NCBI GenBank assembly: GCA_902777205.1
Contig: CACYSU010000005.1
Span: 9,362 to 73,361, forward strand
Reading direction: 5' to 3'
DNA from: an uncultured Rhodospirillales bacterium
GTDB taxonomy: Bacteria > Pseudomonadota > Alphaproteobacteria > CAAGCB01 > CAG-977
Length of the DNA stretch: 64,000 bases
Notes under the pieces: model-generated
Database searches by the model: none
What the model was told of the DNA's origin: nothing
What the model saw: the letters and a program-made list of their open reading frames with translations, nothing else
Made by a program: the position numbers and the translations under genes
In this document: in pieces, positions 1 to 64,000 of the stretch
Layout: every line of letters starts with the position of its first letter
How positions within the stretch are numbered: the first letter of the stretch is position 1

Positions 1-439
1 CCGCCCGACCGTCAAACAGCGAAAAGCTTTCGGAAGGTTTGAAATCGTGAAAATGCAGAACCGAAGGGATCATGTGCATTGGTAAAGGGAAAAACGGTTC
101 CGACATCAACACGCCAAAGACTTCCTCGGCCGTTTGGCCGTTCGGCAGTCGGGCGGCATGAATATTCAGGTTTGCTGTTTCCTGAAAAGCCGGATAAAAA
201 AAAGGAAATCCGCAAATGTGATCCCAGTGCGTGTGCGAAACCAGCATGGTGACGCGGTTGATCGACCGCTTGGCCAGACTGATCCCCAGCGCGCGAATTC
301 CGGATCCGGCGTCAATGACGACCGTTTCCCCGTCCAAATCGACTTCGACGCAGGAAGTGTTGCCGCCGTACACGGTGTGTTCCGCAGAACAGCACGGTAT
401 GCTGCCGCGCACTCCCCAGAAAGTAATTTTAACAGGCAT
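1..439 (-). CDS. MBL-fold metallo-hydrolase; C-terminus runs off the window edge
   Basis: My own minus-strand translation from the ATG at 439 gives MPVKITFWGVRGSIPCCSAEHTVYGGNTSCVEVDLDGETVVIDAGSGIRALG...VSHTHWDHICGFPFF, the HxHxDH metallo-beta-lactamase motif. The frame stays open across the A8 tract at 196-203 and has no stop before position 1. The ORF track does not list it because it has no in-window stop. Confidence 0.75.
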   Translation of the reverse strand, partial: MPVKITFWGVRGSIPCCSAEHTVYGGNTSCVEVDLDGETVVIDAGSGIRALGISLAKRSINRVTMLVSHTHWDHICGFPFFYPAFQETANLNIHAARLPNGQTAEEVFGVLMSEPFFPLPMHMIPSVLHFHDFKPSESFSLFDGRA

Positions 440-652
440 CAGCCGAAATCCTTGTCTTTATCGTTCACCTTTTTACCATAATCCGGCCGGCCGCCGCTGT
501 GACGAACGGCATAAACAAACCGGATAAAATACATTATGCGGCAAAAAGGTTAAAGAATGTCTGAACGACGCGCGGGATTGATTTTTCCCGCGGTTTTTAT
601 ATACTTGACACCGGCGGCCGTCCGCCGCCGCGAAAAGGAAAGGATCGGGAAG

Positions 653-1114
653 ATGAAAAAATTTTTGACGCTTGTTTGTTTGACGGCGGCGCTGGCCGCG
701 GGGGCGGCGCCGGCGGCGGCGCAGCAGGTCAAAGAGGTCAAACGGCTGCCGACGTGTTTGGATTTCGCCGACGTTTATTCCCGAACGGTTTTGGGCACGG
801 CGACCTTTTCCCCGCAAGAGGAACAGGAAATGCAGAATCTGGCGTCGATCATGATGGGGTACGTTTCCGCGCTGCAGGACATTTACGGCAACCGGCTGGT
901 CGGCATGACCGCGGCGGACAACGAATGGTCGCTGTTGGAAAAGGTCGCGCGGTTCTGCAGCCAGAATCCGCAGCTGACGTTCCAGCGCGCCGTCCGGTCG
1001 ATTCCCGCCGTGTCGCAGACGATCCAAGCGCTGCAGGATCAGGAATTCAAACGCTGCACCAACTATATCGAACAGACGAAACCGACGATCTGTTCTTCTT
1101 ACAAGCAAAATTAG
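653..1114 (+). CDS. Hypothetical secreted protein with an N-terminal signal peptide
   Basis: The ORF track gives 557-1114. The internal ATG at 653 (MKKFLTLVCLTAALAAGAAPAAAQQ, a typical Sec signal) is preceded by GGAAAGGA. I recognise no domain. Confidence 0.5.
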   Translation: MKKFLTLVCLTAALAAGAAPAAAQQVKEVKRLPTCLDFADVYSRTVLGTATFSPQEEQEMQNLASIMMGYVSALQDIYGNRLVGMTAADNEWSLLEKVARFCSQNPQLTFQRAVRSIPAVSQTIQALQDQEFKRCTNYIEQTKPTICSSYKQN

Positions 1115-1182
1115 CCCTTTAAATCCCGCGCGAACAGGCCTATATCTTTGACAACTTGGTTTTCAAAGGAACGGGGGCAGGT

Positions 1183-3954
1183 ATGGATTATATCAAGATC
1201 CGCGGCGCGCGGGAACACAACCTGAAAAACGTCGATCTGGACATTCCGAAAAACAAACTGGTCGTCGTGACGGGGTTGTCGGGGTCGGGCAAATCGTCGC
1301 TGGCGTTCGACACGCTGTACGCCGAAGGGCAGCGCCGCTATGTCGAAAGCCTGTCCGTCTATGCGCGCCAGTTCGTCGATTTGATGAAAAAGCCCGATGT
1401 CGATTTGATCGAAGGCCTGTCCCCCGCGATTTCGATCGAACAGAAAACGACATCGCACAATCCGCGTTCCATCGTCGGCACGGTGACGGAGATTTACGAC
1501 TATATGCGTTTGCTGTGGGCGCGCGTCGGCGTGCCGTATTCGCCCGCGACGGGATTGCCGATCGAAAGCCAGACCGTTTCCCAAATGGTGGACAAGGTCA
1601 TGGCGATGCCGCAGGGGACGAAGCTGCTGCTGCTGGCGCCGGTCGTGCGCGGGCGCAAAGGCGAATATAAAAAGGAAATCGGCGAATACCGGAAAAAAGG
1701 ATTCCAGCGGCTGAAAATCGACGGGACGGTTTACAACATCGACGAAACGCCCGAACTGAACAAGAATTTCAAACACGACATCGCCGTCGTCGTCGATCGC
1801 GTGGTCGTCAAGGACGGCATCGAATCCCGTCTGGCCGAATCGTTTGAAACGGCTTTGGGGCTGTCCGACGGGCTGGCGGTTGCGGAAAACGCGGAAACGG
1901 GCGAACAGACGATGTTTTCGTCGCGCTATTCGTGTCCCGTGTCGGGCTTTACGATCGACGAAATCGAACCGCGGCTGTTCTCGTTCAACAATCCGCACGG
2001 CTATTGCCCCGAATGTGAGGGGTTGGGCGTCAAACTCTACATCGACCCCGATCTGGTCATTCCCGACAAGGAAAAACGCCTTGACGAAGGTGCGATCGCG
2101 CCGTGGTCGGGGGCGAACGGCGAAATCTATCCGTGGCACCGCGAAGCCCTGTACGGCCTCAGCCGCCGTTTCCGTCTGGATCTGTCGGCGCGGTGGTGCG
2201 ATCTGGACGAAGAAACGCAGCAGGCTATTTTGTACGGAACGCCGACGTTCGAGGGCGTCATTCCGAACCTGAACCGCCGTTTTCTGGAAACCGATTCCGA
2301 ATATATGCGCGAAGAGATCCAGAAATTCCAAAACAACATCGTGTGCGAACACTGTCACGGCAAACGTTTGCGCCCCGAAGCGCTCGCGGTCAAAATCGAC
2401 GGCAAGGACATCGCCGACGTGACGAATATGTCGATCGCCGAAGCGCGCGAATGGTTCGGCGGCGTGATGGAACGGCTGAAACCGCAAAACCGCGAAATCG
2501 CCGGCCGGATATTGCGCGAAACGAACGAACGGCTGGATTTCCTGATCAACGTCGGGCTGGGGTATCTGTCGCTGGGGCGTTCGTCGGGGACTTTGTCGGG
2601 CGGGGAAAGCCAGCGCATCCGTCTGGCGTCGCAAATCGGGTCGGGGCTGACGGGCGTTTTATATGTGCTGGACGAACCGTCCATCGGTTTGCACCAACGC
2701 GACAACGACCGGCTGCTGGCAACGTTGTTCCGCCTGCGCGATCTGGGCAACACGGTCATCGTCGTCGAACACGACGAAGACGCCATGCGCGCCGCCGATA
2801 TGCTGATCGACATGGGGCCGGGGGCGGGGGCTTTGGGCGGCAGCGTCATCGCCGCCGGCACGCCGCAGGAGGTCGCCGACAACCTGAACAGCCTGACGGG
2901 ACGCTACCTGTCGGGGACGAAGCGCATCGCCGTTCCGGAAAAACGGCGCGCGGGCAACGGCAAATTCTTGAAAATCGTCGGGGCGCGGGTGCACAATCTG
3001 CGCAACATCGACGTGCGATTCCCGCTGGGGACGTTTACTTGCGTCACGGGCGTGTCAGGCGGCGGCAAGTCTTCGCTGGTCATCGAAACGCTGTACAAAG
3101 GGCTGGCGAAAGCGTTGAACGGCACGCGGTTGAGTGTCGGCGATCATGATCGTATCGAAGGTTTGGACAACATTGACAAAGTGATCGACATCGACCAGTC
3201 GCCGATCGGGCGCACGCCGCGCAGCAATCCCGCGACTTATACGGGCGTGTTTTCGCAGATCCGCGAATGGTTCGCCGGATTGCCCGAAGCCAAATTGCGC
3301 GGGTACAAGGCGGGGCGTTTTTCCTTTAATGTCAAAGGCGGACGGTGCGAAGCCTGTCAGGGCGACGGCGTTTTGCGTATCGAAATGCACTTTCTGCCCG
3401 ATATGTATGTTCAATGCGACGAATGCAAAGGTACGCGCTATAACCGTGAAACGCTGGATGTCAAATACAAAGGCAAGTCCATTGCCGACGTTTTGGATAT
3501 GACGGTGGACGAGGCGGTCGTATTTTTCGACGCCGTCCCGTCGATTAAAAACAAACTGACGCTGCTGCAGCGCGTGGGGCTGGGGTACATCAAGCTGGGG
3601 CAGTCCGCGACGACCCTTTCGGGCGGCGAAGCCCAGCGCATCAAATTGTCCAAGGAGCTGTCCAAAAAGGCGACGGGGCGCACGGTCTATATTCTGGACG
3701 AACCGACGACGGGATTGCATTTCGAGGATATCGCCAAACTGCTGGACGTTTTGCACCAGCTGGTGGATCAGGGCAACACGGTCGTCGTCATCGAACATAA
3801 TCTGGAGGTCATCAAAACGGCCGACTGGATCGTCGATATGGGCCCCGAAGGCGGCAACGGCGGCGGCACGGTCGTCGTCGAGGGAACGCCCGAACAGGTC
3901 GCGCAATGCGAACAAAGCTATACGGGCAAGTATTTGAAAAAATACCTGAAATGA
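1183..3954 (+). CDS. uvrA: Excinuclease ABC subunit A
   Basis: [58 protein letters not shown], two ABC ATPase modules and zinc-finger Cys clusters; about 920 aa. The ORF track begins at a TTG at 1156. I prefer the ATG at 1183. Confidence 0.96.
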
Positions 3955-3957
3955 CAA

Positions 3958-3990
3958 AAAGGGCATCCGCGGCGGGCGCCCTTTTCATAA
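3958..3990. terminator. Putative bidirectional terminator between uvrA (+) and HAD paralog A (-)
   Basis: AAAAAGGGC...GCGCCCTTTTC, a GC-rich imperfect hairpin flanked by an A-run and a T-run. Confidence 0.4.
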
Positions 3991-4004
3991 CCGGAATATC
4001 GGGA

Positions 4005-4994
4005 TCAGCGCGCTTTGTGCGCCAGCCGCCGCATCACGGCCGGATTGATTTTTTCACCGGACTGCGTTTGCGTTTGCGCTTTCGCCGCCATGGCCTTTTC
4101 CGGCGACATAAAGCGGTAGTGTTTGCTTAAATCCTTGAAACCCTCCAACACTTCGGTCGGTCGGTTGGTGTCGTTCATCTGTCCCAAATGTTCCGCCGTC
4201 GTCAGCTTGTAATTCGGATCCTGACAGAAAACCGTGTAGCATCGCATCGTCGGTTCGTCGATGACGGTGCCGCCCTTTTGCCACGCGTAGTTCATTCCCA
4301 ACGTGACGGCCGCCGTTCCGTCCGAACGGATATTGTCGCCGACCATGACGGCGGTTGACGGGTCTTTGACGCCCATATCATCCAGAATTTTCTGCATATT
4401 CTTGGGGTTGGGCTTGTTCGTTTTGGGCGGCAGGACGACCAGTTTATCCCCCAGCGCGTTGCGTAGCTCTTCGGCTTTTCCTTTGACGGGTTTGTGAATG
4501 ACCTGTCCGTCTTTCAAATCGGGCAGGACATACAGGCCGTCGATCATGTCGGCCGTAATGCCCATTTTCGCCAGCCGCGGGACGCAGACGGATTCGCGCG
4601 AATCCGTGTAAAGGACGAACTTTGCGCCCGACGATTTGATTTTATTGATCGTGGCCAGAACGCCTTCGTACAATTCGGCCTTGCTTTTTTCCTTGTCCCA
4701 TTCGTGGAAAATCTTTTCCTGTTCCTTTTCCATTTCGGGCGAGGTCGGCTTCATCGACGGGGTGCAGGCGACATCCATGCGCAGATCCTTGCCGATATAG
4801 GGGCCGGAAATGTGTTTCATGCTGTCGGGAACGTGCGCCAGCATATCCTGTTCCAGATCGGCGCGGTCGCGGCCGTGCAGCTTGGCCAGTTTGTCCATGG
4901 CGGCGTCCAGCGCGTTGCCCCATGCGCCGAATTTGTCTGCGATCGTGTTGTCAATGTCGCTGACGACCAGACTGACGGGTTTCTTATCGGCCAT
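4005..4994 (-). CDS. HAD-superfamily hydrolase with a long C-terminal extension (paralog A)
   Basis: HAD motif I is VVSDIDNTI (DxDxT), motif II is FVLYTDS, then a KPNPK lysine motif and MVGDNIRSD (GDxxxD). A roughly 90-aa basic/Ala-rich tail follows. I prefer the ATG at 4994 (MADKKPVSL...) because AAGGAA sits 7 nt upstream. The ORF track starts at a TTG at 5012. Confidence 0.7.
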   Translation of the reverse strand: MADKKPVSLVVSDIDNTIADKFGAWGNALDAAMDKLAKLHGRDRADLEQDMLAHVPDSMKHISGPYIGKDLRMDVACTPSMKPTSPEMEKEQEKIFHEWDKEKSKAELYEGVLATINKIKSSGAKFVLYTDSRESVCVPRLAKMGITADMIDGLYVLPDLKDGQVIHKPVKGKAEELRNALGDKLVVLPPKTNKPNPKNMQKILDDMGVKDPSTAVMVGDNIRSDGTAAVTLGMNYAWQKGGTVIDEPTMRCYTVFCQDPNYKLTTAEHLGQMNDTNRPTEVLEGFKDLSKHYRFMSPEKAMAAKAQTQTQSGEKINPAVMRRLAHKAR

Positions 4995-5141
4995 GATGAT
5001 TTCCTTTTGCAATGGATGAAACGATTTTTTCCTTTATAGCAGAAAAAACGGGGAAAGAAAAGTGTTTTTTGTCTATAGACGAAAAAGGCGTTCAAAGCGG
5101 AGATTTTTTCCGGTGTTTTGAAGGGGGTGTGGACGAAAAAA

Positions 5142-6926
5142 CTATTTTTCGGCCGCGTCGCCGCATTTTGAAAAATCGACCTTGAACATGGTGTACGGCG
5201 GCGGGGTGTTGAAATCCTCCGTAATGCCGCAGGGCAGATCCTTGCCGGACATCAGCCGCGTCAGCAAACCGTCGTTCCGCGCTTTTTTGAAAAAGGTGTA
5301 GCGTTTGTTCATGTTGTAAAACAGGTCGGGTTCCGCATCCACTTCCAAAAACACCAAAATGGCCTTGATCCGGTGCTTTTTCATCAGCGCGACGCTTTCG
5401 TCCATATCCAGCGAATACAGCATGAAATGGTCGTCAACGATGCCTTCGATATTGCGGTGATAGGGCGTGCCGACGACCGGTTCGTCCAGTTTCCATATGA
5501 TTTCGGGGCCGCTGGACGTGTCGGACAGAACGGCGCCCTCCCGATCCGGCAGATAGGGGGCGACGGTGTCGATCGGCGGGCGGCGCAGAGCCATCATGCG
5601 GTTGACGGAAATGTAGTTGACCGCCAGATACGCGGCGAACAGGACATAGACGGCGGCCAGAAACGCGCCCTTGACCTTGTCGGAACGGGGCGTTTTGTCG
5701 GCGCGCAGCGAAAAGGCGACGGCCAGAATGTACGGCGTGAACAGCGACGACAGGCGCGCGTACCGGATCGACTTCATCGACAGCAGCGTCAAAAACAGCA
5801 GCGGCGGCAGAACGGTGACCAGCATCGCCCTTTTCCTTGCGGGACAAAACGGCAGCAGCGCGATCCCGATGACAAAAACCAGCAGCGACGGCGCCGATCC
5901 CAAAAAGAATCGCACCCAGTCGCGGACGGAGGGCTGCAGTTCGACGATGTTGTCCGCCCAAATGCCTTTGATGATCGGCGGAAAGTGGGGGGCGAAAACG
6001 ACGGCCGGCGTGAAGCACAGCAGCAGCAATCCGGCAAAAGCCCCCGTCAGAAACGCCAGCGCGCCCGCCCTGCGCCAAAAGGAACCGAGCATCCCCTTGT
6101 CCTGCATCAGGGACAGCAGGATCATGGCGGCGGCGGTGAAACCGGCGACGACGACCGTCAAAAAGGACAGCCGCCCGTTGTCGGGGTTGAAGAAACCCTC
6201 GAACGGCGGATTGACGGCCAGACATAGTAACGCCGCCGTGAAATAGTAAAAGCAGAAAACGGCGCAGGCGCGGGCGGAAACCTTTCCCGCCATGAACAGA
6301 ACGGCCAGACCGGTCAGCAACCCGTAGCAGATCAGAATGCCTTCGATTGATGTCCACAGCCCCAGCGCGGCGGCGACGCCCGCGATCCGCAGGTCTTTTT
6401 CATCGTCCGTGAACAGGAAGCGAGCCAGCCCGCCCGCCGTGACGAAACAGAAAAAGGCCGTCAGGGCGTGGTGGTCGGGTTTGATCAGGATGTACGTTTC
6501 CGTGACCGACGGCTGCACGAACAGCAAACACACGGCGATCAGCCGCACGATCGGCCCGACGGCCGGCCGCAGCCCCCAGACCAAAGCGACGGCCGACAAG
6601 GCCAGAACGCCCGTTTGGAAAATGTATCCGCCCCAGAACACGGCTTCTTTCAACGGGAAAAATAAAAAGGCGGGGAGCGAGAAAAACAGCCAGAACAGAT
6701 CCGTGATTCGCGTGAAATGCAGCACTTCGCCGAACGGATAGTTGGAATGCATATACGGCGTTTCCGCCCAGTTTTTCGATTGCAGGAAATCCAGCACGCG
6801 GCGGGCGTGGGTGTAGTTGTCCGTGTCCGGATACCAATCCCCCAGTTCGGGCAGAACCGCCAGCTGGGAAATCAGGACGAACAGGGCGATCAGCAGATAT
6901 TCGTGCTTTTTATAGAAAGCGTACAT
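5142..6926 (-). CDS. GT-C fold polytopic membrane glycosyltransferase (ArnT/PMT- or STT3/PglB-like); substrate unknown
   Basis: 594 aa with more than 10 predicted TM helices and a soluble C-terminal domain. The first extracytoplasmic loop carries DWYPDTDNYTHARR, a DxD...Y...R motif reminiscent of GT-C donors that use polyprenyl-phosphate sugars. Confidence 0.5.
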   Translation of the reverse strand: MYAFYKKHEYLLIALFVLISQLAVLPELGDWYPDTDNYTHARRVLDFLQSKNWAETPYMHSNYPFGEVLHFTRITDLFWLFFSLPAFLFFPLKEAVFWGGYIFQTGVLALSAVALVWGLRPAVGPIVRLIAVCLLFVQPSVTETYILIKPDHHALTAFFCFVTAGGLARFLFTDDEKDLRIAGVAAALGLWTSIEGILICYGLLTGLAVLFMAGKVSARACAVFCFYYFTAALLCLAVNPPFEGFFNPDNGRLSFLTVVVAGFTAAAMILLSLMQDKGMLGSFWRRAGALAFLTGAFAGLLLLCFTPAVVFAPHFPPIIKGIWADNIVELQPSVRDWVRFFLGSAPSLLVFVIGIALLPFCPARKRAMLVTVLPPLLFLTLLSMKSIRYARLSSLFTPYILAVAFSLRADKTPRSDKVKGAFLAAVYVLFAAYLAVNYISVNRMMALRRPPIDTVAPYLPDREGAVLSDTSSGPEIIWKLDEPVVGTPYHRNIEGIVDDHFMLYSLDMDESVALMKKHRIKAILVFLEVDAEPDLFYNMNKRYTFFKKARNDGLLTRLMSGKDLPCGITEDFNTPPPYTMFKVDFSKCGDAAEK

Positions 6927-6992
6927 GAAACCATCCTTTATGCCGTTCGGCCGTAAAGGATACGGAAAAACCGTTCCGGCGTCAAGGCGGCT

Positions 6993-8417
6993 TTACCCGT
7001 TGCCGCCGACGGTGATTTTGGAAATGCGCACGGACGGCTGGCCGACGCCGACGGGGACGGTTTGTCCGCCTTTGCCGCACGACCCGACCCCCTGATCCAA
7101 ACAGGCGTCGGTCGCGACCATGTCGATTGCGTTCATGACTTCGATCCCGCTGCCGATCAGGGTGGCGTCCTTGATCGGGGCGGTGATTTTTCCGTTTTCG
7201 ATCAGGTACGCTTCGGCCGAAGTGAACACGAATTTGCCCGACGTGATATCCACCTGTCCGCCGTGGAACGATTTGGCGAAAACGCCCTTTTTCACCGAAG
7301 CGACCAGTTCGTCGGGATCTTTGTCCCCCGCGGTCATGAACGTGTTCGTCATCCGCACCTGCGGGGCGCAGGCAAAGGATTCGCGCCGCCCGTTGCCCGT
7401 CGGGGCGCGGTTCGTCAGCCGCGCGTTCAGCCGGTCAAGCATATAGTTTTTCAAAATGCCGTCTTCGACCAAAACGGTGCGCTGGGACGGCGTGCCCTCG
7501 TCATCGACGGCGATCGACCCGCGGCGGTCGGGCAGGGTGCCGTCGTCAACGATCGTGATGCCCTTTGCCGTGACCTGTTCGCCCGTTTTGCCGGAAAAGA
7601 CAGAGGATCCCTTGCGGTTGAAATCGCCCTCCAATCCGTGGCCGACGGCTTCGTGCAGCAAAACGCCGCACCATCCGGAACTGAGGACGACGGGCATTTC
7701 GCCGGCGGGGGCGGGGACGGATTCCAAATTGACCAAAGCGGTACGCAGCGCTTCGTCGGCGGCGGATTTCCACACGTTTTCAGCGATGATCCGGTCGTAC
7801 AGGTAACGGCCGCCCAACCCGAACGAACCGCTTTCCAGCCGGTCGCCGTTTTTCACGACGACGCTGATCATCAAATTGACCAGCGGGCGGATGTCGCCGG
7901 ATTCGCCGCCGTCCGCGCGGATGATCTCGACGGCCTGCCATTCGCCGGACAACGCCGCGGACACTTGCGCGACTCTGGCGTCTTTGGCGCGCAGATAGGC
8001 GTCGATTTCCCCCATCAGCGCGACCTTGCGTTCAAAGGGGACGGGCGACAGCGGGTTTTCGTCGGTATATAGCTTTTTCGGCGCGGCGCTGGCGGGGGAA
8101 TACAGCGTTCCGTTCCACCCCGCCTTGACCGGCGCGATGCTGCGCGCGGCGTGTTCCAACGCGTTTTGCGTCAATTCGTTTGAAATGGCGTAGGCGCAGG
8201 TTTCCCCGCAAATCGCGCGCAATCCGAATCCGGCCGTCGCGTCGAACGACGACGTTTTGATCCGCCCGTCGTCCAGCGTCAGCCGTTCGGACAGGCAATG
8301 TTCCAAAAACAGTTCGCCGTCGTCGCATCCGGCCAGCGCGTCTTGAACCGTTTTTTTCGCGCGATCCTTATCCATTTGATTAAAAAGCAAATTGTCGGCG
8401 ACGGTCAAATCGGTCAT
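6993..8417 (-). CDS. tldD: Metalloprotease TldD
   Basis: 474 aa with an HEAVGHGLEGD zinc-binding motif and full-length TldD/PmbA-family similarity. The C-terminus reads GQPSVRISKITVGG. Confidence 0.9.
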   Translation of the reverse strand: MTDLTVADNLLFNQMDKDRAKKTVQDALAGCDDGELFLEHCLSERLTLDDGRIKTSSFDATAGFGLRAICGETCAYAISNELTQNALEHAARSIAPVKAGWNGTLYSPASAAPKKLYTDENPLSPVPFERKVALMGEIDAYLRAKDARVAQVSAALSGEWQAVEIIRADGGESGDIRPLVNLMISVVVKNGDRLESGSFGLGGRYLYDRIIAENVWKSAADEALRTALVNLESVPAPAGEMPVVLSSGWCGVLLHEAVGHGLEGDFNRKGSSVFSGKTGEQVTAKGITIVDDGTLPDRRGSIAVDDEGTPSQRTVLVEDGILKNYMLDRLNARLTNRAPTGNGRRESFACAPQVRMTNTFMTAGDKDPDELVASVKKGVFAKSFHGGQVDITSGKFVFTSAEAYLIENGKITAPIKDATLIGSGIEVMNAIDMVATDACLDQGVGSCGKGGQTVPVGVGQPSVRISKITVGGNG

Positions 8418-8492
8418 AACGTTTCCTTTCTTTTTCGGGAATATCTGTTATATTTAGAACGATTCGCAAAAAAATGCTTTAAGAAAAAAGCG

Positions 8493-8502
8493 TTCGCGCG
8501 AA
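8493..8502. promoter_or_regulatory. Perfect 10-bp palindrome TTCGCGCGAA flanked by an A-run and a T-run in the tldD/motA divergent intergenic region
   Basis: AAAAAAGCG-TTCGCGCGAA-TTTTTTT lies 40 nt upstream of the motA ATG. No gene ends here, so it is more likely an operator than a terminator. Confidence 0.25.
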
Positions 8503-8544
8503 TTTTTTTAACAGAATGTTTCTAAAAAAGCAGGAGCTTTCATC

Positions 8545-9396
8545 ATGTTTCCCTTGATCGGCATTTTGGTTGTCGTCGCCAGCGTCGCGGGCGGTTACGC
8601 GTGGGGCGGCGGGCATTTCGGCGTGTTGTGGCAGCCGGGCGAGTTTTTGATCATCGGCGGCGCGGCGTTCGGCGCGTTTTTGATATCCAACCCGCCGTCG
8701 GTCGTTTTCGCGACGTTCAAAACGCTGCCCCGCATATTCGCCAAACCGCGCTATGACAAAAAAAGCTTTTCCGAAGCGCTGGCGATGCTTTACGCCTTTT
8801 TCCGGCTGGCGCGGGCGAAAGGCAACATGATGTTGGAACAGCATATCGAAAAACCGGAAAACAGCGACATTTTCAAACAGTTCCCCCTGATCACAAAGGA
8901 CGCGGAGGCCATGGATTTCATGACCGGCTATATGCGGCTGCTGACGTTCGGGACGCTGGCGCCGCACGAGGTCGAATCCGTCATCGACGCGGAAATGGAG
9001 GGGATACAGCATGAAAAGGAATCGCTGGCCGCCGGTTTGAACCGTGTCGCCGACGCTTTGCCCGGATTGGGCATCGTCGCCGCGGTTTTGGGCGTCATCC
9101 ACACGATGGGCGCGCTGAACGAACCGCCCGAAGTGTTGGGCAACCTGATCGGCGCGGCGCTGGTCGGAACGTTTTTCGGCGTGCTGATGGCCTACGGCTT
9201 TGTCGCGCCGCTGTCCGCGGCCGTCGCCAACGTGTCCAACCCCGAACTGGAATACCTGAATTTGATTAAGGCCGCTTTGATGGGGCATATTCAGGGCTAC
9301 GCGCCGCAGGTGTCGGTCGAATTCGCGCGCAAATCCCTGCCGCCGGAGGTGCGCCCGACCTTCGCCGAAATTGATGCGATTTGTGAAAAGCTCTGA
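8545..9396 (+). CDS. motA: Flagellar-type motor stator protein MotA (MotA/TolQ/ExbB channel family)
   Basis: 283 aa. GGHFGVLWQPGEFLIIGGAAFGAFLISN is near-colinear with E. coli MotA (GGSLGALYQPAELVIIAGAGIGSFIVGN). It has four TM helices and a cytoplasmic loop. The RBS is AGGAG. Confidence 0.85.
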   Translation: MFPLIGILVVVASVAGGYAWGGGHFGVLWQPGEFLIIGGAAFGAFLISNPPSVVFATFKTLPRIFAKPRYDKKSFSEALAMLYAFFRLARAKGNMMLEQHIEKPENSDIFKQFPLITKDAEAMDFMTGYMRLLTFGTLAPHEVESVIDAEMEGIQHEKESLAAGLNRVADALPGLGIVAAVLGVIHTMGALNEPPEVLGNLIGAALVGTFFGVLMAYGFVAPLSAAVANVSNPELEYLNLIKAALMGHIQGYAPQVSVEFARKSLPPEVRPTFAEIDAICEKL

Positions 9397-9407
9397 CGCG
9401 GGAGGGT

Positions 9408-10265
9408 ATGGTTATGGCTGAAAACGGGGAACGGCCGATCGTCGTCAAACGCGTGAAAAAAGGCGGGCACGACGCCCACGGCGGATCGTGGAAAGTCGCC
9501 TACGCCGATTTTATGACGGCGATGATGGCGTTTTTCCTGTTGATGTGGATTTTGCAGACGACATCCAAGGAGCAGAAAGAGGGCATCGCGCAGTATTTCA
9601 CGACGGGGTCGGTGATGAATTCGTCCACGTCGGGCGGCGACACGATTTTGACGGGCGGTCAGGAATCTTTGGAAACCGCCGCCGCGCCGCAAGCCTTGCC
9701 CTTTGTCGGTTTCGACGGGTCGAACGAATTTCCCGTCCTTTCCCCGCAGCGGGAACGGCTGGTCGAAAAGGAAAAAGAGCTGTTCGGCCGCGCCCGCATC
9801 GCGTTGGAGGAAGCCATGCGTTCCGACGCCGATTTGATGGAACTGCACGACAGTCTGGTCGTTTCCGAAACCAAAGAGGGATTGCGGATTCAGCTGATCG
9901 ACCAGCTGAACCGCCCCCTGTTCGTCAGCGGATCGGACGAACTGACCCCGAACGGGGCGCGTCTGACGGGGTTGCTGGCGCGCGTGTTGAAACAGATGCC
10001 TCATTCCCTGTCGATCGAGGGGCACACCGACGCCGTCCCCTTCGCCGGCAAGAACGGGTATTCCAACTGGGAACTGTCGTCCCAGCGGGCTTTGGCGTTC
10101 CGGCGTCGGCTGATCAAACTGGGCGTCGCGGAGGAAAAGATCGTCCGCGTCGTCGGCAAGGCATCCACCGAACCGTATTTGAAAAACGATCCGCAGGCGC
10201 CGCAGAACCGCCGGATCAGCGTTTTGCTGCCGTCGTTGGTGACGGATGAAAAGGACGACGATTAG
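9408..10265 (+). CDS. motB: Motor stator protein MotB (OmpA-like peptidoglycan-binding domain)
   Basis: GGHDAHGGSWKVAYADFMTAMMAFFLLMW is the canonical MotB plug/TM region and includes the conserved Asp. The C-terminal OmpA-like domain contains NRRISV. The RBS is GGAGGG, and the gene lies 12 nt after motA. Confidence 0.82.
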   Translation: MVMAENGERPIVVKRVKKGGHDAHGGSWKVAYADFMTAMMAFFLLMWILQTTSKEQKEGIAQYFTTGSVMNSSTSGGDTILTGGQESLETAAAPQALPFVGFDGSNEFPVLSPQRERLVEKEKELFGRARIALEEAMRSDADLMELHDSLVVSETKEGLRIQLIDQLNRPLFVSGSDELTPNGARLTGLLARVLKQMPHSLSIEGHTDAVPFAGKNGYSNWELSSQRALAFRRRLIKLGVAEEKIVRVVGKASTEPYLKNDPQAPQNRRISVLLPSLVTDEKDDD

Positions 10266-11374
10266 GGATTTTTATCCGGAACGATGTCAATGACGACGTA
10301 TTCGGATTTGGTGCCCGTTTTAAATTTGATCGCCCAATCGGACAGTCCCGACGTGACGATGAAATCCGTGTTTTCGCGACGCTCGAACCCATAAGTTTTG
10401 TCGTTCGCGCCGATCCATACGCCGACATCGTTCAGCGGGAAAATCTGCCCGCCGTGGGTGTGTCCCGACAGCACCAGATCGACGCCGGATTCCGCCTGCT
10501 TTTTATAATCGTTCGGCTGGTGATCCAAAACGGCGGCGTATTTCGACCGATCCAAACCTTTGACCAAACCGGCCATTTCCGCCCGTACGCCGCCGCGGTA
10601 TTTTTCGCCAGCGTCCTGCCGCCCGATCAAAACGATGTCGTCGCGGATCGGGGCGGTTTCATCCTGCAAAACGGTCACGCCGTTCTTTTCCAATTCGGCG
10701 ATCAGGTCGTCGCCCGTGAAACCGCGGCGTTTCGGATCGTAATACCCTTTGTCGTGATTGCCGAAAACAAAGAAAACGCCGTGCTTCGTTTTCATTTCGC
10801 CCAACGCTTCGGCGGCCGCGACCATATCGGCGCGGGAGGTGCCGTCGTCAACGAAATCGCCGACAATGACGACGACATCCGGATTTTCGGTCTGCATGGT
10901 TCGGATGTGTTTGGCGAATCCTTTGCCGTCAAACGTCGTGCCGATGTGCGAATCGGCGAATTGGACGATGCGGATCGGGGCGGAAACTTTCGGCGACGCA
11001 ATCGTGTAGCGCGTCGCCCACACGCCGTGGTCAAGCGCCCAGCCCGCCGTCAAAACGGCAACGCTGAAAACGACGGCAACCCAACCGGCGTAATAACGCT
11101 TTTGCGGTTTTTTGAAAAACAGGGCGGCAAAGTCGCAGATCAGCCAGACGCCCGTGAAATGGATCAGGCAGACGATCGCGTTCATCGTGTTCAACACGGC
11201 GCACAAAACGCCGAACAGGGCGGCGACGGCCATAAAATCGAATGTGTAGGCCAAAATCCGCTTGTCCGTGAATTTGCGCGACATGCCGAATTTGTACAGA
11301 CGGGACGCCAGATATAAAACGCCGAAGGCGGTTGCAATCATTGTAACGGTAAAGATGACCAGCCACATTTTCAT
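10262..11374 (-). CDS. Membrane-anchored calcineurin-like metallophosphoesterase
   Basis: N-terminal TM helices are followed by the metallophosphatase motifs QFADSHIG, GDFVDDG, GNHD and GHTHGG. Its start overlaps the stop of the upstream polyferredoxin gene as ATGA (11371-11374). Confidence 0.8.
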   Translation of the reverse strand: MKMWLVIFTVTMIATAFGVLYLASRLYKFGMSRKFTDKRILAYTFDFMAVAALFGVLCAVLNTMNAIVCLIHFTGVWLICDFAALFFKKPQKRYYAGWVAVVFSVAVLTAGWALDHGVWATRYTIASPKVSAPIRIVQFADSHIGTTFDGKGFAKHIRTMQTENPDVVVIVGDFVDDGTSRADMVAAAEALGEMKTKHGVFFVFGNHDKGYYDPKRRGFTGDDLIAELEKNGVTVLQDETAPIRDDIVLIGRQDAGEKYRGGVRAEMAGLVKGLDRSKYAAVLDHQPNDYKKQAESGVDLVLSGHTHGGQIFPLNDVGVWIGANDKTYGFERRENTDFIVTSGLSDWAIKFKTGTKSEYVVIDIVPDKNP

Positions 11375-12642
11375 TTTTGCAAAATCCTTTGTTCAAAAAC
11401 GGGTTCGACGAAAATCGCCTGAACGGGGCAGGCGTTTTGACACGCGCCGCATCCGACGCATTTGTCCGCGCTGATGCGGGGCGGTTCGCCGTCCGCGCGT
11501 TCGATGATTTGGCGCGGGCATTTCATGACGCACAGGCCGCACCGGACGCACGCGTCTTCGTCCACGCGCGCCACGCCGATCTGCGTTCTTTGCTTGACGG
11601 GCAGGGGCAGGCGTTCAATCGCGCCGGACGGGCAGACATCGCCGCATTCGTGACAGTCGAAAGCGCAGAAATTGTTTGAAATGTCCAGATGAACGGCGGG
11701 AAAGTTCCCGTCCGCCTTTTTCAAAATCTTCATCGGGCAGTTTTGAACGCACAGATTGCAGTTCAAACACCGGTTCGCCAGCCTTTGCGCGTTTTTCGCC
11801 CCCGCGGGCAGCAGGACGTTTTTGACTTTGGCGAACGCCTTTTTGCCCAACGCCGCGCCGCCGCCGATCATGGCCGCGAACAACGCCGCCGCCGCGCCCG
11901 CCCGCAGCATTTCGCGGCGATCCGGATCGGTCGGGGCGTCGCTCTTTGCCGCCTTGCCGTAGCGCAGGGCTTTCCTGCGGCAGGTGTTCAGGCATTTGAA
12001 ACATTTGACGCACGTTTCGTTGTCAACGGTTTTTGATTTGAAATCAATGCATCCCGCGGGGCATTTCATCGCGCACAATCCGCACGACACGCATTTGTCC
12101 GCGTCAACGGCGATTTTGCTGCGGGCGTGTTTGGAAATCAGCCCCAGCACCGCGCCGACGGGACACAGGTTCGTGCAGAACCGCCGCCCCTTGAACCAGA
12201 CCAGAACGGCCAAAACCGCCAGAAAGACCAGACCGAACGCCGCGCCCGACACCGCCGACACGAACATCGTGTAGGGTTCGATTTGCCGTAAAACCAGCGC
12301 GGAACCGCCGATCGTCGCGCCGAACGCCGCCGCGGCGATGAAATATTTGTACGCGCGGTTCTTTTGCGGTTTTTGTTTGCGGCGGAAAACGATCGTCAGC
12401 AGTTCCTGAAACAATCCCAGCGGGCAGACGGTCGAACAATACACCCGCCCGAACACGGCGGTGACGATTAAAACACCCGCCAGAACCACCGCCGCGCCCC
12501 ACGAAAACGCGGTCAGGTTCCTTTGGAACACGGCGGAAAACTGAACGTCGAACACTTTGACGGGATAAAACGCCCCCGTCATGCCGCCGACCAGCAGAAC
12601 GGCGATCAAAGCGGCGCAAATCAAACGGATTTTATACAGCAT
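11371..12642 (-). CDS. Membrane-bound polyferredoxin of the NapH/MauN/CcoG family (multiple 4Fe-4S clusters)
   Basis: Two CxxxCP motifs sit in the TM region (CSTVCPLG, CTNLCPVG). Six CxxCxxCxxxC(P) ferredoxin motifs follow: CVSCGLCAMKCP, CVKCFKCLNTC, CLNCNLCVQNCP, CHECGDVCP, CVRCGLCVMKCP and CVGCGACQNACP. I prefer the start at 12642 (MLYKIRL...) because AAGGA sits 8 nt upstream. The ORF track extends to 12684. Confidence 0.75.
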   Translation of the reverse strand: MLYKIRLICAALIAVLLVGGMTGAFYPVKVFDVQFSAVFQRNLTAFSWGAAVVLAGVLIVTAVFGRVYCSTVCPLGLFQELLTIVFRRKQKPQKNRAYKYFIAAAAFGATIGGSALVLRQIEPYTMFVSAVSGAAFGLVFLAVLAVLVWFKGRRFCTNLCPVGAVLGLISKHARSKIAVDADKCVSCGLCAMKCPAGCIDFKSKTVDNETCVKCFKCLNTCRRKALRYGKAAKSDAPTDPDRREMLRAGAAAALFAAMIGGGAALGKKAFAKVKNVLLPAGAKNAQRLANRCLNCNLCVQNCPMKILKKADGNFPAVHLDISNNFCAFDCHECGDVCPSGAIERLPLPVKQRTQIGVARVDEDACVRCGLCVMKCPRQIIERADGEPPRISADKCVGCGACQNACPVQAIFVEPVFEQRILQK

Positions 12643-12653
12643 GGCTTTAATCC

Positions 12654-13310
12654 TTACAAACCGCACAAAATCGCCGCGCCGCACGCCATGATCGTGCCGC
12701 CCGCGATTTCATGGGCGTATTGTTCCAAACGTTTGAAACGCATCGCGCTGATGCCCAGAACGCCGAACGCGACGGCGATCATCATCGTGGCGATGGTCGC
12801 GACGGAAAAGATGAGCGTCGAGGAAACGACGGCGGAAATGCCCATGACGCTGGCCGCGGTCAGGATCGGCAGCAACGCTTCGCACGGGCCCAGAACGAAA
12901 ATGATGAACAGCACCCAGACGGAAACGCTTTTGCCGTCGGCGGGGGTGATGAAATGCGTGTGTTCCGCGCCGTGTTTGTGCTGCCAGCGGTGTTTCAGCG
13001 CCCACAGCAGGTACGCCGCGCCCAGCCCGATCAGGGCGTAGGCCGCGATGTCGCCGCGGTTGTCTTCGATCCACATGAAATTTTCTTCGCTCAGCCAGCG
13101 GGAAAAGTAAATGAACGCCAGCGCGATCATCAGCGCGCTGACAATATGCCCGATGCCGCACACGAACGTCAGCGCCAGCGTTTTTTTCAGGCTGTATCCG
13201 CGGATCTTGCCAATGGCGACAAAGGGCAGGTAATGGTCGGGACCCGTTATCGTGTGAACGACCGCCGTTAAAAACGCCGTCGCCCACAAAGCCGTCAAAG
13301 TTGCCGTCAT
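12654..13310 (-). CDS. Putative Ni/Co transporter-like membrane protein (NicO/RcnA/UreH-like, with a His-rich loop)
   Basis: 218 aa with about 6 TM helices. It has a GPDHY motif near TM1 and a central His-rich loop (KHRWQHKHGAEHTHF), typical of Ni/Co permease or efflux families. I inferred the family from motifs only. Confidence 0.45.
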   Translation of the reverse strand: MTATLTALWATAFLTAVVHTITGPDHYLPFVAIGKIRGYSLKKTLALTFVCGIGHIVSALMIALAFIYFSRWLSEENFMWIEDNRGDIAAYALIGLGAAYLLWALKHRWQHKHGAEHTHFITPADGKSVSVWVLFIIFVLGPCEALLPILTAASVMGISAVVSSTLIFSVATIATMMIAVAFGVLGISAMRFKRLEQYAHEIAGGTIMACGAAILCGL

Positions 13311-14119
13311 AATTCATTTCCTTTCAAATCAAAATCAAAGCATCCGGAACGGAATCCGTCCAGATCCAAAGTCGTAAAGTCGAATCCCAGCCGTTTCATT
13401 TCCGCGGCGATTTCCGCGGCGCGCGCGGCCAAGGCCGGAATCGCGGGGGCGGACACTTCAATCCGCGCCAGATTTTTATGAACGCGCAGACGCACGTTTT
13501 GAACGTCGGGGAACAGATGTTTTAAAAACGCCTCGCCCTTTTCCACCCGTTCGATCGCGTCTTCGGTCAAAACCGTGTCGTATTCAAACCGCGTCGCCAG
13601 ACACGGGGCGGCGGGTTTCGACGCGGTCGGCAGCCCCAGCCGCGCGGACAGGGCGCGAATGTCGGCCTTTGAAAATCCCGACAGCGGGGAAAGGATTCCG
13701 GATTCCCTCAACGCCTTGCGTCCGGGGCGGTAGGCGTGCGCGTCGTCGCCGTTCGTGCCGTCGATGACGTGTTTGAACCCGTGTTCCGCCGCGTATGCCA
13801 GAAATTGGCCGAAAACCGCCTTTTTGCAATGATAACAGCGATCGACGCGGTTGCGGCGCACTTCGTCGATCGACAGCGGGTTGAACGTGAAAACGCGATG
13901 TTCGACGCCGAACCGTTCGGCAAAATCGGCGGCTTCGGCGGATTCGGCGGGCGGCTGCAGCACCGTCCGCATTGTCAGCGCGACAAGGGGGAACGGCCGT
14001 TCGCGCCGCATATCCGCCAGCACCGCCAGCAAAAGCGAGCTGTCAACCCCGCCCGAAAACGCCAGCGCGATTCCGTCGGCGCAAAGTGGTTCCAGCCGTT
14101 GTTTCAACGCGTCAAGCAT
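13307..14119 (-). CDS. larE: ATP-dependent sacrificial sulfur transferase LarE (PP-loop ATP pyrophosphatase)
   Basis: Contains the PP-loop SGGVDSS and the conserved catalytic Cys in AAPCLATRF. It is 270 aa. Its start overlaps the larC stop by 8 nt. Confidence 0.85.
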   Translation of the reverse strand: MLDALKQRLEPLCADGIALAFSGGVDSSLLLAVLADMRRERPFPLVALTMRTVLQPPAESAEAADFAERFGVEHRVFTFNPLSIDEVRRNRVDRCYHCKKAVFGQFLAYAAEHGFKHVIDGTNGDDAHAYRPGRKALRESGILSPLSGFSKADIRALSARLGLPTASKPAAPCLATRFEYDTVLTEDAIERVEKGEAFLKHLFPDVQNVRLRVHKNLARIEVSAPAIPALAARAAEIAAEMKRLGFDFTTLDLDGFRSGCFDFDLKGNEL

Positions 14120-15350
14120 TGTCGTTTTCCTTTGCCGCGCGCCGCGCCGCGTCGAAAATTTCGCGAAACGGCAGGCCGCAGGATTCCGCCGCCCGTTTGA
14201 CGCTTTCGTATTCGGGATTGTAGCGCGCGATGTCGCCCAGCGTGCATTTTTTGACCTCTATTTCGCCGCAGGGCAGGGCGACGCGCACGATTTCGCGATC
14301 CATGCACCGCCGTTCCACCGCGTATTTGCGCAGCCCGATCGTGGTCGTATTGCGGAAAATGATATCCTCCATCACGGGCAGGCGTTTCGAGGCCGCGACG
14401 ACGCGCAGCATATACGCGGGACGGTTCTTTTTCATAAAGCACGGTTCGAAATGCACGTCCGCCGCGCCCGCCGCGAACAGCTTTTCCATCGCCAATCCCA
14501 GCTCTTCGGCCGTCGAATCGTCAATGTTCGTTTCAATGACGTACATCTGATCCGCGTCCGTTTCGTCGTCGATCAGCATCGCCCGCAAAAAATTCGCGCG
14601 GTGAAAGTCGCGCTTGCCCAATCCGACGCCGGATTTTTTGATCTTGAACGACGCCGGCAGCTTTTCCGCCGTGCGGACGGCCGCGGCGATCGCGATGCCC
14701 GTCGGCGTCACCATTTCCCCGTCAACGTCCGTCGGGCGCAGAGGGACGCCGCGCGATTCGGCGATGTTCAAAACGGCGGGGACGGGCACGGGCAGGACGC
14801 CGTGCTGACAGGTGACGAAACCGCGTCCCTCGTTCAATCCGTCAACGATGACGTTTTTGACGCCCAGATCGTCGATCAAAACGGCGGCGGCGATGATGTC
14901 AACGATGGAATCGACCGCGCCGACTTCGTGAAAATGGACTTCCTCCACCGCGCAGCCGTGGGCTTTGGCTTCGGCCTCGGCGACGATTTGAAAGATTTTT
15001 TTCGCCAGATCGCGCGCCGCGGCGGTGATGTCCGCATGGTCGATGATGTGGAAAACGTCGGCCAAATGGCGGTGTTCGTGAGGGTGATGATCGTGGCTAT
15101 GGTCGTGATCGTGGTCGTGGTCATGGTCATGATCGTGGTGATGTTCCGCGCGCGTCAGCCGCACGTCGAAATCCAGCCCCGAAACGCCGTAGGACGATTT
15201 GCGTTCGACCGCCCAGTCGAATTCCCCCGCGGGCAGGCTGGCCAAAGCGGTTTTCAGCTTTTCGACGCTCGCCCCCAGATCCAGCAAAGCCGCGACGGTC
15301 ATGTCGCCGCTGATGCCGCTTTTGCCTTCCAGATACAGATATTCGGTCAT
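14112..15350 (-). CDS. larC: Nickel-pincer cofactor nickel insertase LarC (DUF111)
   Basis: YLYLEGKSGISGDM N-terminus, the HEVGAVDSIVDIIAA and TTTIGLRKY motifs, and a His-rich stretch (HHHDHDHDHDHDHSHDHHPHEH). I prefer the ATG at 15350, which overlaps the larB stop as ATGA. The ORF track starts at 15377. Confidence 0.85.
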   Translation of the reverse strand: MTEYLYLEGKSGISGDMTVAALLDLGASVEKLKTALASLPAGEFDWAVERKSSYGVSGLDFDVRLTRAEHHHDHDHDHDHDHDHSHDHHPHEHRHLADVFHIIDHADITAAARDLAKKIFQIVAEAEAKAHGCAVEEVHFHEVGAVDSIVDIIAAAVLIDDLGVKNVIVDGLNEGRGFVTCQHGVLPVPVPAVLNIAESRGVPLRPTDVDGEMVTPTGIAIAAAVRTAEKLPASFKIKKSGVGLGKRDFHRANFLRAMLIDDETDADQMYVIETNIDDSTAEELGLAMEKLFAAGAADVHFEPCFMKKNRPAYMLRVVAASKRLPVMEDIIFRNTTTIGLRKYAVERRCMDREIVRVALPCGEIEVKKCTLGDIARYNPEYESVKRAAESCGLPFREIFDAARRAAKENDNA

Positions 15351-16024
15351 TTGTGAATCCTTTGCAAAATTTTGCACGCCTGCACCGCCGCGCCGAAACC
15401 GTTGTCGATGTTGACGACGGAAATCCCTTCGGCGCAGGAATTCAGCATGGTCAATAACGCCGCCAGCCCGTGAAACGACGCGCCGTAACCGACCGATGTC
15501 GGCACCGCGATGACGGGCGCGTCCACCAATCCGGCGACGACGCTTGCCAGCGCGCCTTCCATGCCGGCGACGGCGATGACGACGTCGGCTTGGCGGATCG
15601 CGTCGATTTTCGACAGCAAACGGTGGATGCCCGCGACGCCGACATCAAAGTGCCGGTCAACCGCCGCTCCGAAAAACGCGGCGCAGACGGCGGCTTCCTC
15701 GGCGACGGGCAGGTCGGCCGTTCCGCCCGTGCACACGGCGATCCGGCCGTTCAGGCGTTTTTGTTCGCCGGCGTTCAGCGCGATCGTGCGGGAAGCGGCG
15801 TCGTATCGCGCCGCCACCCCCGCCGATTGAACGAAAGCCGCCTGTTCGGGCGAACAGCGCGTTCCCAGAACCCGACAGCCCTTGTTTGCAAAGGCCGCCA
15901 GTATTTTCGCCAGCTGTTCGTTCGTTTTGCCCGCGCAATAAACGGTTTCGGGCAATCCCGTGCGGTCGGCGCGGGTCGTGTCCAGCTTGGCGAATCCCAA
16001 ATCTTCAAACGCGTTGTCCGTCAT
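15347..16024 (-). CDS. larB: Pyridinium-3,5-biscarboxylic acid mononucleotide synthase LarB (PurE-like)
   Basis: GGTADLPVAEEA, VIAVAGMEGALASVV, VIAVPTSVGYG and VVNIDNGFGAA are the LarB/PurE-like signature blocks. It is 225 aa. Confidence 0.85.
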   Translation of the reverse strand: MTDNAFEDLGFAKLDTTRADRTGLPETVYCAGKTNEQLAKILAAFANKGCRVLGTRCSPEQAAFVQSAGVAARYDAASRTIALNAGEQKRLNGRIAVCTGGTADLPVAEEAAVCAAFFGAAVDRHFDVGVAGIHRLLSKIDAIRQADVVIAVAGMEGALASVVAGLVDAPVIAVPTSVGYGASFHGLAALLTMLNSCAEGISVVNIDNGFGAAVQACKILQRIHK

Positions 16025-16028
16025 GGTT

Positions 16029-17267
16029 TCACCCCTCGAACGTTTTGGCGACTTCTTTCATCCATTGACTGATTTCGATGTGCTGCGGACAATGCTTTTC
16101 GCACATTCTGCACCCGATGCAGGACGACGCCTTGCCGTGTTCCTTGATCAGGTTGGCGTAATACATGCGCTGGGCATTGAACGGTTTGTCCGAACGTTCC
16201 TGCTTTTCCGCGTTGTACAGCGCGAAATAGTCGGGGATCGCGATTTTCATCGGACAGAATTCGACGCAGTACCGGCACGCCGTGCAGGGGATCGCGATTT
16301 CGTCGTGCAAGGTCTTGATCGCTTTTTCGATCGTGCGCGTTTCCGCGTCGTCCAGCGGTTTGAAATTTTGCATATAGGACGTGTTGTCCAACAGCTGTTC
16401 CATATTGCTCATGCCGCTTAAAACCATCATGACGCCGGGCAGGGACGCGACATAGCGGATCGCCCACGACGCGACGGACATATCGGGTTCGGCGTCCTTG
16501 AAAATCTTTTCAACCGACGGGGGTACCATGGCCAGCGAACCGCCCTTGACGGGTTCCATGACGACGACGGGTTTGTTGTATTTCTGCGCGATTTCATAGC
16601 ATTTGCGCGATTGGATGCTGGGGTTGTCCCAGTCGATGTAGTTGATTTGCAGCTGGACGAAATCGACTTCGGGGTGGGCTTTCAACACCTGTTCCAACAA
16701 ATCGGCCTTGTCATGGAACGAAAAACCGATGTTTTTGATTTTGCCTTCTTTTTTCTTCTGCGCGATGAAACCGAAGCAGTCGTATTTGTCAACGTTGGGC
16801 AAAGTCGTCGCGTTGACGTTGTGAACCAGATAGTAATCGAAATAATCCAGTCCCGTTTTTTCCAGCTGTTTGTTGAAAATGGTTTCGCGATCCTCCGCGC
16901 TTTTCAAATAACCGGCGGGCAGCTTGCTGGCGACGGTGAACGTGTTGCGCGGGTGGCGTTTGACCAGCGATTCGCGGATGGCGATTTCGCTTTCATATCC
17001 CATGTACATCCATGCGGTGTCGAAATAGGTGAATCCGCGTTCCATGAACGTGTCCACCATTTTGTTCAGCGTTTCATAGTCGATGGCCGTCTGGTCGTCG
17101 GGGTTTTTCAGCGGCAGGCGCATAAACCCGAACCCCAGTTTGTTTTTGGGGTTGACCTTGTCTTTGACCGATTGCGAAACAGGGATCGTTTCCGCCAGCG
17201 TCAGTTTGGGCAAAGCCGTCAGGGCGAACGTGGCCAGCGTGCTCATCAAAAATTGTCTTCTGTTCAT
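16029..17267 (-). CDS. Tat-exported aldo/keto reductase fused to a C-terminal 4Fe-4S ferredoxin domain
   Basis: The real start is at 17267 ([27 protein letters not shown], a twin-arginine signal) with GGAGG 8 nt upstream. The ORF-track extension to 18305 is an open high-GC frame. The protein has an AKR TIM-barrel ([11 protein letters not shown] ... VMEP) and a C-terminal Cys-rich region ([12 protein letters not shown] ... [12 protein letters not shown]). Confidence 0.75.
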
Positions 17268-17349
17268 ATCGAAACCTCCAAGAATGATATGAAACAGGAT
17301 AGGTTTTAAAGCGAACTTTAAGTCAAGTGTTTTTTTGCAAAAAGGAAAA

Positions 17350-17368
17350 GGGGGCGCGCCCCCTTTTT
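17350..17368. terminator. Rho-independent terminator after rlmI, insulating the upstream edge of the lar operon
   Basis: GGGGGCGCGCCCCC palindromic stem followed by TTTTT, 16 nt downstream of the rlmI stop. Confidence 0.55.
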
Positions 17369-17383
17369 CCAACCGGCCGCGGA

Positions 17384-18592
17384 TCAGTCGATCTGGCAGA
17401 CCAGCATTTTCAAATACGCCGTTTCGGGCAGCAGCGGGTGGACGGGGTGGTCGGGGCCCGCGCCGGCCTGTAAAATGACGCGGCCGGTTTTGCCGGCTTC
17501 GGTCAATCCGCGCATACATTCGGTGAAAAACTCGTCGGGTTTGACATGGTGCGAACACGACCCCAATGCCAGAATGCCGTCTTTTTCCACCAATCCGGCG
17601 GCCAGACGGGCGACTTTGCGGTATCCGCGCAAACCGGCCTGAATGTCCTTTTTGACTTTGGCGAAAGCGGGGGGATCGCAAATCACGACGCCGAATTTTT
17701 CCTTGTCCCTGTTCATATTTTCCAAAACGTCGAAAGCGTTGTCCCTGATCCACGAACATTTGTCCTGCAATCCGTTGGCCGTTGCCGCCATTTGCGCCAA
17801 CGCCAAAGCGTTTTCGGAACGATCGACGCCGATAACCTCTTTGGCGTGGCCGATCCCCGTGTGCAGGGCGAATCCGCCCGCGTAGGTGTAAAAGTCGATG
17901 CACCGTCTGTTCGGCGCCAGACGGCCGACAAAGGAACGGTTTTCGCGCTGGTCGTAAAACCATCCGGTTTTCTGCCCCTCTTTCAAATCGGCGAAAAAGG
18001 AGATGCCGTTTTCGCACACGGGCACAACGTCGGGCAGGGCGCCTTTGGCCACTTCGTACAGCGGATCCAATCCCTCCAGCGCGCGGGCGGAGCTTTCGGC
18101 GCGCAAAACGATGCAGGACGGGCGCAGCACTTCGTCCAGCGCGGCGACGATTTCGTTTTTCAGCGCGTCCGTCCCCGCCGTGTTCAGCTGGCAGGCGACG
18201 ATGTCGTCGAACCGGTCGATGACCAGCCCCGGCAGGCCGTCGCCTTCGGAATGAACCATGCGGTAGAACGGCGAATTGACCAATGCGTCGCGCAATGTGA
18301 CGCACCGGCGGAATTTTTTGGCGAAAAAGGAGGCGTCGATCGCGGTTTGCGGATCGGCCGCCATTTTGCGGAACGAAATCAGCGAATGGGGATTGAACGA
18401 ACCGACTCCGATAAACGTGTCGGCCGCGTCATGCAGGCGAACCAACGTCCCCGCGGGAATGTTTTTGGTTTCGGCGGTCATGTCGATTTCGTTCGAGAAA
18501 ACCCACGGACTGCCGGATTTCGCGCGTTTGGCGCACCCTTGTTTCATCTTTACGACGGGATAATTTGTATTTTTCATGGCGTTTGTGTTCAA
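17384..18592 (-). CDS. rlmI: Class I SAM-dependent 23S rRNA methyltransferase (RlmI/RlmK-like, PUA-like N-terminal domain)
   Basis: 402 aa. An N-terminal PUA-like domain is followed by a Rossmann SAM-binding fold ([18 protein letters not shown]). Confidence 0.7.
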
Positions 18593-18639
18593 CCTCTTTT
18601 AAACTGCATGAAAACGTTTTTAACACGACAGAGGCGCAA

Positions 18640-20679
18640 ATGCCAAAAAAAGAAATAACTTTTTCCGCCGGCGACGTTCTGTTCAAACAGGGCGACCCGT
18701 GCACGTCGGTTTACACGATCGTTTCCGGCAAGGCGGAGCTGTTTTACGAAATCAACGGCAAAGCCCGCGTTTTGGGGCGCAAGGGCGAAGACGACCTGCT
18801 GGGCGCGAACAGCGTGTTGGAGGGGGCTTACGACACGGCGGCGCGGGCGGTGACCGACCTGACCGTCACCGTGCAAACCGCGGACGAATATATCGAACAG
18901 CTGCAGCGGTCGGGCGAATTGTCGCCGTCGGCCGGCGCGCCCGCCAAAGTGTCCGCGTCTTTTGACGGCGGCGATGACGACGACGACTTTTCATTCAGCT
19001 TCGGCGGCGATGACGAAGAGGAGGAGGAAAAGCCCGCGCGCCGTTCCGGCCGACCGCCGCGTTCCGCCGTGCCGCGCCGCGGCAGGTCAACGGCCGTGAC
19101 GCGGACGGATATGGCGGAGGATGAAGAGGACGAACCCGCGCCGGTCAAGGGCAAATCGTCCGCTCTGGTTCATGTGGAAAAACCGAAGCCGGCCGCCGCG
19201 CCCGTCGTTTTAAAGCCGGTCGTCCTGCCGGCCGAAATTAAAAAATCGCCGATCCGCGAATGGCTGCGCGAAGGGGCGGACGAAACACCGTCGTTCGGCG
19301 CGGTCGTTTTGCTGGCCAGCATCGCGGGCGACGACGACGGATCCGTGCGCGACGACATTTTCCGCACTTTGCGTCAAATCCCGAATATGCAGGTCACGGT
19401 CGTTGACAAGGCCGTCGCCGATTCCGACGTCCGCCGCGGGGCGATGCAGGTGCGCGCGTGGCTGGAACAGCACACCGCGGACGCGGGGTTGTACGCCGTT
19501 TTGGACAACGCGGGGCGGGTGTTGGAATTTCACACGGTGCGGCCGGTTTCCGGCAATGAAAGCGCGCCGTTTTCCGCCGGAACGCGCTTTTTCCTGCCCG
19601 TGCGGATGAGCGACGAGCAAAAAACGCTGCTGAAGATATTCACGGTGTGCGCGCTGACGCCGACGCGGTTGGAACACGAACAGTTGCTGCGACTGTTCGT
19701 GCCGTCCCTGATCGGCGAAGTCGCCGCCTACGCGTCAAAGCCGATGGTCGGTTTGACGCCGGAGGAACAGGCCGTCAACCTGACGGCGTTCGCGAACGTC
19801 CTGTCGTGGATCAGTTTCATGACGCCCGAGGAAAACCGCCAAAATCAGGCCGCCGCACTGTATGAACAGGCGTTGACCCTGCTGCCGGCGCACGCGCCCG
19901 AATACGTGTTCGTCAACCGTCAGGTCGGGTTGCTGCGCCAGTTGGAGGGCGAACGCCGCGACAGCGTCGAAGCCTTTAAAGTCGCCGAGGAAACGTTCCG
20001 CAAAGGGTTGGCGGCGGTTTCGGAAAAATACCAGCCGGCCGCTTTTGCCGATTTGAATTTGCGCATCGGCAACGTGCGCCAGAAAATCGCCCTGCAAACC
20101 GGCGACGGTGAGGATTTTTCCGCCGCGATGACGGCGTACCGCGACGCGCTGAAAGTGTTGAAGCCGTCGGGCGACGCCGAACGGTGGGCGGACACGGTCA
20201 ACGGGTTGGCGCGCACGATGCAGCTGTTTTCGTCCTACAGCACGAAAACGACGCTGTTGAAAAAGGCGGTTGAGCTGTATGAAAAAGAGCTGAGCGTTCT
20301 GGACAGGGACGAACATCCGATGCTGTTCGGGCGGGCGTGCAACAATCTGGCGTCGGCGCTGTTCCTGTTGTCGGACAGGGAGGGCGGCAAGCCCGATCTG
20401 CTGCGCCGCGCGGTCGAAGTGTTTTCCGACGCTTTGCGGATTTACGACAGGGCGGGGGCGCGCCGGATGGCCGATGTCGCCGACAGCAACCTGAAACGTG
20501 CGGAACGGGCATTGGCGCGCACGGAAAAGGAATTGGAAAAGAACAAAAACTGGCTGGACGACATTTTGAACGACGGCGGCGAAACGGACGCGGACGCGGA
20601 TACGAATACGGACGCCCCCGCCGAAGAACCGCTGACCTTTGAACGCATTGCCGTGTTCGAGGAATTAGACGACGAATAA
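18640..20679 (+). CDS. Multidomain protein: N-terminal cNMP-binding domain, acidic/basic disordered linker and a C-terminal TPR-like helical domain
   Basis: The ATG at 18640 begins MPKKEITFSAGDVLFKQGDPCTSVYTIVSGKAELFYEINGK, a Crp-type cyclic-nucleotide-binding fold. A DDDDDFSFSFGGDDEEEEE linker and an Arg/Pro-rich segment follow, then a roughly 400-aa helical-repeat region. I recognise no named family. Confidence 0.6.
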   Translation: MPKKEITFSAGDVLFKQGDPCTSVYTIVSGKAELFYEINGKARVLGRKGEDDLLGANSVLEGAYDTAARAVTDLTVTVQTADEYIEQLQRSGELSPSAGAPAKVSASFDGGDDDDDFSFSFGGDDEEEEEKPARRSGRPPRSAVPRRGRSTAVTRTDMAEDEEDEPAPVKGKSSALVHVEKPKPAAAPVVLKPVVLPAEIKKSPIREWLREGADETPSFGAVVLLASIAGDDDGSVRDDIFRTLRQIPNMQVTVVDKAVADSDVRRGAMQVRAWLEQHTADAGLYAVLDNAGRVLEFHTVRPVSGNESAPFSAGTRFFLPVRMSDEQKTLLKIFTVCALTPTRLEHEQLLRLFVPSLIGEVAAYASKPMVGLTPEEQAVNLTAFANVLSWISFMTPEENRQNQAAALYEQALTLLPAHAPEYVFVNRQVGLLRQLEGERRDSVEAFKVAEETFRKGLAAVSEKYQPAAFADLNLRIGNVRQKIALQTGDGEDFSAAMTAYRDALKVLKPSGDAERWADTVNGLARTMQLFSSYSTKTTLLKKAVELYEKELSVLDRDEHPMLFGRACNNLASALFLLSDREGGKPDLLRRAVEVFSDALRIYDRAGARRMADVADSNLKRAERALARTEKELEKNKNWLDDILNDGGETDADADTNTDAPAEEPLTFERIAVFEELDDE

Positions 20680-21381
20680 AAACGCCGCCGGTTCAAAACA
20701 CCGCAAAACCAGAACCGTCAGCGTTCCCAAAAACAGCGACGCGCCGTAGGGGCCTTCGCGATTTTTGCGCGCGACGGCGATCAAAATGAAAAACACGACG
20801 GACGCCAAAACCGCGACAGCCAATCCCGCGACACCCAGCCATGCCCCCAGCGCGGTCATCATTTTAAAATCACCGCCGCCCAGCGACCGCGGCAAAAACG
20901 GCGTCATGATCGCGGCCGTGACGGTCGGCAGGGCAAACCCGAACACCGCGCCTGCCGCGGATTCGCCGGCGGTGACGATGCCGCAAAAATTGGCGGCGGC
21001 GAAAAATCCGGCGATCAAAAGGGGGACGGTCAACACGTCGGGCAGCAGGTGCAGTTTTTCGTCAACGCAGGCCATCAGCGCGCCCAGCCACAACAAAACC
21101 AGCAAAGCCGGCGGATAGCCGGTCGCGAACAGGAAATGCAAAAACGCCGCGCCCGCGACGCCCCACAACGCTCCCGCGCCCAGCAACCGCGCCCATAAAC
21201 GGTTGCGCCGCCCCCTTAACACAGAGGATTTCGACACGGCGAAACGGGGGATGTGGAATGAGCGAACCAACGCCGTCCCCGCGTCGGCGGGCAGGAATTT
21301 TCCGAACCGGCGGGCAAAAAGGGGAACCGGAAAAAACAGAATGAACGCGACCGCTTCGGCCGCCCAGAAAATTCCCGTCAT
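20665..21381 (-). CDS. A24-family prepilin peptidase (TadV/CpaA-like)
   Basis: Polytopic membrane protein with GGGDFKMMTALGAWLG, the second catalytic Asp box of type IV prepilin peptidases. It is 238 aa. Confidence 0.75.
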   Translation of the reverse strand: MTGIFWAAEAVAFILFFPVPLFARRFGKFLPADAGTALVRSFHIPRFAVSKSSVLRGRRNRLWARLLGAGALWGVAGAAFLHFLFATGYPPALLVLLWLGALMACVDEKLHLLPDVLTVPLLIAGFFAAANFCGIVTAGESAAGAVFGFALPTVTAAIMTPFLPRSLGGGDFKMMTALGAWLGVAGLAVAVLASVVFFILIAVARKNREGPYGASLFLGTLTVLVLRCFEPAAFLFVV

Positions 21382-21455
21382 GAAAAAATCCTTTTACTGT
21401 TGCTTTTTTTCAGATTAACGCAAAAAAGTGTTTCTGAAAGCATATTTCTTACGCC

Positions 21456-21461
21456 TATAAT
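21456..21461 (+). promoter_or_regulatory. Putative -10 element (TATAAT) of the tyrA-pheA promoter
   Basis: A perfect TATAAT lies 25 nt upstream of the tyrA ATG. The -35 (TTCTGA, with an 18-nt spacer) is weak. Confidence 0.3.
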
Positions 21462-21485
21462 GAAAAAAAAATCAAAGGAGTCGGG

Positions 21486-22409
21486 ATGACGGTTCATTTT
21501 CACAAAGCGGCGATCGTCGGCGTCGGGCTGATCGGATCGTCTTTGGCGCGGGTGTTGCGCGCACGGGGGATGGCGGACGAAATCACGGGGGCGGCGCGGT
21601 CGGAAAAAACGCGCGGCGCGGCCGTCGCTTTGGGGGTGGTCGATCGGGCTTTTGAAAATCCGGCCGACGCGGTCGCGGACGCCGACATCGTGTTCGTCTG
21701 CACGCCGGTCGGGGCGATCGCGCAAACGGTCGCGGATTTTATGCCTGCGCTGAAATCGGGGGTGATCGTGACGGATGTCGGGTCGGTCAAGGCGGAAATC
21801 GTCGCGCAAACGGCTCCGGTCGTGCGTCCCGACGTGCGTTTTGTTCCCGCTCATCCCGTCGCCGGAACGGAAAAATCGGGGCCCGAAAACGGGTTCGTCG
21901 AATTGTTCGAGGGACGCTGGTGCATTTTGACGCCGACGGAAAAAACGGACGCGTCAGCCGTCGAAACGGTGCGCGCCGTTTGGGAAGCGGCGGGAATGAA
22001 GGTTGAGGAAATGTCGCCTGAACGGCACGACAGGGTGATGGCGCTGATGTCGCATCTGCCGCATTTGATCGCTTACACGATCGTGGGGACGGCGGACGAT
22101 ATGGAAAAAGACACGGGCGCGGACGTAATCAAATACGCGGCCGGCGGTTTCCGCGACTTTACGCGCATCGCCGGATCCGATCCCGTGATGTGGCGGGACA
22201 TTTTCCTGAACAACACGGACGCGGTTCTGGATTGCTTGCAGCGTTTTTGTGAAGATCTGACCGTTTTGCAAAAGGCGATCCGCCGCCGCGACGGCCGCAC
22301 GCTGCAGGATTGGTTTACGCGCACCCGCCGCATCCGCCGCGAAGTCATCGACGCGCGTCAGGATCAGCCCGAAAACGAAAAACTGCTGTTAAAGGACAAG
22401 AAAAAATGA
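21486..22409 (+). CDS. tyrA: Prephenate/arogenate (cyclohexadienyl) dehydrogenase
   Basis: IVGVGLIGSS Rossmann motif and TyrA-family similarity; 307 aa. The RBS is AAAGGAG. Confidence 0.85.
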   Translation: MTVHFHKAAIVGVGLIGSSLARVLRARGMADEITGAARSEKTRGAAVALGVVDRAFENPADAVADADIVFVCTPVGAIAQTVADFMPALKSGVIVTDVGSVKAEIVAQTAPVVRPDVRFVPAHPVAGTEKSGPENGFVELFEGRWCILTPTEKTDASAVETVRAVWEAAGMKVEEMSPERHDRVMALMSHLPHLIAYTIVGTADDMEKDTGADVIKYAAGGFRDFTRIAGSDPVMWRDIFLNNTDAVLDCLQRFCEDLTVLQKAIRRRDGRTLQDWFTRTRRIRREVIDARQDQPENEKLLLKDKKK

Positions 22410-23347
22410 AAGTCACATATCAGGGAATCATCGGCTGCTTTTCATTGATGACGTGCGAAAAATGCTTTCCGGACGCCATTCACCGCAGTTGTTTGTCGTT
22501 CAGTGACGCGATGCAGTCCGTTGTGAACGGCGAAGCGGATGTCGCGGTCATTCCGGTCGAAAATTCCACCGCCGGCCGCGTGACGGAGGTTTACAGCCTG
22601 CTGCCCGAAGCGTCGTTGTCGATTATCGGGGAATACTTTCTGCCGATTCACCATTGTTTGATGATGCCGACAAAGTTCGTGCGCGGGCTGCCGCCCCAGA
22701 ATTTGACCGAGGACGAATTGCTGGAATGGAAACGCGGCGCGCCGACGCAGCGGGAAATCGACCGCGCCATATCCCAGATCGCCGAAGTCCGGTCGCATCC
22801 GCAGGGGTTGGCGCAATGCCAGAAATTTTTGTGGAAAAACCTGCCGAACGCCCGCCAGCGCGCGGCGTGGGACACGGCGGGGGCGGCGCGCGATCTGGCG
22901 CAGGAAATGATCCCGAACGTGGCGGTGATCGCGCCGGCCGGCGCGGCGCGCTACGGCATGACGATTTTAAAGGAAAACATCGAAGACCAGTCCGGCAACA
23001 CGACGCGTTTCCTGTTTTTGCGCAAAACGCCGCTGACTGCGGACGAAATCCGCGCGCACCCGATCACGACGCTGGTGTTCCGCACCCGTCACGTCGCCGG
23101 CGCGCTGGTCGAAGCGTTGAAAGTGTTTCAGGCGCACAATATTAATATGACGAAACTGGAAACCTATATGACGGGCGTTCATCATTCCGAACCCGTTTTC
23201 TATGTCGATCTGGCGATGAACCGGTTTGACAAAACAGGCAGAAAAACGCTGGAGGAACTGCGCGCCGTCACGTTGAGCGTGGACGTTCTGGGGACTTACG
23301 ACGCCTGTCCCGCGCGTTCCGAAACGTTCGGATTTCCCGAAGCTTGA
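22406..23347 (+). CDS. pheA: Prephenate dehydratase with a C-terminal ACT domain
   Basis: The real start is MKVTYQG at 22406, overlapping the tyrA stop as ATGA. It has a PDT domain (AVIPVENSTAGRV) and a C-terminal ACT regulatory domain. Confidence 0.85.
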   Translation: MKVTYQGIIGCFSLMTCEKCFPDAIHRSCLSFSDAMQSVVNGEADVAVIPVENSTAGRVTEVYSLLPEASLSIIGEYFLPIHHCLMMPTKFVRGLPPQNLTEDELLEWKRGAPTQREIDRAISQIAEVRSHPQGLAQCQKFLWKNLPNARQRAAWDTAGAARDLAQEMIPNVAVIAPAGAARYGMTILKENIEDQSGNTTRFLFLRKTPLTADEIRAHPITTLVFRTRHVAGALVEALKVFQAHNINMTKLETYMTGVHHSEPVFYVDLAMNRFDKTGRKTLEELRAVTLSVDVLGTYDACPARSETFGFPEA

Positions 23348-23354
23348 TTGAAAG

Positions 23355-23891
23355 ATGAAAAAAATAAGCAATTTGTACGATTTGCATTCCCGTGTACCGA
23401 CTTTTCCCGATTTTCCGAAGAAAGGCGTTAATTTTTACGACATCACCGGATTGTTCAGGGATGCCGAGGTTTTCGCCCTGACCGTGCGCAGCATGACGAA
23501 TTTGATCGCGCAGTACCGCCCCGACCGGCTGTTCGCGATTGATTCCAAAGGGTTCATTTTCGCCGCGCCCGTCGCCGCCAATCTGGGGATCGGGCTGTCG
23601 CTTTTGCGCAAAGCGTCGAAGCTGCCCGGAACGGTCGTGCGTCATTCCTACGCGCTGGAATACGGAACGGATGAAATGGAATGCCGCGTGTCGGATTTCG
23701 ACGCGTCGGAACGTTTGGTCGTCGTGGACGACGTGCTGGCCACCGGCGGCACGCTGGCCGCGGGCGTCACTTTGCTGCGCCAAGTCGGCGGCAACGTCGT
23801 CGGCGCGGTCGCGGCGTTGGAAATCGGCAATTTGAAAGGGCGCGAAAAAATCGACGCGCCGTTTTCGGCGATGCTGTACTATCCCGAATGA
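23355..23891 (+). CDS. apt: Adenine phosphoribosyltransferase
   Basis: Contains the VVVDDVLATGGT PRPP-binding motif. It is 178 aa. Confidence 0.9.
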   Translation: MKKISNLYDLHSRVPTFPDFPKKGVNFYDITGLFRDAEVFALTVRSMTNLIAQYRPDRLFAIDSKGFIFAAPVAANLGIGLSLLRKASKLPGTVVRHSYALEYGTDEMECRVSDFDASERLVVVDDVLATGGTLAAGVTLLRQVGGNVVGAVAALEIGNLKGREKIDAPFSAMLYYPE

Positions 23892-24275
23892 TCAGTTCGC
23901 GGCCAAAACTCCCTGCAGGGGGCTTTGTACTGTTTGCGCCTTTTGCGCGATGATGTCGCCCAACATGGTGACGTAGCGCGCGCCTTCGACCGTGCGGTAC
24001 AGGTTGACGCTGCGGCGGTCGGTTTCGTCCGTCTGCCGCTTGATCAGCCCTAAAACGCTCAGCTTGTCAATCGCGCGCGTCACCGCCGGTTTCGATATGT
24101 TCAATTCCGCCGACAAAGCGCGCACCGTGTGCGGTTCGGGCGTCAGATAAACGTTCAGCAAAATGGCCGTCTGACGGGTGGTCAGGTCGTTTTCCCCGTC
24201 GTTGCGCCGCACGATTTCGTGCAGGGTTTGACGCCACAGCTCCAATCCGGTGAAATTGTCCAAACTCATGCTCAT
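23892..24275 (-). CDS. MarR-family transcriptional regulator
   Basis: 127 aa with a winged helix (LTTRQTAILLNVYL...LNISKPAVTRAIDKL...DRRSVNLYRT). Confidence 0.75.
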   Translation of the reverse strand: MSMSLDNFTGLELWRQTLHEIVRRNDGENDLTTRQTAILLNVYLTPEPHTVRALSAELNISKPAVTRAIDKLSVLGLIKRQTDETDRRSVNLYRTVEGARYVTMLGDIIAQKAQTVQSPLQGVLAAN

Positions 24276-25618
24276 TTCCCCGCGACGGTTAATCCGGCCA
24301 GTCTGATTGTCGGCGCGTTGATCGCGTGACGGTCGTCCAAATCGTTCGCGGCGGCCATGTTCCGGAACATTGATTTCAGGTTGCCGGCGACCGTGATTTC
24401 GCTGACGGGAATGGTGATTTCCCCGTTTTCGATCAAAAATCCGGACGCGCCGCGGCTGTAATCGCCGGTGATCATGTCAACGCCCTGACCGAACAGCTGG
24501 GTCAGGTACAATCCGCGTTTGATGTCGCCGATCAATTCCGCGGGCGACAGCGTTCCGCCGGTCAAAAACAGGTTGGACGCCGACGGATGCGGGTTCGCGC
24601 CCAATCCGCGCGCGGCGTGGCCGTTCGGTTCCAGCCCCAGTTTCCGCGCCGACCGCAGATCCAGCAGCCACGCGGACAGAACGCCCTTGTCCGCCAAAGC
24701 GCACGGGGCGCAGGGCAATCCTTCGGCGTCGCAGGGACGCGAGGCCGCCCCCCGTTTTTTCAGCGGGTTTTCCAAAATGCTTAAGGTTTCGGGCAGCACT
24801 TGACGCCCCATTTCATCCTTTAAAAACGATGTGCCGCGGGCGATGCCGGCGCCGTTGACCGCGCCCGCGAACGTGCCGACCAGCCCGCGCGCCAAACGCG
24901 GTTCAAACACGACATCCATGACGCCGGAATCAATCTTTGTCGGGCGCAGCCGCTTGACCGCCCGTTCCCCCGCACCGCGGCCGATTTTGGCGGCGTCTTC
25001 CAAATCGGAAAAATAAACGGCGGAGGAATAGTCGTAATCGGTTTCCTTGTTCCCGTCGGCGTCCGCCGCGATGACGGACACGGAAACAAAGGCGGAGGAA
25101 CGGTCGTATTCGCGGGAAAATCCGGTCGTCGAAACGGAAACGATGTGCGATTTTTCAAATCCCGCGGACGCGCCGTCGGATTGGGCGACGCCTTTGACGG
25201 ACAAGGCGGCATCTTCGGTTTTCAACGCCAGTTCCAACAGCTCCGCCGTCGATTTTTCCGCCGGATCGAACAGGTCGAGGTCGGGCGTGTTTCCGGCCTG
25301 AACCGCGGGGTCGGCCAATCCGCAATACGGGTCTTCGGGAACGGTTTTCGCCATTTGAACCGCGCGTTCCGCCAATTCCGCCAGCGTGTCCCGATCCAAA
25401 ACGCACGAGGACACGACCGCGGGGCGTTTGCCGCAAAACACGCGCAGATCGACGCCGGACGTTTCCGCGTATTCCATATTTTCCGTTTTTCGCGCGCGAC
25501 ATTCGGCCGAAGCGGACAAGCTGCGCACGCCGCAGGATTCCGCGGCGTCGGCGCCCGATTTGCGGGCGCGTTCCGTCAAAAAGGCGACGGCGTCGGACAG
25601 GGACAGGATTTCAGTCAT
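24272..25618 (-). CDS. pmbA: Metalloprotease PmbA (TldE)
   Basis: 448 aa and a TldD/PmbA-family member that lacks the HExxxH motif. Its C-terminus (GEITIPVSEITVAGN) parallels TldD. Confidence 0.85.
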   Translation of the reverse strand: MTEILSLSDAVAFLTERARKSGADAAESCGVRSLSASAECRARKTENMEYAETSGVDLRVFCGKRPAVVSSCVLDRDTLAELAERAVQMAKTVPEDPYCGLADPAVQAGNTPDLDLFDPAEKSTAELLELALKTEDAALSVKGVAQSDGASAGFEKSHIVSVSTTGFSREYDRSSAFVSVSVIAADADGNKETDYDYSSAVYFSDLEDAAKIGRGAGERAVKRLRPTKIDSGVMDVVFEPRLARGLVGTFAGAVNGAGIARGTSFLKDEMGRQVLPETLSILENPLKKRGAASRPCDAEGLPCAPCALADKGVLSAWLLDLRSARKLGLEPNGHAARGLGANPHPSASNLFLTGGTLSPAELIGDIKRGLYLTQLFGQGVDMITGDYSRGASGFLIENGEITIPVSEITVAGNLKSMFRNMAAANDLDDRHAINAPTIRLAGLTVAGK

Positions 25619-25621
25619 ATG

Positions 25622-26368
25622 TTATCTCTTTTGTTCGATATGCGGATAAAAAACGGTGCGTTCCAACAGCTCGGCGTTTTTGGGCAGGATGAAAATCCGG
25701 CCGTTCGGGCGGTTGGCGCGCGGGTCGAAACCGGCCAGCACGAAATCGTTTTGACGCGCGGACACCAGAACGAACGTTTCGCCGCCGACGACCGTCATGT
25801 TTTGTCCGGCCGTTTTGGCCGTGGCGATGCCGCCGTAAAACGCCGTCACGATCAGGATCAGGATGAACGACGCCGTCGTGAACATATGCGCCAGCGAACT
25901 TTTGCCCGCTTTGAAATGGACGCACAGGACGCAAACGTACAGGAAAACGATATACAGACATTCCGTCAAAAACCGTCCCGTTTTAATCGCATGCACCGCG
26001 ACGGCGCAAATATACGCCGTGAACGCCAGCGTCGCCAGCAGGGAAAAGAAATAGCTGATTTTCTGCGACCGGCTGAGGATGCCTTTGGCGGAATTTTCGC
26101 CGCCCAGCGTTTTTTGCAAAGCCATGCCGGCCAGCACCGCCAGAAACAGGGCGCAGGCGATGCCGCACGCGACGCCCGTCGGAAATTCCATCAAAAACAG
26201 GGGGATTTTGTATTCGACAAAGCGTCCGGCCTTTATGGCGACGGACAAAACGCACGCCAGACAGGCGCCGAAAACGAAAACCAGAAAGGCGACAACGGCG
26301 AACGGCGTTTTTTCAACGGCGCGTTCCGTGCGGTCGTCCGCGGTTTTCCGGTCTGAAAACAAAGCCAT
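25622..26368 (-). CDS. Hypothetical polytopic membrane protein
   Basis: 248 aa with about 6 hydrophobic helices. I recognise no motif. It lies 3 nt downstream of pmbA. Confidence 0.45.
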   Translation of the reverse strand: MALFSDRKTADDRTERAVEKTPFAVVAFLVFVFGACLACVLSVAIKAGRFVEYKIPLFLMEFPTGVACGIACALFLAVLAGMALQKTLGGENSAKGILSRSQKISYFFSLLATLAFTAYICAVAVHAIKTGRFLTECLYIVFLYVCVLCVHFKAGKSSLAHMFTTASFILILIVTAFYGGIATAKTAGQNMTVVGGETFVLVSARQNDFVLAGFDPRANRPNGRIFILPKNAELLERTVFYPHIEQKR

Positions 26369-26480
26369 GATCCCTCCTTGTCCGATTTTTCCGACTCGGC
26401 CATTTTACACCGGAAACCGTTTCGCTTCAGTTAATTTTTTGTTTATGCCGGACGGGACGGCGCCGCCGGCTGTTATGTTT

Positions 26481-26509
26481 TTGACTTTGGCGCGGGAAAA
26501 TGGGATAAT
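26481..26509 (+). promoter_or_regulatory. Putative sigma70-type promoter for the GAF/HD-GYP gene
   Basis: TTGACT (26481-26486), a 17-nt spacer, then GATAAT (26504-26509), placed 30 nt upstream of the ATG at 26540. Confidence 0.4.
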
Positions 26510-26539
26510 ATGTCATTGCGGCAATGAAAGGGCGGTTCG

Positions 26540-28291
26540 ATGGTAAACGATAACGGCGCAGACGAATCCGTATCCCTGACGGCGGAAGAGCTGGATCGCC
26601 TGTTCAACATAGGCATCGCGCTTTCGGCCGAACAGGACATGGATGTGCTGCTGGAAAGCATCCTGACGACGGCGAAGGAATTCTGCAACGCCGAGGGCGG
26701 GACGCTGTACCTGATGGACGCGGCGCAAAACCAGCTGGTGTTTTCCATTTTGCAAAACGACAAGCTGGGCATCAAAATGGGCGGCACGTCCGAAAAAAAG
26801 GAAATCCCGTTTCCGCCGCTGTATCTGTACGATCCCGAAACGAACGAACCGAACTATTCCAACATTTCCACCTACGCCGCGCTGACCGAGGAAATCGTCA
26901 ACGTGCCGGACGCCTATGATTCGACGCGGTTCGATTTTTCCGGCACGCACAAGTTCGACAAGAAATCCGGATACCGGTCGAAATCGTTTCTGACCGTTCC
27001 GCTGAAAACCCGAACGGGGCAGGTCGTCGCCGTGCTGCAGCTGATCAACGCCCGCGCGCCGTCGGGGGAAACGATCAATTTTTCAAAATCCATGCAGCGG
27101 CTGGTCGAGGCGTTGTCTTCGCACGCCGCCGTCGCGATCGACAACCAGCTGCTGGTCACGGCGCAGAAAAACGTGCTGGAGGCGTTTTTGGAAGTGATCG
27201 CCCACGCGATCGACGACAAATCGCCCTATACCGGCGCGCATTGCCAACGCGTCCCCGTGATCGCCCGCATGATCGCGCTGGCCGCCGTGATGTCGCAGGA
27301 CGGCGCGTTCAAGGACTTTGAAATGTCCGAAGACGAATGGTACGCCTTTCATCTGGCGTCGTGGCTGCACGATTGCGGCAAGGTCACGACCCCCGAATAC
27401 GTTTTGGACAAGGCGACAAAGCTGGAAACCGTCAACAACCGTATTCACGAGGTCCGCGCCCGATTCGAGATTTTGCGCCGCGACGCGCACATCGACTATC
27501 TGAAAAAAAGGCTGGCGGGAACGGAACCGAAGGAACAGCTGTTGGCGCAGTTCAACGACCGCGTCCGGAAGCTGGAGGACGACTTCGCCTTTCTGGCCGC
27601 GTCGAACGTCGGGACGGAACCGCTGAACGACGAACAGGTCGCCCGCGTGCGCGAAATCGCCAAGCAGACCTACCACCGTTATTTCGACAAGACGCTGGGG
27701 TTGTCGTGGGACGAAACGGAACGCATCAAGGACAATATGCCGCCGAAAACCAATCCGGCCGAACCGTTGCTGGAGGATCGCCCCGACCACATTTTCGGCG
27801 GGTACAACCGCGGCGAAATCCACAACCTGTCGATCGCGCGCGGCACGCTGACGCCCGAAGAGGCCAAGAAAATCAACAGCCACGTTGAAAAAACAATTGA
27901 AATGCTGAAAGCCATTCCGTTCCCGTCGCACATCAAAAACGTCGTCGAATACGCGGGCGGGCATCACGAACGCATGGACGGCAAAGGATTCCCGAACCAC
28001 TTGACGCGGTTTGAAATGTCCGTTCCCGCGCGTATTCTGGGCGTCGCCGACGTGTTCGAGGCTCTGTCGTCCAGCGACAGGCCGTATAAAAAACCGAAAA
28101 AGCTGTCCGAAATCGTCGCGATCATGTCGGGAATGGCCAAAGGCGGCCACATCGACCCCGATTTGTTCAATTTGTTCTTGACGGCGGGGGTTTATCGGGA
28201 ATATGCGGAACAGTACATGAAGGAAAGCCAGATCGACGAGGTTGACATTCAACAGTATCTGGCCGCGACCGGAACGCCAGCGGAGGAATAA
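26540..28291 (+). CDS. GAF-domain HD-GYP phosphodiesterase (probable c-di-GMP phosphodiesterase)
   Basis: An N-terminal GAF domain is followed by the HD-GYP catalytic core: HDCGK ... GGHHERMDGKGFP (GFP variant of GYP). Confidence 0.8.
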   Translation: MVNDNGADESVSLTAEELDRLFNIGIALSAEQDMDVLLESILTTAKEFCNAEGGTLYLMDAAQNQLVFSILQNDKLGIKMGGTSEKKEIPFPPLYLYDPETNEPNYSNISTYAALTEEIVNVPDAYDSTRFDFSGTHKFDKKSGYRSKSFLTVPLKTRTGQVVAVLQLINARAPSGETINFSKSMQRLVEALSSHAAVAIDNQLLVTAQKNVLEAFLEVIAHAIDDKSPYTGAHCQRVPVIARMIALAAVMSQDGAFKDFEMSEDEWYAFHLASWLHDCGKVTTPEYVLDKATKLETVNNRIHEVRARFEILRRDAHIDYLKKRLAGTEPKEQLLAQFNDRVRKLEDDFAFLAASNVGTEPLNDEQVARVREIAKQTYHRYFDKTLGLSWDETERIKDNMPPKTNPAEPLLEDRPDHIFGGYNRGEIHNLSIARGTLTPEEAKKINSHVEKTIEMLKAIPFPSHIKNVVEYAGGHHERMDGKGFPNHLTRFEMSVPARILGVADVFEALSSSDRPYKKPKKLSEIVAIMSGMAKGGHIDPDLFNLFLTAGVYREYAEQYMKESQIDEVDIQQYLAATGTPAEE

Positions 28292-28995
28292 TGCAGATCC
28301 GTCTTTTTATCGACCAGCCCCTGAATGTCGGGCGGACGGTCGCTTTGCCCGAAAACCAGATTCACTACCTGCGCAACGTTCTGCGCGTTCAAACGGGGGC
28401 GGAGCTGTTCGTTTTCAACGGCCGCGACGGCGAATTCGCCGCGGTGCTGTCGTCTTTGGGCAAAAAGGACGCGGAAATCCAGATTTGCCGCCGGCTGCGC
28501 GGACAGCCCGAACGGCGCGACGTGCGGCTGTACTTTTCCCCGCTGAAACGCGACTGCACGGAACTGGTGGTGGAAAAGGCGACGGAGCTGGGGGCGACGA
28601 CGATCGTTCCCGTCATCACGCAATACACCGCGATGAAACGCGTCAACACGGAACGCCTGCGCGCCGTGGCGTTGGAGGCGTGCGAACAATGCCGCCGTCT
28701 GGACGTGCCGGAAATCGGCGACCCCGTGACTTTGCCGGAGTTGCTGGCGGCGCAGGATGAAACGAAGCCCCTGCTGATTCATCTGGACGAAACGGGACGG
28801 GGGAAAAAGGCCGCGGAGCTGTTCGCGGGATTGGACGGCGCGGCTTTTCTGACAGGGCCGGAGGGCGGGTTTTCCGACGCCGAACGGTCGATGATCGCCA
28901 AAACGCCCCATACGGCGGGGCTGAATCTGGGCGAAAGGATTTTACGCGCCGAAACGGCTTCGATCGCCGCTTTGGCCTTGTTTATGTGCCGGTAA
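28291..28995 (+). CDS. rsmE: 16S rRNA (uracil1498-N3)-methyltransferase
   Basis: 234 aa. An N-terminal PUA-like domain and a SPOUT fold (LLTGPEGGFSDAE). Confidence 0.85.
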   Translation: MQIRLFIDQPLNVGRTVALPENQIHYLRNVLRVQTGAELFVFNGRDGEFAAVLSSLGKKDAEIQICRRLRGQPERRDVRLYFSPLKRDCTELVVEKATELGATTIVPVITQYTAMKRVNTERLRAVALEACEQCRRLDVPEIGDPVTLPELLAAQDETKPLLIHLDETGRGKKAAELFAGLDGAAFLTGPEGGFSDAERSMIAKTPHTAGLNLGERILRAETASIAALALFMCR

Positions 28996-29012
28996 TTTTT
29001 AGGATGAGAGAA

Positions 29013-29366
29013 ATGAAACACGAATGTCATTGTCACGAACACCACGAACATCACGAACACGACGGTCGCGAATGCCATTGTCACGGGCATCACGAACATC
29101 ATGACGGCGAATGTTGCTGCCATGACCGCGAAGACTATTCGGCGGTGGAGGAAATGTTCGGATTGAACGATTCCGTTCCCGAAGACGCGCTGTCCCTGCT
29201 GCAGCTGGAAATGAACGAATGTGACGATCTGGCGGAGCTGCTGGGCGTCGGACGCGATCCGGACGTGGACGACATTTTGCAGGAAGCGATCGGCGATTTG
29301 TCGGAAAAAAAGAAAAAGACGCTGATGAATCTGGCGATCATTCTGCACGATTACCTGCCGGATTAA
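29013..29366 (+). CDS. His/Cys-rich putative metal-binding small protein
   Basis: MKHECHCHEHHEHHEHDGRECHCHGHHEHHDGECCCHD, followed by an acidic helical C-terminus. AGGA sits 8 nt upstream. The reading frame overlaps the rsmE 3' end. The ORF track starts at a GTG at 28986. Confidence 0.55.
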   Translation: MKHECHCHEHHEHHEHDGRECHCHGHHEHHDGECCCHDREDYSAVEEMFGLNDSVPEDALSLLQLEMNECDDLAELLGVGRDPDVDDILQEAIGDLSEKKKKTLMNLAIILHDYLPD

Positions 29367-29392
29367 GGCGGGTTGCCGTGAATGAAAGAAAA

Positions 29393-29417
29393 GGCGGAAT
29401 TCCGTTTCCGCCTTTTT
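29393..29417. terminator. Bidirectional rho-independent terminator between the His/Cys-rich gene (+) and rnhA (-)
   Basis: Hairpin GGCGGAA-ttccgt-TTCCGCC followed by TTTTT, with an A-rich 5' flank. Confidence 0.5.
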
Positions 29418-29864
29418 CTATTTCAGCCGTTCGCGCAGGGATTCGATCGCCGCGCGCGCCAACAGGTCGCACCGTTCGTTTTCGGGGTGGCCGGCGTGGC
29501 CTTTCACCCAATGCCAACGCAGCGTGTGCTGTTTGTTCAAATGGTAGATTTCCTGCCATAAATCGCTGTTTTTGACGGGCTTTTTATCCGCCGTGCGCCA
29601 GCTGTTCGCGACCCACCCGCGCAGCCATTCGGTCGCGCCTTTCATCACATACTGGCTGTCCGTGTAAATGTCGGCTTCGCACGCCGTTTTCAACATTTTC
29701 AGCGCGTTGATCACCGCTTTCAATTCCATGCGGTTGTTCGTGGTGGCCTCTTCGCCGCCGTTGATTTCCTTTTCAACGTCTTTATAGCGCAAAACGGCCG
29801 CCCAGCCGCCCAATCCGGGGTTGCCGCTGCACGCGCCGTCCGTAAAAATTTCAATCCGTTTCAT
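29418..29864 (-). CDS. rnhA: Ribonuclease HI
   Basis: [25 protein letters not shown] ... TDSQYV ... [11 protein letters not shown]; 148 aa. The ORF-track 5' extension to 30008 has no RBS support. Confidence 0.9.
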
Positions 29865-29988
29865 GGCCGCTAATCTGGCACGTTTGAACCCGAATGTCGA
29901 GAAGATAAAACAGTCGGCGCATATCGGCTTGATTTTTCGGGGCGGGGATTGATATGATTGCAAAAAAAAACGACGGACGGGGCGGACG

Positions 29989-30873
29989 ATGGCTTTTCCT
30001 TTTTTCACTTGCGGCGGGATGTTCTATTGGATCGACCGGTACGGTTACGCCGGTTGGCGGATTCAGGAATCCATGTGGACGAAGCGGTTCCGTCTGCTTG
30101 ATCCGTTCAACATCCGGCGCGGTTCCGGCTCGTTCGAGCTGTGCTATGACACGATGCAGTATTATTTGCGCACGTGGGAAGTCGCGCCCGTTCCCAAAAA
30201 GGCGGCCGTCATCATTCACGGCCTGTTTCAGCGTCCCGCGAATTATGAAAAAATGGCGCGCGTCCTGTCGAAAAACTATGAACCGATAATTTTCAGCTAT
30301 CCGACCCTGCGATTCGATTTGATGAAATCGGCGCGCGCGCTGAACGCCTTTTTGGATAAAAGACAGGATGTCGCGCAATTCTGTTTCGTCGTTTACGGCA
30401 TGGGCGGGCTGATTTTGCGCCAAGCGATCGAAATGAACCCGCAATGGCTGGAAAAAATCGGGCGCAGCGTGTTTCTGGGCGTGCCGAATCACGGCTACGG
30501 CTGGGCGGAAAAATGGAAAGGCAAGTGGTGGTACAAACTGCTGCTGGGCAAGGCGGGGGAAAACATCCTGCCCGCGACGGCGGAAAAGCTGTTCCCCATG
30601 CACGGCGAATTCGGCGTGATCATGGGCGGCAAGGACGACGCCAAGGGAATCCTGCCGTGGTTCAAACAGGACAACGATGGCATCCTGACGGTCGAATCGG
30701 CCAAACAGGACGGCGCCAAAGAAGAATATCTGGCTTTGGGCAAAACGCATTTCGCCCTGCATCGGGACGACAAGCTTTTAAATATGACGCTGAGCTTTTT
30801 AAACACGGGACGGTTCGGCCGCGGCCAGCGCGTGCGCAAAGAACAGAGCTACACCAGTTTGTGGGAAAGCTAG
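29989..30873 (+). CDS. Alpha/beta-hydrolase-fold protein (lipase/esterase-like, GxGxG nucleophile elbow)
   Basis: [10 protein letters not shown] ... [10 protein letters not shown] (a G-x-nucleophile-x-G-like elbow) ... GILTVESA. The start is uncertain. A different frame at 29954 encodes a lipobox-like LAAGCS but then degenerates. Confidence 0.55.
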
Positions 30874-31670
30874 GCTTTTTTGCCGCGTTCCATATTTTTG
30901 GCCTCGACCCACAAATCTTCCATTTCCTCCAGCGTCGTTTGGTCGAACGGCTGGCGGCGTTTGGTCAGCGTTTCCTCGATATGGGAAAAGCGGCGCTCGA
31001 ATTTGGCGTTGGTGCGCTTTAACGCCTTTTCCGGTTCGATTTTCAATTTTCTGGCCAGATTGACGCACGCGAACAACAGGTCGCCCATTTCGTCCTCGCG
31101 TTCCGATTCATGATCCTTTTGCGCGATTTCGGCGCGCAGTTCGCCGCTTTCCTCGACGATCTTGTCCAGCACCAGATCGGGTTTGTCCCAATCGAATCCG
31201 ACGGTCGCCGCGCGCGCCTGCAACTTATAGGCGCGGGTCGTCGCGGGCAGGGCTTTGGCGATGCCGGACAGGACGCCGGTCTGGTGGTGTTCGGCGCGTT
31301 CGGCCTTTTTGATCTTTTCCCAATCGGGCGGCGTTTTGTCCGTGCCGAAAATGTGCGGGTGGCGGCGGATCATTTTGTCGCAAATGGTGCGCACAACGTC
31401 GGAAAAGTCAAACGCGCCGCGTTCCTGCGCGATGCGGCTGTAAAAAACGATGTGCAGCAGCAAATCGCCCAGCTCTTCGCGCAAAGCGTCCATGTCGTCG
31501 TTCTGCGCGGCGTCGTAAACTTCGTAAGCCTCCTCCAGCGTGTAATCGGAAATGCTTTGGACGGTTTGCACCCTGTCCCATTCGCACCCGTTTTCGGGGT
31601 TGCGCAGGCGCACCATGATGTTCAGCAATTCGTCAACGGAAGCCTTTTCCTTTTCAGCCATTCGATTCAT
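30870..31670 (-). CDS. mazG: Nucleoside triphosphate pyrophosphohydrolase MazG
   Basis: Two MazG domains (EEAYEVYDA...ELGDLLL and EESGELRAEI...EMGDLLF). Confidence 0.9.
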   Translation of the reverse strand: MNRMAEKEKASVDELLNIMVRLRNPENGCEWDRVQTVQSISDYTLEEAYEVYDAAQNDDMDALREELGDLLLHIVFYSRIAQERGAFDFSDVVRTICDKMIRRHPHIFGTDKTPPDWEKIKKAERAEHHQTGVLSGIAKALPATTRAYKLQARAATVGFDWDKPDLVLDKIVEESGELRAEIAQKDHESEREDEMGDLLFACVNLARKLKIEPEKALKRTNAKFERRFSHIEETLTKRRQPFDQTTLEEMEDLWVEAKNMERGKKA

Positions 31671-32004
31671 ACTCCTGTCAGATGTCCGCCGTCACTCTAT
31701 ATATAAAGAGGGGAGGCCGCTGGCAACAGTTTTTAACGGACGACTCAAGTTCTTTTGTCTATTTTGCGGACGTTCACGGGATTTTATTGCGCATTTTCGG
31801 AAAAAGACGGGGCGGAAAGCGGGCGGACGGCGGCGGGCGGAACCATTTTTAAAAGCGCACAACATATTGAAAAGTAATTATTTTTATCATTTTTATGGCA
31901 GGTTGTTCAAAAAAAATGCGTTTCTGGACAAAATGTGCTTGAAAAAAGCGGGAAGCTCCGCTATAAAAAATGTAAATGAAGTTTTTGTAGAAGTGAGGTT
32001 CTAA

Positions 32005-33039
32005 ATGAGCGAAAAGAAACCCGTCAATTTGATCGTCAGCGACATCGACAACACGATCTCCGACTATTTCAACAACTGGGGTTTGGCTTGGGACAAGGGT
32101 ATCGGCGAACTGGCCGCCAGCCGCGGCATGGAAAAAGACGCCCTGTACGCGGACATTCGCGAAAACGCGGACGGTTATGCCCGTTTCCATAACTTCCACG
32201 ACCTGTTGAAGGAAACCCCGTCCCTGAGTTTGGAAGGAAAATCGCCCGAAGAACGCAAACGTTTAGAAAAATCCGACGCGCAGATCTGCCACAACGTGGC
32301 CAAACAGTACCACGAAGGCAACAAATTGTACGAAGGCGTCATCGCCACGGTTCGCAAGGCCAAAGCCGCCGGCGCCCAGTTCGTTCTGTACACGGATTCG
32401 CCCGCTTCCGGCGCCATCGCCCGTATGGCCGACATGAACTTCCCCATCGACCTGGTTGACGGATTGGTTTGCCGCGCCGACGGAACGACCGAAACGGTTG
32501 ACGGCAAGGTCCAGTTCAAAAAAGCCCCCCTGCAGGTGACGGGCGGCCGTTACGACGGTTACCGCGATCAGTTGGTTGCGAAACTGGGCGACAAGCTGGT
32601 CATGAACGCCGGCGACGTTTGGAAACCCAACATGGGCGTGATGCAGTCGATCATGGACCGTCACGGCGCCAAGGCCGAAGAAACCGTCATGGTCGGCGAC
32701 AACATCAAATCCGACGGCGGCGCCGTCCGTTTGGGGTGTCATTTCGCTTGGCAGAAGGAAGGTTCCGAAGTCTGCGCCGAAGCGCAAACCATGTATTCCA
32801 AGATCAACGAAATGTCCGATTACAAGGTCGGTTCCAAAGCGCACTTGGATATGCTGGCGAAAATGTCCGCCGCCGATCCGAAACTGGGTCAGCAGTACAA
32901 GGACAAAATGGTCACTTTGGAAGGCGGATTCAAGGATTTGAACAAATACTTCCGCTTCCAGTCCGCGGAAAAATCCAAAGACCAGTCCAAAGCGATGGTT
33001 ATGGCTTCCGCTCTGCGCGCGAAACAGGCCGGCCGCTGA
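32005..33039 (+). CDS. HAD-superfamily hydrolase with a long C-terminal extension (paralog B)
   Basis: MSEKKPVNLIVSDIDNTISD, FVLYTDS, VWKPNMG and MVGDNIKSDG. It is colinear with the 4005-4994 protein, including the Ala/Lys-rich tail. The RBS is GAGG. Confidence 0.7.
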   Translation: MSEKKPVNLIVSDIDNTISDYFNNWGLAWDKGIGELAASRGMEKDALYADIRENADGYARFHNFHDLLKETPSLSLEGKSPEERKRLEKSDAQICHNVAKQYHEGNKLYEGVIATVRKAKAAGAQFVLYTDSPASGAIARMADMNFPIDLVDGLVCRADGTTETVDGKVQFKKAPLQVTGGRYDGYRDQLVAKLGDKLVMNAGDVWKPNMGVMQSIMDRHGAKAEETVMVGDNIKSDGGAVRLGCHFAWQKEGSEVCAEAQTMYSKINEMSDYKVGSKAHLDMLAKMSAADPKLGQQYKDKMVTLEGGFKDLNKYFRFQSAEKSKDQSKAMVMASALRAKQAGR

Positions 33040-33226
33040 GCAGGTTTGACACCGATCAAAAGCACCGTTTCGCGACGGTGCTTTTTTATTGCCGGAAATA
33101 TATGATTTTAATGAAAAAACAGCCTTTTTCCGGCGATTTTTTTTCTTAACGGATGCTTGACAGACGCGACGGAAACTTGCAATCTATATAAAAAGTATCA
33201 GCTTCGTTTGATGAAAGGAATCAGCT

Positions 33227-33589
33227 TTGTCTAACCAATATACGGAAGAAAACCTTATCCGTGCCGCGTCGTTCCTGCCGTCCCCGCAAGACAGGGAACA
33301 GGAAAAGGCCGATTTGTCGGCGTCTGCCGATCCGCTGTCGGCACTGCTGTATTCCGACGACCGCGAAACCGTTTTATACGGCATTTTCGGGGATCTGCCC
33401 GATTACGACAATCCTGACATGGAAACCCTGTGGGACGAAGTGCTGGATTCCGATCCGGAGGATGTGTACGAATATTGTTTCCGAAAAGGGGTCGATCTGT
33501 TTCAGGACGACGGGAAGCCCGTCGCCGGATGGCGCGACATCGCCGTGATGTTGAAAGCCATTGAAAAAGGAATTTTGCAATTAGCTTGA
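33227..33589 (+). CDS. Hypothetical acidic protein
   Basis: 120 aa, Asp/Glu-rich (DLPDYDNPDMETLWDEVLDSDPEDVYEY). I recognise no domain. Confidence 0.4.
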   Translation: MSNQYTEENLIRAASFLPSPQDREQEKADLSASADPLSALLYSDDRETVLYGIFGDLPDYDNPDMETLWDEVLDSDPEDVYEYCFRKGVDLFQDDGKPVAGWRDIAVMLKAIEKGILQLA

Positions 33590-33605
33590 TAAAAAGGAAC
33601 GGACG

Positions 33606-34274
33606 ATGCCCGACCAGCCCGCAGCCAAGGACGGCAAAAAAACAACGCTGATGGCGCGTTTGCGCAATTATTTCCTGACGGGGCTGTTGGTGACGGCGCC
33701 GCCCGCTTTGACGATTTATCTGGCCGTGCTGTTCGTCAATTTCGTCGATACGCGCGTGCGGCATTTGATTCCGGACGAATACAACCCCGAACAGTACCTG
33801 CCGTTCGCCATCCCCGGATTGGGGGTCGTGACGGTGATTTTCGTCCTGATCGTTCTGGGGGCGTTCACGACGGGGTATCTGGGGCGTTTGCTGGTGCGCG
33901 TCTGGGAACGGATGTGGGAGAAAATGCCCTTTGTTTCCGGCATTTATTCAACGTTCAAGCAACTGTTTGAAACGGTCTTTTCCCAAAAATCGAACGCGTT
34001 CCGTCAGGTTGTCATGGTCGAATTCCCCCGCAAAGGCGCGTGGACGGTGGCGTTCGTGACCTCTGACGTGCCCGCCGATCTGGCCGCCGCTTTGAACGAC
34101 AACGATCTGATTTCCGTTTATGTGCCGACCACGCCGAACCCGACATCCGGATATTGGAGCCTGTATCGCAAAAGCGAAGTCGTGCCGTTGGACATTTCCG
34201 TCGAAGACGGCTTGAAAATGGTGATTTCTTTGGGTATTGTCGCTAAAAAGAAAAACACCGACGACGATTTTTAA
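33606..34274 (+). CDS. DUF502-family membrane protein
   Basis: The N-terminal TM pair (LLVTAPPALTIYLAVLFVNFVD), the IPGLGVVTVIFVLIVLG block, then VYVPTTPNPTSGY. This matches the conserved DUF502/COG2928 layout. Confidence 0.65.
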   Translation: MPDQPAAKDGKKTTLMARLRNYFLTGLLVTAPPALTIYLAVLFVNFVDTRVRHLIPDEYNPEQYLPFAIPGLGVVTVIFVLIVLGAFTTGYLGRLLVRVWERMWEKMPFVSGIYSTFKQLFETVFSQKSNAFRQVVMVEFPRKGAWTVAFVTSDVPADLAAALNDNDLISVYVPTTPNPTSGYWSLYRKSEVVPLDISVEDGLKMVISLGIVAKKKNTDDDF

Positions 34275-34289
34275 CCAACCGAGGCTTTT

Positions 34290-35867
34290 ATGACTTTTTT
34301 AGCTGAGCAGACGGCTCATCGCAGGACGTTTGCGATCATTTCCCACCCTGACGCCGGTAAAACGACGCTGACCGAAAAGCTGCTGCTGTTCGGGGGAGCG
34401 ATTCAAATGGCCGGCGCGGTCAAAGCGCGCGGGGAACAGCGCCGCGCCCGTTCCGACTGGATGAAAGTCGAACGCGAACGCGGCATTTCCGTCGCGTCGT
34501 CCGTGATGACGTATGAATACAAAGGATGCACGTTCAACCTGCTGGACACGCCGGGGCACGAAGATTTTTCCGAGGACACCTACCGCGTCTTGACCGCGGT
34601 CGATTCCGCCGTCATGGTGATCGACGCCGCCAAGGGCATCGAGGAACGGACGCGCAAGCTGTTTGAGATTTGCCGTTTGCGCGATGTGCCGATCATCACG
34701 TTCATCAACAAAATGGACCGCGATTCCCAAGACCCGTTCGCCCTGCTGTCCGAAATCGAAGACACGCTGGCGCTGGAAGTCGCACCGGTGACTTGGCCGA
34801 TCGGATCGGGCAGGGATTTCAAAGGGTGCTATGACCTGTTGAACGACCGGCTGGTTCTGATGGAACGCGGCGCGACCGCCGAAGCCGAGGTTTGCAACGG
34901 ATTGGATGATAAAAAGCTGGACGAGTTACTGCCCGCCGATCTGGTCGCCAAATTGCGCGAAGATGTCGAAATGGTGCGCGGCGTGTGTCCCGCTTTCGAC
35001 CGGCAGGCGTATTTGGAAGGCATCCAGACGCCCGTGTTTTTCGGTTCCGCCGTCAACAATTTCGGCGTGCGGGAATTGATCGACGGGCTGGTCGCCTACG
35101 CGCCGTCGCCGCGGCCGCAGCCCGCCGTTTCGCGCAAAATCGAACCGACGGAGGACAAGGTCACGGGGTTCGTGTTCAAAATCCAAGCGAACATGGATCC
35201 GAAACACCGCGACCGCATCGCTTTCGTGCGCCTGTGTTCGGGGCATTTCCAGCGCGGGATGAAGCTGCTGCACGTGCGCAGCGGCAAATACCTGCCGATG
35301 CACAATCCGATCATGTTTTTGGCGCAGGAACGCGAATTGGCGGACGAAGCCGTTCCGGGGGACATCATCGGTCTGCCCAACCACGGCAACCTGCGCATCG
35401 GCGACGCGCTGACCGAAGGCGAACAGCTGACGTTCACGGGCATTCCGTCGTTCGCACCGGAATTGCTGCAAAAAATCCGCTCGTCCGATCCGCTGAAGGC
35501 CAAGCATTTGGGCAAGGCTTTGCAGCAAATCGCCGAAGAGGGCGGGGCGAGCGTGTTCAAACCGACCATGGGGACGGATTGGATCGTCGGCGTCGTCGGC
35601 GCGCTGCAATTTGACGTTTTGGCCGACCGCATCCGTACGGAATACGAAATCCCCGTCATTTTTGAACCGACCAGCCTCTATACGGCGCGCTGGGTCAAGG
35701 CGGAAACGAACGCGGACATGGAAAGCTTCGTCAACGCCAACCGCGCCGCCATGGCGACGGATCACGACGGCGAATGGGTTTTTCTGGCGCGCAACGCGTG
35801 GCATTTGAACAAAGCCAAAGAGGATTTTCCCAAAATCAAACTGTTGGAAACCCGACAGAACGCCTGA
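34290..35867 (+). CDS. prfC: Peptide chain release factor 3
   Basis: RTFAIISHPDAGKTTLTEKLL, DTPGHEDF and NKMD GTPase motifs. It is 525 aa. Confidence 0.95.
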   Translation: MTFLAEQTAHRRTFAIISHPDAGKTTLTEKLLLFGGAIQMAGAVKARGEQRRARSDWMKVERERGISVASSVMTYEYKGCTFNLLDTPGHEDFSEDTYRVLTAVDSAVMVIDAAKGIEERTRKLFEICRLRDVPIITFINKMDRDSQDPFALLSEIEDTLALEVAPVTWPIGSGRDFKGCYDLLNDRLVLMERGATAEAEVCNGLDDKKLDELLPADLVAKLREDVEMVRGVCPAFDRQAYLEGIQTPVFFGSAVNNFGVRELIDGLVAYAPSPRPQPAVSRKIEPTEDKVTGFVFKIQANMDPKHRDRIAFVRLCSGHFQRGMKLLHVRSGKYLPMHNPIMFLAQERELADEAVPGDIIGLPNHGNLRIGDALTEGEQLTFTGIPSFAPELLQKIRSSDPLKAKHLGKALQQIAEEGGASVFKPTMGTDWIVGVVGALQFDVLADRIRTEYEIPVIFEPTSLYTARWVKAETNADMESFVNANRAAMATDHDGEWVFLARNAWHLNKAKEDFPKIKLLETRQNA

Positions 35868-35871
35868 TGCG

Positions 35872-35898
35872 AAAACCCCGTCGGCCGGCGGGGTTTTT
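35872..35898. terminator. Bidirectional rho-independent terminator (prfC / ankyrin gene)
   Basis: AAAACCCCG-tcggccgg-CGGGGTTTTT. Confidence 0.55.
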
Positions 35899-35918
35899 CA
35901 TTGTTCAATCGTCCATAT

Positions 35919-36407
35919 TTAATCGTCGTCGTCCGGTTCCGGCGGCCGGTATCCCTTGAACAGGATCTCGACTTCGGAACCTTGCAAAGCGGGATTGCGG
36001 TTGAAATAGTCGTAGGCGGTTTTGCCGAACACGTCGCGGATGTTCTGATCGGCGCCGTTGTTCAGCAGGGTGCGGACGATATCGGGGTTTTTGGTGAATT
36101 TGACAGCGAAGAACAAAGCCGTTTCGCCGGTGTCCCGTTTGCGCGCGTTCGGATCCATGCCGCCGTTGATCAGCGCGCCGATGACGGCCGGATGCGGGTT
36201 GTGCATGGCGGCCAGCATCAACGCGTCGCGCCCCTGATCGTCAAGGGCGGCGATGTCCGCGCCGTGTTGGATCAGCGTTGAAATCAGGTATTCCTCGGCC
36301 GTTTCGTTGACGACGGCTTGCGTCAACGGCGTGAACCCTTCGGTTTCGAGGGCTGACGCCGGAACGGCCGTTATCGCGGTCAGGAAAAGGGCAAGCCAAG
36401 CTTTCAT
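35919..36407 (-). CDS. Secreted ankyrin-repeat protein
   Basis: Signal peptide MKAWLALFLTAITAVPASA, followed by about 3 ANK repeats (GRDALMLAAMHNPHPAVIGALINGGMDPNARKRDTGETALFFAVKFTKNPDIVRTLLNNGAD). Confidence 0.7.
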   Translation of the reverse strand: MKAWLALFLTAITAVPASALETEGFTPLTQAVVNETAEEYLISTLIQHGADIAALDDQGRDALMLAAMHNPHPAVIGALINGGMDPNARKRDTGETALFFAVKFTKNPDIVRTLLNNGADQNIRDVFGKTAYDYFNRNPALQGSEVEILFKGYRPPEPDDDD

Positions 36408-36420
36408 TCAAAAACACCTA

Positions 36421-36445
36421 ACAAAAAAGCCCGTCATACGCGGGC
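36421..36445 (-). terminator. Rho-independent terminator of rpmG
   Basis: On the minus strand: GCCCG-cguauga-CGGGC followed by UUUUUUG. Confidence 0.5.
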
Positions 36446-36468
36446 TTTCTGTCTGTTGAACACGGCGA

Positions 36469-36636
36469 TCAACGCATTTTCGTTTCTTTGAAAACGACGT
36501 GTTTGCGCGCTTTCGGATCGTACTTTTTCAACTGAAGCTTTTCCGTTTTCGTACGCGGATTTTTCTTCGTCGTATAGAAGTATCCCGTTCCGGCCGTGCT
36601 TTCCAGCTTAATTTGCAATGTAGCGGGTTTTGCCAT
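36469..36636 (-). CDS. rpmG: 50S ribosomal protein L33
   Basis: [55 protein letters not shown]; 55 aa. The ORF-track start at 36675 is an upstream extension. Confidence 0.9.
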
Positions 36637-36695
36637 GACAAACCATTCCCTTAATAAATCAAAAACGATATCCAAAAAATACGCTGTTTTTCAGT

Positions 36696-38219
36696 TTAGT
36701 CAAGTGAAAAATAAGTCAGCGACCGTTCGTAGCGTTCCGGATCGGTCAGAATTTGTTTGGCGACTTCGTCTTCGACGGGGTTGTCCTTGCGCGGTTGGGG
36801 CGGGCAGGCGGCCAAAGCTTTGCGTTTGAACGAATCGTCGCCCTGCCGCCACGGTTTCAGCTGGGTTTGCGACACGGGCAAAGCGTCGGCGACGTTCGAC
36901 AGCGTCATTCCCGACGTGCACAGATTCGGGTAAATGCCGTACCCTTGCGGCGAATAGCCGGACGGCAGGGTGTATCGCGCCCATGTCAGATAGATGTGCC
37001 CGCCGTCGGGCGTGTCGTTGTCCGATTGGATGACGCCTTTGCCGAACGTCGGGGTGCCGATGACGACGCCGTGGCGGTATTCCTGCAAAACGCCGGCGAA
37101 AAATTCCGCGCTGGACGCCGTTTTGGAATCGACCAGCAGGGCGATCGGATAGACGGGGCGTTTTTTCTTGGCGGTCGAAGTGTATTCCTGTCGCGTGCCG
37201 TTCGCGCGCCCGTTCGTTTTGATGACGCTCAATCCCTCGGGCAGAAACAGGTCGGCGGCCAAAACGGCCTGCTTCAACAAACCGCCCGTGTTGCCGCGCA
37301 GGTCGATGATCAAACCGGCCGCGCCCAGCTTTTCCGCCTTTTCCAGCGTGACGCGCAGGCCGGAAACGGTTTTTTGCGAAAAAGCGGCGATCCGTATGGT
37401 CATCAGCCGGCTTTTTTCATCAAACAGGTATGTGACCGGCGACGCGGTGATCCGGCCGCGTTTCAACGCGCGCGACAACGGCTTTCCGTCGCGGCGCAGG
37501 GTCAGGAAAACCTCCGTTCCCTCTTCGCCGCGCAGCTGGTTTAAAGCCTCGATGCGGGACAGGTCGGCGATGTCGCGGCCGTTGATCGCGGAAATCCGGT
37601 CGCCGACCGTCAGGTCGGAATGTGCCGCCGGCGTGTCCGGCAGGATTTCCGTGATTTCCAGATATTTTCCGATCCGGCGGTAATTGATGCCGACGCCCGC
37701 CGGATTTTTCAGCGCGACGGGGTCGGCGGGATCCGCGCCGGTGTAATGGGAATAGGAATCGATTTTGCCCAGCGCGGCGTTCAGGAAAATATTGAAAAAC
37801 TCCTCCGCGTCGGCCTTTTGCGCCTTGCCGGAATAGGGGCGCGCCGCGACCGCCGCCGCCAAAGTCAGCCGCGACCAATCGGCGCAATCGTCGTCCGCGG
37901 GGGCGGTGAAGCTTTTTAAAATGCGGCCGTCCGCCAAAATCAAAACGCGTTTTCCGTCCTTGACAACGTTGATTTTTCCGTCGATCGACGACAGGCTTTT
38001 GACGCTTTCAAACGCCAGATCGCTGGCGCTGACGGGGATCAGCGATTTTTCCGTGATCAGTTCGCAGGCGGCGTTCAGCGTGTCGTACATCCGCGAAACG
38101 GGCAGACGGGTGTTGCCCAAAACCGTTTCCCACCACACGGGGGCGGGATGCTGTTCGCCGGCGGCCGCCGGAACAGCCGCCGTCAGACACAATAACAGGG
38201 CGGGCAGACGGCGGATCAT
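36696..38219 (-). CDS. ctpA: S41-family carboxyl-terminal processing peptidase with a PDZ domain
   Basis: Signal peptide, a PDZ domain (LTVGDRISAINGRDI), and the S41 catalytic region (LIIDLRGNTGGLL ... TASSAEFFAG). Confidence 0.85.
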   Translation of the reverse strand: MIRRLPALLLCLTAAVPAAAGEQHPAPVWWETVLGNTRLPVSRMYDTLNAACELITEKSLIPVSASDLAFESVKSLSSIDGKINVVKDGKRVLILADGRILKSFTAPADDDCADWSRLTLAAAVAARPYSGKAQKADAEEFFNIFLNAALGKIDSYSHYTGADPADPVALKNPAGVGINYRRIGKYLEITEILPDTPAAHSDLTVGDRISAINGRDIADLSRIEALNQLRGEEGTEVFLTLRRDGKPLSRALKRGRITASPVTYLFDEKSRLMTIRIAAFSQKTVSGLRVTLEKAEKLGAAGLIIDLRGNTGGLLKQAVLAADLFLPEGLSVIKTNGRANGTRQEYTSTAKKKRPVYPIALLVDSKTASSAEFFAGVLQEYRHGVVIGTPTFGKGVIQSDNDTPDGGHIYLTWARYTLPSGYSPQGYGIYPNLCTSGMTLSNVADALPVSQTQLKPWRQGDDSFKRKALAACPPQPRKDNPVEDEVAKQILTDPERYERSLTYFSLD

Positions 38220-38220
38220 G

Positions 38221-40485
38221 TCATTTCCTTTTGCGTTTGCGGGCGTTTTGACGCCGCTGCGGATCGGCTTTTTTCTTTTTCCTGCGCGCTTTGGCGGTTT
38301 TCGGAGGCAGGGGGCGCTTTGGCCGCTTTTCCCCCGATCCGACGATGTGGAACAGCAATCCGCCCGTGACCGGCGACGCTTCGGCCAAAGTCATTGTGAC
38401 GTGTTCGCCCAGCTCGAACACCGCGCCGGTGGACGAACCGTACAGGCGGTGGCGTTCCTCGTCATGGACGTAATAATCGTTCGGCAGGGTGGAAATCGGG
38501 ATCAATCCGTCCGCGCCGATGTCGTCCACGGTGACGAACAGGCCGAACCGGCTGACGCCGTTGACGACGCCGCCGAACCGTTCGCCGATCCTGTCTTTCA
38601 GGTACGCGGACAGATAGCGGTCTTCCGCGTCGCGTTCGGCCGCGGCGGCGCGCCGTTCCGTCGCGGAAATATGTTCGCCCAGATCGACCATGTCGCACGT
38701 GATGTCGCCGTCTTCGTCGATCAGTCCGTCGTTCCCCAGTTTCAGGGCGGAAATCAGTCCGCGGTGAACCAGCAGATCGGCGTAGCGGCGGATCGGGGAC
38801 GTGAAATGCGCGTATTTTTCCAACGCCAGCCCGAAATGGCCGAGGTTTTCGGGGCTGTAGCGCGCTTGGCTTTGCGACCGCAGGATCAGTTCGTTGATCA
38901 TGCCCGCGCGCGGGGTGCCGCGCACCTTGTCCAAAACCGTGTTGATGTCGTCGTTGCGCAGCTTGCCCAATTTGCCCGCCTTGATCCCCAGCGTTCCCAA
39001 AAACGTCTGCAGGGCGGCGGCTTTTTCCGCGCTTGGCGGTTCGTGGACGCGGTACATGGCGGGGACGTCCTTTTCCTCCAGCGTTTCGGCGGCGGCGACG
39101 TTGGCCAGAATCATAAACTCTTCGACCGTTTTGTGGCTGTCCAGCCGTTCGCGCGGAGTGATGGAGGCGACTTGCCCGTCTTTGTCCAACCGTATCTCGC
39201 GTTCGATCACGTCCAGATCCAGCGCACCGCGCTTTTCCCGCGCCGCGTTCAAAACCAGAAACGCGCCGCGCAAATCCATGATGTGGCGGCGCAGGTCTTC
39301 GTTCATTTCGGGCATTTTGCCGTCGTAAACGTTTTGAACCTCGTGATAATTCAGTCGGGCGGCGGAACGCATCATCGCGCGCACGAATTTTTTGGAGATC
39401 AGCTTGCCGTGCCTGTCGATCCGCATATCGGCCGCGATGCAGGGGCGGTCTTTGGCGGGCTGCAGGGAACACAGGTCGGTGGACAGCTTTTCCGGCAGCA
39501 TCGGCACGCACCGGTCGGGGAAATAGACCGAATTGCCGCGTTCGCGCGCGCAATCGTCCAGCGGCGTTCCGGGACGCACGAAATACGCCACGTCGGCGAT
39601 GGCGACGATGATGCGCCAACCGTCTTTGTTGTCTTTGCCGTCGTCCGGTTCGGCGAATACGGCGTCGTCGAAATCGCGCGCGTCTTCGCCGTCGATAGTG
39701 ACAAGGGGAACGTTGCGCAAATCGGTGCGGTGTTTCATATCGGGCAGCTTTGCCTTTTCCGCCTGTTTCAACGCTTCGGGCGAAAAATCCGTCGGTATGG
39801 CGTGCAGGCGCAGCGCGATCAGGCTGGCGGCGCGGGGAGCATCGGCGCGGCCGACAACCTCGACAACGCGGGCGCGGCGCGTCGTGGCGCCGAATGTGGA
39901 ATCCAGCACTTCGGCGACGACGACATCGCCGTTTTTGGCTTTGCCCGCGTGATCGGAATCGACGATGTAGTTTTGGCGCAGGCGACGGTCAACGGACAGG
40001 ATGCGCCCGCCTTTGCCGGATGTCGTGTCGAACACGCCGACGATGCGTTCGGGTTTGATCGACAGGCGGCGGACGACCGCGCCGTGAAAGAATTTCTTTC
40101 CTTTCGGCGTCAGTTTCAGCAGCACCAGATCGCCCTCGGCCGGCGGCGGGCGCAAACGCCCCAAATCGGTGATCAGGATTTGCGGTTTTGCCGTCGGTTT
40201 GTCCCAATTCAACGGGCGCGCGACCAATTCGCCGTTGGAATCCGATCCCGTGATTTCGCATTGGCAATATTCGGGCAGACCGTCTGCCGGTACCATTTTT
40301 TTGCCGGCCGACATTTCAATTTTGCCGGACGATTTCAAATCCTTGAGCATTCCCTTCAGCTTTGCCCTGTCGTCGCCCTTGACGTGAAAAGCGCGGGCGA
40401 TTTCGCGTTTGCCGGCGCCGGCGTTTTCATTCAAAAACGCGATCAATTCGTCCATGGCGGGCAGGGGGGCTTTGGATTTGCTCAT
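38221..40485 (-). CDS. rnr: Ribonuclease R
   Basis: 754 aa. An RNB catalytic domain (DGEDARDFDDAV), a C-terminal S1 domain, and a basic tail (KKKKADPQRRQNARKRKRK). Confidence 0.9.
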   Translation of the reverse strand: MSKSKAPLPAMDELIAFLNENAGAGKREIARAFHVKGDDRAKLKGMLKDLKSSGKIEMSAGKKMVPADGLPEYCQCEITGSDSNGELVARPLNWDKPTAKPQILITDLGRLRPPPAEGDLVLLKLTPKGKKFFHGAVVRRLSIKPERIVGVFDTTSGKGGRILSVDRRLRQNYIVDSDHAGKAKNGDVVVAEVLDSTFGATTRRARVVEVVGRADAPRAASLIALRLHAIPTDFSPEALKQAEKAKLPDMKHRTDLRNVPLVTIDGEDARDFDDAVFAEPDDGKDNKDGWRIIVAIADVAYFVRPGTPLDDCARERGNSVYFPDRCVPMLPEKLSTDLCSLQPAKDRPCIAADMRIDRHGKLISKKFVRAMMRSAARLNYHEVQNVYDGKMPEMNEDLRRHIMDLRGAFLVLNAAREKRGALDLDVIEREIRLDKDGQVASITPRERLDSHKTVEEFMILANVAAAETLEEKDVPAMYRVHEPPSAEKAAALQTFLGTLGIKAGKLGKLRNDDINTVLDKVRGTPRAGMINELILRSQSQARYSPENLGHFGLALEKYAHFTSPIRRYADLLVHRGLISALKLGNDGLIDEDGDITCDMVDLGEHISATERRAAAAERDAEDRYLSAYLKDRIGERFGGVVNGVSRFGLFVTVDDIGADGLIPISTLPNDYYVHDEERHRLYGSSTGAVFELGEHVTMTLAEASPVTGGLLFHIVGSGEKRPKRPLPPKTAKARRKKKKADPQRRQNARKRKRK

Positions 40486-43085
40486 TCTTTTTTCGCCTTG
40501 GTTGTTTTCTTGGCGGCGGTTTTCTTTGTCGCCGTCTTTTTGGCCGCGGCCGCCTTTTTCGGGGCGGCTTTGGGTTTCTTTTCAGCCTTTGTCGCCAACA
40601 GGGCGACGGCTTCCTCCATCGTCGGCAAACGGTTTTCGTCGCGGATCGCTTTGGGGATCGAGGCGATGACGGAACCGTGCTTGATATAGGGGCCGAACCG
40701 GCCGGAACTGGCCACAACAGGCTTGCCGTCGGCGGGGTGCGAACCGATTTCCTGCGGCGGCGTCTTTTCCTTGACGTTCGCCAGCAATTCCAGCGCGCGG
40801 GACAGTCCGATCGTCAGGACATTGTCCGCGGCCGTCAGGGATTTGAACGTCGAACCGATTTTCAGGTAAGGGCCGAACCGCCCGATTCCCGCTTGGATTT
40901 CCTGACCGTTGTCGGGATTGACGCCCAATGTACGCGGCAGGGCGAGCAGCGCGACCGCCTGTTCCAGCGTCACGTCGGCGGGGTTCATGTTGCGGGGCAG
41001 GGACGTGCGTTTCGTCGTCGATTTTTCCTTCTTTTCCCCTTTGGCGGCCTTTGGTGCGTCCTTGCCCTGCTGGACGTACCAGCCGTAGGGGCCTTTGCGC
41101 AGAACGACGTTTTCGCCGTCATGCGTTCCCAATTCGCGCACGTCGGATTCCTCGGCGGCCGTTTCTTCGGTCGTCTGCGCGCCGAACGGGCGGGTGTAGC
41201 GGCATTCCGGATAGTTGGAACAACCGATGAACGCGCCGAATTTCCCGATTTTCAAGCTCAGCCGCCCGCCTTTGGTCGCGCCGCATTCGGGGCAGACGCG
41301 GTCGGCGGGGTCGGGGAACAGGTGTTCGGACAGGCTTTCCTCCAACCGGTTCAAAACGTCCGTGATCGTCAGCGGTTCGACGCTTTTGACCGTCGTGTCG
41401 AACTGCGCCCAGAAATCGCGCAGCAACGCTTTCCAATCCAGTTTGTCGGCGGACACGTCGTCCAGCGCGTTTTCCAGATCGGCGGTGAAGTCGTACTGGA
41501 CGTATTTGTTGAAAAAGTTTTCCATGAACGCCGTCACGATGCGGCCGCGGTCTTCGGGAATGAAGCGGCGTTTTTCCAACCGGACGTAGTTGCGTTCCTG
41601 CAAAACGGACAGGATCGACGCGTAGGTGGACGGTCGGCCGATGCCCAGTTCCTCCAGCTTTTTAACCAGACTGGCTTCGGAATAGCGGGGCGGCGGCTGG
41701 GTGAAATGCTGTTCGGGGCGGACGACGGCCAGATCCAGCGCTTCGCCGGTTTTCATGGCGGGCAGGATCGCGCCGTTTTCTTCGTCCCCGTCGTCCAGAT
41801 CTTCGTGATACACGCGCAGGAAACCGTCGAAAGACACGGCCTGTCCCGTCGCGCGCAAAACGATTTTCCCGTCGCGGGACGGGCAGTCAACCGCCATTTT
41901 GTCGATTTCCGCGCTTTGCATCTGCGACGCCAGAGCGCGTTTGTAAACCAGTTCGTACAGGGCTTTCATGTCCTTGTTCAAATACCGCGCCATCTGTTCG
42001 GGGCGGCGGTGCAGGGACGTGGGGCGGATCGCTTCGTGCGCTTCCTGCGCGTTTTTGACGTTGTTTTTGTAATAGCGCGGTTTTTCGGGCAGGTATTTGT
42101 CCCCGAAATCGTCCGCGATGACCGACCGCGATTCGGCGATCGCCTCTTGCGCCATTTGGATGCCGTCGGTACGCATATAGGTGATCAGACCGACGGTTTC
42201 GCCGCCGATGTCAACGCCTTCGTACAGCTGCTGCGCCAGCTGCATTGTCTTTTTCGCGGAAAAGAACAGCTTGCGCGCCGCTTCCTGCTGCAGGGTCGAA
42301 GTCGTGAACGGAGGCGCGGGAGAGCGTTTGACCGTTTTGCGTTCGATTTCGCCGACATCGAAATTCGCGGATTCAATCTTTTTTTGCGCCGATTTCGCGT
42401 CGGTTTCGTTGGCCAAAGTGAACTTGCCCAGCTTTTTGCCGTCCAAAACGGACAGGTGCGCGGTGAACCGGTCGGCGCGCAAAGTGGCCAGATCGGCGTC
42501 GATCGTCCAATATTCCTGCGCTTTGAACGCTTCGATTTCATTTTCGCGGTCGCACACCAGACGCAGGGCGACGGACTGCACGCGGCCGGCCGAACGGCTG
42601 CCCGGCAGCTTGCGCCACAAAACGGGCGAAATCGTAAAGCCGACCAGATAGTCCAAAGCGCGGCGCGCCAGATACGCGTCAACCAAAGGCATATCGACTT
42701 CGCGCGGGTGTTTCATGGCGTTGGTGACGGCGGCCTTGGTGATTTCGTTGAACACGACGCGCTTTAACGTTTTGCCTTTCAGCTTGCCGCGTTTGGTCAG
42801 TTCCTGCACGACGTGCCACGCGATGGCCTCCCCCTCTCTGTCAGGGTCGGTGGCGAGATAGACGGTGTCGGCCTTGGCGACGGCGGTCGCGATGGCTTTG
42901 ATGTGCTTTTCGTCCTTGGGTTCGATCGCCCAGTCCATGGCGAAATCCTCGTCGGGGCGCACCGATCCGTTTTTGGCGGGCAGATCGCGGATGTGTCCGA
43001 AACTGGCGATGACTTCGTAGCCGTTTCCCAGATATTTGTTGATTGTTTTCGCTTTCGCGGGAGATTCGACGATAACAACGTCCAT
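40482..43085 (-). CDS. topA: DNA topoisomerase I
   Basis: MDVVIVESPAKAKTINKYLG Toprim N-terminus, the active-site region, C-terminal Zn-ribbon repeats and a Lys-rich tail. It overlaps rnr by 4 nt. Confidence 0.95.
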   Translation of the reverse strand: MDVVIVESPAKAKTINKYLGNGYEVIASFGHIRDLPAKNGSVRPDEDFAMDWAIEPKDEKHIKAIATAVAKADTVYLATDPDREGEAIAWHVVQELTKRGKLKGKTLKRVVFNEITKAAVTNAMKHPREVDMPLVDAYLARRALDYLVGFTISPVLWRKLPGSRSAGRVQSVALRLVCDRENEIEAFKAQEYWTIDADLATLRADRFTAHLSVLDGKKLGKFTLANETDAKSAQKKIESANFDVGEIERKTVKRSPAPPFTTSTLQQEAARKLFFSAKKTMQLAQQLYEGVDIGGETVGLITYMRTDGIQMAQEAIAESRSVIADDFGDKYLPEKPRYYKNNVKNAQEAHEAIRPTSLHRRPEQMARYLNKDMKALYELVYKRALASQMQSAEIDKMAVDCPSRDGKIVLRATGQAVSFDGFLRVYHEDLDDGDEENGAILPAMKTGEALDLAVVRPEQHFTQPPPRYSEASLVKKLEELGIGRPSTYASILSVLQERNYVRLEKRRFIPEDRGRIVTAFMENFFNKYVQYDFTADLENALDDVSADKLDWKALLRDFWAQFDTTVKSVEPLTITDVLNRLEESLSEHLFPDPADRVCPECGATKGGRLSLKIGKFGAFIGCSNYPECRYTRPFGAQTTEETAAEESDVRELGTHDGENVVLRKGPYGWYVQQGKDAPKAAKGEKKEKSTTKRTSLPRNMNPADVTLEQAVALLALPRTLGVNPDNGQEIQAGIGRFGPYLKIGSTFKSLTAADNVLTIGLSRALELLANVKEKTPPQEIGSHPADGKPVVASSGRFGPYIKHGSVIASIPKAIRDENRLPTMEEAVALLATKAEKKPKAAPKKAAAAKKTATKKTAAKKTTKAKKE

Positions 43086-43097
43086 GACCGTTAGACC

Positions 43098-44222
43098 TTA
43101 TAAAGAAGTGATGCGCATAACCTTGTTCCCCGGCAGGCGTTCGATCCGTCCCGCCAGTTCCAATTCCACCAATAAAACCGAAATCGTTCCGGCTGGCAAG
43201 CCCGTTTCGCGAATCAGGCTGTCGATTTCCACCGGCGCGCCGTCCAGCAGGGACAAAACGTCCGTCCTGTCGCGTTCGGCCGGTTCGCCGTAAACCGCGG
43301 GGGCGGCTTCGGTTTCCGGCCGCTTCGCCTTTTTTTCGGAAAAGGCGAACAGCGTGTTCGACTGCAGGTGTTCCAAAATGTCTTCGGCGCTTTCGACCAA
43401 AGGCGCGCCGTTTTTAATCAGCAGATTCACGCCTTTCGCGCGGTCGTCCGTCGGCGTCGCGGGGACGGCGAAAACATCCTTGCCCTGTTCCAACGCCTTG
43501 TTCGCCGTGATCAGCGATCCGGAGCGCAGGGCGGCTTCGATGACGACCAGACCGATCGACAGGCCGGAAATGATGCGGTTGCGCTGGGGGAAATTCGACG
43601 GCTGCGGGTTCGTGTGCAGGGGCAGTTCGGAAACGACGACGCCCTTTTGCCGTATTTCGTCGTACAGCCGGCGGTTTTGCGGCGGATAGGGGATGTCAAC
43701 GCCCGTGCCCAGCACCGCCGTCGTGGACGCCGACGGATTGTCCGCGTGCAACGCCCCGTCGTGCGCCGCGCCGTCAATGCCCAACGCCATGCCGGACACC
43801 GTGCCGTATCCCGCCCGCGCCAGATCCAGCGCGATGTGGCGGGCAATGTTGCGGCCGTTGATTGACGCGTTGCGCGTGCCGACAATGGCGATTTGCGGCG
43901 TTTTCAAAAAAGCTTTGTCGCCCAGCGCCGTCAGCACGGGGGGCGCGTCCGGCAGCGCCGCCAGCAATTCCGGATAGTCCGGATCGTCCAGAAAAATCAT
44001 TTCCGCGCCGATTTTAGCGGCTTCCTCGAATTCCTTTTCCGCCTGCGTTGCCGAACAGATGTTCAGCGGGCGTCTGGAACCGCCCTTGCGCGCCCGTTCG
44101 GGCAGGGCGTCCAAAGCGTCGCGCGCGGATTTGAAATGCCGCATCAGGACGCGGAAAGTGACCGCCCCGACGTTTTCAGAGCGAAACAAGCGCAGACGGT
44201 CGATTTTCTCTTCGTATTTCAA
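43098..44222 (-). CDS. dprA: DNA-processing protein DprA (Smf)
   Basis: Rossmann-like DprA core (IAIVGTRNAS ... MALGIDGAAH ... VVIEAALRSGSLITA) and a C-terminal winged helix. Confidence 0.9.
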   Translation of the reverse strand: MKYEEKIDRLRLFRSENVGAVTFRVLMRHFKSARDALDALPERARKGGSRRPLNICSATQAEKEFEEAAKIGAEMIFLDDPDYPELLAALPDAPPVLTALGDKAFLKTPQIAIVGTRNASINGRNIARHIALDLARAGYGTVSGMALGIDGAAHDGALHADNPSASTTAVLGTGVDIPYPPQNRRLYDEIRQKGVVVSELPLHTNPQPSNFPQRNRIISGLSIGLVVIEAALRSGSLITANKALEQGKDVFAVPATPTDDRAKGVNLLIKNGAPLVESAEDILEHLQSNTLFAFSEKKAKRPETEAAPAVYGEPAERDRTDVLSLLDGAPVEIDSLIRETGLPAGTISVLLVELELAGRIERLPGNKVMRITSL

Positions 44223-44226
44223 AGGG

Positions 44227-44847
44227 TTATTCCGCCTTTTTCTTCAACTTGATCTTGCTTTCCTCGCCGTGGATCAAACGGGCGATGTTGGAACGGTGGC
44301 GGATGACCGACAGAACGGCCAGAAAGCTGTAGAACCAGACGTATTCCGGCGTCGCGAAGTAATAAGCGTAAACGGGCGCCAAGATCAGCGCGGTCAGCGC
44401 CGACAGCGAGGAATAGCGGAAAACCAGCGCCATGGCCAGCCACGTCACGCACGACAGCAACCCCGCCTGCCAGCACGTCGCCAGCAGCATCCCCAGCGTC
44501 GCGGCGACGCCTTTGCCGCCTTTGAATTTCAGCCAAACCGGAAAGTTGTGTCCCAAAACGCCCGCCGTGCCGGCGATCAGCGCGGCGGTGTCGCTGGTGC
44601 CTTCTTCGGGCACACAGTAATAGGCGATGCCGGCCGCCAAAGCCGCCTTGCCCGAATCGAACAACAGGGTCAGCAAAGCCAGATCCTTGCGCCCCGTGCG
44701 CAAAACGTTGGTCGCGCCGATGTTGCCCGACCCGATTTTGCGGATGTCGCCCAGCCCCGCCAAACGGGTGAAAACGATGCCGAACGGGATGGAACCCAGC
44801 AGATAGCCCAAAATGCCGGACAGGATGAGAAGAGTCGTGTCGCTCAT
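44227..44847 (-). CDS. plsY: Glycerol-3-phosphate acyltransferase PlsY
   Basis: GSIPFG, GSGNIGATN and HNFPVWLKFKGGKG motifs. It is 206 aa. Confidence 0.9.
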   Translation of the reverse strand: MSDTTLLILSGILGYLLGSIPFGIVFTRLAGLGDIRKIGSGNIGATNVLRTGRKDLALLTLLFDSGKAALAAGIAYYCVPEEGTSDTAALIAGTAGVLGHNFPVWLKFKGGKGVAATLGMLLATCWQAGLLSCVTWLAMALVFRYSSLSALTALILAPVYAYYFATPEYVWFYSFLAVLSVIRHRSNIARLIHGEESKIKLKKKAE

Positions 44848-44865
44848 GACGGATGCTCCGATTAA

Positions 44866-45861
44866 TCAGTTTTGAATAGAGGATATAACCTTATTGACCG
44901 CTTCTGCAACAGTTTTGAAAGAAACGTCGGGGGAAAACAGCGTTTCCGTCAGCGTTCTGCGCCACGCGGCCGCGCCGGCGCACCCTTTGAACAGGTTCAG
45001 CCAGTGTTTGGCGATCACATGGGGGCGGACGCCGCTTTCCATGTTTTTTTGCAAATAGGGCAGCATGGCGCGCACGGCGTCGGCGCGGGACACGTCATCC
45101 GTTTTTTCGCCGAAAACCACTCTGTCCGCGGCGGCCAGCAGATACGGATCGCCATAGGCCGCGCGCCCGATCATCACGCCGTCAACGTGTTCCAGATGCC
45201 GCAGCGCCGCGTCAAGGGAGGCGACGCTGCCGTTGACGGAAACCGTCGCGTCGGGAAAGGCGGATTTGAACCGGTAAACCAGATCGTAGTTCAGCTGCGG
45301 CCGTTCCCTGTTCTGTTTCGGCGTCCACCCTTTCAGCCGCGCTTTGCGGGCGTGGATGATGAAATCGCCGCATCCGGCCGCGCGCGCCATTTCCGCGCAC
45401 CGGCGCAAATCGTCGAATCCGTCGGAATCCGGCGTGTCCTCCTCCAGCGCGATGCGGGTTTTCAGGGAAACGGGGACGCCGGCGTTTTCCCTCATCGCCT
45501 GCAGGCAATCGGCGATCAACGCCGGATCGCGCCGCATCGCCGCGCCGAAACATCCGGCGGACACGCGTTCGGACGGGCATCCCGCGTTCAAATTCACGCC
45601 GTCGTAACGAAAGCCGCGCGCAATGCGGCAGGCTTTGCCCAACAGTTCGGGATCCGATCCGCCCAGTTGCAGGATGAGCGGATGTTCGTCGCCGTCATAG
45701 GCCAGCAGCTTTTCCGCGTCGCCGAAAACGATTGCCTGCGCCGTGATCATTTCGCTGTACAGCAGGGTGCGGCGCGTCAAACGGCGCGCGAAATAACGAA
45801 AGTGCCTGTCCGTCCAATCCATCATCGGGGCGACGGACAGACGTCCCGCGAAAACGGTCAT
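44866..45861 (-). CDS. dusA: tRNA-dihydrouridine synthase A
   Basis: VAPMMDWTDRHFR ... NLNAGCP ... HARKA. It is 331 aa. Confidence 0.85.
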   Translation of the reverse strand: MTVFAGRLSVAPMMDWTDRHFRYFARRLTRRTLLYSEMITAQAIVFGDAEKLLAYDGDEHPLILQLGGSDPELLGKACRIARGFRYDGVNLNAGCPSERVSAGCFGAAMRRDPALIADCLQAMRENAGVPVSLKTRIALEEDTPDSDGFDDLRRCAEMARAAGCGDFIIHARKARLKGWTPKQNRERPQLNYDLVYRFKSAFPDATVSVNGSVASLDAALRHLEHVDGVMIGRAAYGDPYLLAAADRVVFGEKTDDVSRADAVRAMLPYLQKNMESGVRPHVIAKHWLNLFKGCAGAAAWRRTLTETLFSPDVSFKTVAEAVNKVISSIQN

Positions 45862-46829
45862 GGCAGCGCCGCCAGATGATTCAGCAGCATTTCCTTGAAC
45901 GCGTCCCTGGCCACTTTGTGCGTGACCAGACAGTTGCGTTTGACGCCTTCTTCAAACGTGGTCATGCCGAATTTTTCGTCGTTCGCGTCGGTGTTGACCT
46001 GCACCGTGCCGTACCGGCCGGAAAACAGGGCGGGGCGGATCAGGCACCCCACGGCGCACGGGTCGTACAGGGACGTTCCCGTTTCCGGCGCGACGCCGTC
46101 CTTGTTCAAACGGGCAAGATGTTCGGACAGGACTTTCGCCGTGCGTTCCAGCAGATCAGCGCTCATCGACGCGCAGCGCGTGTTCAGGTCGCGCATTTTT
46201 TCGATGTATTCCTTTTCCGCGGTCGCCTGCATACCGACTTCCATCGGGATGACGGTGACGCGTTCGGCCAAATCGAACACGATCTGCGCGGCGTGCGGGT
46301 CGGCCAGCATATTGAATTCGGCATAAGGCGTCGAATTGCCGCGGGGGCCGTCTTCGCAAAACGCGCCGCCCATGATGATCAGTTCGCGGATTCTGGAAAC
46401 GGTCTTCGGTTCTTTTAAAAAGACGGTGGCGATGTTCGTCAGCGGGCCGATCGCGACGATCGACACTTCGCGTTCGGGGGATTTCATCAACGTTTTGATG
46501 ATGAAATCGACGGCGTTTTCCTCTTCCCCTTTATAAGAGGGCGTGCCGAAATCCAATCCGGCCAAGCCGTCCGAACCATGCACCCATTCGGCGTTGAACG
46601 TCGGGCGTTTCAATGGGCGGTCGCATCCTTTATAGACGGGAATGTCCGTGTGCCACGCGAAATCGCACACGCGGCGCGCGTTTAATTCGGCCTTGTCAAC
46701 CGTGACGTTGCCGTTGACCGCCGTGATGCCGACGATTTCCAAATCGGGGTCGGCCATGGCCATGAACAAAGCGATTGCGTCGTCGATCCCCGGATCCGTG
46801 TCGATGATGATTTTAGTTTTCGCGCCCAT
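45858..46829 (-). CDS. Inosine-uridine preferring nucleoside hydrolase family protein
   Basis: N-terminal DTDPGIDDAIALFMA Ca2+-binding aspartate cluster. It is 323 aa. Confidence 0.85.
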   Translation of the reverse strand: MGAKTKIIIDTDPGIDDAIALFMAMADPDLEIVGITAVNGNVTVDKAELNARRVCDFAWHTDIPVYKGCDRPLKRPTFNAEWVHGSDGLAGLDFGTPSYKGEEENAVDFIIKTLMKSPEREVSIVAIGPLTNIATVFLKEPKTVSRIRELIIMGGAFCEDGPRGNSTPYAEFNMLADPHAAQIVFDLAERVTVIPMEVGMQATAEKEYIEKMRDLNTRCASMSADLLERTAKVLSEHLARLNKDGVAPETGTSLYDPCAVGCLIRPALFSGRYGTVQVNTDANDEKFGMTTFEEGVKRNCLVTHKVARDAFKEMLLNHLAALP

Positions 46830-46910
46830 GGCCGCTTTCCTCCGTCAAAATGTCAAAGTGTGTTGAAAATATAGGCGGCGGACGGATAAATCAATTCTTT
46901 TTGTGACGGC

Positions 46911-46945
46911 AAAAGAAAACGGCCGCGTTCAATCCGCCGCGGCCG
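46911..46945 (-). terminator. Rho-independent terminator of rpoD
   Basis: On the minus strand: CGGCCGCG-loop-CGCGGCCG followed by UUUUCUUUU, 26 nt after the rpoD stop. Confidence 0.5.
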
Positions 46946-46970
46946 CCTGTTTCTTTTATCAAATTCCGGT

Positions 46971-49079
46971 TTAACCGTTGTCCAAAAACGAACGCAGTTT
47001 GCGCGACCGGCTGGGGTGTTTCAGCTTGCGCAACGCTTTCGCTTCGATCTGGCGGATGCGTTCGCGCGTGACGGAAAACTGCTGTCCGACCTCTTCCAGC
47101 GTGTGGTCGGTGTTCATGCCGATGCCGAAACGCATACGCAGCACGCGTTCTTCGCGCGGGGTCAGGCTGGACAGCACCGCCGTGCAGGTTTGGCGCAGGT
47201 TGGTTTGGATCGCGGCGTCCAAAGGCTGGACGACGTTGCGGTCTTCGATGAAATCGCCCAGATGGCTGTCTTCCTCGTCGCCGACGGGGGTTTCCAGCGA
47301 AATCGGTTCTTTGGCGATTTTCAAGACTTTGCGGACTTTTTCCAAAGGCATGGTCAGCTTTTCGGCCAATTCTTCGGGCGTGGGTTCGCGGCCGATTTCG
47401 TGCAGCATCTGGCGGCTGGTGCGCACCAGTTTGTTGATCGTTTCGATCATATGCACCGGAATGCGGATCGTGCGCGCCTGATCGGCGATCGAACGCGTGA
47501 TCGCCTGACGGATCCACCATGTCGCGTAGGTCGAAAATTTGTATCCGCGGCGGTATTCAAATTTGTCCACCGCTTTCATCAATCCGATGTTGCCTTCCTG
47601 AATCAGATCCAAGAACTGCAGGCCGCGGTTGGTGTATTTTTTCGCGATCGAAATCACCAGACGCAGGTTGGCTTCGATCATTTCCTTTTTCGCGCGGCTG
47701 GATTCCTGTTCGCCCTTTTTCACCATGGAACAAACGCGGCGGTATTCAAAGATCGGCATTCCGATCTCTTCGGCCATCGCGGTGACGGCGCCTTGGATTT
47801 CGGCGATTTCCTTGGCGTATTTTTCCGTAAAGGTTTTCCACGCCTTGCCGGTCGTTTTCTGAATCCAGTTGGGATCGAATTCGGACGTTTTGTACGCTTC
47901 CAGAAAATCCTCGCGCTTGATGCGGCAGCTGACGGCCATGCGCAGCATTTTGCCTTCCAAAGTCATCAGGCGTTTGTTGTATTCGTTCAGCTGGTCAACC
48001 AGTTTTTCGATGCGCACGGGGTTCAGCTGAATCCCCTCCATCAGGGAAACCAGTTCCTGCTTGATCTTTTCAAATTTCTTTTCGGTGGCGGCGGGGACGG
48101 GCTTGGCCGATTTGACGCACGCCAGCCGCTGATCCTGAACCTTTTTCAATTTCTGGTGCAGGGAGAGAATCTGGTCGAACTGTTCCAACACCTGCGGCAT
48201 CAGGGACTGTTCCATCTGCGCCAGAGAAACGGAGGGCGAATCGTCTTCGGCGGCGTCTTCGTCGTCGCCGTTTTCGCCGTCGCCGGATTCTTCGTCGTCA
48301 TCGTCGATGCCGTCGTCGAACCCTTCGTCGTCCTTGTCGTCGCCGGATTCGTCGGAATCGTCGAAATCCTCGCCGTTTTCGTCACCGGCGGATTCGCTGT
48401 CCTCTTCGTCGTAATCGTCGGCGTTTTCCTCTTCTTCAAAGGAATCGTCCTCTTTTTCGGGGGCGGCGGAGCTTTCCTCGGCCATGACGGCGGCGGACGG
48501 CATCGAAGTCGCCAGCGACAGCGCGGGGGCGTCCCCGTCTTCGTCGGAGCCGTACGTGGCGTCCAGATCAATAATGTCGCGCAGCAGCATTTTGCCGGAA
48601 ATCAAGGCGTTGTGCCAACCGCTCAACGCTTTGATGGTCAGCGCGCTTTCGCACAAACCGCCGATCATCAAATCGCGTCCGGCCTCGATGCGTTTGGCGA
48701 TGGCGATTTCGCCTTCGCGGGACAGCAGTTCGACCGCGCCCATTTCGCGCAGGTACATCCGGACGGGGTCGTCGGTGCGCGACGTTTCCACTTCGTCCAG
48801 CTTGAAACCCTCGTCCTCTCCGGTTTCGGGGGCTTCCTCCTCGGTTTCGTCGTTTTCGATCAGGTTGATGCCCATGTCGGAAATCATGGCCATGACGTCT
48901 TCGATCTGTTCGGACGATTCCTTTTCGGGCGGCAGGGCGCCGTTCAATTCGTCAACGGTGATGTATCCGCGACTTTTTCCCTTGTTCAACAGCTTTTTCA
49001 ACGAAGCGCTGAGCGTGTCCAGCAAAGCGTCTTCCGAGTTTTCCGCCGGATTGATGTCTTCTTCGGTCGAAGTATTCAT
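46971..49079 (-). CDS. rpoD: RNA polymerase sigma factor RpoD (sigma-70)
   Basis: Regions 1.1 through 4.2 are present (e.g. the [18 protein letters not shown] region 2.4), with an acidic non-conserved insert. It is 702 aa. Confidence 0.97.
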
Positions 49080-49207
49080 ATAAATTCGCCTTTACCTCTG
49101 TTGCGAAAAAACGCACACGAAAAACCGCCGGAAACAATCCGGTGATCTTGCACTTTTTAGTTTTTTGCCAACCGTTTGTCAACCTTTAAATAATAAGGCG
49201 ACATCCG

Positions 49208-51010
49208 TTATGCAAGCCCCTTTTCCTCTTTCAGCAGATTTTGATACCGCTGCCACAGTTTTTCCGCCTCTTCGTCGTCGGCGTCCGCGATTTTTTCCGC
49301 CAGCCGCAACAGCTCGGCGCGCAGGTTTTTGCGCCGCATTCCGGACAGCAGGGCGGCGATGTTTTCCCGCGCGTCCTGCGGCAGGGGGGATTTGCGTTTC
49401 AGCATTTCGATTTCCGTCGCCAGCCGGTCGTAAACGCCGGCGCGGCCGGTGGCGGACAAATGTTCACGCAGCCGGTCGGCTGTCACGTCGGGATCGGCGG
49501 CCAGCGCGTCCAAAACGGCGGCCAGCGCTTCGTCCTGTCCGGTCAGAGGGGCTTGCCAATCGGCCAGATCCTCCAGAAAATCGGCGGCGACATCCGGATA
49601 CAGCAATAAATAGGCCAGCAGCATCCGCGTGTCGTCGCGTTCGGGCGCCAGCGCGGGGTGGTTGACGGGGACGGCCGTTTTCGCGGCGCCGCGTTTGCGG
49701 TCGAAACCGGTCGGGGCGGCGTTTTTGGCTTTGTTTTTATAGGGCGAGGTGATTTCCCACAGCGCGGATTTGAAATCCTGCCGGTAAAATCCCTGAACGG
49801 TCGGGTCTTTGATTTTTTCCAGACATTCTTCAATGTCTTTGCTTAGTCCCGCTTTGCGTTCCGGCGTGTCCAGCGGCCGGTTCGCCAGCAGCATCCCCCA
49901 CAGCTGTTTGAACAGCGGGCGGTACTGCGTTTTTAAAAACTCCTCCAGCGACGCTTTGCCGTGTTCCTTGATGTATTCGTCGGGGTCGAGGTCGTCGGGC
50001 AGGGTGATGAACCGCAGCGACCGTCCGGCCGTCAGCAGGGGCAGAACCCTGTCCGCGGCGCGCGCGGCCGCCCGCTGCCCCGCGCCGTCGCCGTCGAAAC
50101 AGCACAGCGGTTCCGGCGCGTAACGCCACAGCAGTTCGATCTGCCGTTCCGTCAGCGCCGTCCCCAGCGGCGCGACCGCCCGTTCGATGCCGGCCTGCGC
50201 CATGGCGATAACGTCCATGTATCCTTCGACAACGATGATTTCCTGCATTTTCCGCGCCTGCTGCGCCGACAGGTGCAGGGCGTAGAGGTTGTCGCCCTTT
50301 GAAAACACGGGAGTGTCGGGGGAATTGAGGTATTTCGGTTCGCCGTCGTCCATGACGCGGCCGCCGAACGCGATGATTTTGCCCCGCCTGTCCGCGATCG
50401 GGAACATGACGCGGTTGCGGAAATAATCGTAAAGCGATCCGTCGCGTTCCGATTTCATCGCCAGTCCGGCTTCGATCAAAACGTTCGTGTCGAATCCTTC
50501 GCGCGTCAGGTGCGCTTTCAACGCGTTGCCCGACGGTGCGAACCCCAGCCGGAACCGTTTGACGGTTTCGGGCGTCAATCCGCGGCGCTGCAGATAGAAC
50601 AGCCCCTCGCGCCCCGCCGGTTTTTCCAGCTGTTCCTCGTAAAATTTGCAGGCGGCCTCCAACGCTTCGGACAGCCCGCTTTTTTTGCGTTCGCGCTCGT
50701 ATTCCTGCGGCGTCGCCTGCGGGATGTCCATGCCCGCGCGCCGCGCCAGATATTCGACGGATTCGGGAAAAGTCATTCCCAAAATCTTTTGGGCGAAATC
50801 GAAAACGCTGCCGTGCGCGCCGCATCCGAAACAGTGGTAGTATTCCTTTTCATCGCTGACGGAAAAAGACGCCGTTTTTTCATGATGAAAAGGGCAGCAT
50901 CCCCAAAATTCGTTCCCGCGCCGCTTCAGCTTGACGCTTTCGGCGACAAGGCTGACGATCGACGTTCGGGAACGGACTTCCTGAATAAAGGATTGGGGAA
51001 ATACCGGCAT
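49208..51010 (-). CDS. dnaG: DNA primase
   Basis: Zn-ribbon (CCPFHHEKTASFSV...CFGCGAHG), a Toprim domain (EGYMDVIAMAQAG), and a C-terminal DnaB-interaction domain. Confidence 0.95.
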   Translation of the reverse strand: MPVFPQSFIQEVRSRTSIVSLVAESVKLKRRGNEFWGCCPFHHEKTASFSVSDEKEYYHCFGCGAHGSVFDFAQKILGMTFPESVEYLARRAGMDIPQATPQEYERERKKSGLSEALEAACKFYEEQLEKPAGREGLFYLQRRGLTPETVKRFRLGFAPSGNALKAHLTREGFDTNVLIEAGLAMKSERDGSLYDYFRNRVMFPIADRRGKIIAFGGRVMDDGEPKYLNSPDTPVFSKGDNLYALHLSAQQARKMQEIIVVEGYMDVIAMAQAGIERAVAPLGTALTERQIELLWRYAPEPLCCFDGDGAGQRAAARAADRVLPLLTAGRSLRFITLPDDLDPDEYIKEHGKASLEEFLKTQYRPLFKQLWGMLLANRPLDTPERKAGLSKDIEECLEKIKDPTVQGFYRQDFKSALWEITSPYKNKAKNAAPTGFDRKRGAAKTAVPVNHPALAPERDDTRMLLAYLLLYPDVAADFLEDLADWQAPLTGQDEALAAVLDALAADPDVTADRLREHLSATGRAGVYDRLATEIEMLKRKSPLPQDARENIAALLSGMRRKNLRAELLRLAEKIADADDEEAEKLWQRYQNLLKEEKGLA

Positions 51011-51013
51011 TTT

Positions 51014-51493
51014 TTATTTGGCGGCCAGAATCGCTTTGACGACGCCGGACGCCAGACCGAAATCCATTTGGCCGGCGAATTGTTCGCGCAAAGCCGCCAT
51101 GACTTTGCCCATGTCCTTCAATCCCGCCGCGCCGGTCGATTTGACAACGTCCGCGACGCAGGCCTTGATTTCCTCTTCGTTCATCTGTTTGGGCAGGAAC
51201 GATTGGATGATGTCGATTTCGCCCTGTTCGCTGTCCACCAGATCCTGACGCCCGCCCTTGGTGTACATGGCGATGCTGTCCTTGCGCTGTTTGATCATGG
51301 ATTGCAGCAACTGCAAAATGTCGTCGTTGGAAATCAATCCGTCCTTGTTCGTGCCGCGGGACGCGATGTCGCGATCCTTTACCGCCGCCAAAATCAGGCG
51401 GATCGTCGAAATTTTGCGGCTGTCCTTTTCAATCATCGCTGTTTTCAAAGCGGCTTTCAGCTGTTCGCGCAACATGGTGTGTAACTCCTGCAA
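51014..51493 (-). CDS. GatB/YqeY-domain protein
   Basis: 159 aa with full YqeY-family similarity. It sits immediately upstream of dnaG, as is typical of alphaproteobacteria. The true start may be the internal MLREQL. Confidence 0.8.
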   Translation of the reverse strand: MQELHTMLREQLKAALKTAMIEKDSRKISTIRLILAAVKDRDIASRGTNKDGLISNDDILQLLQSMIKQRKDSIAMYTKGGRQDLVDSEQGEIDIIQSFLPKQMNEEEIKACVADVVKSTGAAGLKDMGKVMAALREQFAGQMDFGLASGVVKAILAAK

Positions 51494-51666
51494 TTAAACT
51501 TTTGCCATAAAACACCGTTTTTCCGTTTTTGGCAAGCTGATGTTTTTTATATCTCTTGAAGAAAAGAAACAACATCTGTATTATACACGTCGGAAAAGAG
51601 TGCGGCTTTTCCGGCGAACCGGCCGGAAAGGTTGTTTTTTTGTTATTTGGAAAGGATGTCGGTCGA

Positions 51667-52128
51667 ATGCAGAAAGTACCCATGACCAAAAGAGGCGCCG
51701 AACGCCTGCAAAAGGAATTGAACAACCTGAAAAACGTCGAACGCCCCGCCATTATCGCGGCGATCGCCGAAGCGCGCGAACACGGCGATTTGTCCGAAAA
51801 CGCGGAATACCACGCCGCCCGCGAAAAACAGAGCTTTATCGAAGGGCGTATTCAGGAATTGGAATACGCGGTTTCCTGCGCGGAAATCATTGACACGGCC
51901 GCTTTGAAAAACGACGAAATCGTTTTCGGCGCGACCGTCGTTTTGATGAACGAGGACACCGAAGAGGAAAAAACGTACCAGATCGTCGGAAAATACGAAG
52001 CCGATCTGGATCACGGGCTGATTTCCGTCCTGTCGCCGATGGCGCGCGCCTTGATCGGCAAATCCGAAGGCGACAGCGTCGAAATCGCGGCCAAATCCTA
52101 TGAAATTCTGGAAGTGAAGTACGTCTGA
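51667..52128 (+). CDS. greA: Transcription elongation factor GreA
   Basis: [21 protein letters not shown]...[25 protein letters not shown]. The ORF-track start at 51556 is an upstream extension. Confidence 0.9.
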
Positions 52129-52130
52129 GC

Positions 52131-52595
52131 ATGACCGCCGAAAGAACCGAACTGACAGCCGGCGCGCTGGCGTTTTTCGCCGCGGTCGTCTGCTTTTGCC
52201 TGATCGGATCGGGCGCCGTGCGCAAACCTGCGGAAACCTATGACGTGCAGGCGCGCTTCAACCAGACCGAAGGGCTGGCCGCCGGCGACGACGTCCGTTT
52301 GGCGGGCATCAAGGTCGGACGGATCGCCGATTTGCGGCTGGACGACTATTACGGCGTCGTGGCGACGCTGACCCTGCCGGCGAAAATCCGTTTGCCGGAC
52401 GACAGCGGCGCCGCCGTTCAATCGACGGGGCTGGTCGGGGCAAAATATGTCGAATTGACCCCCGGCGGTTCCGAAGATATGCTGACGGACGGTTCTTTTA
52501 TCGAATTCACGCAGGATTCGCCGAACCTGCAAAACCTGTTGGACAAGGTCGTCGATATGGCCAAGGCCGACAGGCAGAAACGGAAATGTCACTGA
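52131..52595 (+). CDS. MlaD-like MCE-domain protein (paralog 1)
   Basis: Single N-terminal TM, then an MCE domain (YDVQARFNQTEGLAAGDDVRLAGIKVGRIADL). Confidence 0.65.
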   Translation: MTAERTELTAGALAFFAAVVCFCLIGSGAVRKPAETYDVQARFNQTEGLAAGDDVRLAGIKVGRIADLRLDDYYGVVATLTLPAKIRLPDDSGAAVQSTGLVGAKYVELTPGGSEDMLTDGSFIEFTQDSPNLQNLLDKVVDMAKADRQKRKCH

Positions 52596-52610
52596 TCACG
52601 GCGGAGGGAT

Positions 52611-53063
52611 ATGATGAAAAAAAGTCCGATTGAAACGGTTTTGGGAATTCTGGTTATTCTGGTGGCCGTGTTTTTCGTTCACTTCGCCGCGAACAAAATC
52701 GACGCGCGGCCGCAGCGCGGTTACGAACTGACCGCCGAATTTTCGCGTTCCGGCGGATTGGAAAGCGGCAACGACATCCGGATCAGCGGAATCAAGGTCG
52801 GGTCGGTCACGGGGTTGGATCTGACGGACGATTACACGGCCAAGGTGACGCTGAACATCCGCAACGGCGTGCGTCTGCCGGTTGACACGGCGGCGGCCGT
52901 GACGACGGACGGGTTGATGGGCGGGACGTTCGTCCAGCTGACCCCCGGAAAATCGGCGTCGTACCTGAAAGACGGCGACCGCATCCAAAAAACGAAAGAC
53001 TTCCGTTCGCTGGAGGACGTGATCAGCGAAGTGATCTTTTTAGCCACCGGAAAAGAAGATTGA
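52611..53063 (+). CDS. MlaD-like MCE-domain protein (paralog 2)
   Basis: Single TM plus an MCE domain (YELTAEFSRSGGLESGNDIRISGIKVGSVTGL), colinear with the preceding gene. Confidence 0.65.
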   Translation: MMKKSPIETVLGILVILVAVFFVHFAANKIDARPQRGYELTAEFSRSGGLESGNDIRISGIKVGSVTGLDLTDDYTAKVTLNIRNGVRLPVDTAAAVTTDGLMGGTFVQLTPGKSASYLKDGDRIQKTKDFRSLEDVISEVIFLATGKED

Positions 53064-53067
53064 TCCC

Positions 53068-53946
53068 ATGAAAAAAACATTGCCGGCTTTCGCCCTGTCG
53101 CTTTTTCTGCCTTTCGCCGCACAGGCCGAGGACATTTCCTATACCCAAGTCGTCCTGCGCGGATTGGACAAGATCACGGGGCGGTTGAGCACGATGACCG
53201 TCAACGTCGGTGAAAAAACGACGTTCGGCGCGCTGGATGTTTACGCGCGCGTCTGTTACGCCCACCCGCCCGAAGAAACGCCCGAAAACGCGGCTTTTCT
53301 GGAAATCGTCGAAAATAAAGAGGACGGACAGCTGAAACTGTTTTCGGGGTGGATGTTTTCTTCGTCGCCGGCTTTGTCCGCCATGGATCACGCCGTTTAC
53401 GACGTTTGGGTGATGAAATGTCAGGGCGAACAGGCCGCGCCGCCCGTTCCCGAACCGCTGGTTCTGGACAGGCCGCTGGAATACAAACCCGTCGCGCCGA
53501 AACTGAAAATCACATGGGACGAGGAAAGCCAGACCGTCACCGATCTGCCCGAATTGCAGCCGGACGAGGAAAAGCCCGTCGATCCGGAAGCCGCCGAATC
53601 CGCGGAAACCGCCGCGCCGGAAAACGAACCGGTCGTCATTCGCGTCGAACAAAGCCGGACGGACGAGGAAAACGCCGAACCGCAGGAATTTAAGCTGACG
53701 CCGATTTCCGAACCGGTCGAAACGCCGGCGGACGAATCCGCTGAAACTTCGGAAAGCGCAGATGTTCAGGGAGAGGCGGAACACGTTGATCAAAGCGGTG
53801 ACGAATCAACCGCCCCCGTTGAAGAGCCTGTTGAACAGCCGCTTGTTCAGGAACAAAACGAACCGGCGGCAAGTGAAGAAAATACGGCGACCGAAGACGG
53901 CACGCCGGTTGAAGAGGAAGCTTTCGACGAAGACGCGGCGGATTGA
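53068..53946 (+). CDS. DUF2155-domain periplasmic protein with an acidic C-terminal tail
   Basis: Signal peptide MKKTLPAFALSLFLPFAAQA. The N-terminal 120 aa match the DUF2155 pattern (VVLRGLDKITGR...AFLEI), which is usually adjacent to mlaD in alphaproteobacteria. A 150-aa Glu/Pro-rich low-complexity tail follows. Confidence 0.55.
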   Translation: MKKTLPAFALSLFLPFAAQAEDISYTQVVLRGLDKITGRLSTMTVNVGEKTTFGALDVYARVCYAHPPEETPENAAFLEIVENKEDGQLKLFSGWMFSSSPALSAMDHAVYDVWVMKCQGEQAAPPVPEPLVLDRPLEYKPVAPKLKITWDEESQTVTDLPELQPDEEKPVDPEAAESAETAAPENEPVVIRVEQSRTDEENAEPQEFKLTPISEPVETPADESAETSESADVQGEAEHVDQSGDESTAPVEEPVEQPLVQEQNEPAASEENTATEDGTPVEEEAFDEDAAD

Positions 53947-54023
53947 TCCGCACGGCGCGAAAACAACCCGCATCCCCCGTCCGGTTCGCGCCGTTCGGGG
54001 GATCGCTTTCAAAAGAGGAAAAT

Positions 54024-55199
54024 ATGACGAACAAACGGAATTCGGCCAATTTCATATTTGTGCTGCTGGGGTTGCTGACGGCGTTCGGGCCGTTTGTGAC
54101 GGATATGTATCTGCCCGCTTTGCCGGTGATGACAAAGTATTTCGACACGGACGTTTCCATGGTTCAGCTGGGGCTGACATCGTCCATGCTGGGATTGGCG
54201 ATCGGCCAGCTGTTTTTCGGGCCTTTGAGCGACCGTGTCGGGCGTCGCCGTCCGCTGTTGTGGGCGATGGCCGTTTTTATCGTTTCGACGGCCGGATGCA
54301 TCGCCGCGCCGGACATTCAAACCTTTGTCGCCCTGCGTTTTCTGCAAGGGGCGGCCGCGTCGGGCGGCATCGTCATCGCGCGGTCGATCGCGACGGATAA
54401 GTTTAAAAGCAAAAATCTGGCCAAAGCGTTGGCGATCGTCGGGGCGATCAACGGCATGGCGCCGATCGCCGCGCCCGTCATCGGCGGCATGGTGTTGAAA
54501 CCTGTCGGCTGGCAGGGGATTTTCGTCATCCTGCTGGGCATCGGAATCGTGCTGGCGGTATTCTGCCTGTTTTTCAAGGAAAGCCTATCCACTCAGCGCC
54601 GGTCGAAAGAAAAGCCGAGCCGGTCGTTCAAGCTGTTCGCGGCGGTTTTGAAAAACAGAAAATTCGTGTGCTATATGGCCGAACTGTCGTTCGCGCTGGC
54701 GATCCTGTTTTCCTATATCGCGTCGTCGCCGTTCATTATTCAGGAACATTACGGGTTTTCTCCGCGCGCTTTCAGCTTTTTCTTTGCCGCGAACGCCGTC
54801 GCGATCGGGATCGGCGCAGGCGTTTCCGTCAAATTCAAATCGCCTTTGTCGTGCCTGACGGCCAGCTGCGCGGGCGTCGCGCCGTGCTGTTTCGCTCTGG
54901 CCGTTTTGATGCCGGCCGGAATTCCCGTCGCCGCGTATGAAACTCTGCTGTTTGTTTTGTGCTTTTCCCTCGGATTGTCGTTCACGGCGGCGACCGCGGC
55001 GGCGATGGACGCCGAACGGACGTATTCGGGGACGGCCTCGGCGGTTATGGGGGCGGCCGGATTTTTGCTGGGCGGCGTCGTGTCGCCGCTGGTCGGTTTG
55101 GGAAACATTCTGATATGCGGCGGGGCGGTTATGTCCGTGTTCGCCGTTTTAACCGTTTTGACTGTGATCATAGCCAAACGGATGGGGCAAGGGCTGTAA
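54024..55199 (+). CDS. MFS transporter, Bcr/CflA drug-resistance subfamily
   Basis: The real start is MTNKRN at 54024 (AGAGGAAAAT RBS). 12 TM helices, with the TDMYLPALP and GPLSDRVGRRRP MFS motifs. Confidence 0.85.
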   Translation: MTNKRNSANFIFVLLGLLTAFGPFVTDMYLPALPVMTKYFDTDVSMVQLGLTSSMLGLAIGQLFFGPLSDRVGRRRPLLWAMAVFIVSTAGCIAAPDIQTFVALRFLQGAAASGGIVIARSIATDKFKSKNLAKALAIVGAINGMAPIAAPVIGGMVLKPVGWQGIFVILLGIGIVLAVFCLFFKESLSTQRRSKEKPSRSFKLFAAVLKNRKFVCYMAELSFALAILFSYIASSPFIIQEHYGFSPRAFSFFFAANAVAIGIGAGVSVKFKSPLSCLTASCAGVAPCCFALAVLMPAGIPVAAYETLLFVLCFSLGLSFTAATAAAMDAERTYSGTASAVMGAAGFLLGGVVSPLVGLGNILICGGAVMSVFAVLTVLTVIIAKRMGQGL

Positions 55200-56075
55200 T
55201 TACTTCGCAGCGTCCTTGAACATGGCGACGGCGTTTTGTTTCCGGATCGGGTCGGAAACGACGATGCCGCCCATGTTGAAACCGTCCTTGGTGACAAAGC
55301 GGTGCTGCAGTTCGCGCAAACGGTGGCCGTAACGGTCGCGCAATTCCGCCGCGGCGGGTTGGACGTGGACGTTGTGCACGATGTCGGAACAGTAAACCCA
55401 GCTGGCGATCGGGAACAGAAACGCGGAACACAGGATGTCGCACAGCTGCAATCCGGCCAGATTGTTGCTGTGTCCGAAACACGGCATTTCGACGATGTTT
55501 TGGTACAGCGGGTACAAATGGCGGAATTTCTGCGTGAAAACGGAATGTGACAGGTTGATGTTTTTCATGTAATCCCGACTGTCCGCGATGACGACGCCGT
55601 AATCCTGCTTTTGCTGCAAATAGTTGTCGAAATAGGTGTAGATGCTTTGGATCGACGACGTGTAAACCGCTTTGCCGTTAAAAGGCTGGCCGGGGATTTT
55701 CACCCAGATGCGGCCGACGATGCGGATGTCGTATTTGTAAAACAGATCGACAATCCTGTCCAGAAAACCGATGGCGTGACGTTTGATCCGTTTGCTGCCG
55801 CGCATGGCGTTGCGGCGCAGGTCGGCGCCTTTGATTTCAGGGATGATGCGGTCAAGGAATTTGTCCGTCGGATAGTTCAATCCGGGGTAGTAACGGTATT
55901 TCAGCTTGATGAAATCGTGCGTCAGATTGTACAAATCCTCGTGATCGGCGAAAATGCCCGCGATCGCCAAAACGGGCTGGTGGTTGCCGTCGGGATTGGA
56001 TTCGACGGGCAGGGTGCCCAAATCGCCGGATTCGTCAATGTAGCAGATTTTGACCAAGACACGCTCCGAATACAA
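55200..56075 (-). CDS. DUF3800-family protein
   Basis: The N-terminal KICYIDESGD matches the DUF3800 signature (a conserved DES near the N-terminus). I recognise no other motif. The ORF-track start at 56075 is a TTG. A second TTG at 56057 has GGAG 6 nt upstream. Its stop abuts the MFS stop convergently. Confidence 0.5.
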   Translation of the reverse strand: MYSERVLVKICYIDESGDLGTLPVESNPDGNHQPVLAIAGIFADHEDLYNLTHDFIKLKYRYYPGLNYPTDKFLDRIIPEIKGADLRRNAMRGSKRIKRHAIGFLDRIVDLFYKYDIRIVGRIWVKIPGQPFNGKAVYTSSIQSIYTYFDNYLQQKQDYGVVIADSRDYMKNINLSHSVFTQKFRHLYPLYQNIVEMPCFGHSNNLAGLQLCDILCSAFLFPIASWVYCSDIVHNVHVQPAAAELRDRYGHRLRELQHRFVTKDGFNMGGIVVSDPIRKQNAVAMFKDAAK

Positions 56076-56326
56076 CTAAGGCCACCGAATGGTGACCTCA
56101 GGATTTGCAGCCGTTAACAGGACTGCTGAAAAATTACAAAGCCAACCATAACAAATCCCGCCCGCCGTGTCAAATGAAAATGTATAAGCGGGAGGGGGCA
56201 CTGTCTTGGGTGCTTGGCGTGTTTGTTTATAAATACGTCGAAAAGCCCGCGGCCGCTTTTTTGAAAAGAAAGTGGAAATGATCTTCACTTTTTCCGCTTG
56301 ACGCAAACAACGCGGGCGGAAAACGG

Positions 56327-57661
56327 TCACGGCCGATCGGTCGGTTCGGCGGTTTCGGAAGCGGGAGAGGGCGTTGCGGCCGCGGCGGAATGGGCGGATG
56401 CGGCCGGCTGCGGGGCGAAGCTGGTCTGGAAAACGTTTTCCAATATGCCCTCGCGGTCTTCGTCCTTCGCTTTGCCTTCGGTTTCCAACGCCGCCAGCGT
56501 TTCCAGCATCGACACCTTTTCCTGCGCCTGCGCGGCGACCTTTTCATAGCGGGTGCGCGTCTGGAGCAGCATGAACAGCAATCCGCAGGCGATCGCGATC
56601 GGCAATCCCAGCGTGACGATGCTCATAAACGTCGAGATGTTCGGCATTTTGAACGAAATGCCCGCGACGATCGCCAAAACGGCCGTGATCGAAAACAGGC
56701 CGGAAATGACGTACCACCCCGTCATCTGGTTGGCTTTGGTTTGGTTTTGGTTCAGCTGGTCGTTCCAATAATCCAGCGCCGTGCCGTAACGGATGCGGCT
56801 GGCGACACTTTGACGCAAGGCGGCCAGCTGGCGTTCGTGGTCGTTTTGAATCAGGTTCAGCTGATCCCACATCGCGCCGACCGCGCTGTCCGACGTTTGT
56901 TTGATTTCAGCCACCAGCTGGGAAACGTATTGCGCGACATCGTTGCGGTACATCTGCAGCTGGCGGCGCGCCTCTTCGATCCCCTGCTGCAGGGCGAAGT
57001 GTTCGCTTTCGATCGGTTTGATCTGCTTTTCCGCCAATTCGACGCGGCGGATGATGCCGTTGATTTTGCGCAGGGTTTCCGACACTTTGCCGTCCAGCAT
57101 TTCCGGTTGGACATTTGTTCGGAACTGCAATGTGAAAGCGTACCCGAACGTGAAGCTTTCCGCGTCGGCCGACGTGCCGAAACCGGCCGCGTCCATCAGG
57201 GGCGCCGCGCCCGTCGCGCCGGCCAGAATGCCCATCAGCATCGGTTCGTAGCGGTACATGATCGTCGCCATCTGCCCCAGCGTGCCCTGCGAATGGATGC
57301 ACTTGAACCCCAGATAGGCGTTCAAATCCTTGCGGATAATGGAAAATCCCTCGGCCGCGGACATTTCCGTGTTCAAAACGGAACGGGCGGCGTTCAGGAT
57401 CGACCGCGGCGTTTGCAGCTGAAAGTCGATGATTTTCTGGATGAACGGTTTGTCGGACGTTTCCGATCCGATGATGTCGTGCCACGCTTTCAATTCGCCG
57501 GCGGCGAAAACGCCCGCTTCGTAAAACGAACGCAATTCGACCACGCCGCCGTTGTCGTCCAATTCGATGTGAATGGGAACGCCGAACGGGATGTCCCTTT
57601 CCCGATCAAGGGAAAAGTCCGCGGAAGCGGGGGCGGAATATGTTTCGTTTTGCGTGTTCAT
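56327..57661 (-). CDS. Hypothetical protein: N-terminal soluble domain, coiled-coil, C-terminal TM hairpin and an Ala/Pro-rich tail
   Basis: 444 aa. The ATG at 57661 has no clear Shine-Dalgarno sequence upstream; it lies 39 nt downstream of the GT2 gene. Two predicted TM helices (WYVISGLFSITAVLAIVAGISF, MSIVTLGLPIAIACGLLFMLL). I recognise no family. Confidence 0.45.
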   Translation of the reverse strand: MNTQNETYSAPASADFSLDRERDIPFGVPIHIELDDNGGVVELRSFYEAGVFAAGELKAWHDIIGSETSDKPFIQKIIDFQLQTPRSILNAARSVLNTEMSAAEGFSIIRKDLNAYLGFKCIHSQGTLGQMATIMYRYEPMLMGILAGATGAAPLMDAAGFGTSADAESFTFGYAFTLQFRTNVQPEMLDGKVSETLRKINGIIRRVELAEKQIKPIESEHFALQQGIEEARRQLQMYRNDVAQYVSQLVAEIKQTSDSAVGAMWDQLNLIQNDHERQLAALRQSVASRIRYGTALDYWNDQLNQNQTKANQMTGWYVISGLFSITAVLAIVAGISFKMPNISTFMSIVTLGLPIAIACGLLFMLLQTRTRYEKVAAQAQEKVSMLETLAALETEGKAKDEDREGILENVFQTSFAPQPAASAHSAAAATPSPASETAEPTDRP

Positions 57662-57700
57662 GGCTTTAGACTATGGCTTATATCGTTTGAAAAATCAACC

Positions 57701-58597
57701 TTAATCCTGTCCGTCGGCGAACGGCTGCGCCAGATAGGCCAGCCGCACGGTTTCGCGCCGGTTTTTCAGCTGGCCGTCGCGCAAAACGGCGCAGAACAGG
57801 AAAAACCAGAATCCGCAGAACAGCCACAATCCGGCGGGAAAAGCGATGTCCGGCATCAAAAATTCAAGGACGAACGTCGCGGCCAGCGATAAAAACGCCA
57901 GCGTGCCGTAAAACAGGGCGGGGCGTTCCGACATGATCAGGCGGGCGATCATCCACGCGATTTTGAATCCGTCTTTGAACGTGGACAGTTTGCGGAACGA
58001 TCCGGCCGGACGGGCGAAATAGTCGGTTTCGATTTCGGAGAACGGCAGGTTGTTCATCGCGGTGAAAACGTTCAGCTCCGTTTCGATTTCAAACCCGTTC
58101 GACCGCGCGGAAAACGTTTTGACGTAGCGTTTGGAAAAAACGCGCAGCCCCGACAGCATATCCGTTTGCCGGATGCCGAACAGGAAACGCACCAGCCCCG
58201 TCAGAAAAGCGTTGCCGAATCGGTGGAACAGGGGATAGGCGGCCTGTTCCGTTTCCCGACGCGTGCCGACGACCATGTCCTTTCGCCCTTTGACCAGCGC
58301 GTCAATCAGGCGCGGGGCGGCGGTCAGGTCGTAAGTCATATCCCCGTCCGTCATGACATATATGTCCGCGTCGATGTCCGCGAACATCCGGCGCACGACG
58401 CTGCCCTTTCCCTGCTGCGGGACGGCGCGCACGATCGCCCCCGCCCGCGCGGCCAGTTCGGCCGTTTTGTCCGTCGAGTTGTTGTCGTAAACGTAAACGG
58501 CGGCGTCAGGCAAAGCCTTGCGCGCCATGGCGACGACATCCGCGACGGTGGCTTCTTCGTTGTAACAGGGGATCAGCACGGCGGTGCGCAGGGACAT
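57701..58597 (-). CDS. GT2-family polyprenyl-phosphate glycosyltransferase (GtrB/ArnC/Dpm1-like)
   Basis: The real start is MSLRTAVLIPCYNEE at 58597, with AAGGAG 7 nt upstream. DxD is in YVMTDGD, and two C-terminal TM helices are present. The ORF-track start at 58624 is an extension. Confidence 0.8.
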   Translation of the reverse strand: MSLRTAVLIPCYNEEATVADVVAMARKALPDAAVYVYDNNSTDKTAELAARAGAIVRAVPQQGKGSVVRRMFADIDADIYVMTDGDMTYDLTAAPRLIDALVKGRKDMVVGTRRETEQAAYPLFHRFGNAFLTGLVRFLFGIRQTDMLSGLRVFSKRYVKTFSARSNGFEIETELNVFTAMNNLPFSEIETDYFARPAGSFRKLSTFKDGFKIAWMIARLIMSERPALFYGTLAFLSLAATFVLEFLMPDIAFPAGLWLFCGFWFFLFCAVLRDGQLKNRRETVRLAYLAQPFADGQD

Positions 58598-58852
58598 GGA
58601 CGACTCCTTATATAATGTTTTCACTGCGCGCCAGTATAAATGATCGCGATGCGGAAAGAAACTTTTTTCCGTTTCGCCGGATTTCGCGCGGACGGCGCGA
58701 TTTCAAAGGGCACGCAGGTGGGTAAAATGATACCAACTTTATAACGCGTTGAATTTCATTGATTTTTTTGTGATAAAAAATGTTGACTTATTCCGGCGGG
58801 CGTTATACCTTAACCGCAGTTTTTAAACTGTAATTGTAAGGAACAAAACTAA

Positions 58853-59314
58853 ATGCAGACCTTATCCGTTAAGCCGTCTGAAGTCCAAAAGAAATGGTAT
58901 CTGATTGATGCCGAAGATTTGGTCTTGGGACGTTTGGCCAGCATTGTCGCCAAGATTTTGCGCGGCAAGCACAAAACCTGTTTCACTCCGCACGTTGATT
59001 GCGGCGATTGCGTCGTCATCATCAACGCCGAAAAAGTGCATCTGACCGGCAAAAAGCTGGAAGACAAGGTGTACTATCGCCACACCGGTCATCCGGGCGG
59101 CATCAAGAGCGTCACGGCCGGAAAAGTCATCGCGGGCGAACATCCCGAACGCGTGATCATCAAAGCCGTCGAACGCATGATCACCCGCAACCCGTTGGGC
59201 CGCAAACAGATGACGAACCTGCGCGTTTACGCCGGCGCCGAACACCCGCACGCTGCCCAGAACCCCGAAGTTCTGGATGTCGCCGCTTTGAACCCGAAGA
59301 ATAAGAGGAAATAA
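58853..59314 (+). CDS. rplM: 50S ribosomal protein L13
   Basis: [30 protein letters not shown]...; 153 aa. Confidence 0.95.
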
Positions 59315-59317
59315 TCC

Positions 59318-59800
59318 ATGGCTGGCTTAGAAGATCTGAAAAAAGAAATGGCCGCGACGGCCGCGGCTCCCGCTGCCGAAACGGTTGTCGTTCGTGAACC
59401 GAAAAAAGACAAATTCGGCCGCGCTTATGCGACCGGCCGCCGCAAGGACGCCAGCGCCCGCGTTTGGATCAAAATGGGATCCGGCAAAATGACGATCAAC
59501 GGCGTGGACGTTGAAAAATATTTCTCCCGTCCCGTTTTGCGCATGATCATCAACCAGCCGTTTGAAGTGACGAACCGCGTCGGCCAGTTCGATGTCGTCG
59601 TTACGGTCACGGGCGGCGGTTTGTCCGGTCAGGCCGGCGCCGTCCGTCACGGGTTGAGCCGCTGCTTGGACAATTTTGAACCGGAATTGCACACCGCGTT
59701 GAAACGCGCCGGTTTCCTGACCCGCGATCCGCGTGTCGTTGAACGTAAAAAATACGGCAAAGCGAAAGCCCGCCGCAGTTACCAGTTCTCGAAACGTTAA
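59318..59800 (+). CDS. rpsI: 30S ribosomal protein S9
   Basis: [12 protein letters not shown]...[17 protein letters not shown]...[11 protein letters not shown]; 160 aa. Confidence 0.95.
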
Positions 59801-59823
59801 TCGAACGGTGTTTACAAAAAAAA

Positions 59824-59856
59824 CGGGTCGCAAGAAATTGCGGCCCGTTTCCGTTT
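59824..59856. terminator. Rho-independent terminator after rpsI (bidirectional with elbB)
   Basis: A 10-bp stem, CGGGTCGCAA-gaaa-TTGCGGCCCG, with a GNRA loop, followed by TTTCCGTTTC. Confidence 0.6.
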
Positions 59857-59868
59857 CGGCGGAACTTT

Positions 59869-60525
59869 TTATTCCGATAACATGGCCATCAGGTCGCGCA
59901 CGGCGGCGGACGTGCTTTGCGCGACGCCTTTCAGTGTTTTATCCAGCATATAGCATGGCGTTGAGATGATTTTGTTTTTGCGGTCAACGCACACCTGTGC
60001 GGCGGAACAGATTTCCGGAACGCCGCCCATGGCTTTGATTGCCATGGATGTTTCGGGGTCGTTGCCGATCGTGACGGTGACGCCTTTTAACACACGGGCG
60101 ATCAAAACGGGGGCGATACATAGGGCGACGATCGGTTTTTTCGCCGCGTGCATTTCCCGAATCACGCGTTCAACGTCGGGATTGACGGAACAGTCTTTGC
60201 CTTTGCGCGCGAAATCGCACAAGTTTAAAATGACGCCCATTCCCCCCGGAAACAGGATGGCGTCGTAAGCATCGGCTTTGAACAACCGCAACAGGGAAAT
60301 GTCGCCGCGCGCGATGCGGGCGGATTCGGCGGGCATTTTCCGGATTTCATTGACGGGTTGTTTCGTCGCGTGGTTCATTACGACGGTTTGTTCGCCTTCG
60401 GGCGCAAAACAACGGTAGATTCCGCCCTGCTGTTCAATCGCCAGCATGGCGGTGACCGCTTCGTGAATTTCGGAACCGTCCATGACGCCGCATCCGGACA
60501 GGACGACCGCTATTTTTTTAACCAT
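59869..60525 (-). CDS. elbB: DJ-1/PfpI-family isoprenoid biosynthesis protein ElbB (glyoxalase-like)
   Basis: The real start is MVKKIAVVLSGCGVMDGSEIHEAV, the ES1/ElbB class I glutamine-amidotransferase-like fold. The ORF-track 5' extension to 60663 is unlikely to be real. Confidence 0.8.
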   Translation of the reverse strand: MVKKIAVVLSGCGVMDGSEIHEAVTAMLAIEQQGGIYRCFAPEGEQTVVMNHATKQPVNEIRKMPAESARIARGDISLLRLFKADAYDAILFPGGMGVILNLCDFARKGKDCSVNPDVERVIREMHAAKKPIVALCIAPVLIARVLKGVTVTIGNDPETSMAIKAMGGVPEICSAAQVCVDRKNKIISTPCYMLDKTLKGVAQSTSAAVRDLMAMLSE

Positions 60526-60578
60526 GTGTATCTCCTCACACCTGTGAAAATCTTTGATGTTGTAATTATACAGATAAG

Positions 60579-60594
60579 TTGTATTTATATACAA
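60579..60594. promoter_or_regulatory. Inverted repeat TTGTAT-N4-ATACAA in the elbB/thrC divergent promoter region
   Basis: TTGTATttatATACAA sits in an AT-rich 80-bp intergenic region and is a candidate operator. Confidence 0.25.
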
Positions 60595-60607
60595 CAATGT
60601 AAAGCAT

Positions 60608-62020
60608 ATGGTAACGGAGAGTCCTTTGAAATACGTCAGCACGCGGGGAAAGTCGCCCGCCATCGGTTTTGAAAATGTTTTGCTGGCCGGATTGGCGCCG
60701 GACGGCGGGTTGTATGTGCCGGAAAGCTATCCGGTTTTCACGCCGGAACAAATGCGCGAAATGCGGTCGCTGGACTATGCCGGATTGGCGGCGAAAGTGA
60801 TGGCGCCGTTTACGGCCGGATGTCTGAGCGAACAGGATCTGCTGGAAATCGCGCGGGACGCTTACAGTTCGTTTTCGCACGCGGCGGTCGCTCCGTTGAA
60901 ACAGACGGCGGACGCGCTGTGGGTGATGGAGCTGTTCTACGGGCCGACGCTGGCGTTCAAGGATTACGCGCTGCAGGTCGTCGGGCGGATGTTCGACAAG
61001 GTTTTGAAACGCACGGGCGAACGGATCACGATCGTCGGCGCGACCTCCGGCGACACGGGTTCCGCGGCGATCGAAGCGTGCAAGGGATGCGACAATCTGG
61101 ACATTTTCATTTTGCACCCGCACAACCGCGTGTCCGAAGTCCAGCGCCGCCAGATGACGACGACGATCGCGCCCAATGTTTTCAACATCGCGCTGGAAGG
61201 CACGTTCGACGATTGCCAGTCGATCGTCAAAACGCTGTTTTCGGACGAGGAATTCCGTTCCAAATACCACTTGTCCGCCGTCAATTCGATCAACTGGGCG
61301 CGGATTATGGCGCAGGTCGTTTACTATTTCCGCGCCGCGCTGGCGTTGGGCGCGCCCGACCGCGAACTGTCGTTCGCCGTTCCGACGGGGAATTTCGGCA
61401 ACATTTTCGCGGGCTACGTCGCCAAACGCATGGGCTTGCCCGTCAAGCGGCTGGTTCTGGGATCGAACGAAAACGACATTCTGCCGCGGTTTTTGGAAAC
61501 GGGCGTGATGGAAAAACGCGAAGTCCGCCCGTCGATCAGCCCGTCCATGGACATTCAGGTGTCCTCGAATTTCGAGCGTCTGCTGTTTGAAATGCTGGAT
61601 CGCAACGCGGAAGAGGTGTCGCACCTGATGGAAACGTTCAAATACGAAAAAAGCTATCAGGTTCCCGCCGCGACGCTGGAAAAGATCAAACAGGTGTTCG
61701 CGGGCGTCCGTTGTTCCGACGCGGAAACGAAATCGGAAATCGGCCGCGTGTATGCGATGTGCGGCGAAATCGTCGATCCCCATTCCGCGATCGGTTTCGC
61801 GGCGGCGGAAAAGTTCGGGGAAAAGGAAGTGCCAACCGTCGTTTTGGCGACGGCGCATCCGTCGAAATTCCCCGTTCCCGTGCGCGAAGCGACGGGGATA
61901 ACGCCCGCTTTGCCGTCCCGACTGTCCGATTTGATGACGCGTCGGGAAAATTTCACGGTGCTGCCCAATACGCGGGAAGCGATCAAATACTATATCGAAA
62001 CGACCGGAAGAAAAGGATAA
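60608..62020 (+). CDS. thrC: Threonine synthase
   Basis: LKYVSTRG N-terminus and the FKD PLP-lysine block (PTLAFKDYALQ). The true start may be the TTG at 60626 (MKYVSTRG), which has GGAG 6 nt upstream. Confidence 0.9.
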   Translation: MVTESPLKYVSTRGKSPAIGFENVLLAGLAPDGGLYVPESYPVFTPEQMREMRSLDYAGLAAKVMAPFTAGCLSEQDLLEIARDAYSSFSHAAVAPLKQTADALWVMELFYGPTLAFKDYALQVVGRMFDKVLKRTGERITIVGATSGDTGSAAIEACKGCDNLDIFILHPHNRVSEVQRRQMTTTIAPNVFNIALEGTFDDCQSIVKTLFSDEEFRSKYHLSAVNSINWARIMAQVVYYFRAALALGAPDRELSFAVPTGNFGNIFAGYVAKRMGLPVKRLVLGSNENDILPRFLETGVMEKREVRPSISPSMDIQVSSNFERLLFEMLDRNAEEVSHLMETFKYEKSYQVPAATLEKIKQVFAGVRCSDAETKSEIGRVYAMCGEIVDPHSAIGFAAAEKFGEKEVPTVVLATAHPSKFPVPVREATGITPALPSRLSDLMTRRENFTVLPNTREAIKYYIETTGRKG

Positions 62021-62025
62021 TTCCC

Positions 62026-63282
62026 ATGACCGCGGAAATGACGGTTTTGAAAAACGGAATGCGCGTCGTTACCGACACGATGAACGAACTGGACACGGTG
62101 TCGCTGGGCGTGTGGGTCGGTGTCGGTTCCATGTTCGAACCGGCGGAAATCAACGGCATATCGCATTTGCTGGAACACATGGTGTTCAAGGGGACGACCA
62201 CACGTTCCGCCCGCCAAATCGCCGAGGAAATCGAAAACGTCGGCGGGTACATCAACGCCTGCACGTCGCGCGAAACAACGTCCTTTTATATCAAAGTGCT
62301 GAAAGAGGACACAGCTTTGGCGTTTGACATTCTGGCGGATATGCTGCGCCGTTCCACCTTCGATCCGGAGGAGTTCGGCCGTGAAAAGACGGTCGTCCTG
62401 CAGGAAATCAGCCAGTCGATCGACACGCCGGACGATATCGTTTTCGATTATTTCCAAGCGCGCGCCTTTCCCGACCAGCCGGTCGGCCGCCCCGTTCTGG
62501 GCAGCGTCGAAACCGTGACGGGCGTGGATCGCAAAACGCTGGATTCGTATCTGAAAACGAACTACACGCCCAAACGGATGGTCGCGGCCGCCAGCGGCAA
62601 GATCAACCACGCGGATTTCGTGCGTTTGGTGGAACGGGCGTTCGGCGATTTGACCGACAAGCAGGGGCTGGACGCGCCCGCGGCCGTATATGCCGGCGGC
62701 GAACACCGCGAAGTCAAAGCGTTGGAGCAAGTCAATCTGGTGCTGGGTTTCCCCGGCGTTTCCGTGACGGGCGACGATTATTACACCGCGCACGTCCTGT
62801 CCACGATTTTGGGCGGCGGGATGTCTTCGCGCCTGTTTCAGGAGATTCGCGAAAAACGCGGGCTGGTGTATTCCGTGTATTCGTTCAACGCGGCGGCGAC
62901 GAACGGCGGGCTGTTCGGCATTTACGCCGGAACGGGCGAGGAAGAGGCCGCCGAGCTGATGCCGGCCGTGTGCGACGAGATTGTAAAAGTGCGCGAATCC
63001 GTGACCGAGGACGAATTCCTGCGCGCCAAGGCGCAGCTGAAATCCGGCGTTTTGATGGCGTTGGAGCATCCGACGGCGCGTTCGGAACAAAACGCGGGGC
63101 ATTTGCTGACGTTCGGGCGTCTGTTGTCCAAAGAGGAGATTTTGCAGAAAATCGCCGACACGACCATGGACGGCGTCGTTGCGCTGGCGAACAAAATCTT
63201 TGCGCAAAAACCGACGCTGGCCGGTTTGGGGCCCGTCAAACACGTCATGGATTACGACAAGGTGGTCGAACGTTTGAAATAA
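62026..63282 (+). CDS. M16-family zinc peptidase (insulinase/MPP-like)
   Basis: The real start is MTAEMTVLKNG at 62026 (AAGGA RBS). HLLEHMVFKGT is an inverted HxxEH zinc motif. About 418 aa. The ORF-track start at 61711 is an extension. Confidence 0.85.
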   Translation: MTAEMTVLKNGMRVVTDTMNELDTVSLGVWVGVGSMFEPAEINGISHLLEHMVFKGTTTRSARQIAEEIENVGGYINACTSRETTSFYIKVLKEDTALAFDILADMLRRSTFDPEEFGREKTVVLQEISQSIDTPDDIVFDYFQARAFPDQPVGRPVLGSVETVTGVDRKTLDSYLKTNYTPKRMVAAASGKINHADFVRLVERAFGDLTDKQGLDAPAAVYAGGEHREVKALEQVNLVLGFPGVSVTGDDYYTAHVLSTILGGGMSSRLFQEIREKRGLVYSVYSFNAAATNGGLFGIYAGTGEEEAAELMPAVCDEIVKVRESVTEDEFLRAKAQLKSGVLMALEHPTARSEQNAGHLLTFGRLLSKEEILQKIADTTMDGVVALANKIFAQKPTLAGLGPVKHVMDYDKVVERLK

Positions 63283-63292
63283 GGGGGACGCC

Positions 63293-63475
63293 GTGGAAAA
63301 GGACGACGAAATCCTGCTGCAGCTGTTCGCGGTCGGCAACGCGCTGAAAGTCACCGCCGTGCACGCCGCCACGGGGACGGAGGTCAGCTTTATGGCGCCG
63401 AAAAACACGCCGATGCTGTCGATTAAAATGATGGCGCGCAAAAAGCTGGAGTACGTTTTAAGCAAAAAGGCTTAG
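63293..63475 (+). CDS. Hypothetical small protein
   Basis: 60 aa with a GTG start preceded by AAGGGGGA. It has no internal stop. This is weak support. Confidence 0.35.
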   Translation: MEKDDEILLQLFAVGNALKVTAVHAATGTEVSFMAPKNTPMLSIKMMARKKLEYVLSKKA

Positions 63476-63529
63476 CAAATCCCGCCGGTGTGTGCTAAAA
63501 AATAAAAAATTTTCAGAAAGGATTGAAAG

Positions 63530-63970
63530 ATGTCTAAAGTTATCGCTCTGGCGTCGGATCACGGCGGCTTTGAATTGAAAAACGAACTGGTCGAAAAATT
63601 GAAAAAGGACGGCTACGACGTTCTGGATCTGGGGACGCACACGAAAGATTCCGTCGATTATCCGGATATCGCCGCATTGATGGCGGACGCGATCAAAACG
63701 GGCAAGGCCGAACGCGGCATCCTGCTGTGCGGCACGGGCATCGGCATCAGCATCGCCGCCAACCGCTTTCCGTTCATCCGCGCCGCGCTGGTGCACGACG
63801 CTTTCGGCGCGCGCTTGTGCCGTCAGCACAACAACGCCAACGTGTTGGTGATGGGCGGACGCAACACGGGCGTCGAAGTCGCTTTTGAATGTGCCGACAT
63901 TTTCCTGAACACCGAATTTTTGGGCGGACGCCACGAACGCCGCGTCGAAAAACTGTCCCATATGTGCTGA
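63530..63970 (+). CDS. rpiB: Ribose-5-phosphate isomerase B
   Basis: MSKVIALASDHGGFELK...LLCGTGIGISIAANR; 146 aa. Confidence 0.9.
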   Translation: MSKVIALASDHGGFELKNELVEKLKKDGYDVLDLGTHTKDSVDYPDIAALMADAIKTGKAERGILLCGTGIGISIAANRFPFIRAALVHDAFGARLCRQHNNANVLVMGGRNTGVEVAFECADIFLNTEFLGGRHERRVEKLSHMC

Positions 63971-64000
63971 AAGGATTGAAATGACGAATCCGTTTTTTAC

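What the first reader, a model, noticed from the sequence alone, without database searches (positions are those of the whole stretch)
4005..33039. Two divergent paralogous HAD-family hydrolases with long basic C-terminal extensions, about 27 kb apart
The proteins at 4005-4994 (-) and 32005-33039 (+) are colinear along their whole length. They share the N-terminus (KKPV.L.VSDIDNTI.D), motif II (FVLYTDS), the K and GDNI.SDG motifs, and the Ala/Lys/Gln-rich tail (...KAMAAKAQTQ versus ...SKAMVMASALRAKQAG). Yet they are clearly diverged, so this is not a recent duplication. At about 330 aa, with a roughly 130-aa cap insertion and a tail, they are not a standard housekeeping phosphatase. Both sit behind AT-rich intergenic regions. 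Paired HAD paralogs plus a secreted ankyrin protein in the same window hint at host-interaction or accessory metabolism.
Basis: seen in the sequence. Interest (0 to 1): 0.5.

Follow-up and report, generated by a model that had tools for sequence, protein, structure and literature searches.

The report
Paired HAD phosphatases with shared tail
Two anciently duplicated phosphatase genes of an uncultured gut alphaproteobacterium end in a short basic tail that unrelated enzymes of the same bacterial group also carry, so the tail looks like an address label, possibly for protein export.

Summary
ORFs 4005-4994(-) and 32005-33039(+) are colinear HAD hydrolases (38% identity, E 5e-55). All four catalytic motifs are intact and the predicted fold is a confident HAD-IA fold with a C1 cap. 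No characterised subfamily model reaches its cut-off.

The duplication is old. 27 of 28 related species genomes, all uncultured gut or rumen Alphaproteobacteria, keep both copies.

- Copy B is followed by a conserved 120-aa acidic protein of unknown fold (33227-33589). The same pairing recurs in deeply diverged relatives.
- The "basic extension" is a variable polar linker plus a patterned end: a hydrophobic block, then basic residues, then G/S-R at the C-terminus. The same end sits on unrelated proteins of this clade (a PepN paralog, PepF, many HExxH proteins), so it looks portable.

One relative lies in an operon virD4-HAD-partner-helicase inside a virB cluster. The clade also keeps a VirD4-like coupling protein with an acidic C-terminus.

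My best reading is active small-molecule phosphatases addressed by a coupling-protein-type signal. That step is inferred. No virB genes were seen in the gut-clade sequence I held, and the substrate is unknown. Interest is moderate.

The parts
4005..4994 (-). HAD-A gene: 329-aa HAD-IA type phosphatase paralog (stop codon included)
4944..4958 (-). HAD-A motif I DIDNT (D13 nucleophile, D15 general acid/base)
   Evidence: Translation. D13, D15 and T17 are invariant in 29 family members.
4614..4943 (-). HAD-A C1 cap region (residues 18-127). It differs from copy B in the loop at residues 54-70.
   Evidence: Alignment. Helices 21-40, 44-53, 71-76, 86-103 and 112-121 in the model.
4599..4613 (-). HAD-A motif II LYTDS
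4407..4415 (-). HAD-A motif III lysine (K194, KPN)
4317..4340 (-). HAD-A motif IV GDNIRSDG (D220, D225 bind Mg2+)
4008..4103 (-). HAD-A tail: polar linker plus the terminal peptide NPAVMRRLAHKAR (4008-4046)
   Evidence: Charge +5, pLDDT about 60. The pattern is conserved across the family.
4995..5141 (.). AT-rich (GC 0.37) region upstream of HAD-A, with the Shine-Dalgarno AAGGAA
32005..33039 (+). HAD-B gene: 344-aa paralog (stop codon included)
   Evidence: ORF. 38% identical to A, E 5e-55. Pfam HAD families.
32041..32055 (+). HAD-B motif I DIDNT
32386..32400 (+). HAD-B motif II LYTDS
32623..32631 (+). HAD-B motif III KPN
32695..32718 (+). HAD-B motif IV GDNIKSDG
32965..33036 (+). HAD-B tail: linker plus the terminal peptide VMASALRAKQAGR (32998-33036)
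   Evidence: Charge +3.8. Pattern.
31671..32004 (.). AT-rich (GC 0.42) divergent intergenic region between mazG and HAD-B
   Evidence: The mazG <- -> HAD-B arrangement is conserved in nearly all B loci.
33227..33589 (+). Partner gene: 120-aa acidic helical protein (pI 4.05, charge -17.5). TTG start with AAGGAA upstream. No + strand terminator-like site between it and HAD-B.

Best explanation
Shown: A and B are ancient paralogs of a lineage-restricted HAD-IA family with a C1 cap and a DxDxT motif.

Inferred from established HAD chemistry: they are Mg2+-dependent phosphomonoesterases.
- D13 forms the aspartyl-phosphate intermediate.
- D15 acts as general acid/base.
- T130 and K194 hold the phosphate.
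- D220 and D225 hold Mg2+.
- The closed helical cap points to small phosphorylated metabolites as substrates.
- The cap loops that differ between A and B point to two different substrates.

Shown: each enzyme ends in a flexible polar linker of variable length plus a short patterned peptide. The pattern is a hydrophobic block at -12 to -6, basic residues at -9 to -3, G/S/T/Q at -2, and Arg at or near the C-terminus, with no acidic residue. The same end occurs on unrelated, signal-peptide-less proteins of the same gut alphaproteobacterial clade. It therefore behaves as a portable C-terminal address, not as part of the catalytic fold.

Inferred, as the most likely reader: the clade's conserved VirD4-type coupling protein, whose own C-terminus is strongly acidic. 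On this reading the tail is a type-IV-secretion-style translocation signal and the two HADs are exported or translocated enzymes.

Inferred: the 120-aa acidic protein encoded after B is a dedicated binding partner (chaperone, adaptor or inhibitor).
For: Enzyme:
- All four HAD motifs are invariant across 29 members.

Old duplication: A and B are each monophyletic, and 27 of 28 species genomes with A also hold B. GC3 of 0.73 equals the genome value.

Tail as a module:
- The tail-less wider family comprises 423 cluster representatives at E<1e-10 that match only profile positions about 5-305.
- The class pattern is conserved, while the linker varies from 13 to 44 aa and is only 11-15% identical.
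- A PSSM of the last 14 aa scores >=8 in 28 of 924 non-HAD gene-like ORFs, against 12 of 1352 overlapping ORFs (p = 1.4e-4). The hits fall into 14 families.
- These include a PepN paralog of 939-962 aa that sits beside a tail-less 887-aa copy, PepF, and 12 DUF6782-like HExxH proteins.

Link to the coupling protein (T4CP):
- L038 has virB8, virB9, virB11, an SLT gene, virD4, the HAD, the partner and a TraI-like helicase, with gaps of 70 nt or less from virD4 through the helicase.
- VirD4 homologs lie 2.5-3 kb from HAD genes in L029/L087, L052 and L086.
- The T4CP family is widespread in the same MAG clade.
- Its last 40 aa have a median charge of -10, and Walker motifs are kept in most members.
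- Positively charged or hydrophobic C-terminal tails are the known VirB/D4 signal (PMC6509941; the consensus is quoted in PMC3417381).
- HAD-type T4SS effectors exist: Ceg4 and Lem4 (PMC10720952).

Partner: it follows the HAD in B loci and in L029, L038, L083 and L089 at 36-47% identity.
Against: - No virB or trb channel genes were found in about 1.4 Mb of gut-clade sequence held, nor within 10 kb of any gut-clade T4CP. Only L038, which is labelled Rhodobacterales, has them.
- The T4CP was not shown in the window's own genome.
- Both HAD genes sit in core housekeeping neighbourhoods and are conserved like housekeeping genes.
- Tail enrichment is modest and partly non-independent. Against control loci p is 0.07 at score >=8, and 12 of the 28 hits belong to one family.
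- A basic C-terminus is not specific. RNase R and TopA in the window also end basic. PMC3417381 documents a protein with such a tail that turned out to be a T1SS substrate.
- C1-capped HADs are typically cytoplasmic metabolite phosphatases.
- Distant partner homologs P0275 and P0279 are not next to a HAD.
- No activity or export data exist.
Confidence: 0.42

Rival explanations
1. Ordinary cytoplasmic metabolite phosphatases. The two paralogs are housekeeping or 'house-cleaning' HAD-IA enzymes with different small-molecule substrates. The tail is a disordered basic appendage with no addressing role, serving at most solubility, oligomerisation or binding of the acidic neighbour. The resemblance to tails on other proteins reflects clade-wide compositional habit.
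For: - The chromosomal context is core, and both copies are retained in 27 of 28 species.
- GC3 is native.
- The fold is a generic HAD-IA fold nearest PH1655, NANP and phosphoglycolate phosphatases.
- The context of A is not conserved beyond near relatives.
- No secretion genes lie in the window.
- Tail enrichment against control loci is only p = 0.07 at score >=8.
Against: - The end pattern is kept across A, B and basal members that share only 32-40% identity, while the adjoining linker is free to vary.
- The same end is added to one PepN paralog but not to the other in the same locus.
- The wider HAD family lacks the tail.
- L038 places the HAD and partner inside a virD4 operon.
Confidence: 0.25
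2. The tail is a C-terminal degron. It is a basic/hydrophobic end on a flexible linker, resembling the MuA-type 'C-motif 2' recognised by ClpX (recalled from my own knowledge of the Flynn et al. 2003 classes, not tested here). It marks these hydrolases for regulated proteolysis, and the acidic partner shields it.
For: - The tail is unstructured (pLDDT about 60), basic and hydrophobic at its end, and carries no acidic residues.
- Bearers are mostly potentially harmful hydrolases: peptidases and phosphatases.
- A LonC-like protease lies near the T4CP island in some loci.
Against: - No direct evidence exists.
- This reading does not explain the virD4-HAD-partner operon or the acidic T4CP C-termini.
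- A degron does not need a linker of 13-44 aa.
Confidence: 0.1
3. Effector-immunity pair. The HAD is an interbacterial toxin, for example one that depletes a phosphorylated metabolite or nucleotide, delivered by contact-dependent secretion. The small acidic protein encoded immediately downstream is its immunity protein or inhibitor.
For: - An enzyme gene is followed within 4-190 nt by a small, very acidic cytoplasmic protein (charge -17.5), and this pairing is conserved across deep divergence.
- L029 has a tandem array HAD-partner-HAD-HAD that includes a copy with a mutated catalytic Asp. This looks like diversification of an effector locus.
Against: - Copy A has no adjacent partner in any locus.
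- Both HADs are single-copy and conserved across the clade, not variable.
- No HAD phosphatase toxin is known to me.
Confidence: 0.1
4. Envelope- or lipid-linked phosphatases. The basic tail anchors the enzymes to the anionic inner-membrane surface, where they dephosphorylate a lipid A, LPS or lipid-carrier intermediate.
For: - Distant tail-less homologs (21-26% identity) in Oligoflexales and Bdellovibrio-like MAGs sit in a conserved operon: ABC-ATPase, LpxL-family acyltransferase (PF03279, 3e-35), HAD. This holds in 16-17 of 20 loci.
- Copy A follows a 594-aa multi-pass membrane protein in near relatives.
Against: - The helical hydrophobic moment of the terminal 12 aa is not above shuffles (0.31 against 0.35), and the hydrophobic residues are small. 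It is therefore unlike MinD or FtsA membrane-targeting helices.
- The lpxL linkage is absent from the tailed clade.
- KdsC and GmhB models score far below their cut-offs.
- The 594-aa neighbour has no recognisable family.
Confidence: 0.06

Closest known systems
HAD superfamily subfamily IA phosphatases of the CTE7 group (Pyrococcus PH1655, PDB 2hoq; N-acylneuraminate-9-phosphatase NANP/HDHD4, PDB 2gfh, 2w4m, 4knw)
   Same: - Rossmannoid core with a C1 four-helix cap.
- The same four catalytic motifs.
- TIGR02253 is the best NCBIfam hit.
   Different: - Only 13-19% identity.
- TIGR02253 scores 42.8/31.4 bits against a cut-off of 169.75.
- About 100 extra residues: a longer cap loop, a hairpin between motifs II and III, an insertion after motif IV, and a 24-32 aa tail.
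- An associated acidic partner gene.
- Unknown substrate.
Substrates of VirB/VirD4 type IV secretion systems that carry short positively charged C-terminal signals (Agrobacterium VirE2/VirF type, R-X7-R-X-R-X-R; the tail of Bartonella Beps)
   Same: - An uncleaved, unstructured C-terminal end rich in Arg/Lys with hydrophobic residues.
- No N-terminal signal peptide.
- A gene next to virD4 in one relative (L038).
- A small acidic protein encoded alongside, as VirE1 is for VirE2. The VirE1 comparison is from my own knowledge.
   Different: - No BID domain, and the Agrobacterium consensus is not matched exactly.
- The pattern here is a hydrophobic block, then basic residues, then G/S-R at the C-terminus.
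- No VirB channel has been shown in the gut clade.
- Translocation is untested.
Legionella Dot/Icm effectors Ceg4 (Lpg0096) and Lem4 (Lpg1101), HAD-domain phosphotyrosine phosphatases (PMC10720952)
   Same: A HAD-fold phosphatase used as a type IV secreted effector, with a C-terminal targeting part beyond the catalytic domain.
   Different: - A different secretion type (IVB).
- The C-terminal parts are a transmembrane or PI4P-binding domain, not a short basic peptide.
- No sequence relationship beyond the superfamily level.
Uncharacterised wider HAD subfamility found here (423 cluster representatives at E<1e-10, for example in Oligoflexales, Bdellovibrio-like and Polynucleobacter MAGs)
   Same: The same extended architecture through profile position about 305, including the insertion after motif IV.
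   Different: - 21-26% identity, with no basic tail and no partner.
- Often placed in an ABC-ATPase, lpxL-like, HAD operon.
- Some are fused to transmembrane segments, OmpA or an Acid_phosphat_B domain.

Membership tests
HAD superfamily phosphatase | Motif I DxDx(T/V) with a nucleophile Asp and an Asp at +2 | tested here: met
   DIDNT in both copies. D13, D15 and T17 are invariant in 29 sequences.
HAD superfamily phosphatase | Motif II Ser/Thr, motif III Lys, motif IV (G/S)Dx3-4(D/E) | tested here: met
   LYTDS (T130). K194 in A and K207 in B. GDNI[RK]SDG with D220 and D225 invariant.
HAD superfamily phosphatase | Rossmannoid fold with a cap; subfamily I means a helical C1 cap inserted just after motif I | tested here: met
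   [not shown]
HAD superfamily phosphatase | Mg2+-dependent phosphoryl-transfer activity | not testable with these tools
   This needs an enzyme assay.
TIGR02253 (CTE7) / NANP-type HAD | Score at or above the curated family cut-off (169.75 bits) | tested here: not met
   42.8 bits for A and 31.4 bits for B. Distant relatives reach at most 81.5 bits.
Phosphoglycolate phosphatase (Gph; TIGR01449, NF009695) | Score at or above the equivalog cut-off (180 / 225 bits) | tested here: not met
   29.9 bits or less for A and 16.1 bits or less for B.
LPS-pathway HAD-IIIA phosphatases (GmhB; KdsC) | Score at or above the cut-off, capless C0 architecture | tested here: not met
   GmhB models score 16.3 bits or less against cut-offs of 149.6-178. 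A C1 cap is present. No KdsC model appears in the hit list.
VirB/VirD4 type IV secretion substrate | Uncleaved C-terminal signal of positively charged and/or hydrophobic residues, with no Sec signal | tested here: met
   Tails carry +3.8 and +5.0. The pattern is a hydrophobic block, then basic residues, then G/S-R, with 0-4% acidic residues in the last 12 positions. The N-termini run straight into motif I. This is a sequence property only.
VirB/VirD4 type IV secretion substrate | Cognate coupling protein (VirD4/TraG) in the same organism | tested here: inconclusive
   The T4CP family is conserved in the clade: 107 hits, about 50 clusters at 48-100% identity. It abuts the HAD-B locus in L052 and L086. 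It is absent from the window and was not shown for the window's genome.
VirB/VirD4 type IV secretion substrate | VirB/Trb translocation channel genes in the genome | tested here: inconclusive
   tblastn with L038 VirB8, VirB9, a candidate VirB10 ORF (no Pfam hit) and VirB11 found nothing in the other held loci or the window. No virB gene lies within 10 kb of gut-clade T4CPs. Whole genomes were not searchable.
VirB/VirD4 type IV secretion substrate | Demonstrated T4SS-dependent translocation | not testable with these tools
   This needs a reporter-fusion assay.
Legionella HAD effectors (Ceg4/Lem4) | Specific sequence or fold similarity beyond the HAD superfamily | tested here: not met
   [not shown]
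Membrane-targeting amphipathic helix (MinD/FtsA type) | Helical hydrophobic moment clearly above the expectation from composition | tested here: not met
   Mean muH is 0.31 for the terminal 12 aa against 0.35 +/- 0.18 for shuffles.

The most novel reading that the evidence does not exclude
Uncultured gut and rumen Alphaproteobacteria possess a previously unrecognised export or targeting system. It is centred on a chromosomal VirD4-like coupling protein with an acidic tail. It reads a shared C-terminal signal: a hydrophobic block, then basic residues, then G/S-R at the C-terminus. Its cargo would be a repertoire of signal-peptide-less hydrolases: the two core HAD phosphatases with a dedicated acidic chaperone or immunity protein, a PepN paralog, PepF and a large DUF6782 HExxH family. 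The tail would then allow genome-wide prediction of effectors in a clade with no cultured member.
Probability: 0.33. Interest if true: 0.75.

Novelty: new variant of a known kind. Interest (0 to 1): 0.52.

Why it matters
As plain HAD phosphatases these genes would be routine. Two things give them value.

First, the finding defines a compact, clade-restricted module that no family library describes: a HAD enzyme, a linker, a patterned C-terminal peptide and a small acidic partner.

Second, the same C-terminal peptide on unrelated hydrolases offers a testable handle on how little-known gut Alphaproteobacteria address proteins, possibly through a type IV coupling protein. These bacteria have no cultured member. 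One published view holds that the related order Rs-D84 is partner-dependent (PMC12306168), though I did not establish that the window belongs to that order.

If the tail is a secretion signal, the effector set of the whole clade could be read from sequence. The two HADs would also add a new kind of HAD effector beside Legionella Ceg4 and Lem4.

Tried and rejected
- **Specific HAD subfamily assignment.** Pfam, NCBIfam, PDB sequence and profile searches gave only generic hits or hits below cut-off.
- **Function from neighbours of A.** The context changes between genera: tldD plus the 594-aa membrane protein; xthA-like plus CorC; DUF6782 plus tgt-dciA-atp. No operon logic emerged.
- **The 594-aa membrane neighbour as a GT-C glycosyltransferase.** This was my guess. 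No Pfam, NCBIfam or PDB hit supports it even at E = 10, so I dropped it. The equally long 594-aa protein near the T4CP in L092 is unrelated.
- **Amphipathic membrane helix.** Rejected on hydrophobic moment.
- **FtsZ C-terminal-peptide mimicry and an SspB-XB-like ClpX tether.** PAFLRR against PAVMRRL / PAFMKKL. These came from memory and I had no way to test them. I kept only the degron idea, as a rival.
- **Plasmid-borne relatives.** PLSDB holds only generic HADs at 24-27% identity and no partner homolog.
- **Linking a T4CP to the window's genome through cluster accessions.** No accessions were returned.
- **afdb50 fold library.** Unavailable.
- **Ankyrin protein.** Not found by regex.
- **Literature.** Nothing on DUF6782, or on RF32 with type IV secretion. 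A search for 'Acetobacter sp. CAG 977' also found no paper.

Full report
**1. The observation**

The two ORFs are real.
- Copy A is 4005-4994(-), 329 aa from its ATG. An upstream in-frame TTG at 5012 is unlikely to be the start: homologs begin MADKKP/MSDKKP, and AAGGAA precedes the ATG.
- Copy B is 32005-33039(+), 344 aa.
- BLASTP aligns them end to end at 38% identity, E = 5e-55.
- The cores have pI 6.2. The tails carry +5.0 (A) and +3.8 (B).
- Both genes follow AT-rich intergenic DNA: GC 0.37 and 0.42 against 0.577 for the window.
- Both have Shine-Dalgarno sequences, and their GC3 of 0.73 matches neighbouring core genes. They are therefore resident genes, not recent imports.

**2. What the proteins are**

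Pfam finds only generic HAD families. Every NCBIfam subfamily or equivalog model is far below its cut-off; the best, TIGR02253/CTE7, scores 42.8 and 31.4 bits against 169.75.

An AlphaFold2 model of A built on a 29-sequence family alignment is very confident (pLDDT 93.4, pTM 0.88). Only the last 30 or so residues are uncertain, at pLDDT about 60.
- Profile and sequence searches of the PDB agree.

In the family alignment D13, D15, T17, D131, K194, G219, D220, D225 and G226 are invariant, and T130 is nearly so. From established HAD chemistry these are intact Mg2+-dependent phosphotransferases. The Asp at +2 makes them phosphatases or mutases rather than dehalogenases.

The cap is about 110 aa, not 130. 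Most of what looks like a C-terminal extension is the normal last strand and helix of HAD-IA, interrupted by an insertion. The real appendage is the last 24-32 residues.

A and B differ most in a cap loop (A residues 54-70) and in inserts between motifs II and III. Those are the places that usually set substrate choice.

**3. Distribution**

A search of 5.8 billion proteins found only 97 clusters, all from uncultured Alphaproteobacteria of gut, rumen or faecal metagenomes.

In one-genome-per-species contigs the window matches 'Alphaproteobacteria bacterium UBA6324'. There A and B lie on one contig about 27 kb apart, as L001 and L047.

Of 28 species genomes with an A-type gene, 27 also have a B-type gene. 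The remaining one, JBFXJJ, has other diverged copies.

A rough neighbour-joining tree shows A and B each monophyletic, with a few other tailed members branching around them. The duplication therefore predates the radiation of the clade.

A profile search of 1.84 billion cluster representatives shows a wider, uncharacterised HAD subfamily: 992 hits at E<1e-3 and 423 at E<1e-10. It shares the architecture up to profile position about 305 but lacks the tail.

**4. Neighbourhood**

The window is core chromosome: uvrA, tldD, lar genes, rpoD, dnaG, topA, dprA, plsY, rnr, prfC, mazG.

The context of A changes between genera and is uninformative.

The context of B is stable: mazG divergent upstream, then B, then a 120-aa ORF (33227-33589), DUF502 and prfC.

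The 120-aa protein:
- is very acidic (pI 4.05, charge -17.5);
- is restricted to the same clade, with 41 clusters;
- is predicted helical with good confidence (pLDDT 86);

Its homologs follow HAD genes in deeply diverged members:
- L029/L087, in a tandem array HAD-partner-HAD-HAD;
- L038;
- L083 and L089, at 36-37% identity.

HAD plus partner is therefore an old two-gene module. More distant partner homologs stand alone.

**5. The tail**

Across the family the tail has three parts:
- a short S.EK start;
- a polar K/Q/T/A linker of very variable length (13-44 aa, 11-15% pairwise identity);
- a terminal dozen residues whose chemical pattern is kept, although identity is only 23-29%.

The pattern is hydrophobic at -12 to -6, basic at -9 to -3, G/S/T/Q at -2 and Arg at -1, with essentially no acidic residue. 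Its helical hydrophobic moment is not above shuffles (0.31 against 0.35). This argues against a membrane-binding amphipathic helix.

I built a position matrix from the last 14 residues and scanned the C-termini of all ORFs of at least 100 aa in the gut-clade loci and the window.

| Set | ORFs scoring >=8 | Comparison with the non-HAD set |
|---|---|---|
| Non-HAD gene-like ORFs | 28 of 924 | - |
| Overlapping, presumably non-coding ORFs | 12 of 1352 | p = 1.4e-4 |
| Genes in control loci (Oligoflexales and others) | 3 of 257 | p = 0.07 |

The hits fall into 14 families. They include:
- a PepN (M1) paralog of 939-962 aa, next to a tail-less 887-aa PepN in the same locus;
- PepF (M3);
- twelve diverged DUF6782-like HExxH proteins;
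- a P-loop protein encoded directly after HAD-A in some genomes;
- several unknowns.

Nearly all lack an N-terminal signal peptide.

The enrichment is real but modest and partly non-independent, because orthologs are counted. I therefore treat 'portable address' as well supported but not proven. No other tailed protein lies in the window itself.

**6. A candidate reader**

In L038, a high-GC MAG labelled Rhodobacterales, a family member and its partner sit in the order virB8, virB9, virB11, SLT, virD4, HAD, partner, TraI-like helicase. Gaps from virD4 through the helicase are 70 nt or less, or the genes overlap.

Homologs of that VirD4 (35-41% identity) lie 2.5-3 kb from HAD genes in L029/L087 and in the gut-clade loci L052 and L086.

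This coupling-protein family is widespread in the same kind of MAGs: 107 hits, about 50 clusters at 48-100% identity. It belongs to a conserved island:
- PepN (tailed);
- an unknown protein of about 350-370 aa;
- a pentapeptide-repeat protein ending ...RVRVKRQRQKQRS;
- the T4CP.

The last 40 residues of the gut-clade T4CPs are acidic, with a median charge of -10 and a minimum of -22. Walker motifs are kept in most.

Short positively charged or hydrophobic C-terminal ends are the accepted recognition signal for VirD4-type coupling proteins (PMC6509941; the Agrobacterium consensus is quoted in PMC3417381). HAD-fold effectors are known in Legionella (Ceg4 and Lem4; PMC10720952).

Against this reading:
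- I saw no virB or trb channel genes in any gut-clade sequence held, about 1.4 Mb.
- I could not show the T4CP in the window's own genome.
- PMC3417381 itself shows that a basic tail can mislead.

**7. Verdict**

| Claim | Status |
|---|---|
| Intact paralogous HAD-IA phosphatases of an undescribed, clade-restricted subfamily, from an ancient duplication | Shown |
| A conserved acidic partner | Shown |
| A patterned C-terminal peptide shared with unrelated proteins | Shown |
| The peptide is an address read by the VirD4-like coupling protein | Inferred, about 0.4 |
| Substrates | Unknown |

Rivals are plain cytoplasmic phosphatases with an inert tail (0.25), a proteolysis degron (0.1), an effector-immunity pair (0.1) and membrane- or LPS-linked phosphatases (0.06). 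The last rival is suggested only by distant tail-less relatives that sit after an lpxL-like gene.

The finding is a new variant of a known kind and is of moderate interest. It would rise if the tail proves to be a secretion signal.

Noticed in passing
[not shown]
   Followed up: yes
window 5142-6926 (-): A 594-aa multi-pass membrane protein upstream of HAD-A with no hit in Pfam, NCBIfam or PDB sequences even at E = 10. It is conserved in this position only in nearer relatives.
   Followed up: partly
window 13307-18305 (-): A lar-like cluster: a PP-loop LarE-like gene, a LarC nickel-insertion gene (PF01969, 2e-133) and an AIRC/LarB-like gene. It lies next to a 758-aa fusion of an aldo-keto reductase with a 4Fe-4S domain.
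   Followed up: no
L029 8562-12087 (= L087 16183-19708): A tandem array HAD-partner-HAD-HAD. The third copy has motif I DVANT, so the general acid/base Asp is replaced by Ala. It may be an inactive or re-purposed paralog.
   Followed up: partly
L038 1972-12957: A virB8, virB9, virB11, SLT and virD4 cluster with a family HAD, the partner homolog and a TraI-like helicase directly downstream of virD4. The VirD4 itself ends in an acidic stretch followed by ...HLQSARAGR.
   Followed up: yes
L084/L092 1-12223; L088 4518-12187; L052 707-7502: A conserved island in gut Alphaproteobacteria: PepN (tail-less), a 313-aa protein, a Slam/SlipAM-like protein, PepN (tailed, 950-962 aa), a roughly 370-aa unknown, a pentapeptide-repeat protein ending ...RVRVKRQRQKQRS, a VirD4-like T4CP with an acidic C-terminus, and FprA. 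No virB genes lie within 10 kb.
   Followed up: partly
L086 3823-6659: The tail of the PepN paralog is a separate 54-aa ORF just after an 883-aa PepN. This could be a frameshift, an in-frame stop or an assembly error.
   Followed up: no
L057-L077 (e.g. L057 8111-10903): Distant tail-less HAD relatives in Oligoflexales, Bdellovibrio-like and Polynucleobacter MAGs lie in a conserved operon: ABC-ATPase, LpxL-family lipid A acyltransferase, HAD.
   Followed up: partly
L042 11130-11700: Repeated units of about 60 nt and a run of N lie just downstream of HAD-B, where the partner gene is expected. The nature of the repeats was not examined.
   Followed up: no
L087 1-2444: Cas9-like (RuvC_III/HNH) and Cas1 genes lie about 8 kb from the T4CP in the genome that has the HAD array.
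   Followed up: no
window, all frames: Simple pattern scans found no ankyrin-repeat consensus in any frame.
   Followed up: partly

Follow-up and report, generated by a model that had tools for sequence, protein, structure and literature searches.

The seven tightly packed genes found on the minus strand between positions 10262 and 17267 of the 64-kb stretch of DNA analyzed here (the window), which comes from a gut alphaproteobacterium, likely encode a self-contained nickel-pincer oxidoreductase system, in which a Tat-exported aldo-keto reductase (AKR) fused to a ferredoxin-like domain (AKR-Fd) would be the client of the cofactor and electrons would pass via a membrane polyferredoxin. The client that seemed to be missing from this operon is most likely AKR-Fd, encoded directly upstream of larB, and not LarA. 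AKR-Fd would most likely represent an exported form, with fused iron-sulfur clusters, of a class of enzymes known since 2026 through NphT, a nickel-pincer-mononucleotide-dependent hydride transferase from Alicyclobacillus cellulosilyticus (PDB 9YEB; Semersky et al., Nat Chem, June 2026, PMC13524815). Nickel-pincer AKRs were discovered through larB/C/E genes without larA within 20 ORFs (PMC13524815), and the same arrangement was found here, with AKR-Fd encoded 4 nt upstream of larB and no LarA in the window.

Table 1. Features of the operon and its flanks (positions counted from the first nucleotide of the window).
Feature	Position	Strand	Description
Intrinsic-terminator-like hairpin, 3' of rlmI	17346..17367	-	9-bp GC-rich stem, 5 GC pairs, T-rich tail
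Shine-Dalgarno GGAGG	17275..17279	-	7 nt ahead of the AKR-Fd ATG
AKR-Fd, 412 aa	16029..17267	-	PF00248 168 bits; Fer4 families
Twin-arginine (Tat) signal peptide, residues 1-26	17190..17267	-	N-R-R-Q-F-L-M, hydrophobic stretch, TLA↓E cleavage-like site
His185 codon, motif GFSFHD	16713..16715	-	Putative nickel ligand, counterpart of NphT His144
Lys241 codon, motif MEPVKGG	16545..16547	-	Putative covalent cofactor tether, counterpart of NphT Lys200
Ferredoxin-like domain	16077..16289	-	Two CxxCxxCxxxCP motifs, Cys328-338 and Cys383-393
larB	15347..16024	-	NF033503 289 bits (cut-off 175)
larC	14112..15350	-	PF01969 446 bits; TIGR00299 199 bits (cut-off 90); NF052512 139 bits (cut-off 50)
larE	13307..14119	-	TIGR00268 255 bits (cut-off 150)
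218-aa six-helix membrane protein, unnamed family	12654..13310	-	Candidate nickel permease
Membrane polyferredoxin, 423 aa	11371..12642	-	Putative electron-transfer partner of AKR-Fd
Arg242-Arg243 codons, internal twin-arginine ahead of TM5	11914..11919	-	Invariant in 57/57 orthologues
Calcineurin-like metallophosphoesterase, 370 aa	10262..11374	-	PF00149 51 bits; last operon gene
Terminator-like hairpin, weak	10190..10206	-	7-bp stem, 56 nt beyond the last stop codon

Organization of the operon and search for LarA

The gene junctions were read directly in the sequence. The stop codon of AKR-Fd (TGA) is separated from the larB ATG by four nucleotides (AACC), larB and larC overlap as ATGA (larC starting at 15350), and larC and larE share 8 nt (ATGCTTGA). 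The overlap between larE and the gene of a 218-amino-acid membrane protein is again ATGA; the latter gene ends with TAA, 11 nt before the ATG of the polyferredoxin (12642), whose gene overlaps that of the phosphoesterase, also as ATGA. Every one of the packed and coupled junctions listed in the initial annotation was thereby recovered, as was the terminator it placed between rlmI and the operon: a minus-strand hairpin with a GC-rich stem and a T tail, which marks the predicted upstream boundary. Downstream of this hairpin, a -35-like hexamer (TTGACT) is found at 17326-17321, and a promoter scan of the minus strand upstream of AKR-Fd called none. At the other extremity, the hairpin that may correspond to the operon end sits within the 3' end of the convergent motB gene, and must be considered weak because the terminator-like structures counted in the region do not exceed those of shuffled controls.

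LarB carboxylates and hydrolyzes NaAD to produce the pyridinium-3,5-biscarboxylate mononucleotide, LarE is an ATP-dependent sulfur insertase and LarC a CTP-dependent nickel insertase. All three proteins score above curated cut-offs (Table 1), so the larB-larC-larE set is complete, as previously stated. LarC is a single 412-amino-acid protein, with fused LarC1 and LarC2 parts and a His/Asp-rich stretch. In LarE, the PP-loop SGGVDS starts at residue 22, CYHC at C95 and PC at 172, which places the last Cys at 173; with the CXXC-C motif as defined in PMC9283937, these residues identify a LarE of the common CXXC-C type, predicted to be [4Fe-4S]-dependent and catalytic. The new cofactor-maturation route that had been suggested as an alternative to a new client thus finds no support, LarB, LarC and LarE all being ordinary. 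The lar operon of Lactiplantibacillus plantarum (larA, larB, larC1/C2, larE, larQO/MN) likewise has the full LarB/LarC/LarE pathway in one transcription unit with a nickel transporter and a client. However, the client there is LarA and not an AKR-ferredoxin, LarE belongs to the sacrificial single-Cys type, nickel transport relies on an ECF system instead of the putative transporter proposed here (the unnamed 218-amino-acid six-helix protein), and LarC is not the single fused gene of the window.

To our query, the LarA of L. plantarum (sequence confirmed as that of PDB 5HUQ), tblastn returned no match with E ≤ 1e-3 in the 64-kb window, and no LarA match in 82 related loci; the same query picks up LarA homologues with identities as low as 27% in other sequence. 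The DUF2088/LarA Pfam model was equally unmatched among 27 large ORFs, the seven of the operon and 20 others of the window. The earlier claims that no LarA of approximately 420 amino acids is encoded in the operon or the window, and that the cofactor genes are tied to a redox protein other than LarA, consequently hold at the scope of these scans, the redox protein directly upstream of larB being AKR-Fd.

Architecture of AKR-Fd and its proposed cofactor site

Three parts follow one another in AKR-Fd: the twin-arginine signal, a TIM barrel of the aldo-keto reductase type and, at the C-terminus, a 2x[4Fe-4S] domain. The AlphaFold2 model has a pLDDT of 80-97 across the AKR domain, and a Foldseek search with this model matched canonical AKRs (TM-score up to 0.76). 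The AKR catalytic tetrad (D83, Y88, K115 and H149) is retained and invariant in 81 orthologues. In NphT, the cofactor is held via a His/Lys pair, His144 as nickel ligand and Lys200 as thioamide tether, both missing from the characterized NAD(P)H-dependent AKRs (PMC13524815). Enzymes of this type are marked by covalent attachment of the 450-Da nickel cofactor and by a pocket that has no room for the AMP half of NAD(P). Two residues of AKR-Fd could play these roles. The first, His185, is located two residues past the beta-5 Ser (S183) that aligns with the Ser of the canonical GVSNF motif, and is present in 81 of 81 orthologues and in 150 of 151 family representatives. The second, Lys241, follows V240 at beta-7 and is also found in all 81 orthologues, this position being occupied across 151 aligned sequences by Lys in 107 and Arg in 37. 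Both S183-x-H185 and V240-K241 are invariant in the 81 orthologues, and the 56 residues that separate His185 from Lys241 are exactly the spacing of His144 and Lys200. The proposed equivalence of the two pairs is drawn from this spacing and from the alignment with canonical AKRs.

NphT resembles AKR-Fd in its TIM barrel, its D-Y-K-H tetrad and the placement of a putatively equivalent His, two residues past a beta-5 Ser/Thr, and Lys, 56 residues later, as well as in being encoded beside larB/larC/larE with no larA nearby. Unlike AKR-Fd, it is a protein of approximately 290 amino acids, soluble, cytoplasmic, monomeric and redox-neutral (sugar disproportionation), whereas AKR-Fd has 412 amino acids and, judging from the genes, a Tat signal, a C-terminal 2x[4Fe-4S] domain and a membrane polyferredoxin partner, the latter implying net electron exchange outside the cytoplasm. 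Taken with the dedicated tatA/tatC and the flavodoxin carried by relatives, the iron-sulfur fusion, the Tat signal and the polyferredoxin suggest that this is a nickel-pincer enzyme of the periplasm, connected to a chain of electron carriers; that the operon of the window itself has neither tatA/tatC nor a flavodoxin gene speaks against it. The initial annotation had called for a different, possibly undescribed, client. The client is most likely a different one, AKR-Fd, but "undescribed" is only half true, since NphT-type AKRs have been in the literature since June 2026 (PMC13524815); a [4Fe-4S] fusion, a Tat signal or a membrane polyferredoxin partner is nowhere mentioned in the main text of the publication.

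The family of AKR-2x[4Fe-4S] fusions comprises 1,093 clusters (50% identity, E ≤ 1e-30). The His of the SxH motif occurs in nearly all of its best-scoring representatives and the Lys of MEPxKGG in about 70%, and all eight iron-sulfur cysteines are kept in about 137 of 151 aligned sequences. The family-wide conservation of the His and Lys/Arg holds with or without adjacent lar genes, so these residues may have another purpose.

Gene neighborhoods in relatives and other lineages

The AKR-Fd gene immediately precedes larB in the window, as it does in 35 related species-level loci. Among the 52 alphaproteobacterial species-level loci with sufficient flanking sequence, this pair recurs on the same strand in 26 and the phosphoesterase lies within the cassette in only seven. 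No lar gene lies within 10 kb of AKR-Fd in half of the alphaproteobacterial loci, and among 80 metagenomic loci that encode cytoplasmic relatives of AKR-Fd, just one has lar genes nearby.

AKR-Fd and larBCE without LarA are also encountered in Clostridium butyricum and in two further contigs (L158 and L163), one of them Firmicute-like. The C. butyricum cluster (NZ_CP013238.1, 591856-599465), carried by a megaplasmid, has the order flavodoxin, larB, larC, larE, ECF Ni/Co transporter, AKR-Fd, and was present in nine of nine records, with LarA in none of the nine. As in the window, it unites cofactor synthesis, nickel import and AKR-Fd on a replicon without LarA. Its AKR-Fd, annotated as "aldo/keto reductase", is 58% identical to that of the window, with the GFSFHD and MEPVKGG motifs and the eight iron-sulfur cysteines; it differs in being cytoplasmic (no signal peptide), with a flavodoxin as partner and an ECF system for nickel. 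The order is AKR-Fd, larE, larB, larC, NikB-like ABC permease in L158, and flavodoxin, larBCE, AKR-Fd, homologue of the 218-amino-acid protein in L163. Another contig, L164, holds larBCE and the 218-amino-acid homologue alone, which indicates that lar genes and AKR-Fd are separable.

This separability, and the half of the orthologous AKR-Fd loci that have no adjacent lar genes, would fit an ordinary split lar locus, in which LarB, LarC and LarE serve a LarA encoded elsewhere in the genome and the neighboring genes are unrelated and use conventional cofactors. We nevertheless consider such a locus unlikely: the same-strand AKR-Fd/larB pair is found in 35 species-level loci and the association in three other lineages with differing sequence context, the cultured C. 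butyricum among them, never with LarA; the window combines a 4-nt spacing with overlapping stop and start codons; AKR-Fd possesses the His/Lys motif; and NAD(P)H would be out of reach for a periplasmic AKR.

A further reading keeps the Lar pathway active but changes the user or the ligand: another operon protein, such as the polyferredoxin or the phosphoesterase, would use what the Lar enzymes make or a variant of it, for instance the dinucleotide NPAD, or else the His and Lys/Arg of AKR-Fd would bind a different prosthetic group, one without nickel. About 150 family representatives carry these residues, mostly without lar adjacency, the phosphoesterase recurs within the full cassette, and NPAD has been raised as a possible ligand of some AKR homologues (PMC13524815). 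Against this, the phosphoesterase is limited to the seven loci mentioned above, the polyferredoxin is absent from the clusters of C. butyricum, L158 and L163, neither of the two displays a nicotinamide-type pocket, and AKR-Fd is the sole protein common to all four lineages that is not devoted to biosynthesis or transport. This reading therefore appears very unlikely, and AKR-Fd is retained as the probable client.

Predicted export, membrane partners and proposed mechanism

The N-terminus of AKR-Fd presents an S/T-R-R-x-F-L-type motif, a hydrophobic stretch and an A-x-A-like site. The arginine pair at residues 3-4 (RRQFL) is kept in 79 of the 79 orthologues that cover these columns, tatA and tatC adjoin the AKR-Fd gene in 39 of the 52 well-flanked loci, and the cytoplasmic relatives are devoid of exactly the N-terminal 40 residues or so. 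We thus infer export via the Tat pathway. A periplasmic AKR cannot use diffusible NAD(P)H, which favors a tethered cofactor. One could instead imagine that AKR-Fd uses the Lar-made cofactor on the cytoplasmic side or in association with the membrane, the RR pair being a signal-anchor or non-functional and the partner a flavodoxin or ferredoxin rather than the quinone pool. Indeed, most family members are cytoplasmic with a flavodoxin as neighbor, the polyferredoxin bears iron-sulfur clusters on its predicted cytoplasmic side too, and the operon of the window has no tatA/tatC of its own. Such a location is unlikely, however, in view of the invariant RR with the hydrophobic stretch and cleavage-like site behind it, of the dedicated tatA/tatC genes in relatives, and of the signal or lipoprotein sequence borne by the flavodoxin itself in alphaproteobacterial relatives and in L163.

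The polyferredoxin is the most constant neighbor of AKR-Fd, adjoining it in 41 of the 52 well-flanked loci. Its N-terminal half resembles NapH in having four TM helices together with two motifs each of the CxxxCP and [4Fe-4S] kinds. A fifth TM helix comes after an internal RR motif, whose neighboring positions vary among the 57 orthologues, and the C-terminal half, with its four cluster motifs, resembles NapG. It scored 97 bits with both NapH models (TIGR02163 and NF007013) and 54 bits with NapG PRK09476 (residues 250-379), compared with far higher equivalog cut-offs of 213-234 bits for NapH (234 for NF007013) and 269 for NapG. On these scores and motifs, the protein is NapGH-like in architecture and not a family member. 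NapGH and the related NosGH and MauMN are quinol-dehydrogenase/ferredoxin modules feeding periplasmic redox enzymes. The polyferredoxin shares with NapH its N-terminal half, with the Tat-exported NapG an RR followed by four cluster motifs, and with NapGH the position of its gene beside a Tat-signal redox enzyme; it differs in that both parts belong to one polypeptide with an internal twin-arginine, and in that the partner is an AKR rather than a molybdo- or copper enzyme. In Parabacteroides distasonis, a polyferredoxin is also paired with a periplasmic Tat-AKR-Fd; in the periplasmic Parabacteroides homologues, Leu replaces the Lys and no lar genes are adjacent.

We propose that, in the cytoplasm, LarB, LarE and LarC would convert NaAD to the nickel-pincer mononucleotide, using nickel supplied by the 218-amino-acid membrane protein. 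The AKR domain would then be loaded with the cofactor, Lys241 acting as covalent tether and His185 as nickel ligand as in NphT, and AKR-Fd, folded and equipped with its cofactor and two [4Fe-4S] clusters, would be sent out via Tat. Since the periplasm is devoid of an NAD(P)H pool, hydride would be shifted there by the AKR tetrad to or from the bound cofactor, the other party being a substrate with an alcohol or carbonyl group, and the clusters would exchange electrons with the NapH/NapG-like polyferredoxin, onward to the quinone pool or the cytoplasmic side. Of this scheme, the identities of the genes, their motifs, junctions and synteny are observed in the sequence; cofactor binding, export, the path and direction of the electrons and the substrate are deduced from it. 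We know of no precedent for electron transfer between an iron-sulfur cluster and the nickel-pincer cofactor.

NphT is the proof that AKRs too can use the nickel-pincer cofactor, in a soluble, redox-neutral enzyme. It is conceivable, if on the doubtful side, that the AKR-2x[4Fe-4S] family is a class of nickel-pincer enzymes performing net redox chemistry via their clusters to flavodoxin, polyferredoxin or the quinone pool, and that the Tat-exported alphaproteobacterial and Bacteroidota versions are the first periplasmic, respiratory-type dehydrogenases/reductases among them. If the operon does employ the cofactor in an AKR that is iron-sulfur-fused, Tat-exported and coupled to a membrane polyferredoxin, nickel-pincer chemistry would extend to the periplasm and to net redox exchange, in which a hydride carrier trades electrons with one-electron carriers, and a cofactor would be assigned to the very large "aldo/keto reductase / 4Fe-4S" family, which is abundant in gut anaerobes and has, to our knowledge, no known function to date. 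A candidate new nickel permease family would be named as well. The C. butyricum cluster offers a cultured, tractable organism for testing AKR-Fd as a nickel-pincer enzyme.

The permease candidate, annotated as "hypothetical" by NCBI, contains the half-motifs GPDHYLPF and GPCEALLP and a His-rich loop. It matched nothing in Pfam and NCBIfam, even at E ≤ 5, nor the models of the HupE/UreJ, NiCoT, NicO/RcnA and CbiM/NikM permeases, and its AlphaFold2 model (pLDDT 78) had no significant fold match in the PDB. Its gene follows larE in 32 of the 35 related loci with larBCE, homologues of 50% identity occur in L163 and L164, two further contigs with larBCE whose sequence context is different, and its slot is that of the ECF Ni/Co transporter in C. 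butyricum. The linkage to larE and the His/Asp/Cys/Glu motifs in TM helices make it a candidate nickel permease; of the "transporter" proposed initially, the gene and its position stand, the label deriving from this context and not from a family match.

The metallophosphoesterase is membrane-anchored by four N-terminal TM helices, with weak YaeI and LpxG-like matches, and in the few loci where it belongs to the cassette it occupies conserved positions beside the polyferredoxin or tatC.

Cofactor genes and layout of the operon

The operon consists of seven minus-strand genes arranged head to tail from 17267 to 10262, the first of which encodes a 412-amino-acid aldo-keto reductase with a twin-arginine signal and a C-terminal 2x[4Fe-4S] domain (AKR-Fd). 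The initial annotation had proposed a complete pathway for the nickel-pincer nucleotide cofactor, which is confirmed by the scores of LarB, LarC and LarE, all well above the curated NCBIfam cut-offs. LarC is a fusion of LarC1 and LarC2. LarE bears the PP-loop SGGVDS and a CXXC-C motif; judged by the latter, it is of the [4Fe-4S]-dependent, non-sacrificial type known from Thermotoga maritima (PMC9283937). A LarA query identical to PDB 5HUQ gave no match at E ≤ 1e-3 in the window and in 82 related loci, and its sensitivity was adequate because, run on a plasmid collection, it recovers LarA homologues with as little as 27% identity. Among 20 additional large ORFs of the window, Pfam returned no DUF2088 and housekeeping genes only (uvrA, topA, dnaG, prfC, dprA, thrC and others). 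The proposed absence of LarA from the operon and its surroundings thus holds over the 64-kb window.

Genes of the operon and other features of the window
Feature	Coordinates	Strand	Remarks
AKR-Fd, aldo-keto reductase with C-terminal ferredoxin domain	16029-17267	-	
larB	15347-16024	-	
larC	14112-15350	-	
larE	13307-14119	-	
218-aa membrane protein	12654-13310	-	
Polyferredoxin	11371-12642	-	
Metallophosphoesterase, membrane-anchored	10262-11374	-	
HAD-hydrolase paralogue	4005-5012		
HAD-hydrolase paralogue	32005-33039		
PmbA/TldD-family paralogue	6993-8417		
PmbA/TldD-family paralogue	24272-25618		
ORF without Pfam family	5142-6926	-	594 aa
cNMP-binding-domain protein	18565-20679	+	about 680-700 aa
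ORF without Pfam family	47016-49145	+	709 aa
ORF without Pfam family	56390-57892	+	500 aa

Every junction was read from the sequence, and all agree with the tight packing described initially: TGA-AACC-ATG between AKR-Fd and larB, ATGA overlaps at larB/larC, at larE and the gene of the 218-aa protein and at polyferredoxin/phosphoesterase, an 8-nt overlap of larC and larE (ATGCTTGA), and TAA, 11 nt and ATG between the 218-aa gene and the polyferredoxin gene. Upstream of the operon, a 9-bp GC-rich hairpin with a T tail lies at the end of rlmI (17367-17346), and GGAGG is found 7 nt ahead of the AKR-Fd start codon. No promoter was called on the minus strand upstream of the operon, and the search for riboswitches, other RNA families and tRNAs in the window found none. 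At the other end, the stop codons of the phosphoesterase gene and of the convergent motB (plus strand) overlap by 4 nt (10262-10265), leaving no intergenic room for separate terminators. At this locus the window is 98% identical to the MAG "Alphaproteobacteria bacterium UBA6324"; the same locus is present in two other assemblies, and orthologous loci are found in dozens of uncultured Alphaproteobacteria from gut and rumen.

AKR-Fd as a candidate client of the nickel-pincer cofactor

NphT, an aldo-keto reductase of Alicyclobacillus cellulosilyticus (PDB 9YEB), binds the nickel-pincer mononucleotide covalently via Lys200, uses His144 as a nickel ligand and keeps the aldo-keto reductase tetrad (D47, Y52, K75, H106); it catalyzes a redox-neutral intermolecular hydride transfer between sugars, and 427 aldo-keto reductases were found co-occurring in the same study (PMC13524815). 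AKR-Fd matches PF00248 with 168 bits, its AlphaFold2 model has pLDDT values of 80-97 across the barrel, and Foldseek matches this model to canonical aldo-keto reductases. Its tetrad is D83, Y88, K115 and H149. In the beta-5 motif GFSFHD, the serine aligns with that of the canonical GVSNF and is followed two residues later by a histidine (H185), as in T142-x-H144 of NphT. The beta-7 motif MEPVKGG supplies K241, preceded by a hydrophobic residue (V240, with I199 as its counterpart in NphT), and the spacing between H185 and K241, 56 residues, is exactly that between H144 and K200. The tetrad and the residues of both motifs are invariant among 81 orthologues. H185 and K241 would therefore be the positional equivalents of H144 and K200, an equivalence of position rather than a demonstrated one, and AKR-Fd is most likely a nickel-pincer-dependent aldo-keto reductase of the NphT kind.

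The initial annotation had suggested a different, possibly undescribed client for the cofactor. Its first part stands, since AKR-Fd is a likely non-LarA client; the second holds only in part, because NphT makes such clients a known kind. What is most likely new with respect to NphT, as far as the sequences tell, is the architectural and cellular context, namely the Fe-S fusion, the Tat export and the polyferredoxin partner. The main text of the NphT paper contains none of the terms ferredoxin, 4Fe-4S, iron-sulfur, signal peptide, periplasm or fusion (PMC13524815), and our literature search returned no preprint or second paper on NphT and nothing relevant on aldo-keto reductase/4Fe-4S fusion proteins. 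Recent horizontal transfer of the AKR-Fd gene was rejected, as its GC3 (0.73) is the same as in the neighbouring genes; its low total GC (52%) is due to amino-acid composition.

Predicted export and electron path

The N-terminus of AKR-Fd is predicted to be a good twin-arginine signal with cleavage before E. Its RR pair is kept in 79/79 orthologues having those columns, this extension is exactly what the cytoplasmic relatives are without, and most relatives carry a dedicated tatA-tatC pair beside AKR-Fd (PF02416, 61 bits; PF00902, 187 bits). The periplasm holds no NAD(P)H pool for an aldo-keto reductase, which argues for a tethered hydride cofactor in AKR-Fd.

The polyferredoxin looks like a NapH-NapG fusion. 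Its N-terminal part, with four transmembrane helices, two CxxxCP motifs and two [4Fe-4S] motifs, resembles NapH (97 bits, below the cut-off); an internal RR, invariant in 57/57 orthologues, comes next and precedes a fifth helix; and the C-terminal part, with four cluster motifs, aligns with NapG from the signal peptide onward (54 bits). By analogy with NapGH, the protein would connect a periplasmic partner with the quinone pool or with the cytoplasmic side. The same analogy suggests that electrons could flow from quinol to the enzyme; thermodynamics favours the opposite direction, in which a sugar or aldehyde would be oxidized and quinone reduced. In relatives, the co-encoded flavodoxin may couple two-electron to one-electron steps. 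For a nickel-pincer cofactor, exchanging electrons with Fe-S clusters is, to our knowledge, without precedent, and in AKR-Fd it is purely inferred.

Conservation of the cassette and limits of the lar association

Synteny was examined by homology mapping at 80 species-representative loci with AKR-Fd orthologues (75-98% identity between species, against 34-93% for LarE, 57-93% for LarC and 47-93% for the polyferredoxin), counts being taken among the 52 flanked on either side by 6 kb or more. In 26 of these 52, larB-larC-larE lies downstream of AKR-Fd on the same strand, so that this part of the seven-gene synteny, whose recurrence across Alphaproteobacteria the initial annotation had proposed to test, does recur; the polyferredoxin adjoins AKR-Fd in 41, while 39 have tatC, 32 a signal-bearing Flavodoxin_4 protein, only 7 the phosphoesterase and none LarA. 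The fullest cassette (L165, a related locus, 7498-16215) has ten genes, encoding AKR-Fd, flavodoxin, LarB, LarC, LarE, the 218-aa protein, polyferredoxin, TatA, TatC and phosphoesterase, and the window operon is a compact version without flavodoxin, tatA and tatC. In relatives with the ten-gene form the flavodoxin gene directly follows AKR-Fd. The private tatA/tatC always come directly after the polyferredoxin (related loci L165, L009, L025 and L030), and the order polyferredoxin-tatA-tatC-AKR is found in 29 loci. One MAG, BRZ_CT__bin33, has two AKR-Fd loci: in L049 a truncated larB directly adjoins part of the 218-aa gene (11378-12065), which resembles a lar block in decay, and L030 carries polyferredoxin, tatAC and phosphoesterase without lar genes.

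Beyond these relatives, all nine Clostridium butyricum megaplasmid records (9/9) carry flavodoxin, larB, larC, larE, an ECF Ni/Co transporter and an AKR-Fd 58% identical to that of the window, with the same motifs but no signal peptide; no LarA was found on the replicon. Contig L163, from a different lineage, combines flavodoxin, larBCE, AKR-Fd and a homologue of the 218-aa protein, and L158, a Firmicute-like metagenomic contig, combines AKR-Fd, larE, larB, larC1, larC2 and a NikB-like ABC permease. Leaving biosynthesis and transport proteins aside, all four arrangements have only AKR-Fd in common.

The association has limits. No lar genes lie within 10 kb at half of the alphaproteobacterial AKR-Fd loci, and a general lar linkage of the cytoplasmic AKR-Fd family was not found, lar genes being nearby in only 1 of 80 metagenomic loci; lar adjacency is thus specific to some lineages. 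Searching 1.84 billion representatives yielded 7,635 family matches with E ≤ 0.001, and 1,093 with E ≤ 1e-30. The best 150 representatives, nearly all without signal peptide, were aligned together with the window protein, giving 151 sequences: 150 keep the histidine, 107 have Lys and 37 have Arg at the tether position, and about 137 have the full set of eight Fe-S cysteines. Occurring irrespective of lar adjacency, the His and Lys/Arg pair is therefore a trait of the family rather than a marker of that adjacency. Either the lar genes of most genomes would act in trans, or the pair may serve another function. Parabacteroides distasonis (L167, NZ_OY725762.1, 5895-11892) has two tandem pairs of polyferredoxin and Tat/lipobox AKR-Fd that keep the histidine (GWSFHG) and have Leu for the tether Lys (MEPLLGG), with no lar genes next to them.

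The 218-aa protein, labelled "hypothetical" in the sources, has no match in Pfam and NCBIfam even at E ≤ 5. Its AlphaFold2 model comprises six helices and returned nothing significant from the PDB with Foldseek (best E = 0.27); it could not be filed in a known transporter family, CcdA reaching only a TM-score of 0.33. Its invariants include H19, GPDHYLPF, G52-x-G-H55, GPCE (142-144) and H200-E201, and it has a His-rich loop. Its gene follows larE in 32 of the 35 related loci with larBCE, and a homologue (50% identity) takes this position in a further two contigs that have larBCE in a different sequence context, one of them without AKR-Fd; the gene occupies the slot held by the ECF Ni/Co transporter in C. 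butyricum. The best inference is a candidate nickel permease. In L163 (8368-14039) and contig L164 (9297-12838), where this homologue still follows larE, LarC is 64-65% identical to that of the window and the gene neighbourhood differs markedly (glycoside hydrolases, PFOR, [FeFe]-hydrogenase), which hints that larBCE and the permease may have spread horizontally as a unit. The phosphoesterase (PF00149), an occasional member of the cassette, has four N-terminal transmembrane helices, and by the positive-inside rule its catalytic domain probably faces the periplasm.

Elsewhere in the window, the PmbA/TldD and HAD-hydrolase families are each represented by two paralogues. The 594-aa ORF is also called as a gene without Pfam match in the ENA contig L001, and the gene of the cNMP-binding-domain protein, which has a long acidic/Pro-rich low-complexity linker, is divergent from rlmI.

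Follow-up and report, generated by a model that had tools for sequence, protein, structure and literature searches.

The genes immediately downstream of larE in the window analysed here (the whole stretch of 64,000 nt) raise the question of whether a small membrane protein, a polyferredoxin and a metallophosphoesterase form one metal-import and redox module attached to cofactor synthesis, as the original prediction held, or belong to separate systems. They are part of an operon of seven minus-strand genes that runs from 17267 to 10262 in the order AKR-FeS (iron-sulfur aldo/keto reductase), larB, larC, larE, X (the 218-aa membrane protein), PFD (polyferredoxin) and MPE (metallophosphoesterase) (Table 1). 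Gene order, motifs, homology and conserved neighbourhoods were established directly. We conclude that the operon probably joins two modules, larB-larC-larE-X for the cofactor with a nickel permease, and AKR-FeS-PFD for periplasmic redox.

Table 1. Coordinates of the operon genes and of the upstream hairpin in the window
Feature	Position	Strand	Description
hairpin	17346..17367	-	perfect 11+11-nt, GC-rich, followed by a T run
AKR-FeS	16029..17267	-	412 aa; first operon gene; PF00248 (3.5e-49) and Fer4 models
larB	15347..16024	-	225 aa; carboxylase/hydrolase of nickel-pincer cofactor synthesis; NF033503 (2.1e-86)
larC	14112..15350	-	412 aa from ATG 15350 (gene callers' start); nickel-inserting cyclometallase
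larE	13307..14119	-	270 aa; ATP-dependent sulfur transferase; TIGR00268 (8.5e-76)
X	12654..13310	-	218-aa ORF, six helices; predicted nickel permease of the DsbD_2/NicO (LysE-type) group
PFD	11371..12642	-	423-aa polytopic polyferredoxin; NapH-like half fused to NapG-like half
MPE	10262..11374	-	370-aa membrane metallophosphoesterase, YaeI/YkuE type; last operon gene

The upstream limit of the operon is set by the hairpin, which terminates the methyltransferase gene lying upstream, and the downstream end is abutted by a convergent gene. A GGAGG ribosome-binding site precedes the AKR-FeS gene, and the spacing between operon genes ranges from an 8-nt overlap at the tightest to an 11-nt gap at the widest. 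The larE stop is overlapped by the X start as ATGA, and the PFD stop by the MPE start in the same way, which confirms the coupling of MPE to PFD that had been predicted. The other structural claims also stood: the ORFs gave the 218-aa protein with its helix-1 motif and loop directly after larE, the identity of larE was borne out by TIGR00268, and a motif map recovered the two CxxxCP and six 4Fe-4S motifs of the polyferredoxin. Both X and PFD are real genes located where the original prediction put them. The likeliest PFD start is ATG 12642, with AGGA eight nt upstream, and gene callers chose the same start (GTG 12684 is less likely); PFD therefore begins 11 nt after X and does not overlap it. 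The larC product matches PF01969 at 2.1e-133 as well as TIGR00299 and NF052512 and has a His/Asp-rich stretch, and that of larE contains SGGVDS plus a CXXC-C motif, which in LarE has been read as a [4Fe-4S] cluster motif (PMC9283937).

The first helix of X carries HTITGPDHYLPF and its loop is LKHRWQHKHGAEHTHF. The protein cannot have a longer N-terminus because an in-frame stop lies two codons upstream, and it is not a chance ORF, since its family comprises about 1,500 homologous clusters at 50% identity. The predicted topology has an outside N-terminus and a cytoplasmic His-rich loop (residues 105-120); in the AlphaFold2 model (pLDDT 77) helix 1 is interrupted at GPDH and helix 4 at GPCE. Searched against Pfam and NCBIfam, X had no match, curated transporter models missing it even at E<=10; the NicO, HupE/UreJ and DsbD_2 models do not match X itself, and fold searches against solved structures returned no specific match. 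The relatives of X are more informative. The family signature reads, in order, HTxxGPDHYLPF, CGxGH, a variable His-rich loop (3-25 His) and GPCE, with invariant His, Asp and Cys residues and a nearly invariant Glu; C143 is the sole invariant Cys among 60 family sequences, and helix 1 has no Cys. PF13386 (DsbD_2) is matched by 32 of 60 relatives (best 3.4e-9) and carried by almost all of the 120 best profile hits, two of which also carry PF03824 (NicO); PF13386-bearing relatives match the X-clade profile at E down to 1e-80. PF04955 (HupE/UreJ) touches one relative in 60 (E = 0.011). Judged from these profiles, X is a divergent member of a large PF13386-bearing family in which PF03824 is occasional. 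Source names among the profile hits include nickel/cobalt transporter, and some pipelines say exporter. When the X profile was aligned with Escherichia coli RcnA by hhalign, helices 1-2 matched at 91.6% probability (E = 8e-7) and the helix-4 PC motif at 73.5% (GPCEA against IPCPAA).

The gene neighbourhood of X was compared across genomes. X lies directly 3' of larE in 12/12 close-clade loci, where the enzyme encoded beside larE-X is an AKR-FeS, a DUF362 protein or nothing identified, and two MAGs, one of Puniceicoccaceae and one of Porticoccaceae, also have X in their lar clusters. Remote relatives follow ureG-ureD (three loci), NikR (two loci) or a HypB-like GTPase gene (one locus); the neighbours of most remote relatives were uninformative. 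Adjacency to nickel-enzyme genes, from which the nickel-permease function of UreH was assigned (PMC2667541), is found in the X family as well. We consider X most likely to be a nickel permease feeding LarC because of the PF13386/PF03824 family links, the RcnA alignment and the recurrent placement beside lar, urease-accessory, NikR and HypB-like genes; nickel as the substrate and import as the direction are what we infer from these. The predicted nickel supply for LarC was thus sustained by family links, alignment and adjacency, and not by the route proposed for it, the NicO, HupE/UreJ and DsbD_2 models. As a six-helix secondary permease, X would bring in Ni(II) for LarC. The metal site may lie halfway across the membrane, where helix 1 (H19, D25, H26) and helix 4 (C143, E144) are broken, with H55 of helix 2 nearby, and the cytoplasmic His-rich loop could hand the ion onward.

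X might instead be a nickel/cobalt exporter like RcnA that protects the cell or buffers nickel while LarC is active. The exporter RcnA is the only characterised relative that was compared by profile alignment, and JGI names such as 'nickel/cobalt exporter' are attached to family members. Yet X sits inside lar, ureDG and HypB-like GTPase clusters and directly after NikR, and in urease, hydrogenase and lar loci such a position typifies importers; neither an RcnR-type regulator nor a NiCo riboswitch is present, and in some homologues the mature N-terminus is rich in His and faces outside. An exporter is unlikely on this evidence. Far more improbable is a CcdA/DsbD-like thiol-disulfide carrier or a TauE/SafE-type anion exporter, perhaps working with PFD, a reading suggested by PF13386 in the relatives, by the family names 'cytochrome c biogenesis' (PF13386) and 'sulfite exporter TauE/SafE', by NCBI names and by the proximity of X to PFD in the window. 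The two-cysteine relay of CcdA/DsbD is missing in X, since C143 alone is invariant and helix 1 lacks Cys, and the other invariant residues together with the variable His-rich loop also speak against it. Moreover, larE-X occurs without any PFD (loci L001, L010-L013 and L061) and PFD without X (80 metagenome loci). A nickel permease is retained as the likeliest reading of X.

PFD consists of a NapH-like half with four helices, two CxxxCP motifs and two cluster motifs, and a NapG-like half with four cluster motifs; a twin-arginine motif (R242 R243) and a fifth helix of low hydrophobicity (248-266) link the halves. In the 423-aa numbering the CxxxCP motifs follow helices 2 and 4 (C69/C73 and C156/C160), and the six four-cysteine cluster motifs begin at C184, C211, C292, C326, C365 and C395. 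Pfam returned Fer4_5 (3e-18, in two stretches) and Fer4; NCBIfam returned NapH (1e-27, below equivalog cut-offs) and NapG (NF007012, 1.5e-14, covering residues 250-379 of the 437-aa PFD ORF). Of the predicted NapH/MauN/CcoG type, NapH/MauN was the best-matching model, under its cut-off (97 bits vs 213), and CcoG (TIGR02745) was not among the best 25 of 89 NCBIfam matches. P240-x-R242-R243 and all cluster cysteines are invariant in six PFD homologues (30-55% identity). The peak hydropathy of helix 5 is 1.63, versus 2.25-2.59 for helices 1, 2 and 4 (helix 3, 1.75), and the helix is followed by the lysine-rich GKKAFAKVK. A weakly hydrophobic helix after a twin-arginine motif, then positive charges, are features of Sec-to-Tat handover (PMC5449189). 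By these features PFD is a NapH-NapG fusion of the dual Sec/Tat-inserted type, with a predicted dependence on Tat; four clusters are predicted outside and two inside. The proposed electron conduit to the periplasm thus holds, more precisely as such a fusion with a predicted Tat-dependent fifth helix.

The operon begins with a gene that the original prediction overlooked and whose product, AKR-FeS, probably uses both PFD and the cofactor. AKR-FeS has an N-terminal twin-arginine signal peptide (MNRRQFL...TLA|ET); its C-terminal domain contains two [4Fe-4S] motifs, and its AlphaFold2 model matches AKR barrels. In metagenomes an AKR-FeS gene lies within 400 nt of PFD in 30 of the 39 evaluable PFD loci, and RRxFLK signals as well as GFS[FY]H are present in the homologues adjoining PFD. 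The clusters of L002-L004, L007 and nine metagenome loci include genes for TatA/TatC or TatC; no tat genes lie within the 64-kb window. PFD is found upstream, beside tat genes and AKR, in L002-L004 and L009, and no lar genes occur within 8 kb of the PFD-AKR pairs in 40 metagenome loci. PFD accompanies the Tat-exported AKR-FeS whether lar genes are there or not. Because it travels with AKR-FeS, not with X or lar genes, PFD probably belongs with the exported AKR-FeS of the same operon. MPE matches PF00149 (2.7e-13) and NCBIfam YaeI (4e-16, below cut-off); it has four N-terminal hydrophobic segments whose positive loops fit an outside N-terminus, and its catalytic domain is predicted outside. Among relatives' clusters it is absent from L002-L004, L007 and L008, and the only match in L009 is weak (23% identity) and lies some 9 kb downstream of X.

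AKR-FeS is a candidate user of the nickel-pincer cofactor. Its GFSFH aligns with GVSNF of a canonical AKR, and 38 of 39 homologues keep S-x-H. At least three gene orders bring AKR and larBCE together in clusters (those of the window, of L002/L009 and of L043). LarA (PF09861) was not found in gene tables covering most of the 64-kb window, nor was a DUF362 gene found in the window. AKRs encoded beside larBCE bind the nickel-pincer cofactor (PMC13524815). Since the metagenome pairs have no lar genes nearby, the case for cofactor use rests on the operon arrangement of the clade together with S-x-H.

How these genes belong together was weighed against two other arrangements. In the one originally predicted, X, PFD and MPE are a single unit acting on cofactor synthesis, with PFD supplying electrons, for example, for nickel handling or for a [4Fe-4S] LarE; the tight translational coupling of larE, X, PFD and MPE in the window and the cluster motif of LarE fit it. 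It is nevertheless very unlikely. X follows larE with or without PFD, which is lacking in L001, L061 and the Akkermansia loci; PFD goes with AKR-FeS whether or not lar genes are present, and stands upstream by the tat genes and AKR in the four loci named above; MPE is missing from other clusters; and four of the six PFD clusters are predicted outside the cell, away from LarE and LarC. A stronger competitor, which we still regard as rather unlikely, is that AKR-FeS and PFD form a periplasmic redox system without the nickel-pincer cofactor, the lar genes and X serving an enzyme elsewhere and their placement being incidental. This would account for the 40 metagenome loci with no lar genes within 8 kb and for the AKR-like Asp/Tyr/Lys/His set that AKR-FeS keeps, and AKR-FeS was matched to the cofactor-dependent NphT by position only. 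Against it stand the clustering of AKR and larBCE in several gene orders, the window without a LarA or DUF362 gene and the cofactor binding of AKRs that adjoin larBCE (PMC13524815); furthermore, NAD(P)H would be out of reach for a periplasmic AKR.

With two modules as the preferred arrangement, larB-larC-larE-X would make the nickel-pincer nucleotide cofactor, and AKR-FeS would be loaded with its cofactors in the cytoplasm and then exported folded by Tat. Helices 1-4 of PFD would be inserted by Sec and helix 5 by Tat, leaving the four-cluster NapG-like domain outside, and PFD would connect the quinone pool to the periplasmic AKR-FeS, as NapGH does for nitrate reductase. Tat dependence and quinol coupling of the pair are likewise what we infer. 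Tentatively, the operon may encode the first extracytoplasmic nickel-pincer enzyme wired to iron-sulfur clusters, in which the cofactor made by LarBCE with nickel from X is combined with two [4Fe-4S] clusters, exported by Tat and brought into exchange with the quinone pool via PFD. If true, a hydride-transfer cofactor joins a chain of the respiratory type acting outside the cytoplasm, where carbonyl or sugar substrates would be oxidised or reduced. PFD/AKR-FeS pairs occur widely in metagenomes from the gut and the environment, so that such a periplasmic oxidoreductase, although undescribed as a type, would be common. Should AKR-FeS depend on the nickel-pincer cofactor, a periplasmic, quinone-pool-linked version would widen both the chemistry and the location of the cofactor. 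The X clade, 'hypothetical' in public databases and missed by curated models, gains a likely function in nickel supply, and a polyferredoxin family previously studied only for Sec/Tat insertion now has a named conserved partner, the Tat-exported AKR-FeS.

Compared with known transporters, X shares with RcnA/NicO the six helices, a helix-1 H..PGH-type motif (H-x3-(G)P-[GD]-H), a helix-2 His, a His-rich loop between helices 3 and 4 and a helix-4 P-C. Unlike RcnA (274 aa), X is 218 aa long, has Asp for Gly in the helix-1 motif, Glu after Cys and a shorter His loop, and lacks a PF03824 match; RcnA is an exporter, while the neighbouring genes of X suggest an importer. HupE/UreJ proteins have six helices, a helix-1 HPxxGxDH (H-x5-D-H) and in many cases a cleavable signal peptide; this motif resembles HTxxGPDH of X, but helix 4 of X has GPCE, not the His-rich motif of HupE. 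In the lar locus of Lactiplantibacillus plantarum the nickel transporter LarMQO, which is ATP-driven and of the ECF type, is found alongside larBCE; both loci thus combine nickel transport with larBCE, X being a single-gene secondary permease of unrelated fold. As to the UreH-type PF13386 proteins, relatives of X carry PF13386 and some close ureG-ureD clusters, but the lar-linked X clade is too divergent for the Pfam model to detect, and we found no linkage to nickel-pincer cofactor genes in the literature searched.

YkuE-type metallophosphoesterases are a four-helix family with an outside N-terminus and a twin-arginine directly before helix 4 (PMC5449189); unlike these (Tooke et al., 2017), MPE has K-R (KKPQKRYY), not R-R. 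PFD, compared by description, resembles the polyferredoxin of Tooke et al. (2017) (MLMS-1 Q1NSB0) in its five helices, the RR before a weakly hydrophobic helix 5 with positive charges after it, and two clusters inside and four outside (predicted for PFD); its partner by synteny, the Tat-exported AKR-FeS, is absent from the discussion there (PMC5449189). Nickel-pincer-dependent aldo/keto reductases were reported in 2026; among them is NphT (PDB 9YEB), a soluble protein of about 290 aa without an Fe-S domain, with nickel-binding H144 and tethering K200 (PMC13524815). AKR-FeS resembles NphT in its AKR fold and its place beside larB, larC and larE with no LarA nearby. The His two residues after Ser/Thr in NphT (T142/H144) has a counterpart in GFSFH, matched by position only; by this comparison no counterpart of the tethering (covalent) Lys was identified in AKR-FeS. 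Unlike NphT, AKR-FeS carries a Tat signal and a ferredoxin domain with two clusters, and its proposed partner is a membrane polyferredoxin.

Seven genes lie head to tail on the minus strand in the order AKR-FeS (an aldo/keto reductase, AKR, with a Tat signal and a C-terminal Fe-S domain), larB, larC, larE, X (a 218-aa unannotated membrane protein), PFD (a membrane polyferredoxin) and MPE (a membrane metallophosphoesterase), and the ORFs named in the original prediction are all present as described. From the gene order and junctions the arrangement is predicted to be a single operon: at 17367-17346 a GC-rich hairpin with perfect pairing and a T run terminates the gene upstream of AKR-FeS, and the downstream end borders on a convergent motB-like gene. 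X, PFD and MPE had been taken together as one metal-import plus redox module for cofactor synthesis. This should be replaced by two modules sharing one operon, larBCE-X and AKR-FeS-PFD. PFD most likely starts at ATG 12642, which has AGGA 8 nt upstream and was picked by gene callers on identical contigs; GTG 12684 is a less likely start.

On the minus strand a promoter scan gave no sigma-70-like site; the AKR gene is preceded only by a TTGACT hexamer whose -10 is poor, and an Rfam search of the window was negative for riboswitches and all other RNA families. A perfect 8-nt inverted repeat at 17263-17293 (TTCATATC ... GATATGAA) flanks the AKR ribosome-binding site and start codon, and could be a regulatory hairpin, an operator or chance. 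The last may apply because its half-sites stand in the reverse order to those of the E. coli NikR box.

Features of the predicted operon, its proteins and the corresponding gene clusters of relatives (L numbers)
Feature	Position, sequence or order	Strand or remark
AKR-FeS (aldo/keto reductase, C-terminal ferredoxin domain)	17267-16029	-
larB	16024-15347	-
larC	15350-14112	-
larE	14119-13307	-
X, 218-aa membrane protein	13310-12654	-
PFD, polyferredoxin	12642-11371	-
MPE, membrane metallophosphoesterase	11374-10262	-
Junction AKR / larB	gap, 4 nt	
Junction larB / larC	overlap, ATGA	
Junction larC / larE	overlap, 8 nt	
Junction larE / X	overlap, ATGA	
Junction X / PFD	gap, 11 nt	
Junction PFD / MPE	overlap, ATGA	
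PFD helices 1-4	residues 7-25, 46-64, 100-118, 130-148	423-aa numbering
PFD CxxxCP motifs	C69, C156	423-aa numbering
PFD cluster motifs, NapH-like half	C184, C211	423-aa numbering
PFD linker	TDPDRREMLRAGAAAALFAAMIGGGAALGKKAFAK	
PFD cluster motifs, NapG-like half	C292, C326, C365, C395	423-aa numbering
X signature part 1	HTxxGPDHYLPF	helix 1
X signature part 2	CGxGH	helix 2
X signature part 3	loop with 3 to 25 histidines	between helices 3 and 4
X signature part 4	FxxGPCEPLI	helix 4
Window cluster	AKR-FeS ... larBCE-X-PFD-MPE	
L002-L004, L009 cluster	PFD-tatA-tatC-AKR-flavodoxin-larBCE-X	
L007 cluster	AKR-flavodoxin-larBCE-X-FMN reductase-PFD-tatC	
L001, L010, L013 cluster	DUF362-larBCE-X	

No Pfam or NCBIfam model matched X, even at E<=10, and none of its close homologues, from uncultured Alphaproteobacteria and relatives, has a name other than "hypothetical protein". 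A profile built from 13 close homologues retrieved 1,511 clusters (at 50% identity) at E<=1e-3 and 826 at E<=1e-10. Among 60 diverse members of this family H19, H26, P29, H55, G97, P142, C143 and T172 are invariant, D25 and E144 are nearly so, and 32 match PF13386 (DsbD_2; best 3.4e-9). With the 60-sequence profile, 5,141 proteins were retrieved. Of the best 120, nearly all contain PF13386 and two contain PF03824 (NicO) as well; among the names they carry at source are "nickel/cobalt transporter (NicO) family", "nickel/cobalt exporter", "RcnA" and "sulfite exporter TauE/SafE". When the profile was compared with E. coli RcnA, HTxxGPDH aligned with HGLEPGH and CGxGH with ISH (91.6% probability, E = 8e-7), and GPCEA with IPCPAA (73.5% probability). 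From the two Pfam links and the RcnA alignment, X is assigned to the DsbD_2/NicO group as a divergent member. The helix-1 cysteine needed by a CcdA/DsbD-type thiol relay is missing in X. In an AlphaFold2 model (pLDDT 77, pTM 0.71) helix 1 is broken exactly at GPDH and helix 4 at GPCE, in line with a binding site at mid-membrane in a 3+3 repeat.

X directly follows larE in 12 of 12 readable close-clade loci (at least seven lineages, three Akkermansia MAGs among them), and it also lies within the lar clusters of a Puniceicoccaceae MAG and a Porticoccaceae MAG, in the latter adjoining a LarA-like gene. Because X trails the cofactor genes no matter which candidate user of the cofactor is there, its role is tied to LarBCE. 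Of the remote family members, which share about 40% identity and come from at least 600 species in many phyla, some sit immediately beside same-strand ureG-ureD (three Bacteroidota), NikR (one actinomycete MAG, one Omnitrophota MAG) or a HypB/CobW-type GTPase (one Syntrophaceae MAG); the others show uninformative housekeeping synteny. UreH and HupE/UreJ were given a nickel role on the same type of evidence, gene neighborhood (PMC2667541). We found no literature on lar genes linked with a nickel transporter. The most economical reading is that X supplies nickel to LarC. The original call of X as a nickel transporter thus gains from family-level homology and independent gene contexts, whereas the curated models miss X itself.

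By the positive-inside rule, loops 1, 3 and 5 of X are cytoplasmic, including the His-rich loop KHRWQHKHGAEHTH, and the N-terminus is outside, in agreement with the cleavable signal peptides found in many homologues. Import of nickel, the direction that we infer, is favored by the position of X and its relatives in biosynthetic clusters and, for remote members, beside NikR; the absence of an RcnR-type regulator and of a NiCo riboswitch, and the His-rich, outward-facing N-termini of some homologues, also count toward an importer.

A different set of neighbors was found for PFD. A PFD-profile scan of metagenomes gave 80 loci, and in 30 of the 39 that were evaluable (PFD matched over its full length, with 1.4 kb or more on either side) an AKR-FeS gene lies within 400 nt of PFD; for a PFD subfamily matching only from about residue 53 on, the figure is 2 of 17. 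X is absent from all 80 loci, and only one has a lar gene within 8 kb. The PFD-adjacent AKRs align end to end with the window AKR (31-37% identity) and conserve GFS[FY]H; almost all carry an RRxFLK twin-arginine signal, often with a lipobox cysteine. A TatC gene stands beside the pair in nine metagenome loci and in L002-L004 and L007. The window AKR-FeS, the first gene of the operon, has a strong ribosome-binding site, a clear twin-arginine signal peptide that ends just before ET, and two [4Fe-4S] motifs in a C-terminal domain. Given this adjacency and the Tat signals, PFD most plausibly serves the exported AKR-FeS as its redox partner in the membrane, and by analogy with NapGH it would connect that enzyme to the quinone pool. 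Our literature search found no report of an AKR with Fe-S, Tat and polyferredoxin, or of the PFD/AKR-FeS pairing. The original prediction made no mention of AKR-FeS.

In Bacteroidota-type loci (L113, L135, L139, L141, L154 and others) the genes that follow the pair downstream encode TM1506 (DUF1893), a TonB-dependent receptor and a protein of 170 aa similar to an ECF transporter S component, and a hybrid two-component regulator lies nearby. This neighborhood hints at an inducible periplasmic substrate pathway. Flavodoxin-like/FMN-reductase genes of relatives (L002:4690-5265; L007:4887-5465 and 8924-9541) occupy the AKR-larB or X-PFD interval; the window operon has none.

NAD(P)H is not usable by a periplasmic AKR, for which a hydride cofactor loaded beforehand would be a sensible alternative, and we infer that AKR-FeS may use the nickel-pincer cofactor. 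In a 2026 study, AKRs that adjoin larBCE with no LarA nearby bind nickel-pincer mononucleotide via a His/Lys motif, and 427 co-occurrences of this kind were reported; Fe-S domains, Tat signals, ferredoxins and transporters are not mentioned there (PMC13524815). Gene tables covering most of the window list no LarA or DUF362 gene, and a DUF362 protein had no tblastn match anywhere in the window. In alignment, the window AKR has GFSFH at the position of the canonical AKR GVSNF, and its His, two residues past the conserved Ser, has the spacing of T142/H144 in NphT, the nickel-pincer-dependent AKR of that study (matched by position). No tethering Lys is evident, PDB 9YEB (NphT) does not appear in the list of PDB sequence matches for the window AKR, and the absence of lar genes near most PFD-AKR pairs makes cofactor use less certain. 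AKR-FeS is put forward as a candidate periplasmic nickel-pincer enzyme; a Tat-exported, Fe-S-wired enzyme of this type would be the most interesting possibility at the locus. One or two DUF362 genes stand immediately before larB-larC-larE-X in Akkermansia MAGs and in one further lineage (L001:3442-5292; L010:5338-7188; L013:5894-6991). Since DUF362 and the LarA N-terminal domain belong to a common Pfam clan (PMC11770544), these proteins may be further users of the cofactor.

LarE contains SGGVDS and CYHC...PC; its CXXC-C motif is that of the catalytic [4Fe-4S]-dependent type (PMC9283937), in contrast with the NCBIfam name 'sacrificial sulfur transferase'. In LarC, residues about 80-100 (421-aa ORF numbering) form a long repeat of His and Asp, HHHDHDHDHDHDHSHDHHPHEH, which caused a weak and spurious match to an NCBIfam nickel/cobalt efflux model. 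MPE is a YaeI/YkuE-type phosphoesterase with four N-terminal helices and a catalytic domain predicted outside from the charge distribution. Four-helix YkuE relatives have a twin-arginine motif before helix 4 and a proposed joint Sec and Tat insertion (Tooke et al.); MPE is alike in its helices and outward domain but has K-R in place of R-R. Three genes of the window operon thus show a Tat-related family resemblance. As the MPE gene is missing from the clusters of relatives, we treat it as a lineage-specific passenger.

For PFD, a motif map bears out the predicted count of two CxxxCP and six 4Fe-4S motifs. The N-terminal half matches NapH models (1e-27, under the equivalog cut-offs) and residues 250-379 (437-aa ORF numbering) match NapG (1.5e-14); the "CcoG-type" label is not supported by the NCBIfam matches listed (25 of 89). 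P-x-R-R and all cluster cysteines are invariant in six homologues (30-55% identity), and helix 5 is weakly hydrophobic (1.63 vs. 2.25-2.59 for helices 1, 2, and 4) and followed by lysines. Polytopic polyferredoxins are NapH-NapG fusions in which Sec inserts the first four helices, and Tat inserts helix 5 and exports the cluster-bearing domain (Tooke et al., PMC5449189). Because PFD has in common with them the fusion halves, the RR motif, the weak helix 5 and the lysines, its predicted role as an electron conduit to the periplasm is supported. PFD is likely a protein of this already known kind, and what is new is its likely partner, the exported AKR-FeS.
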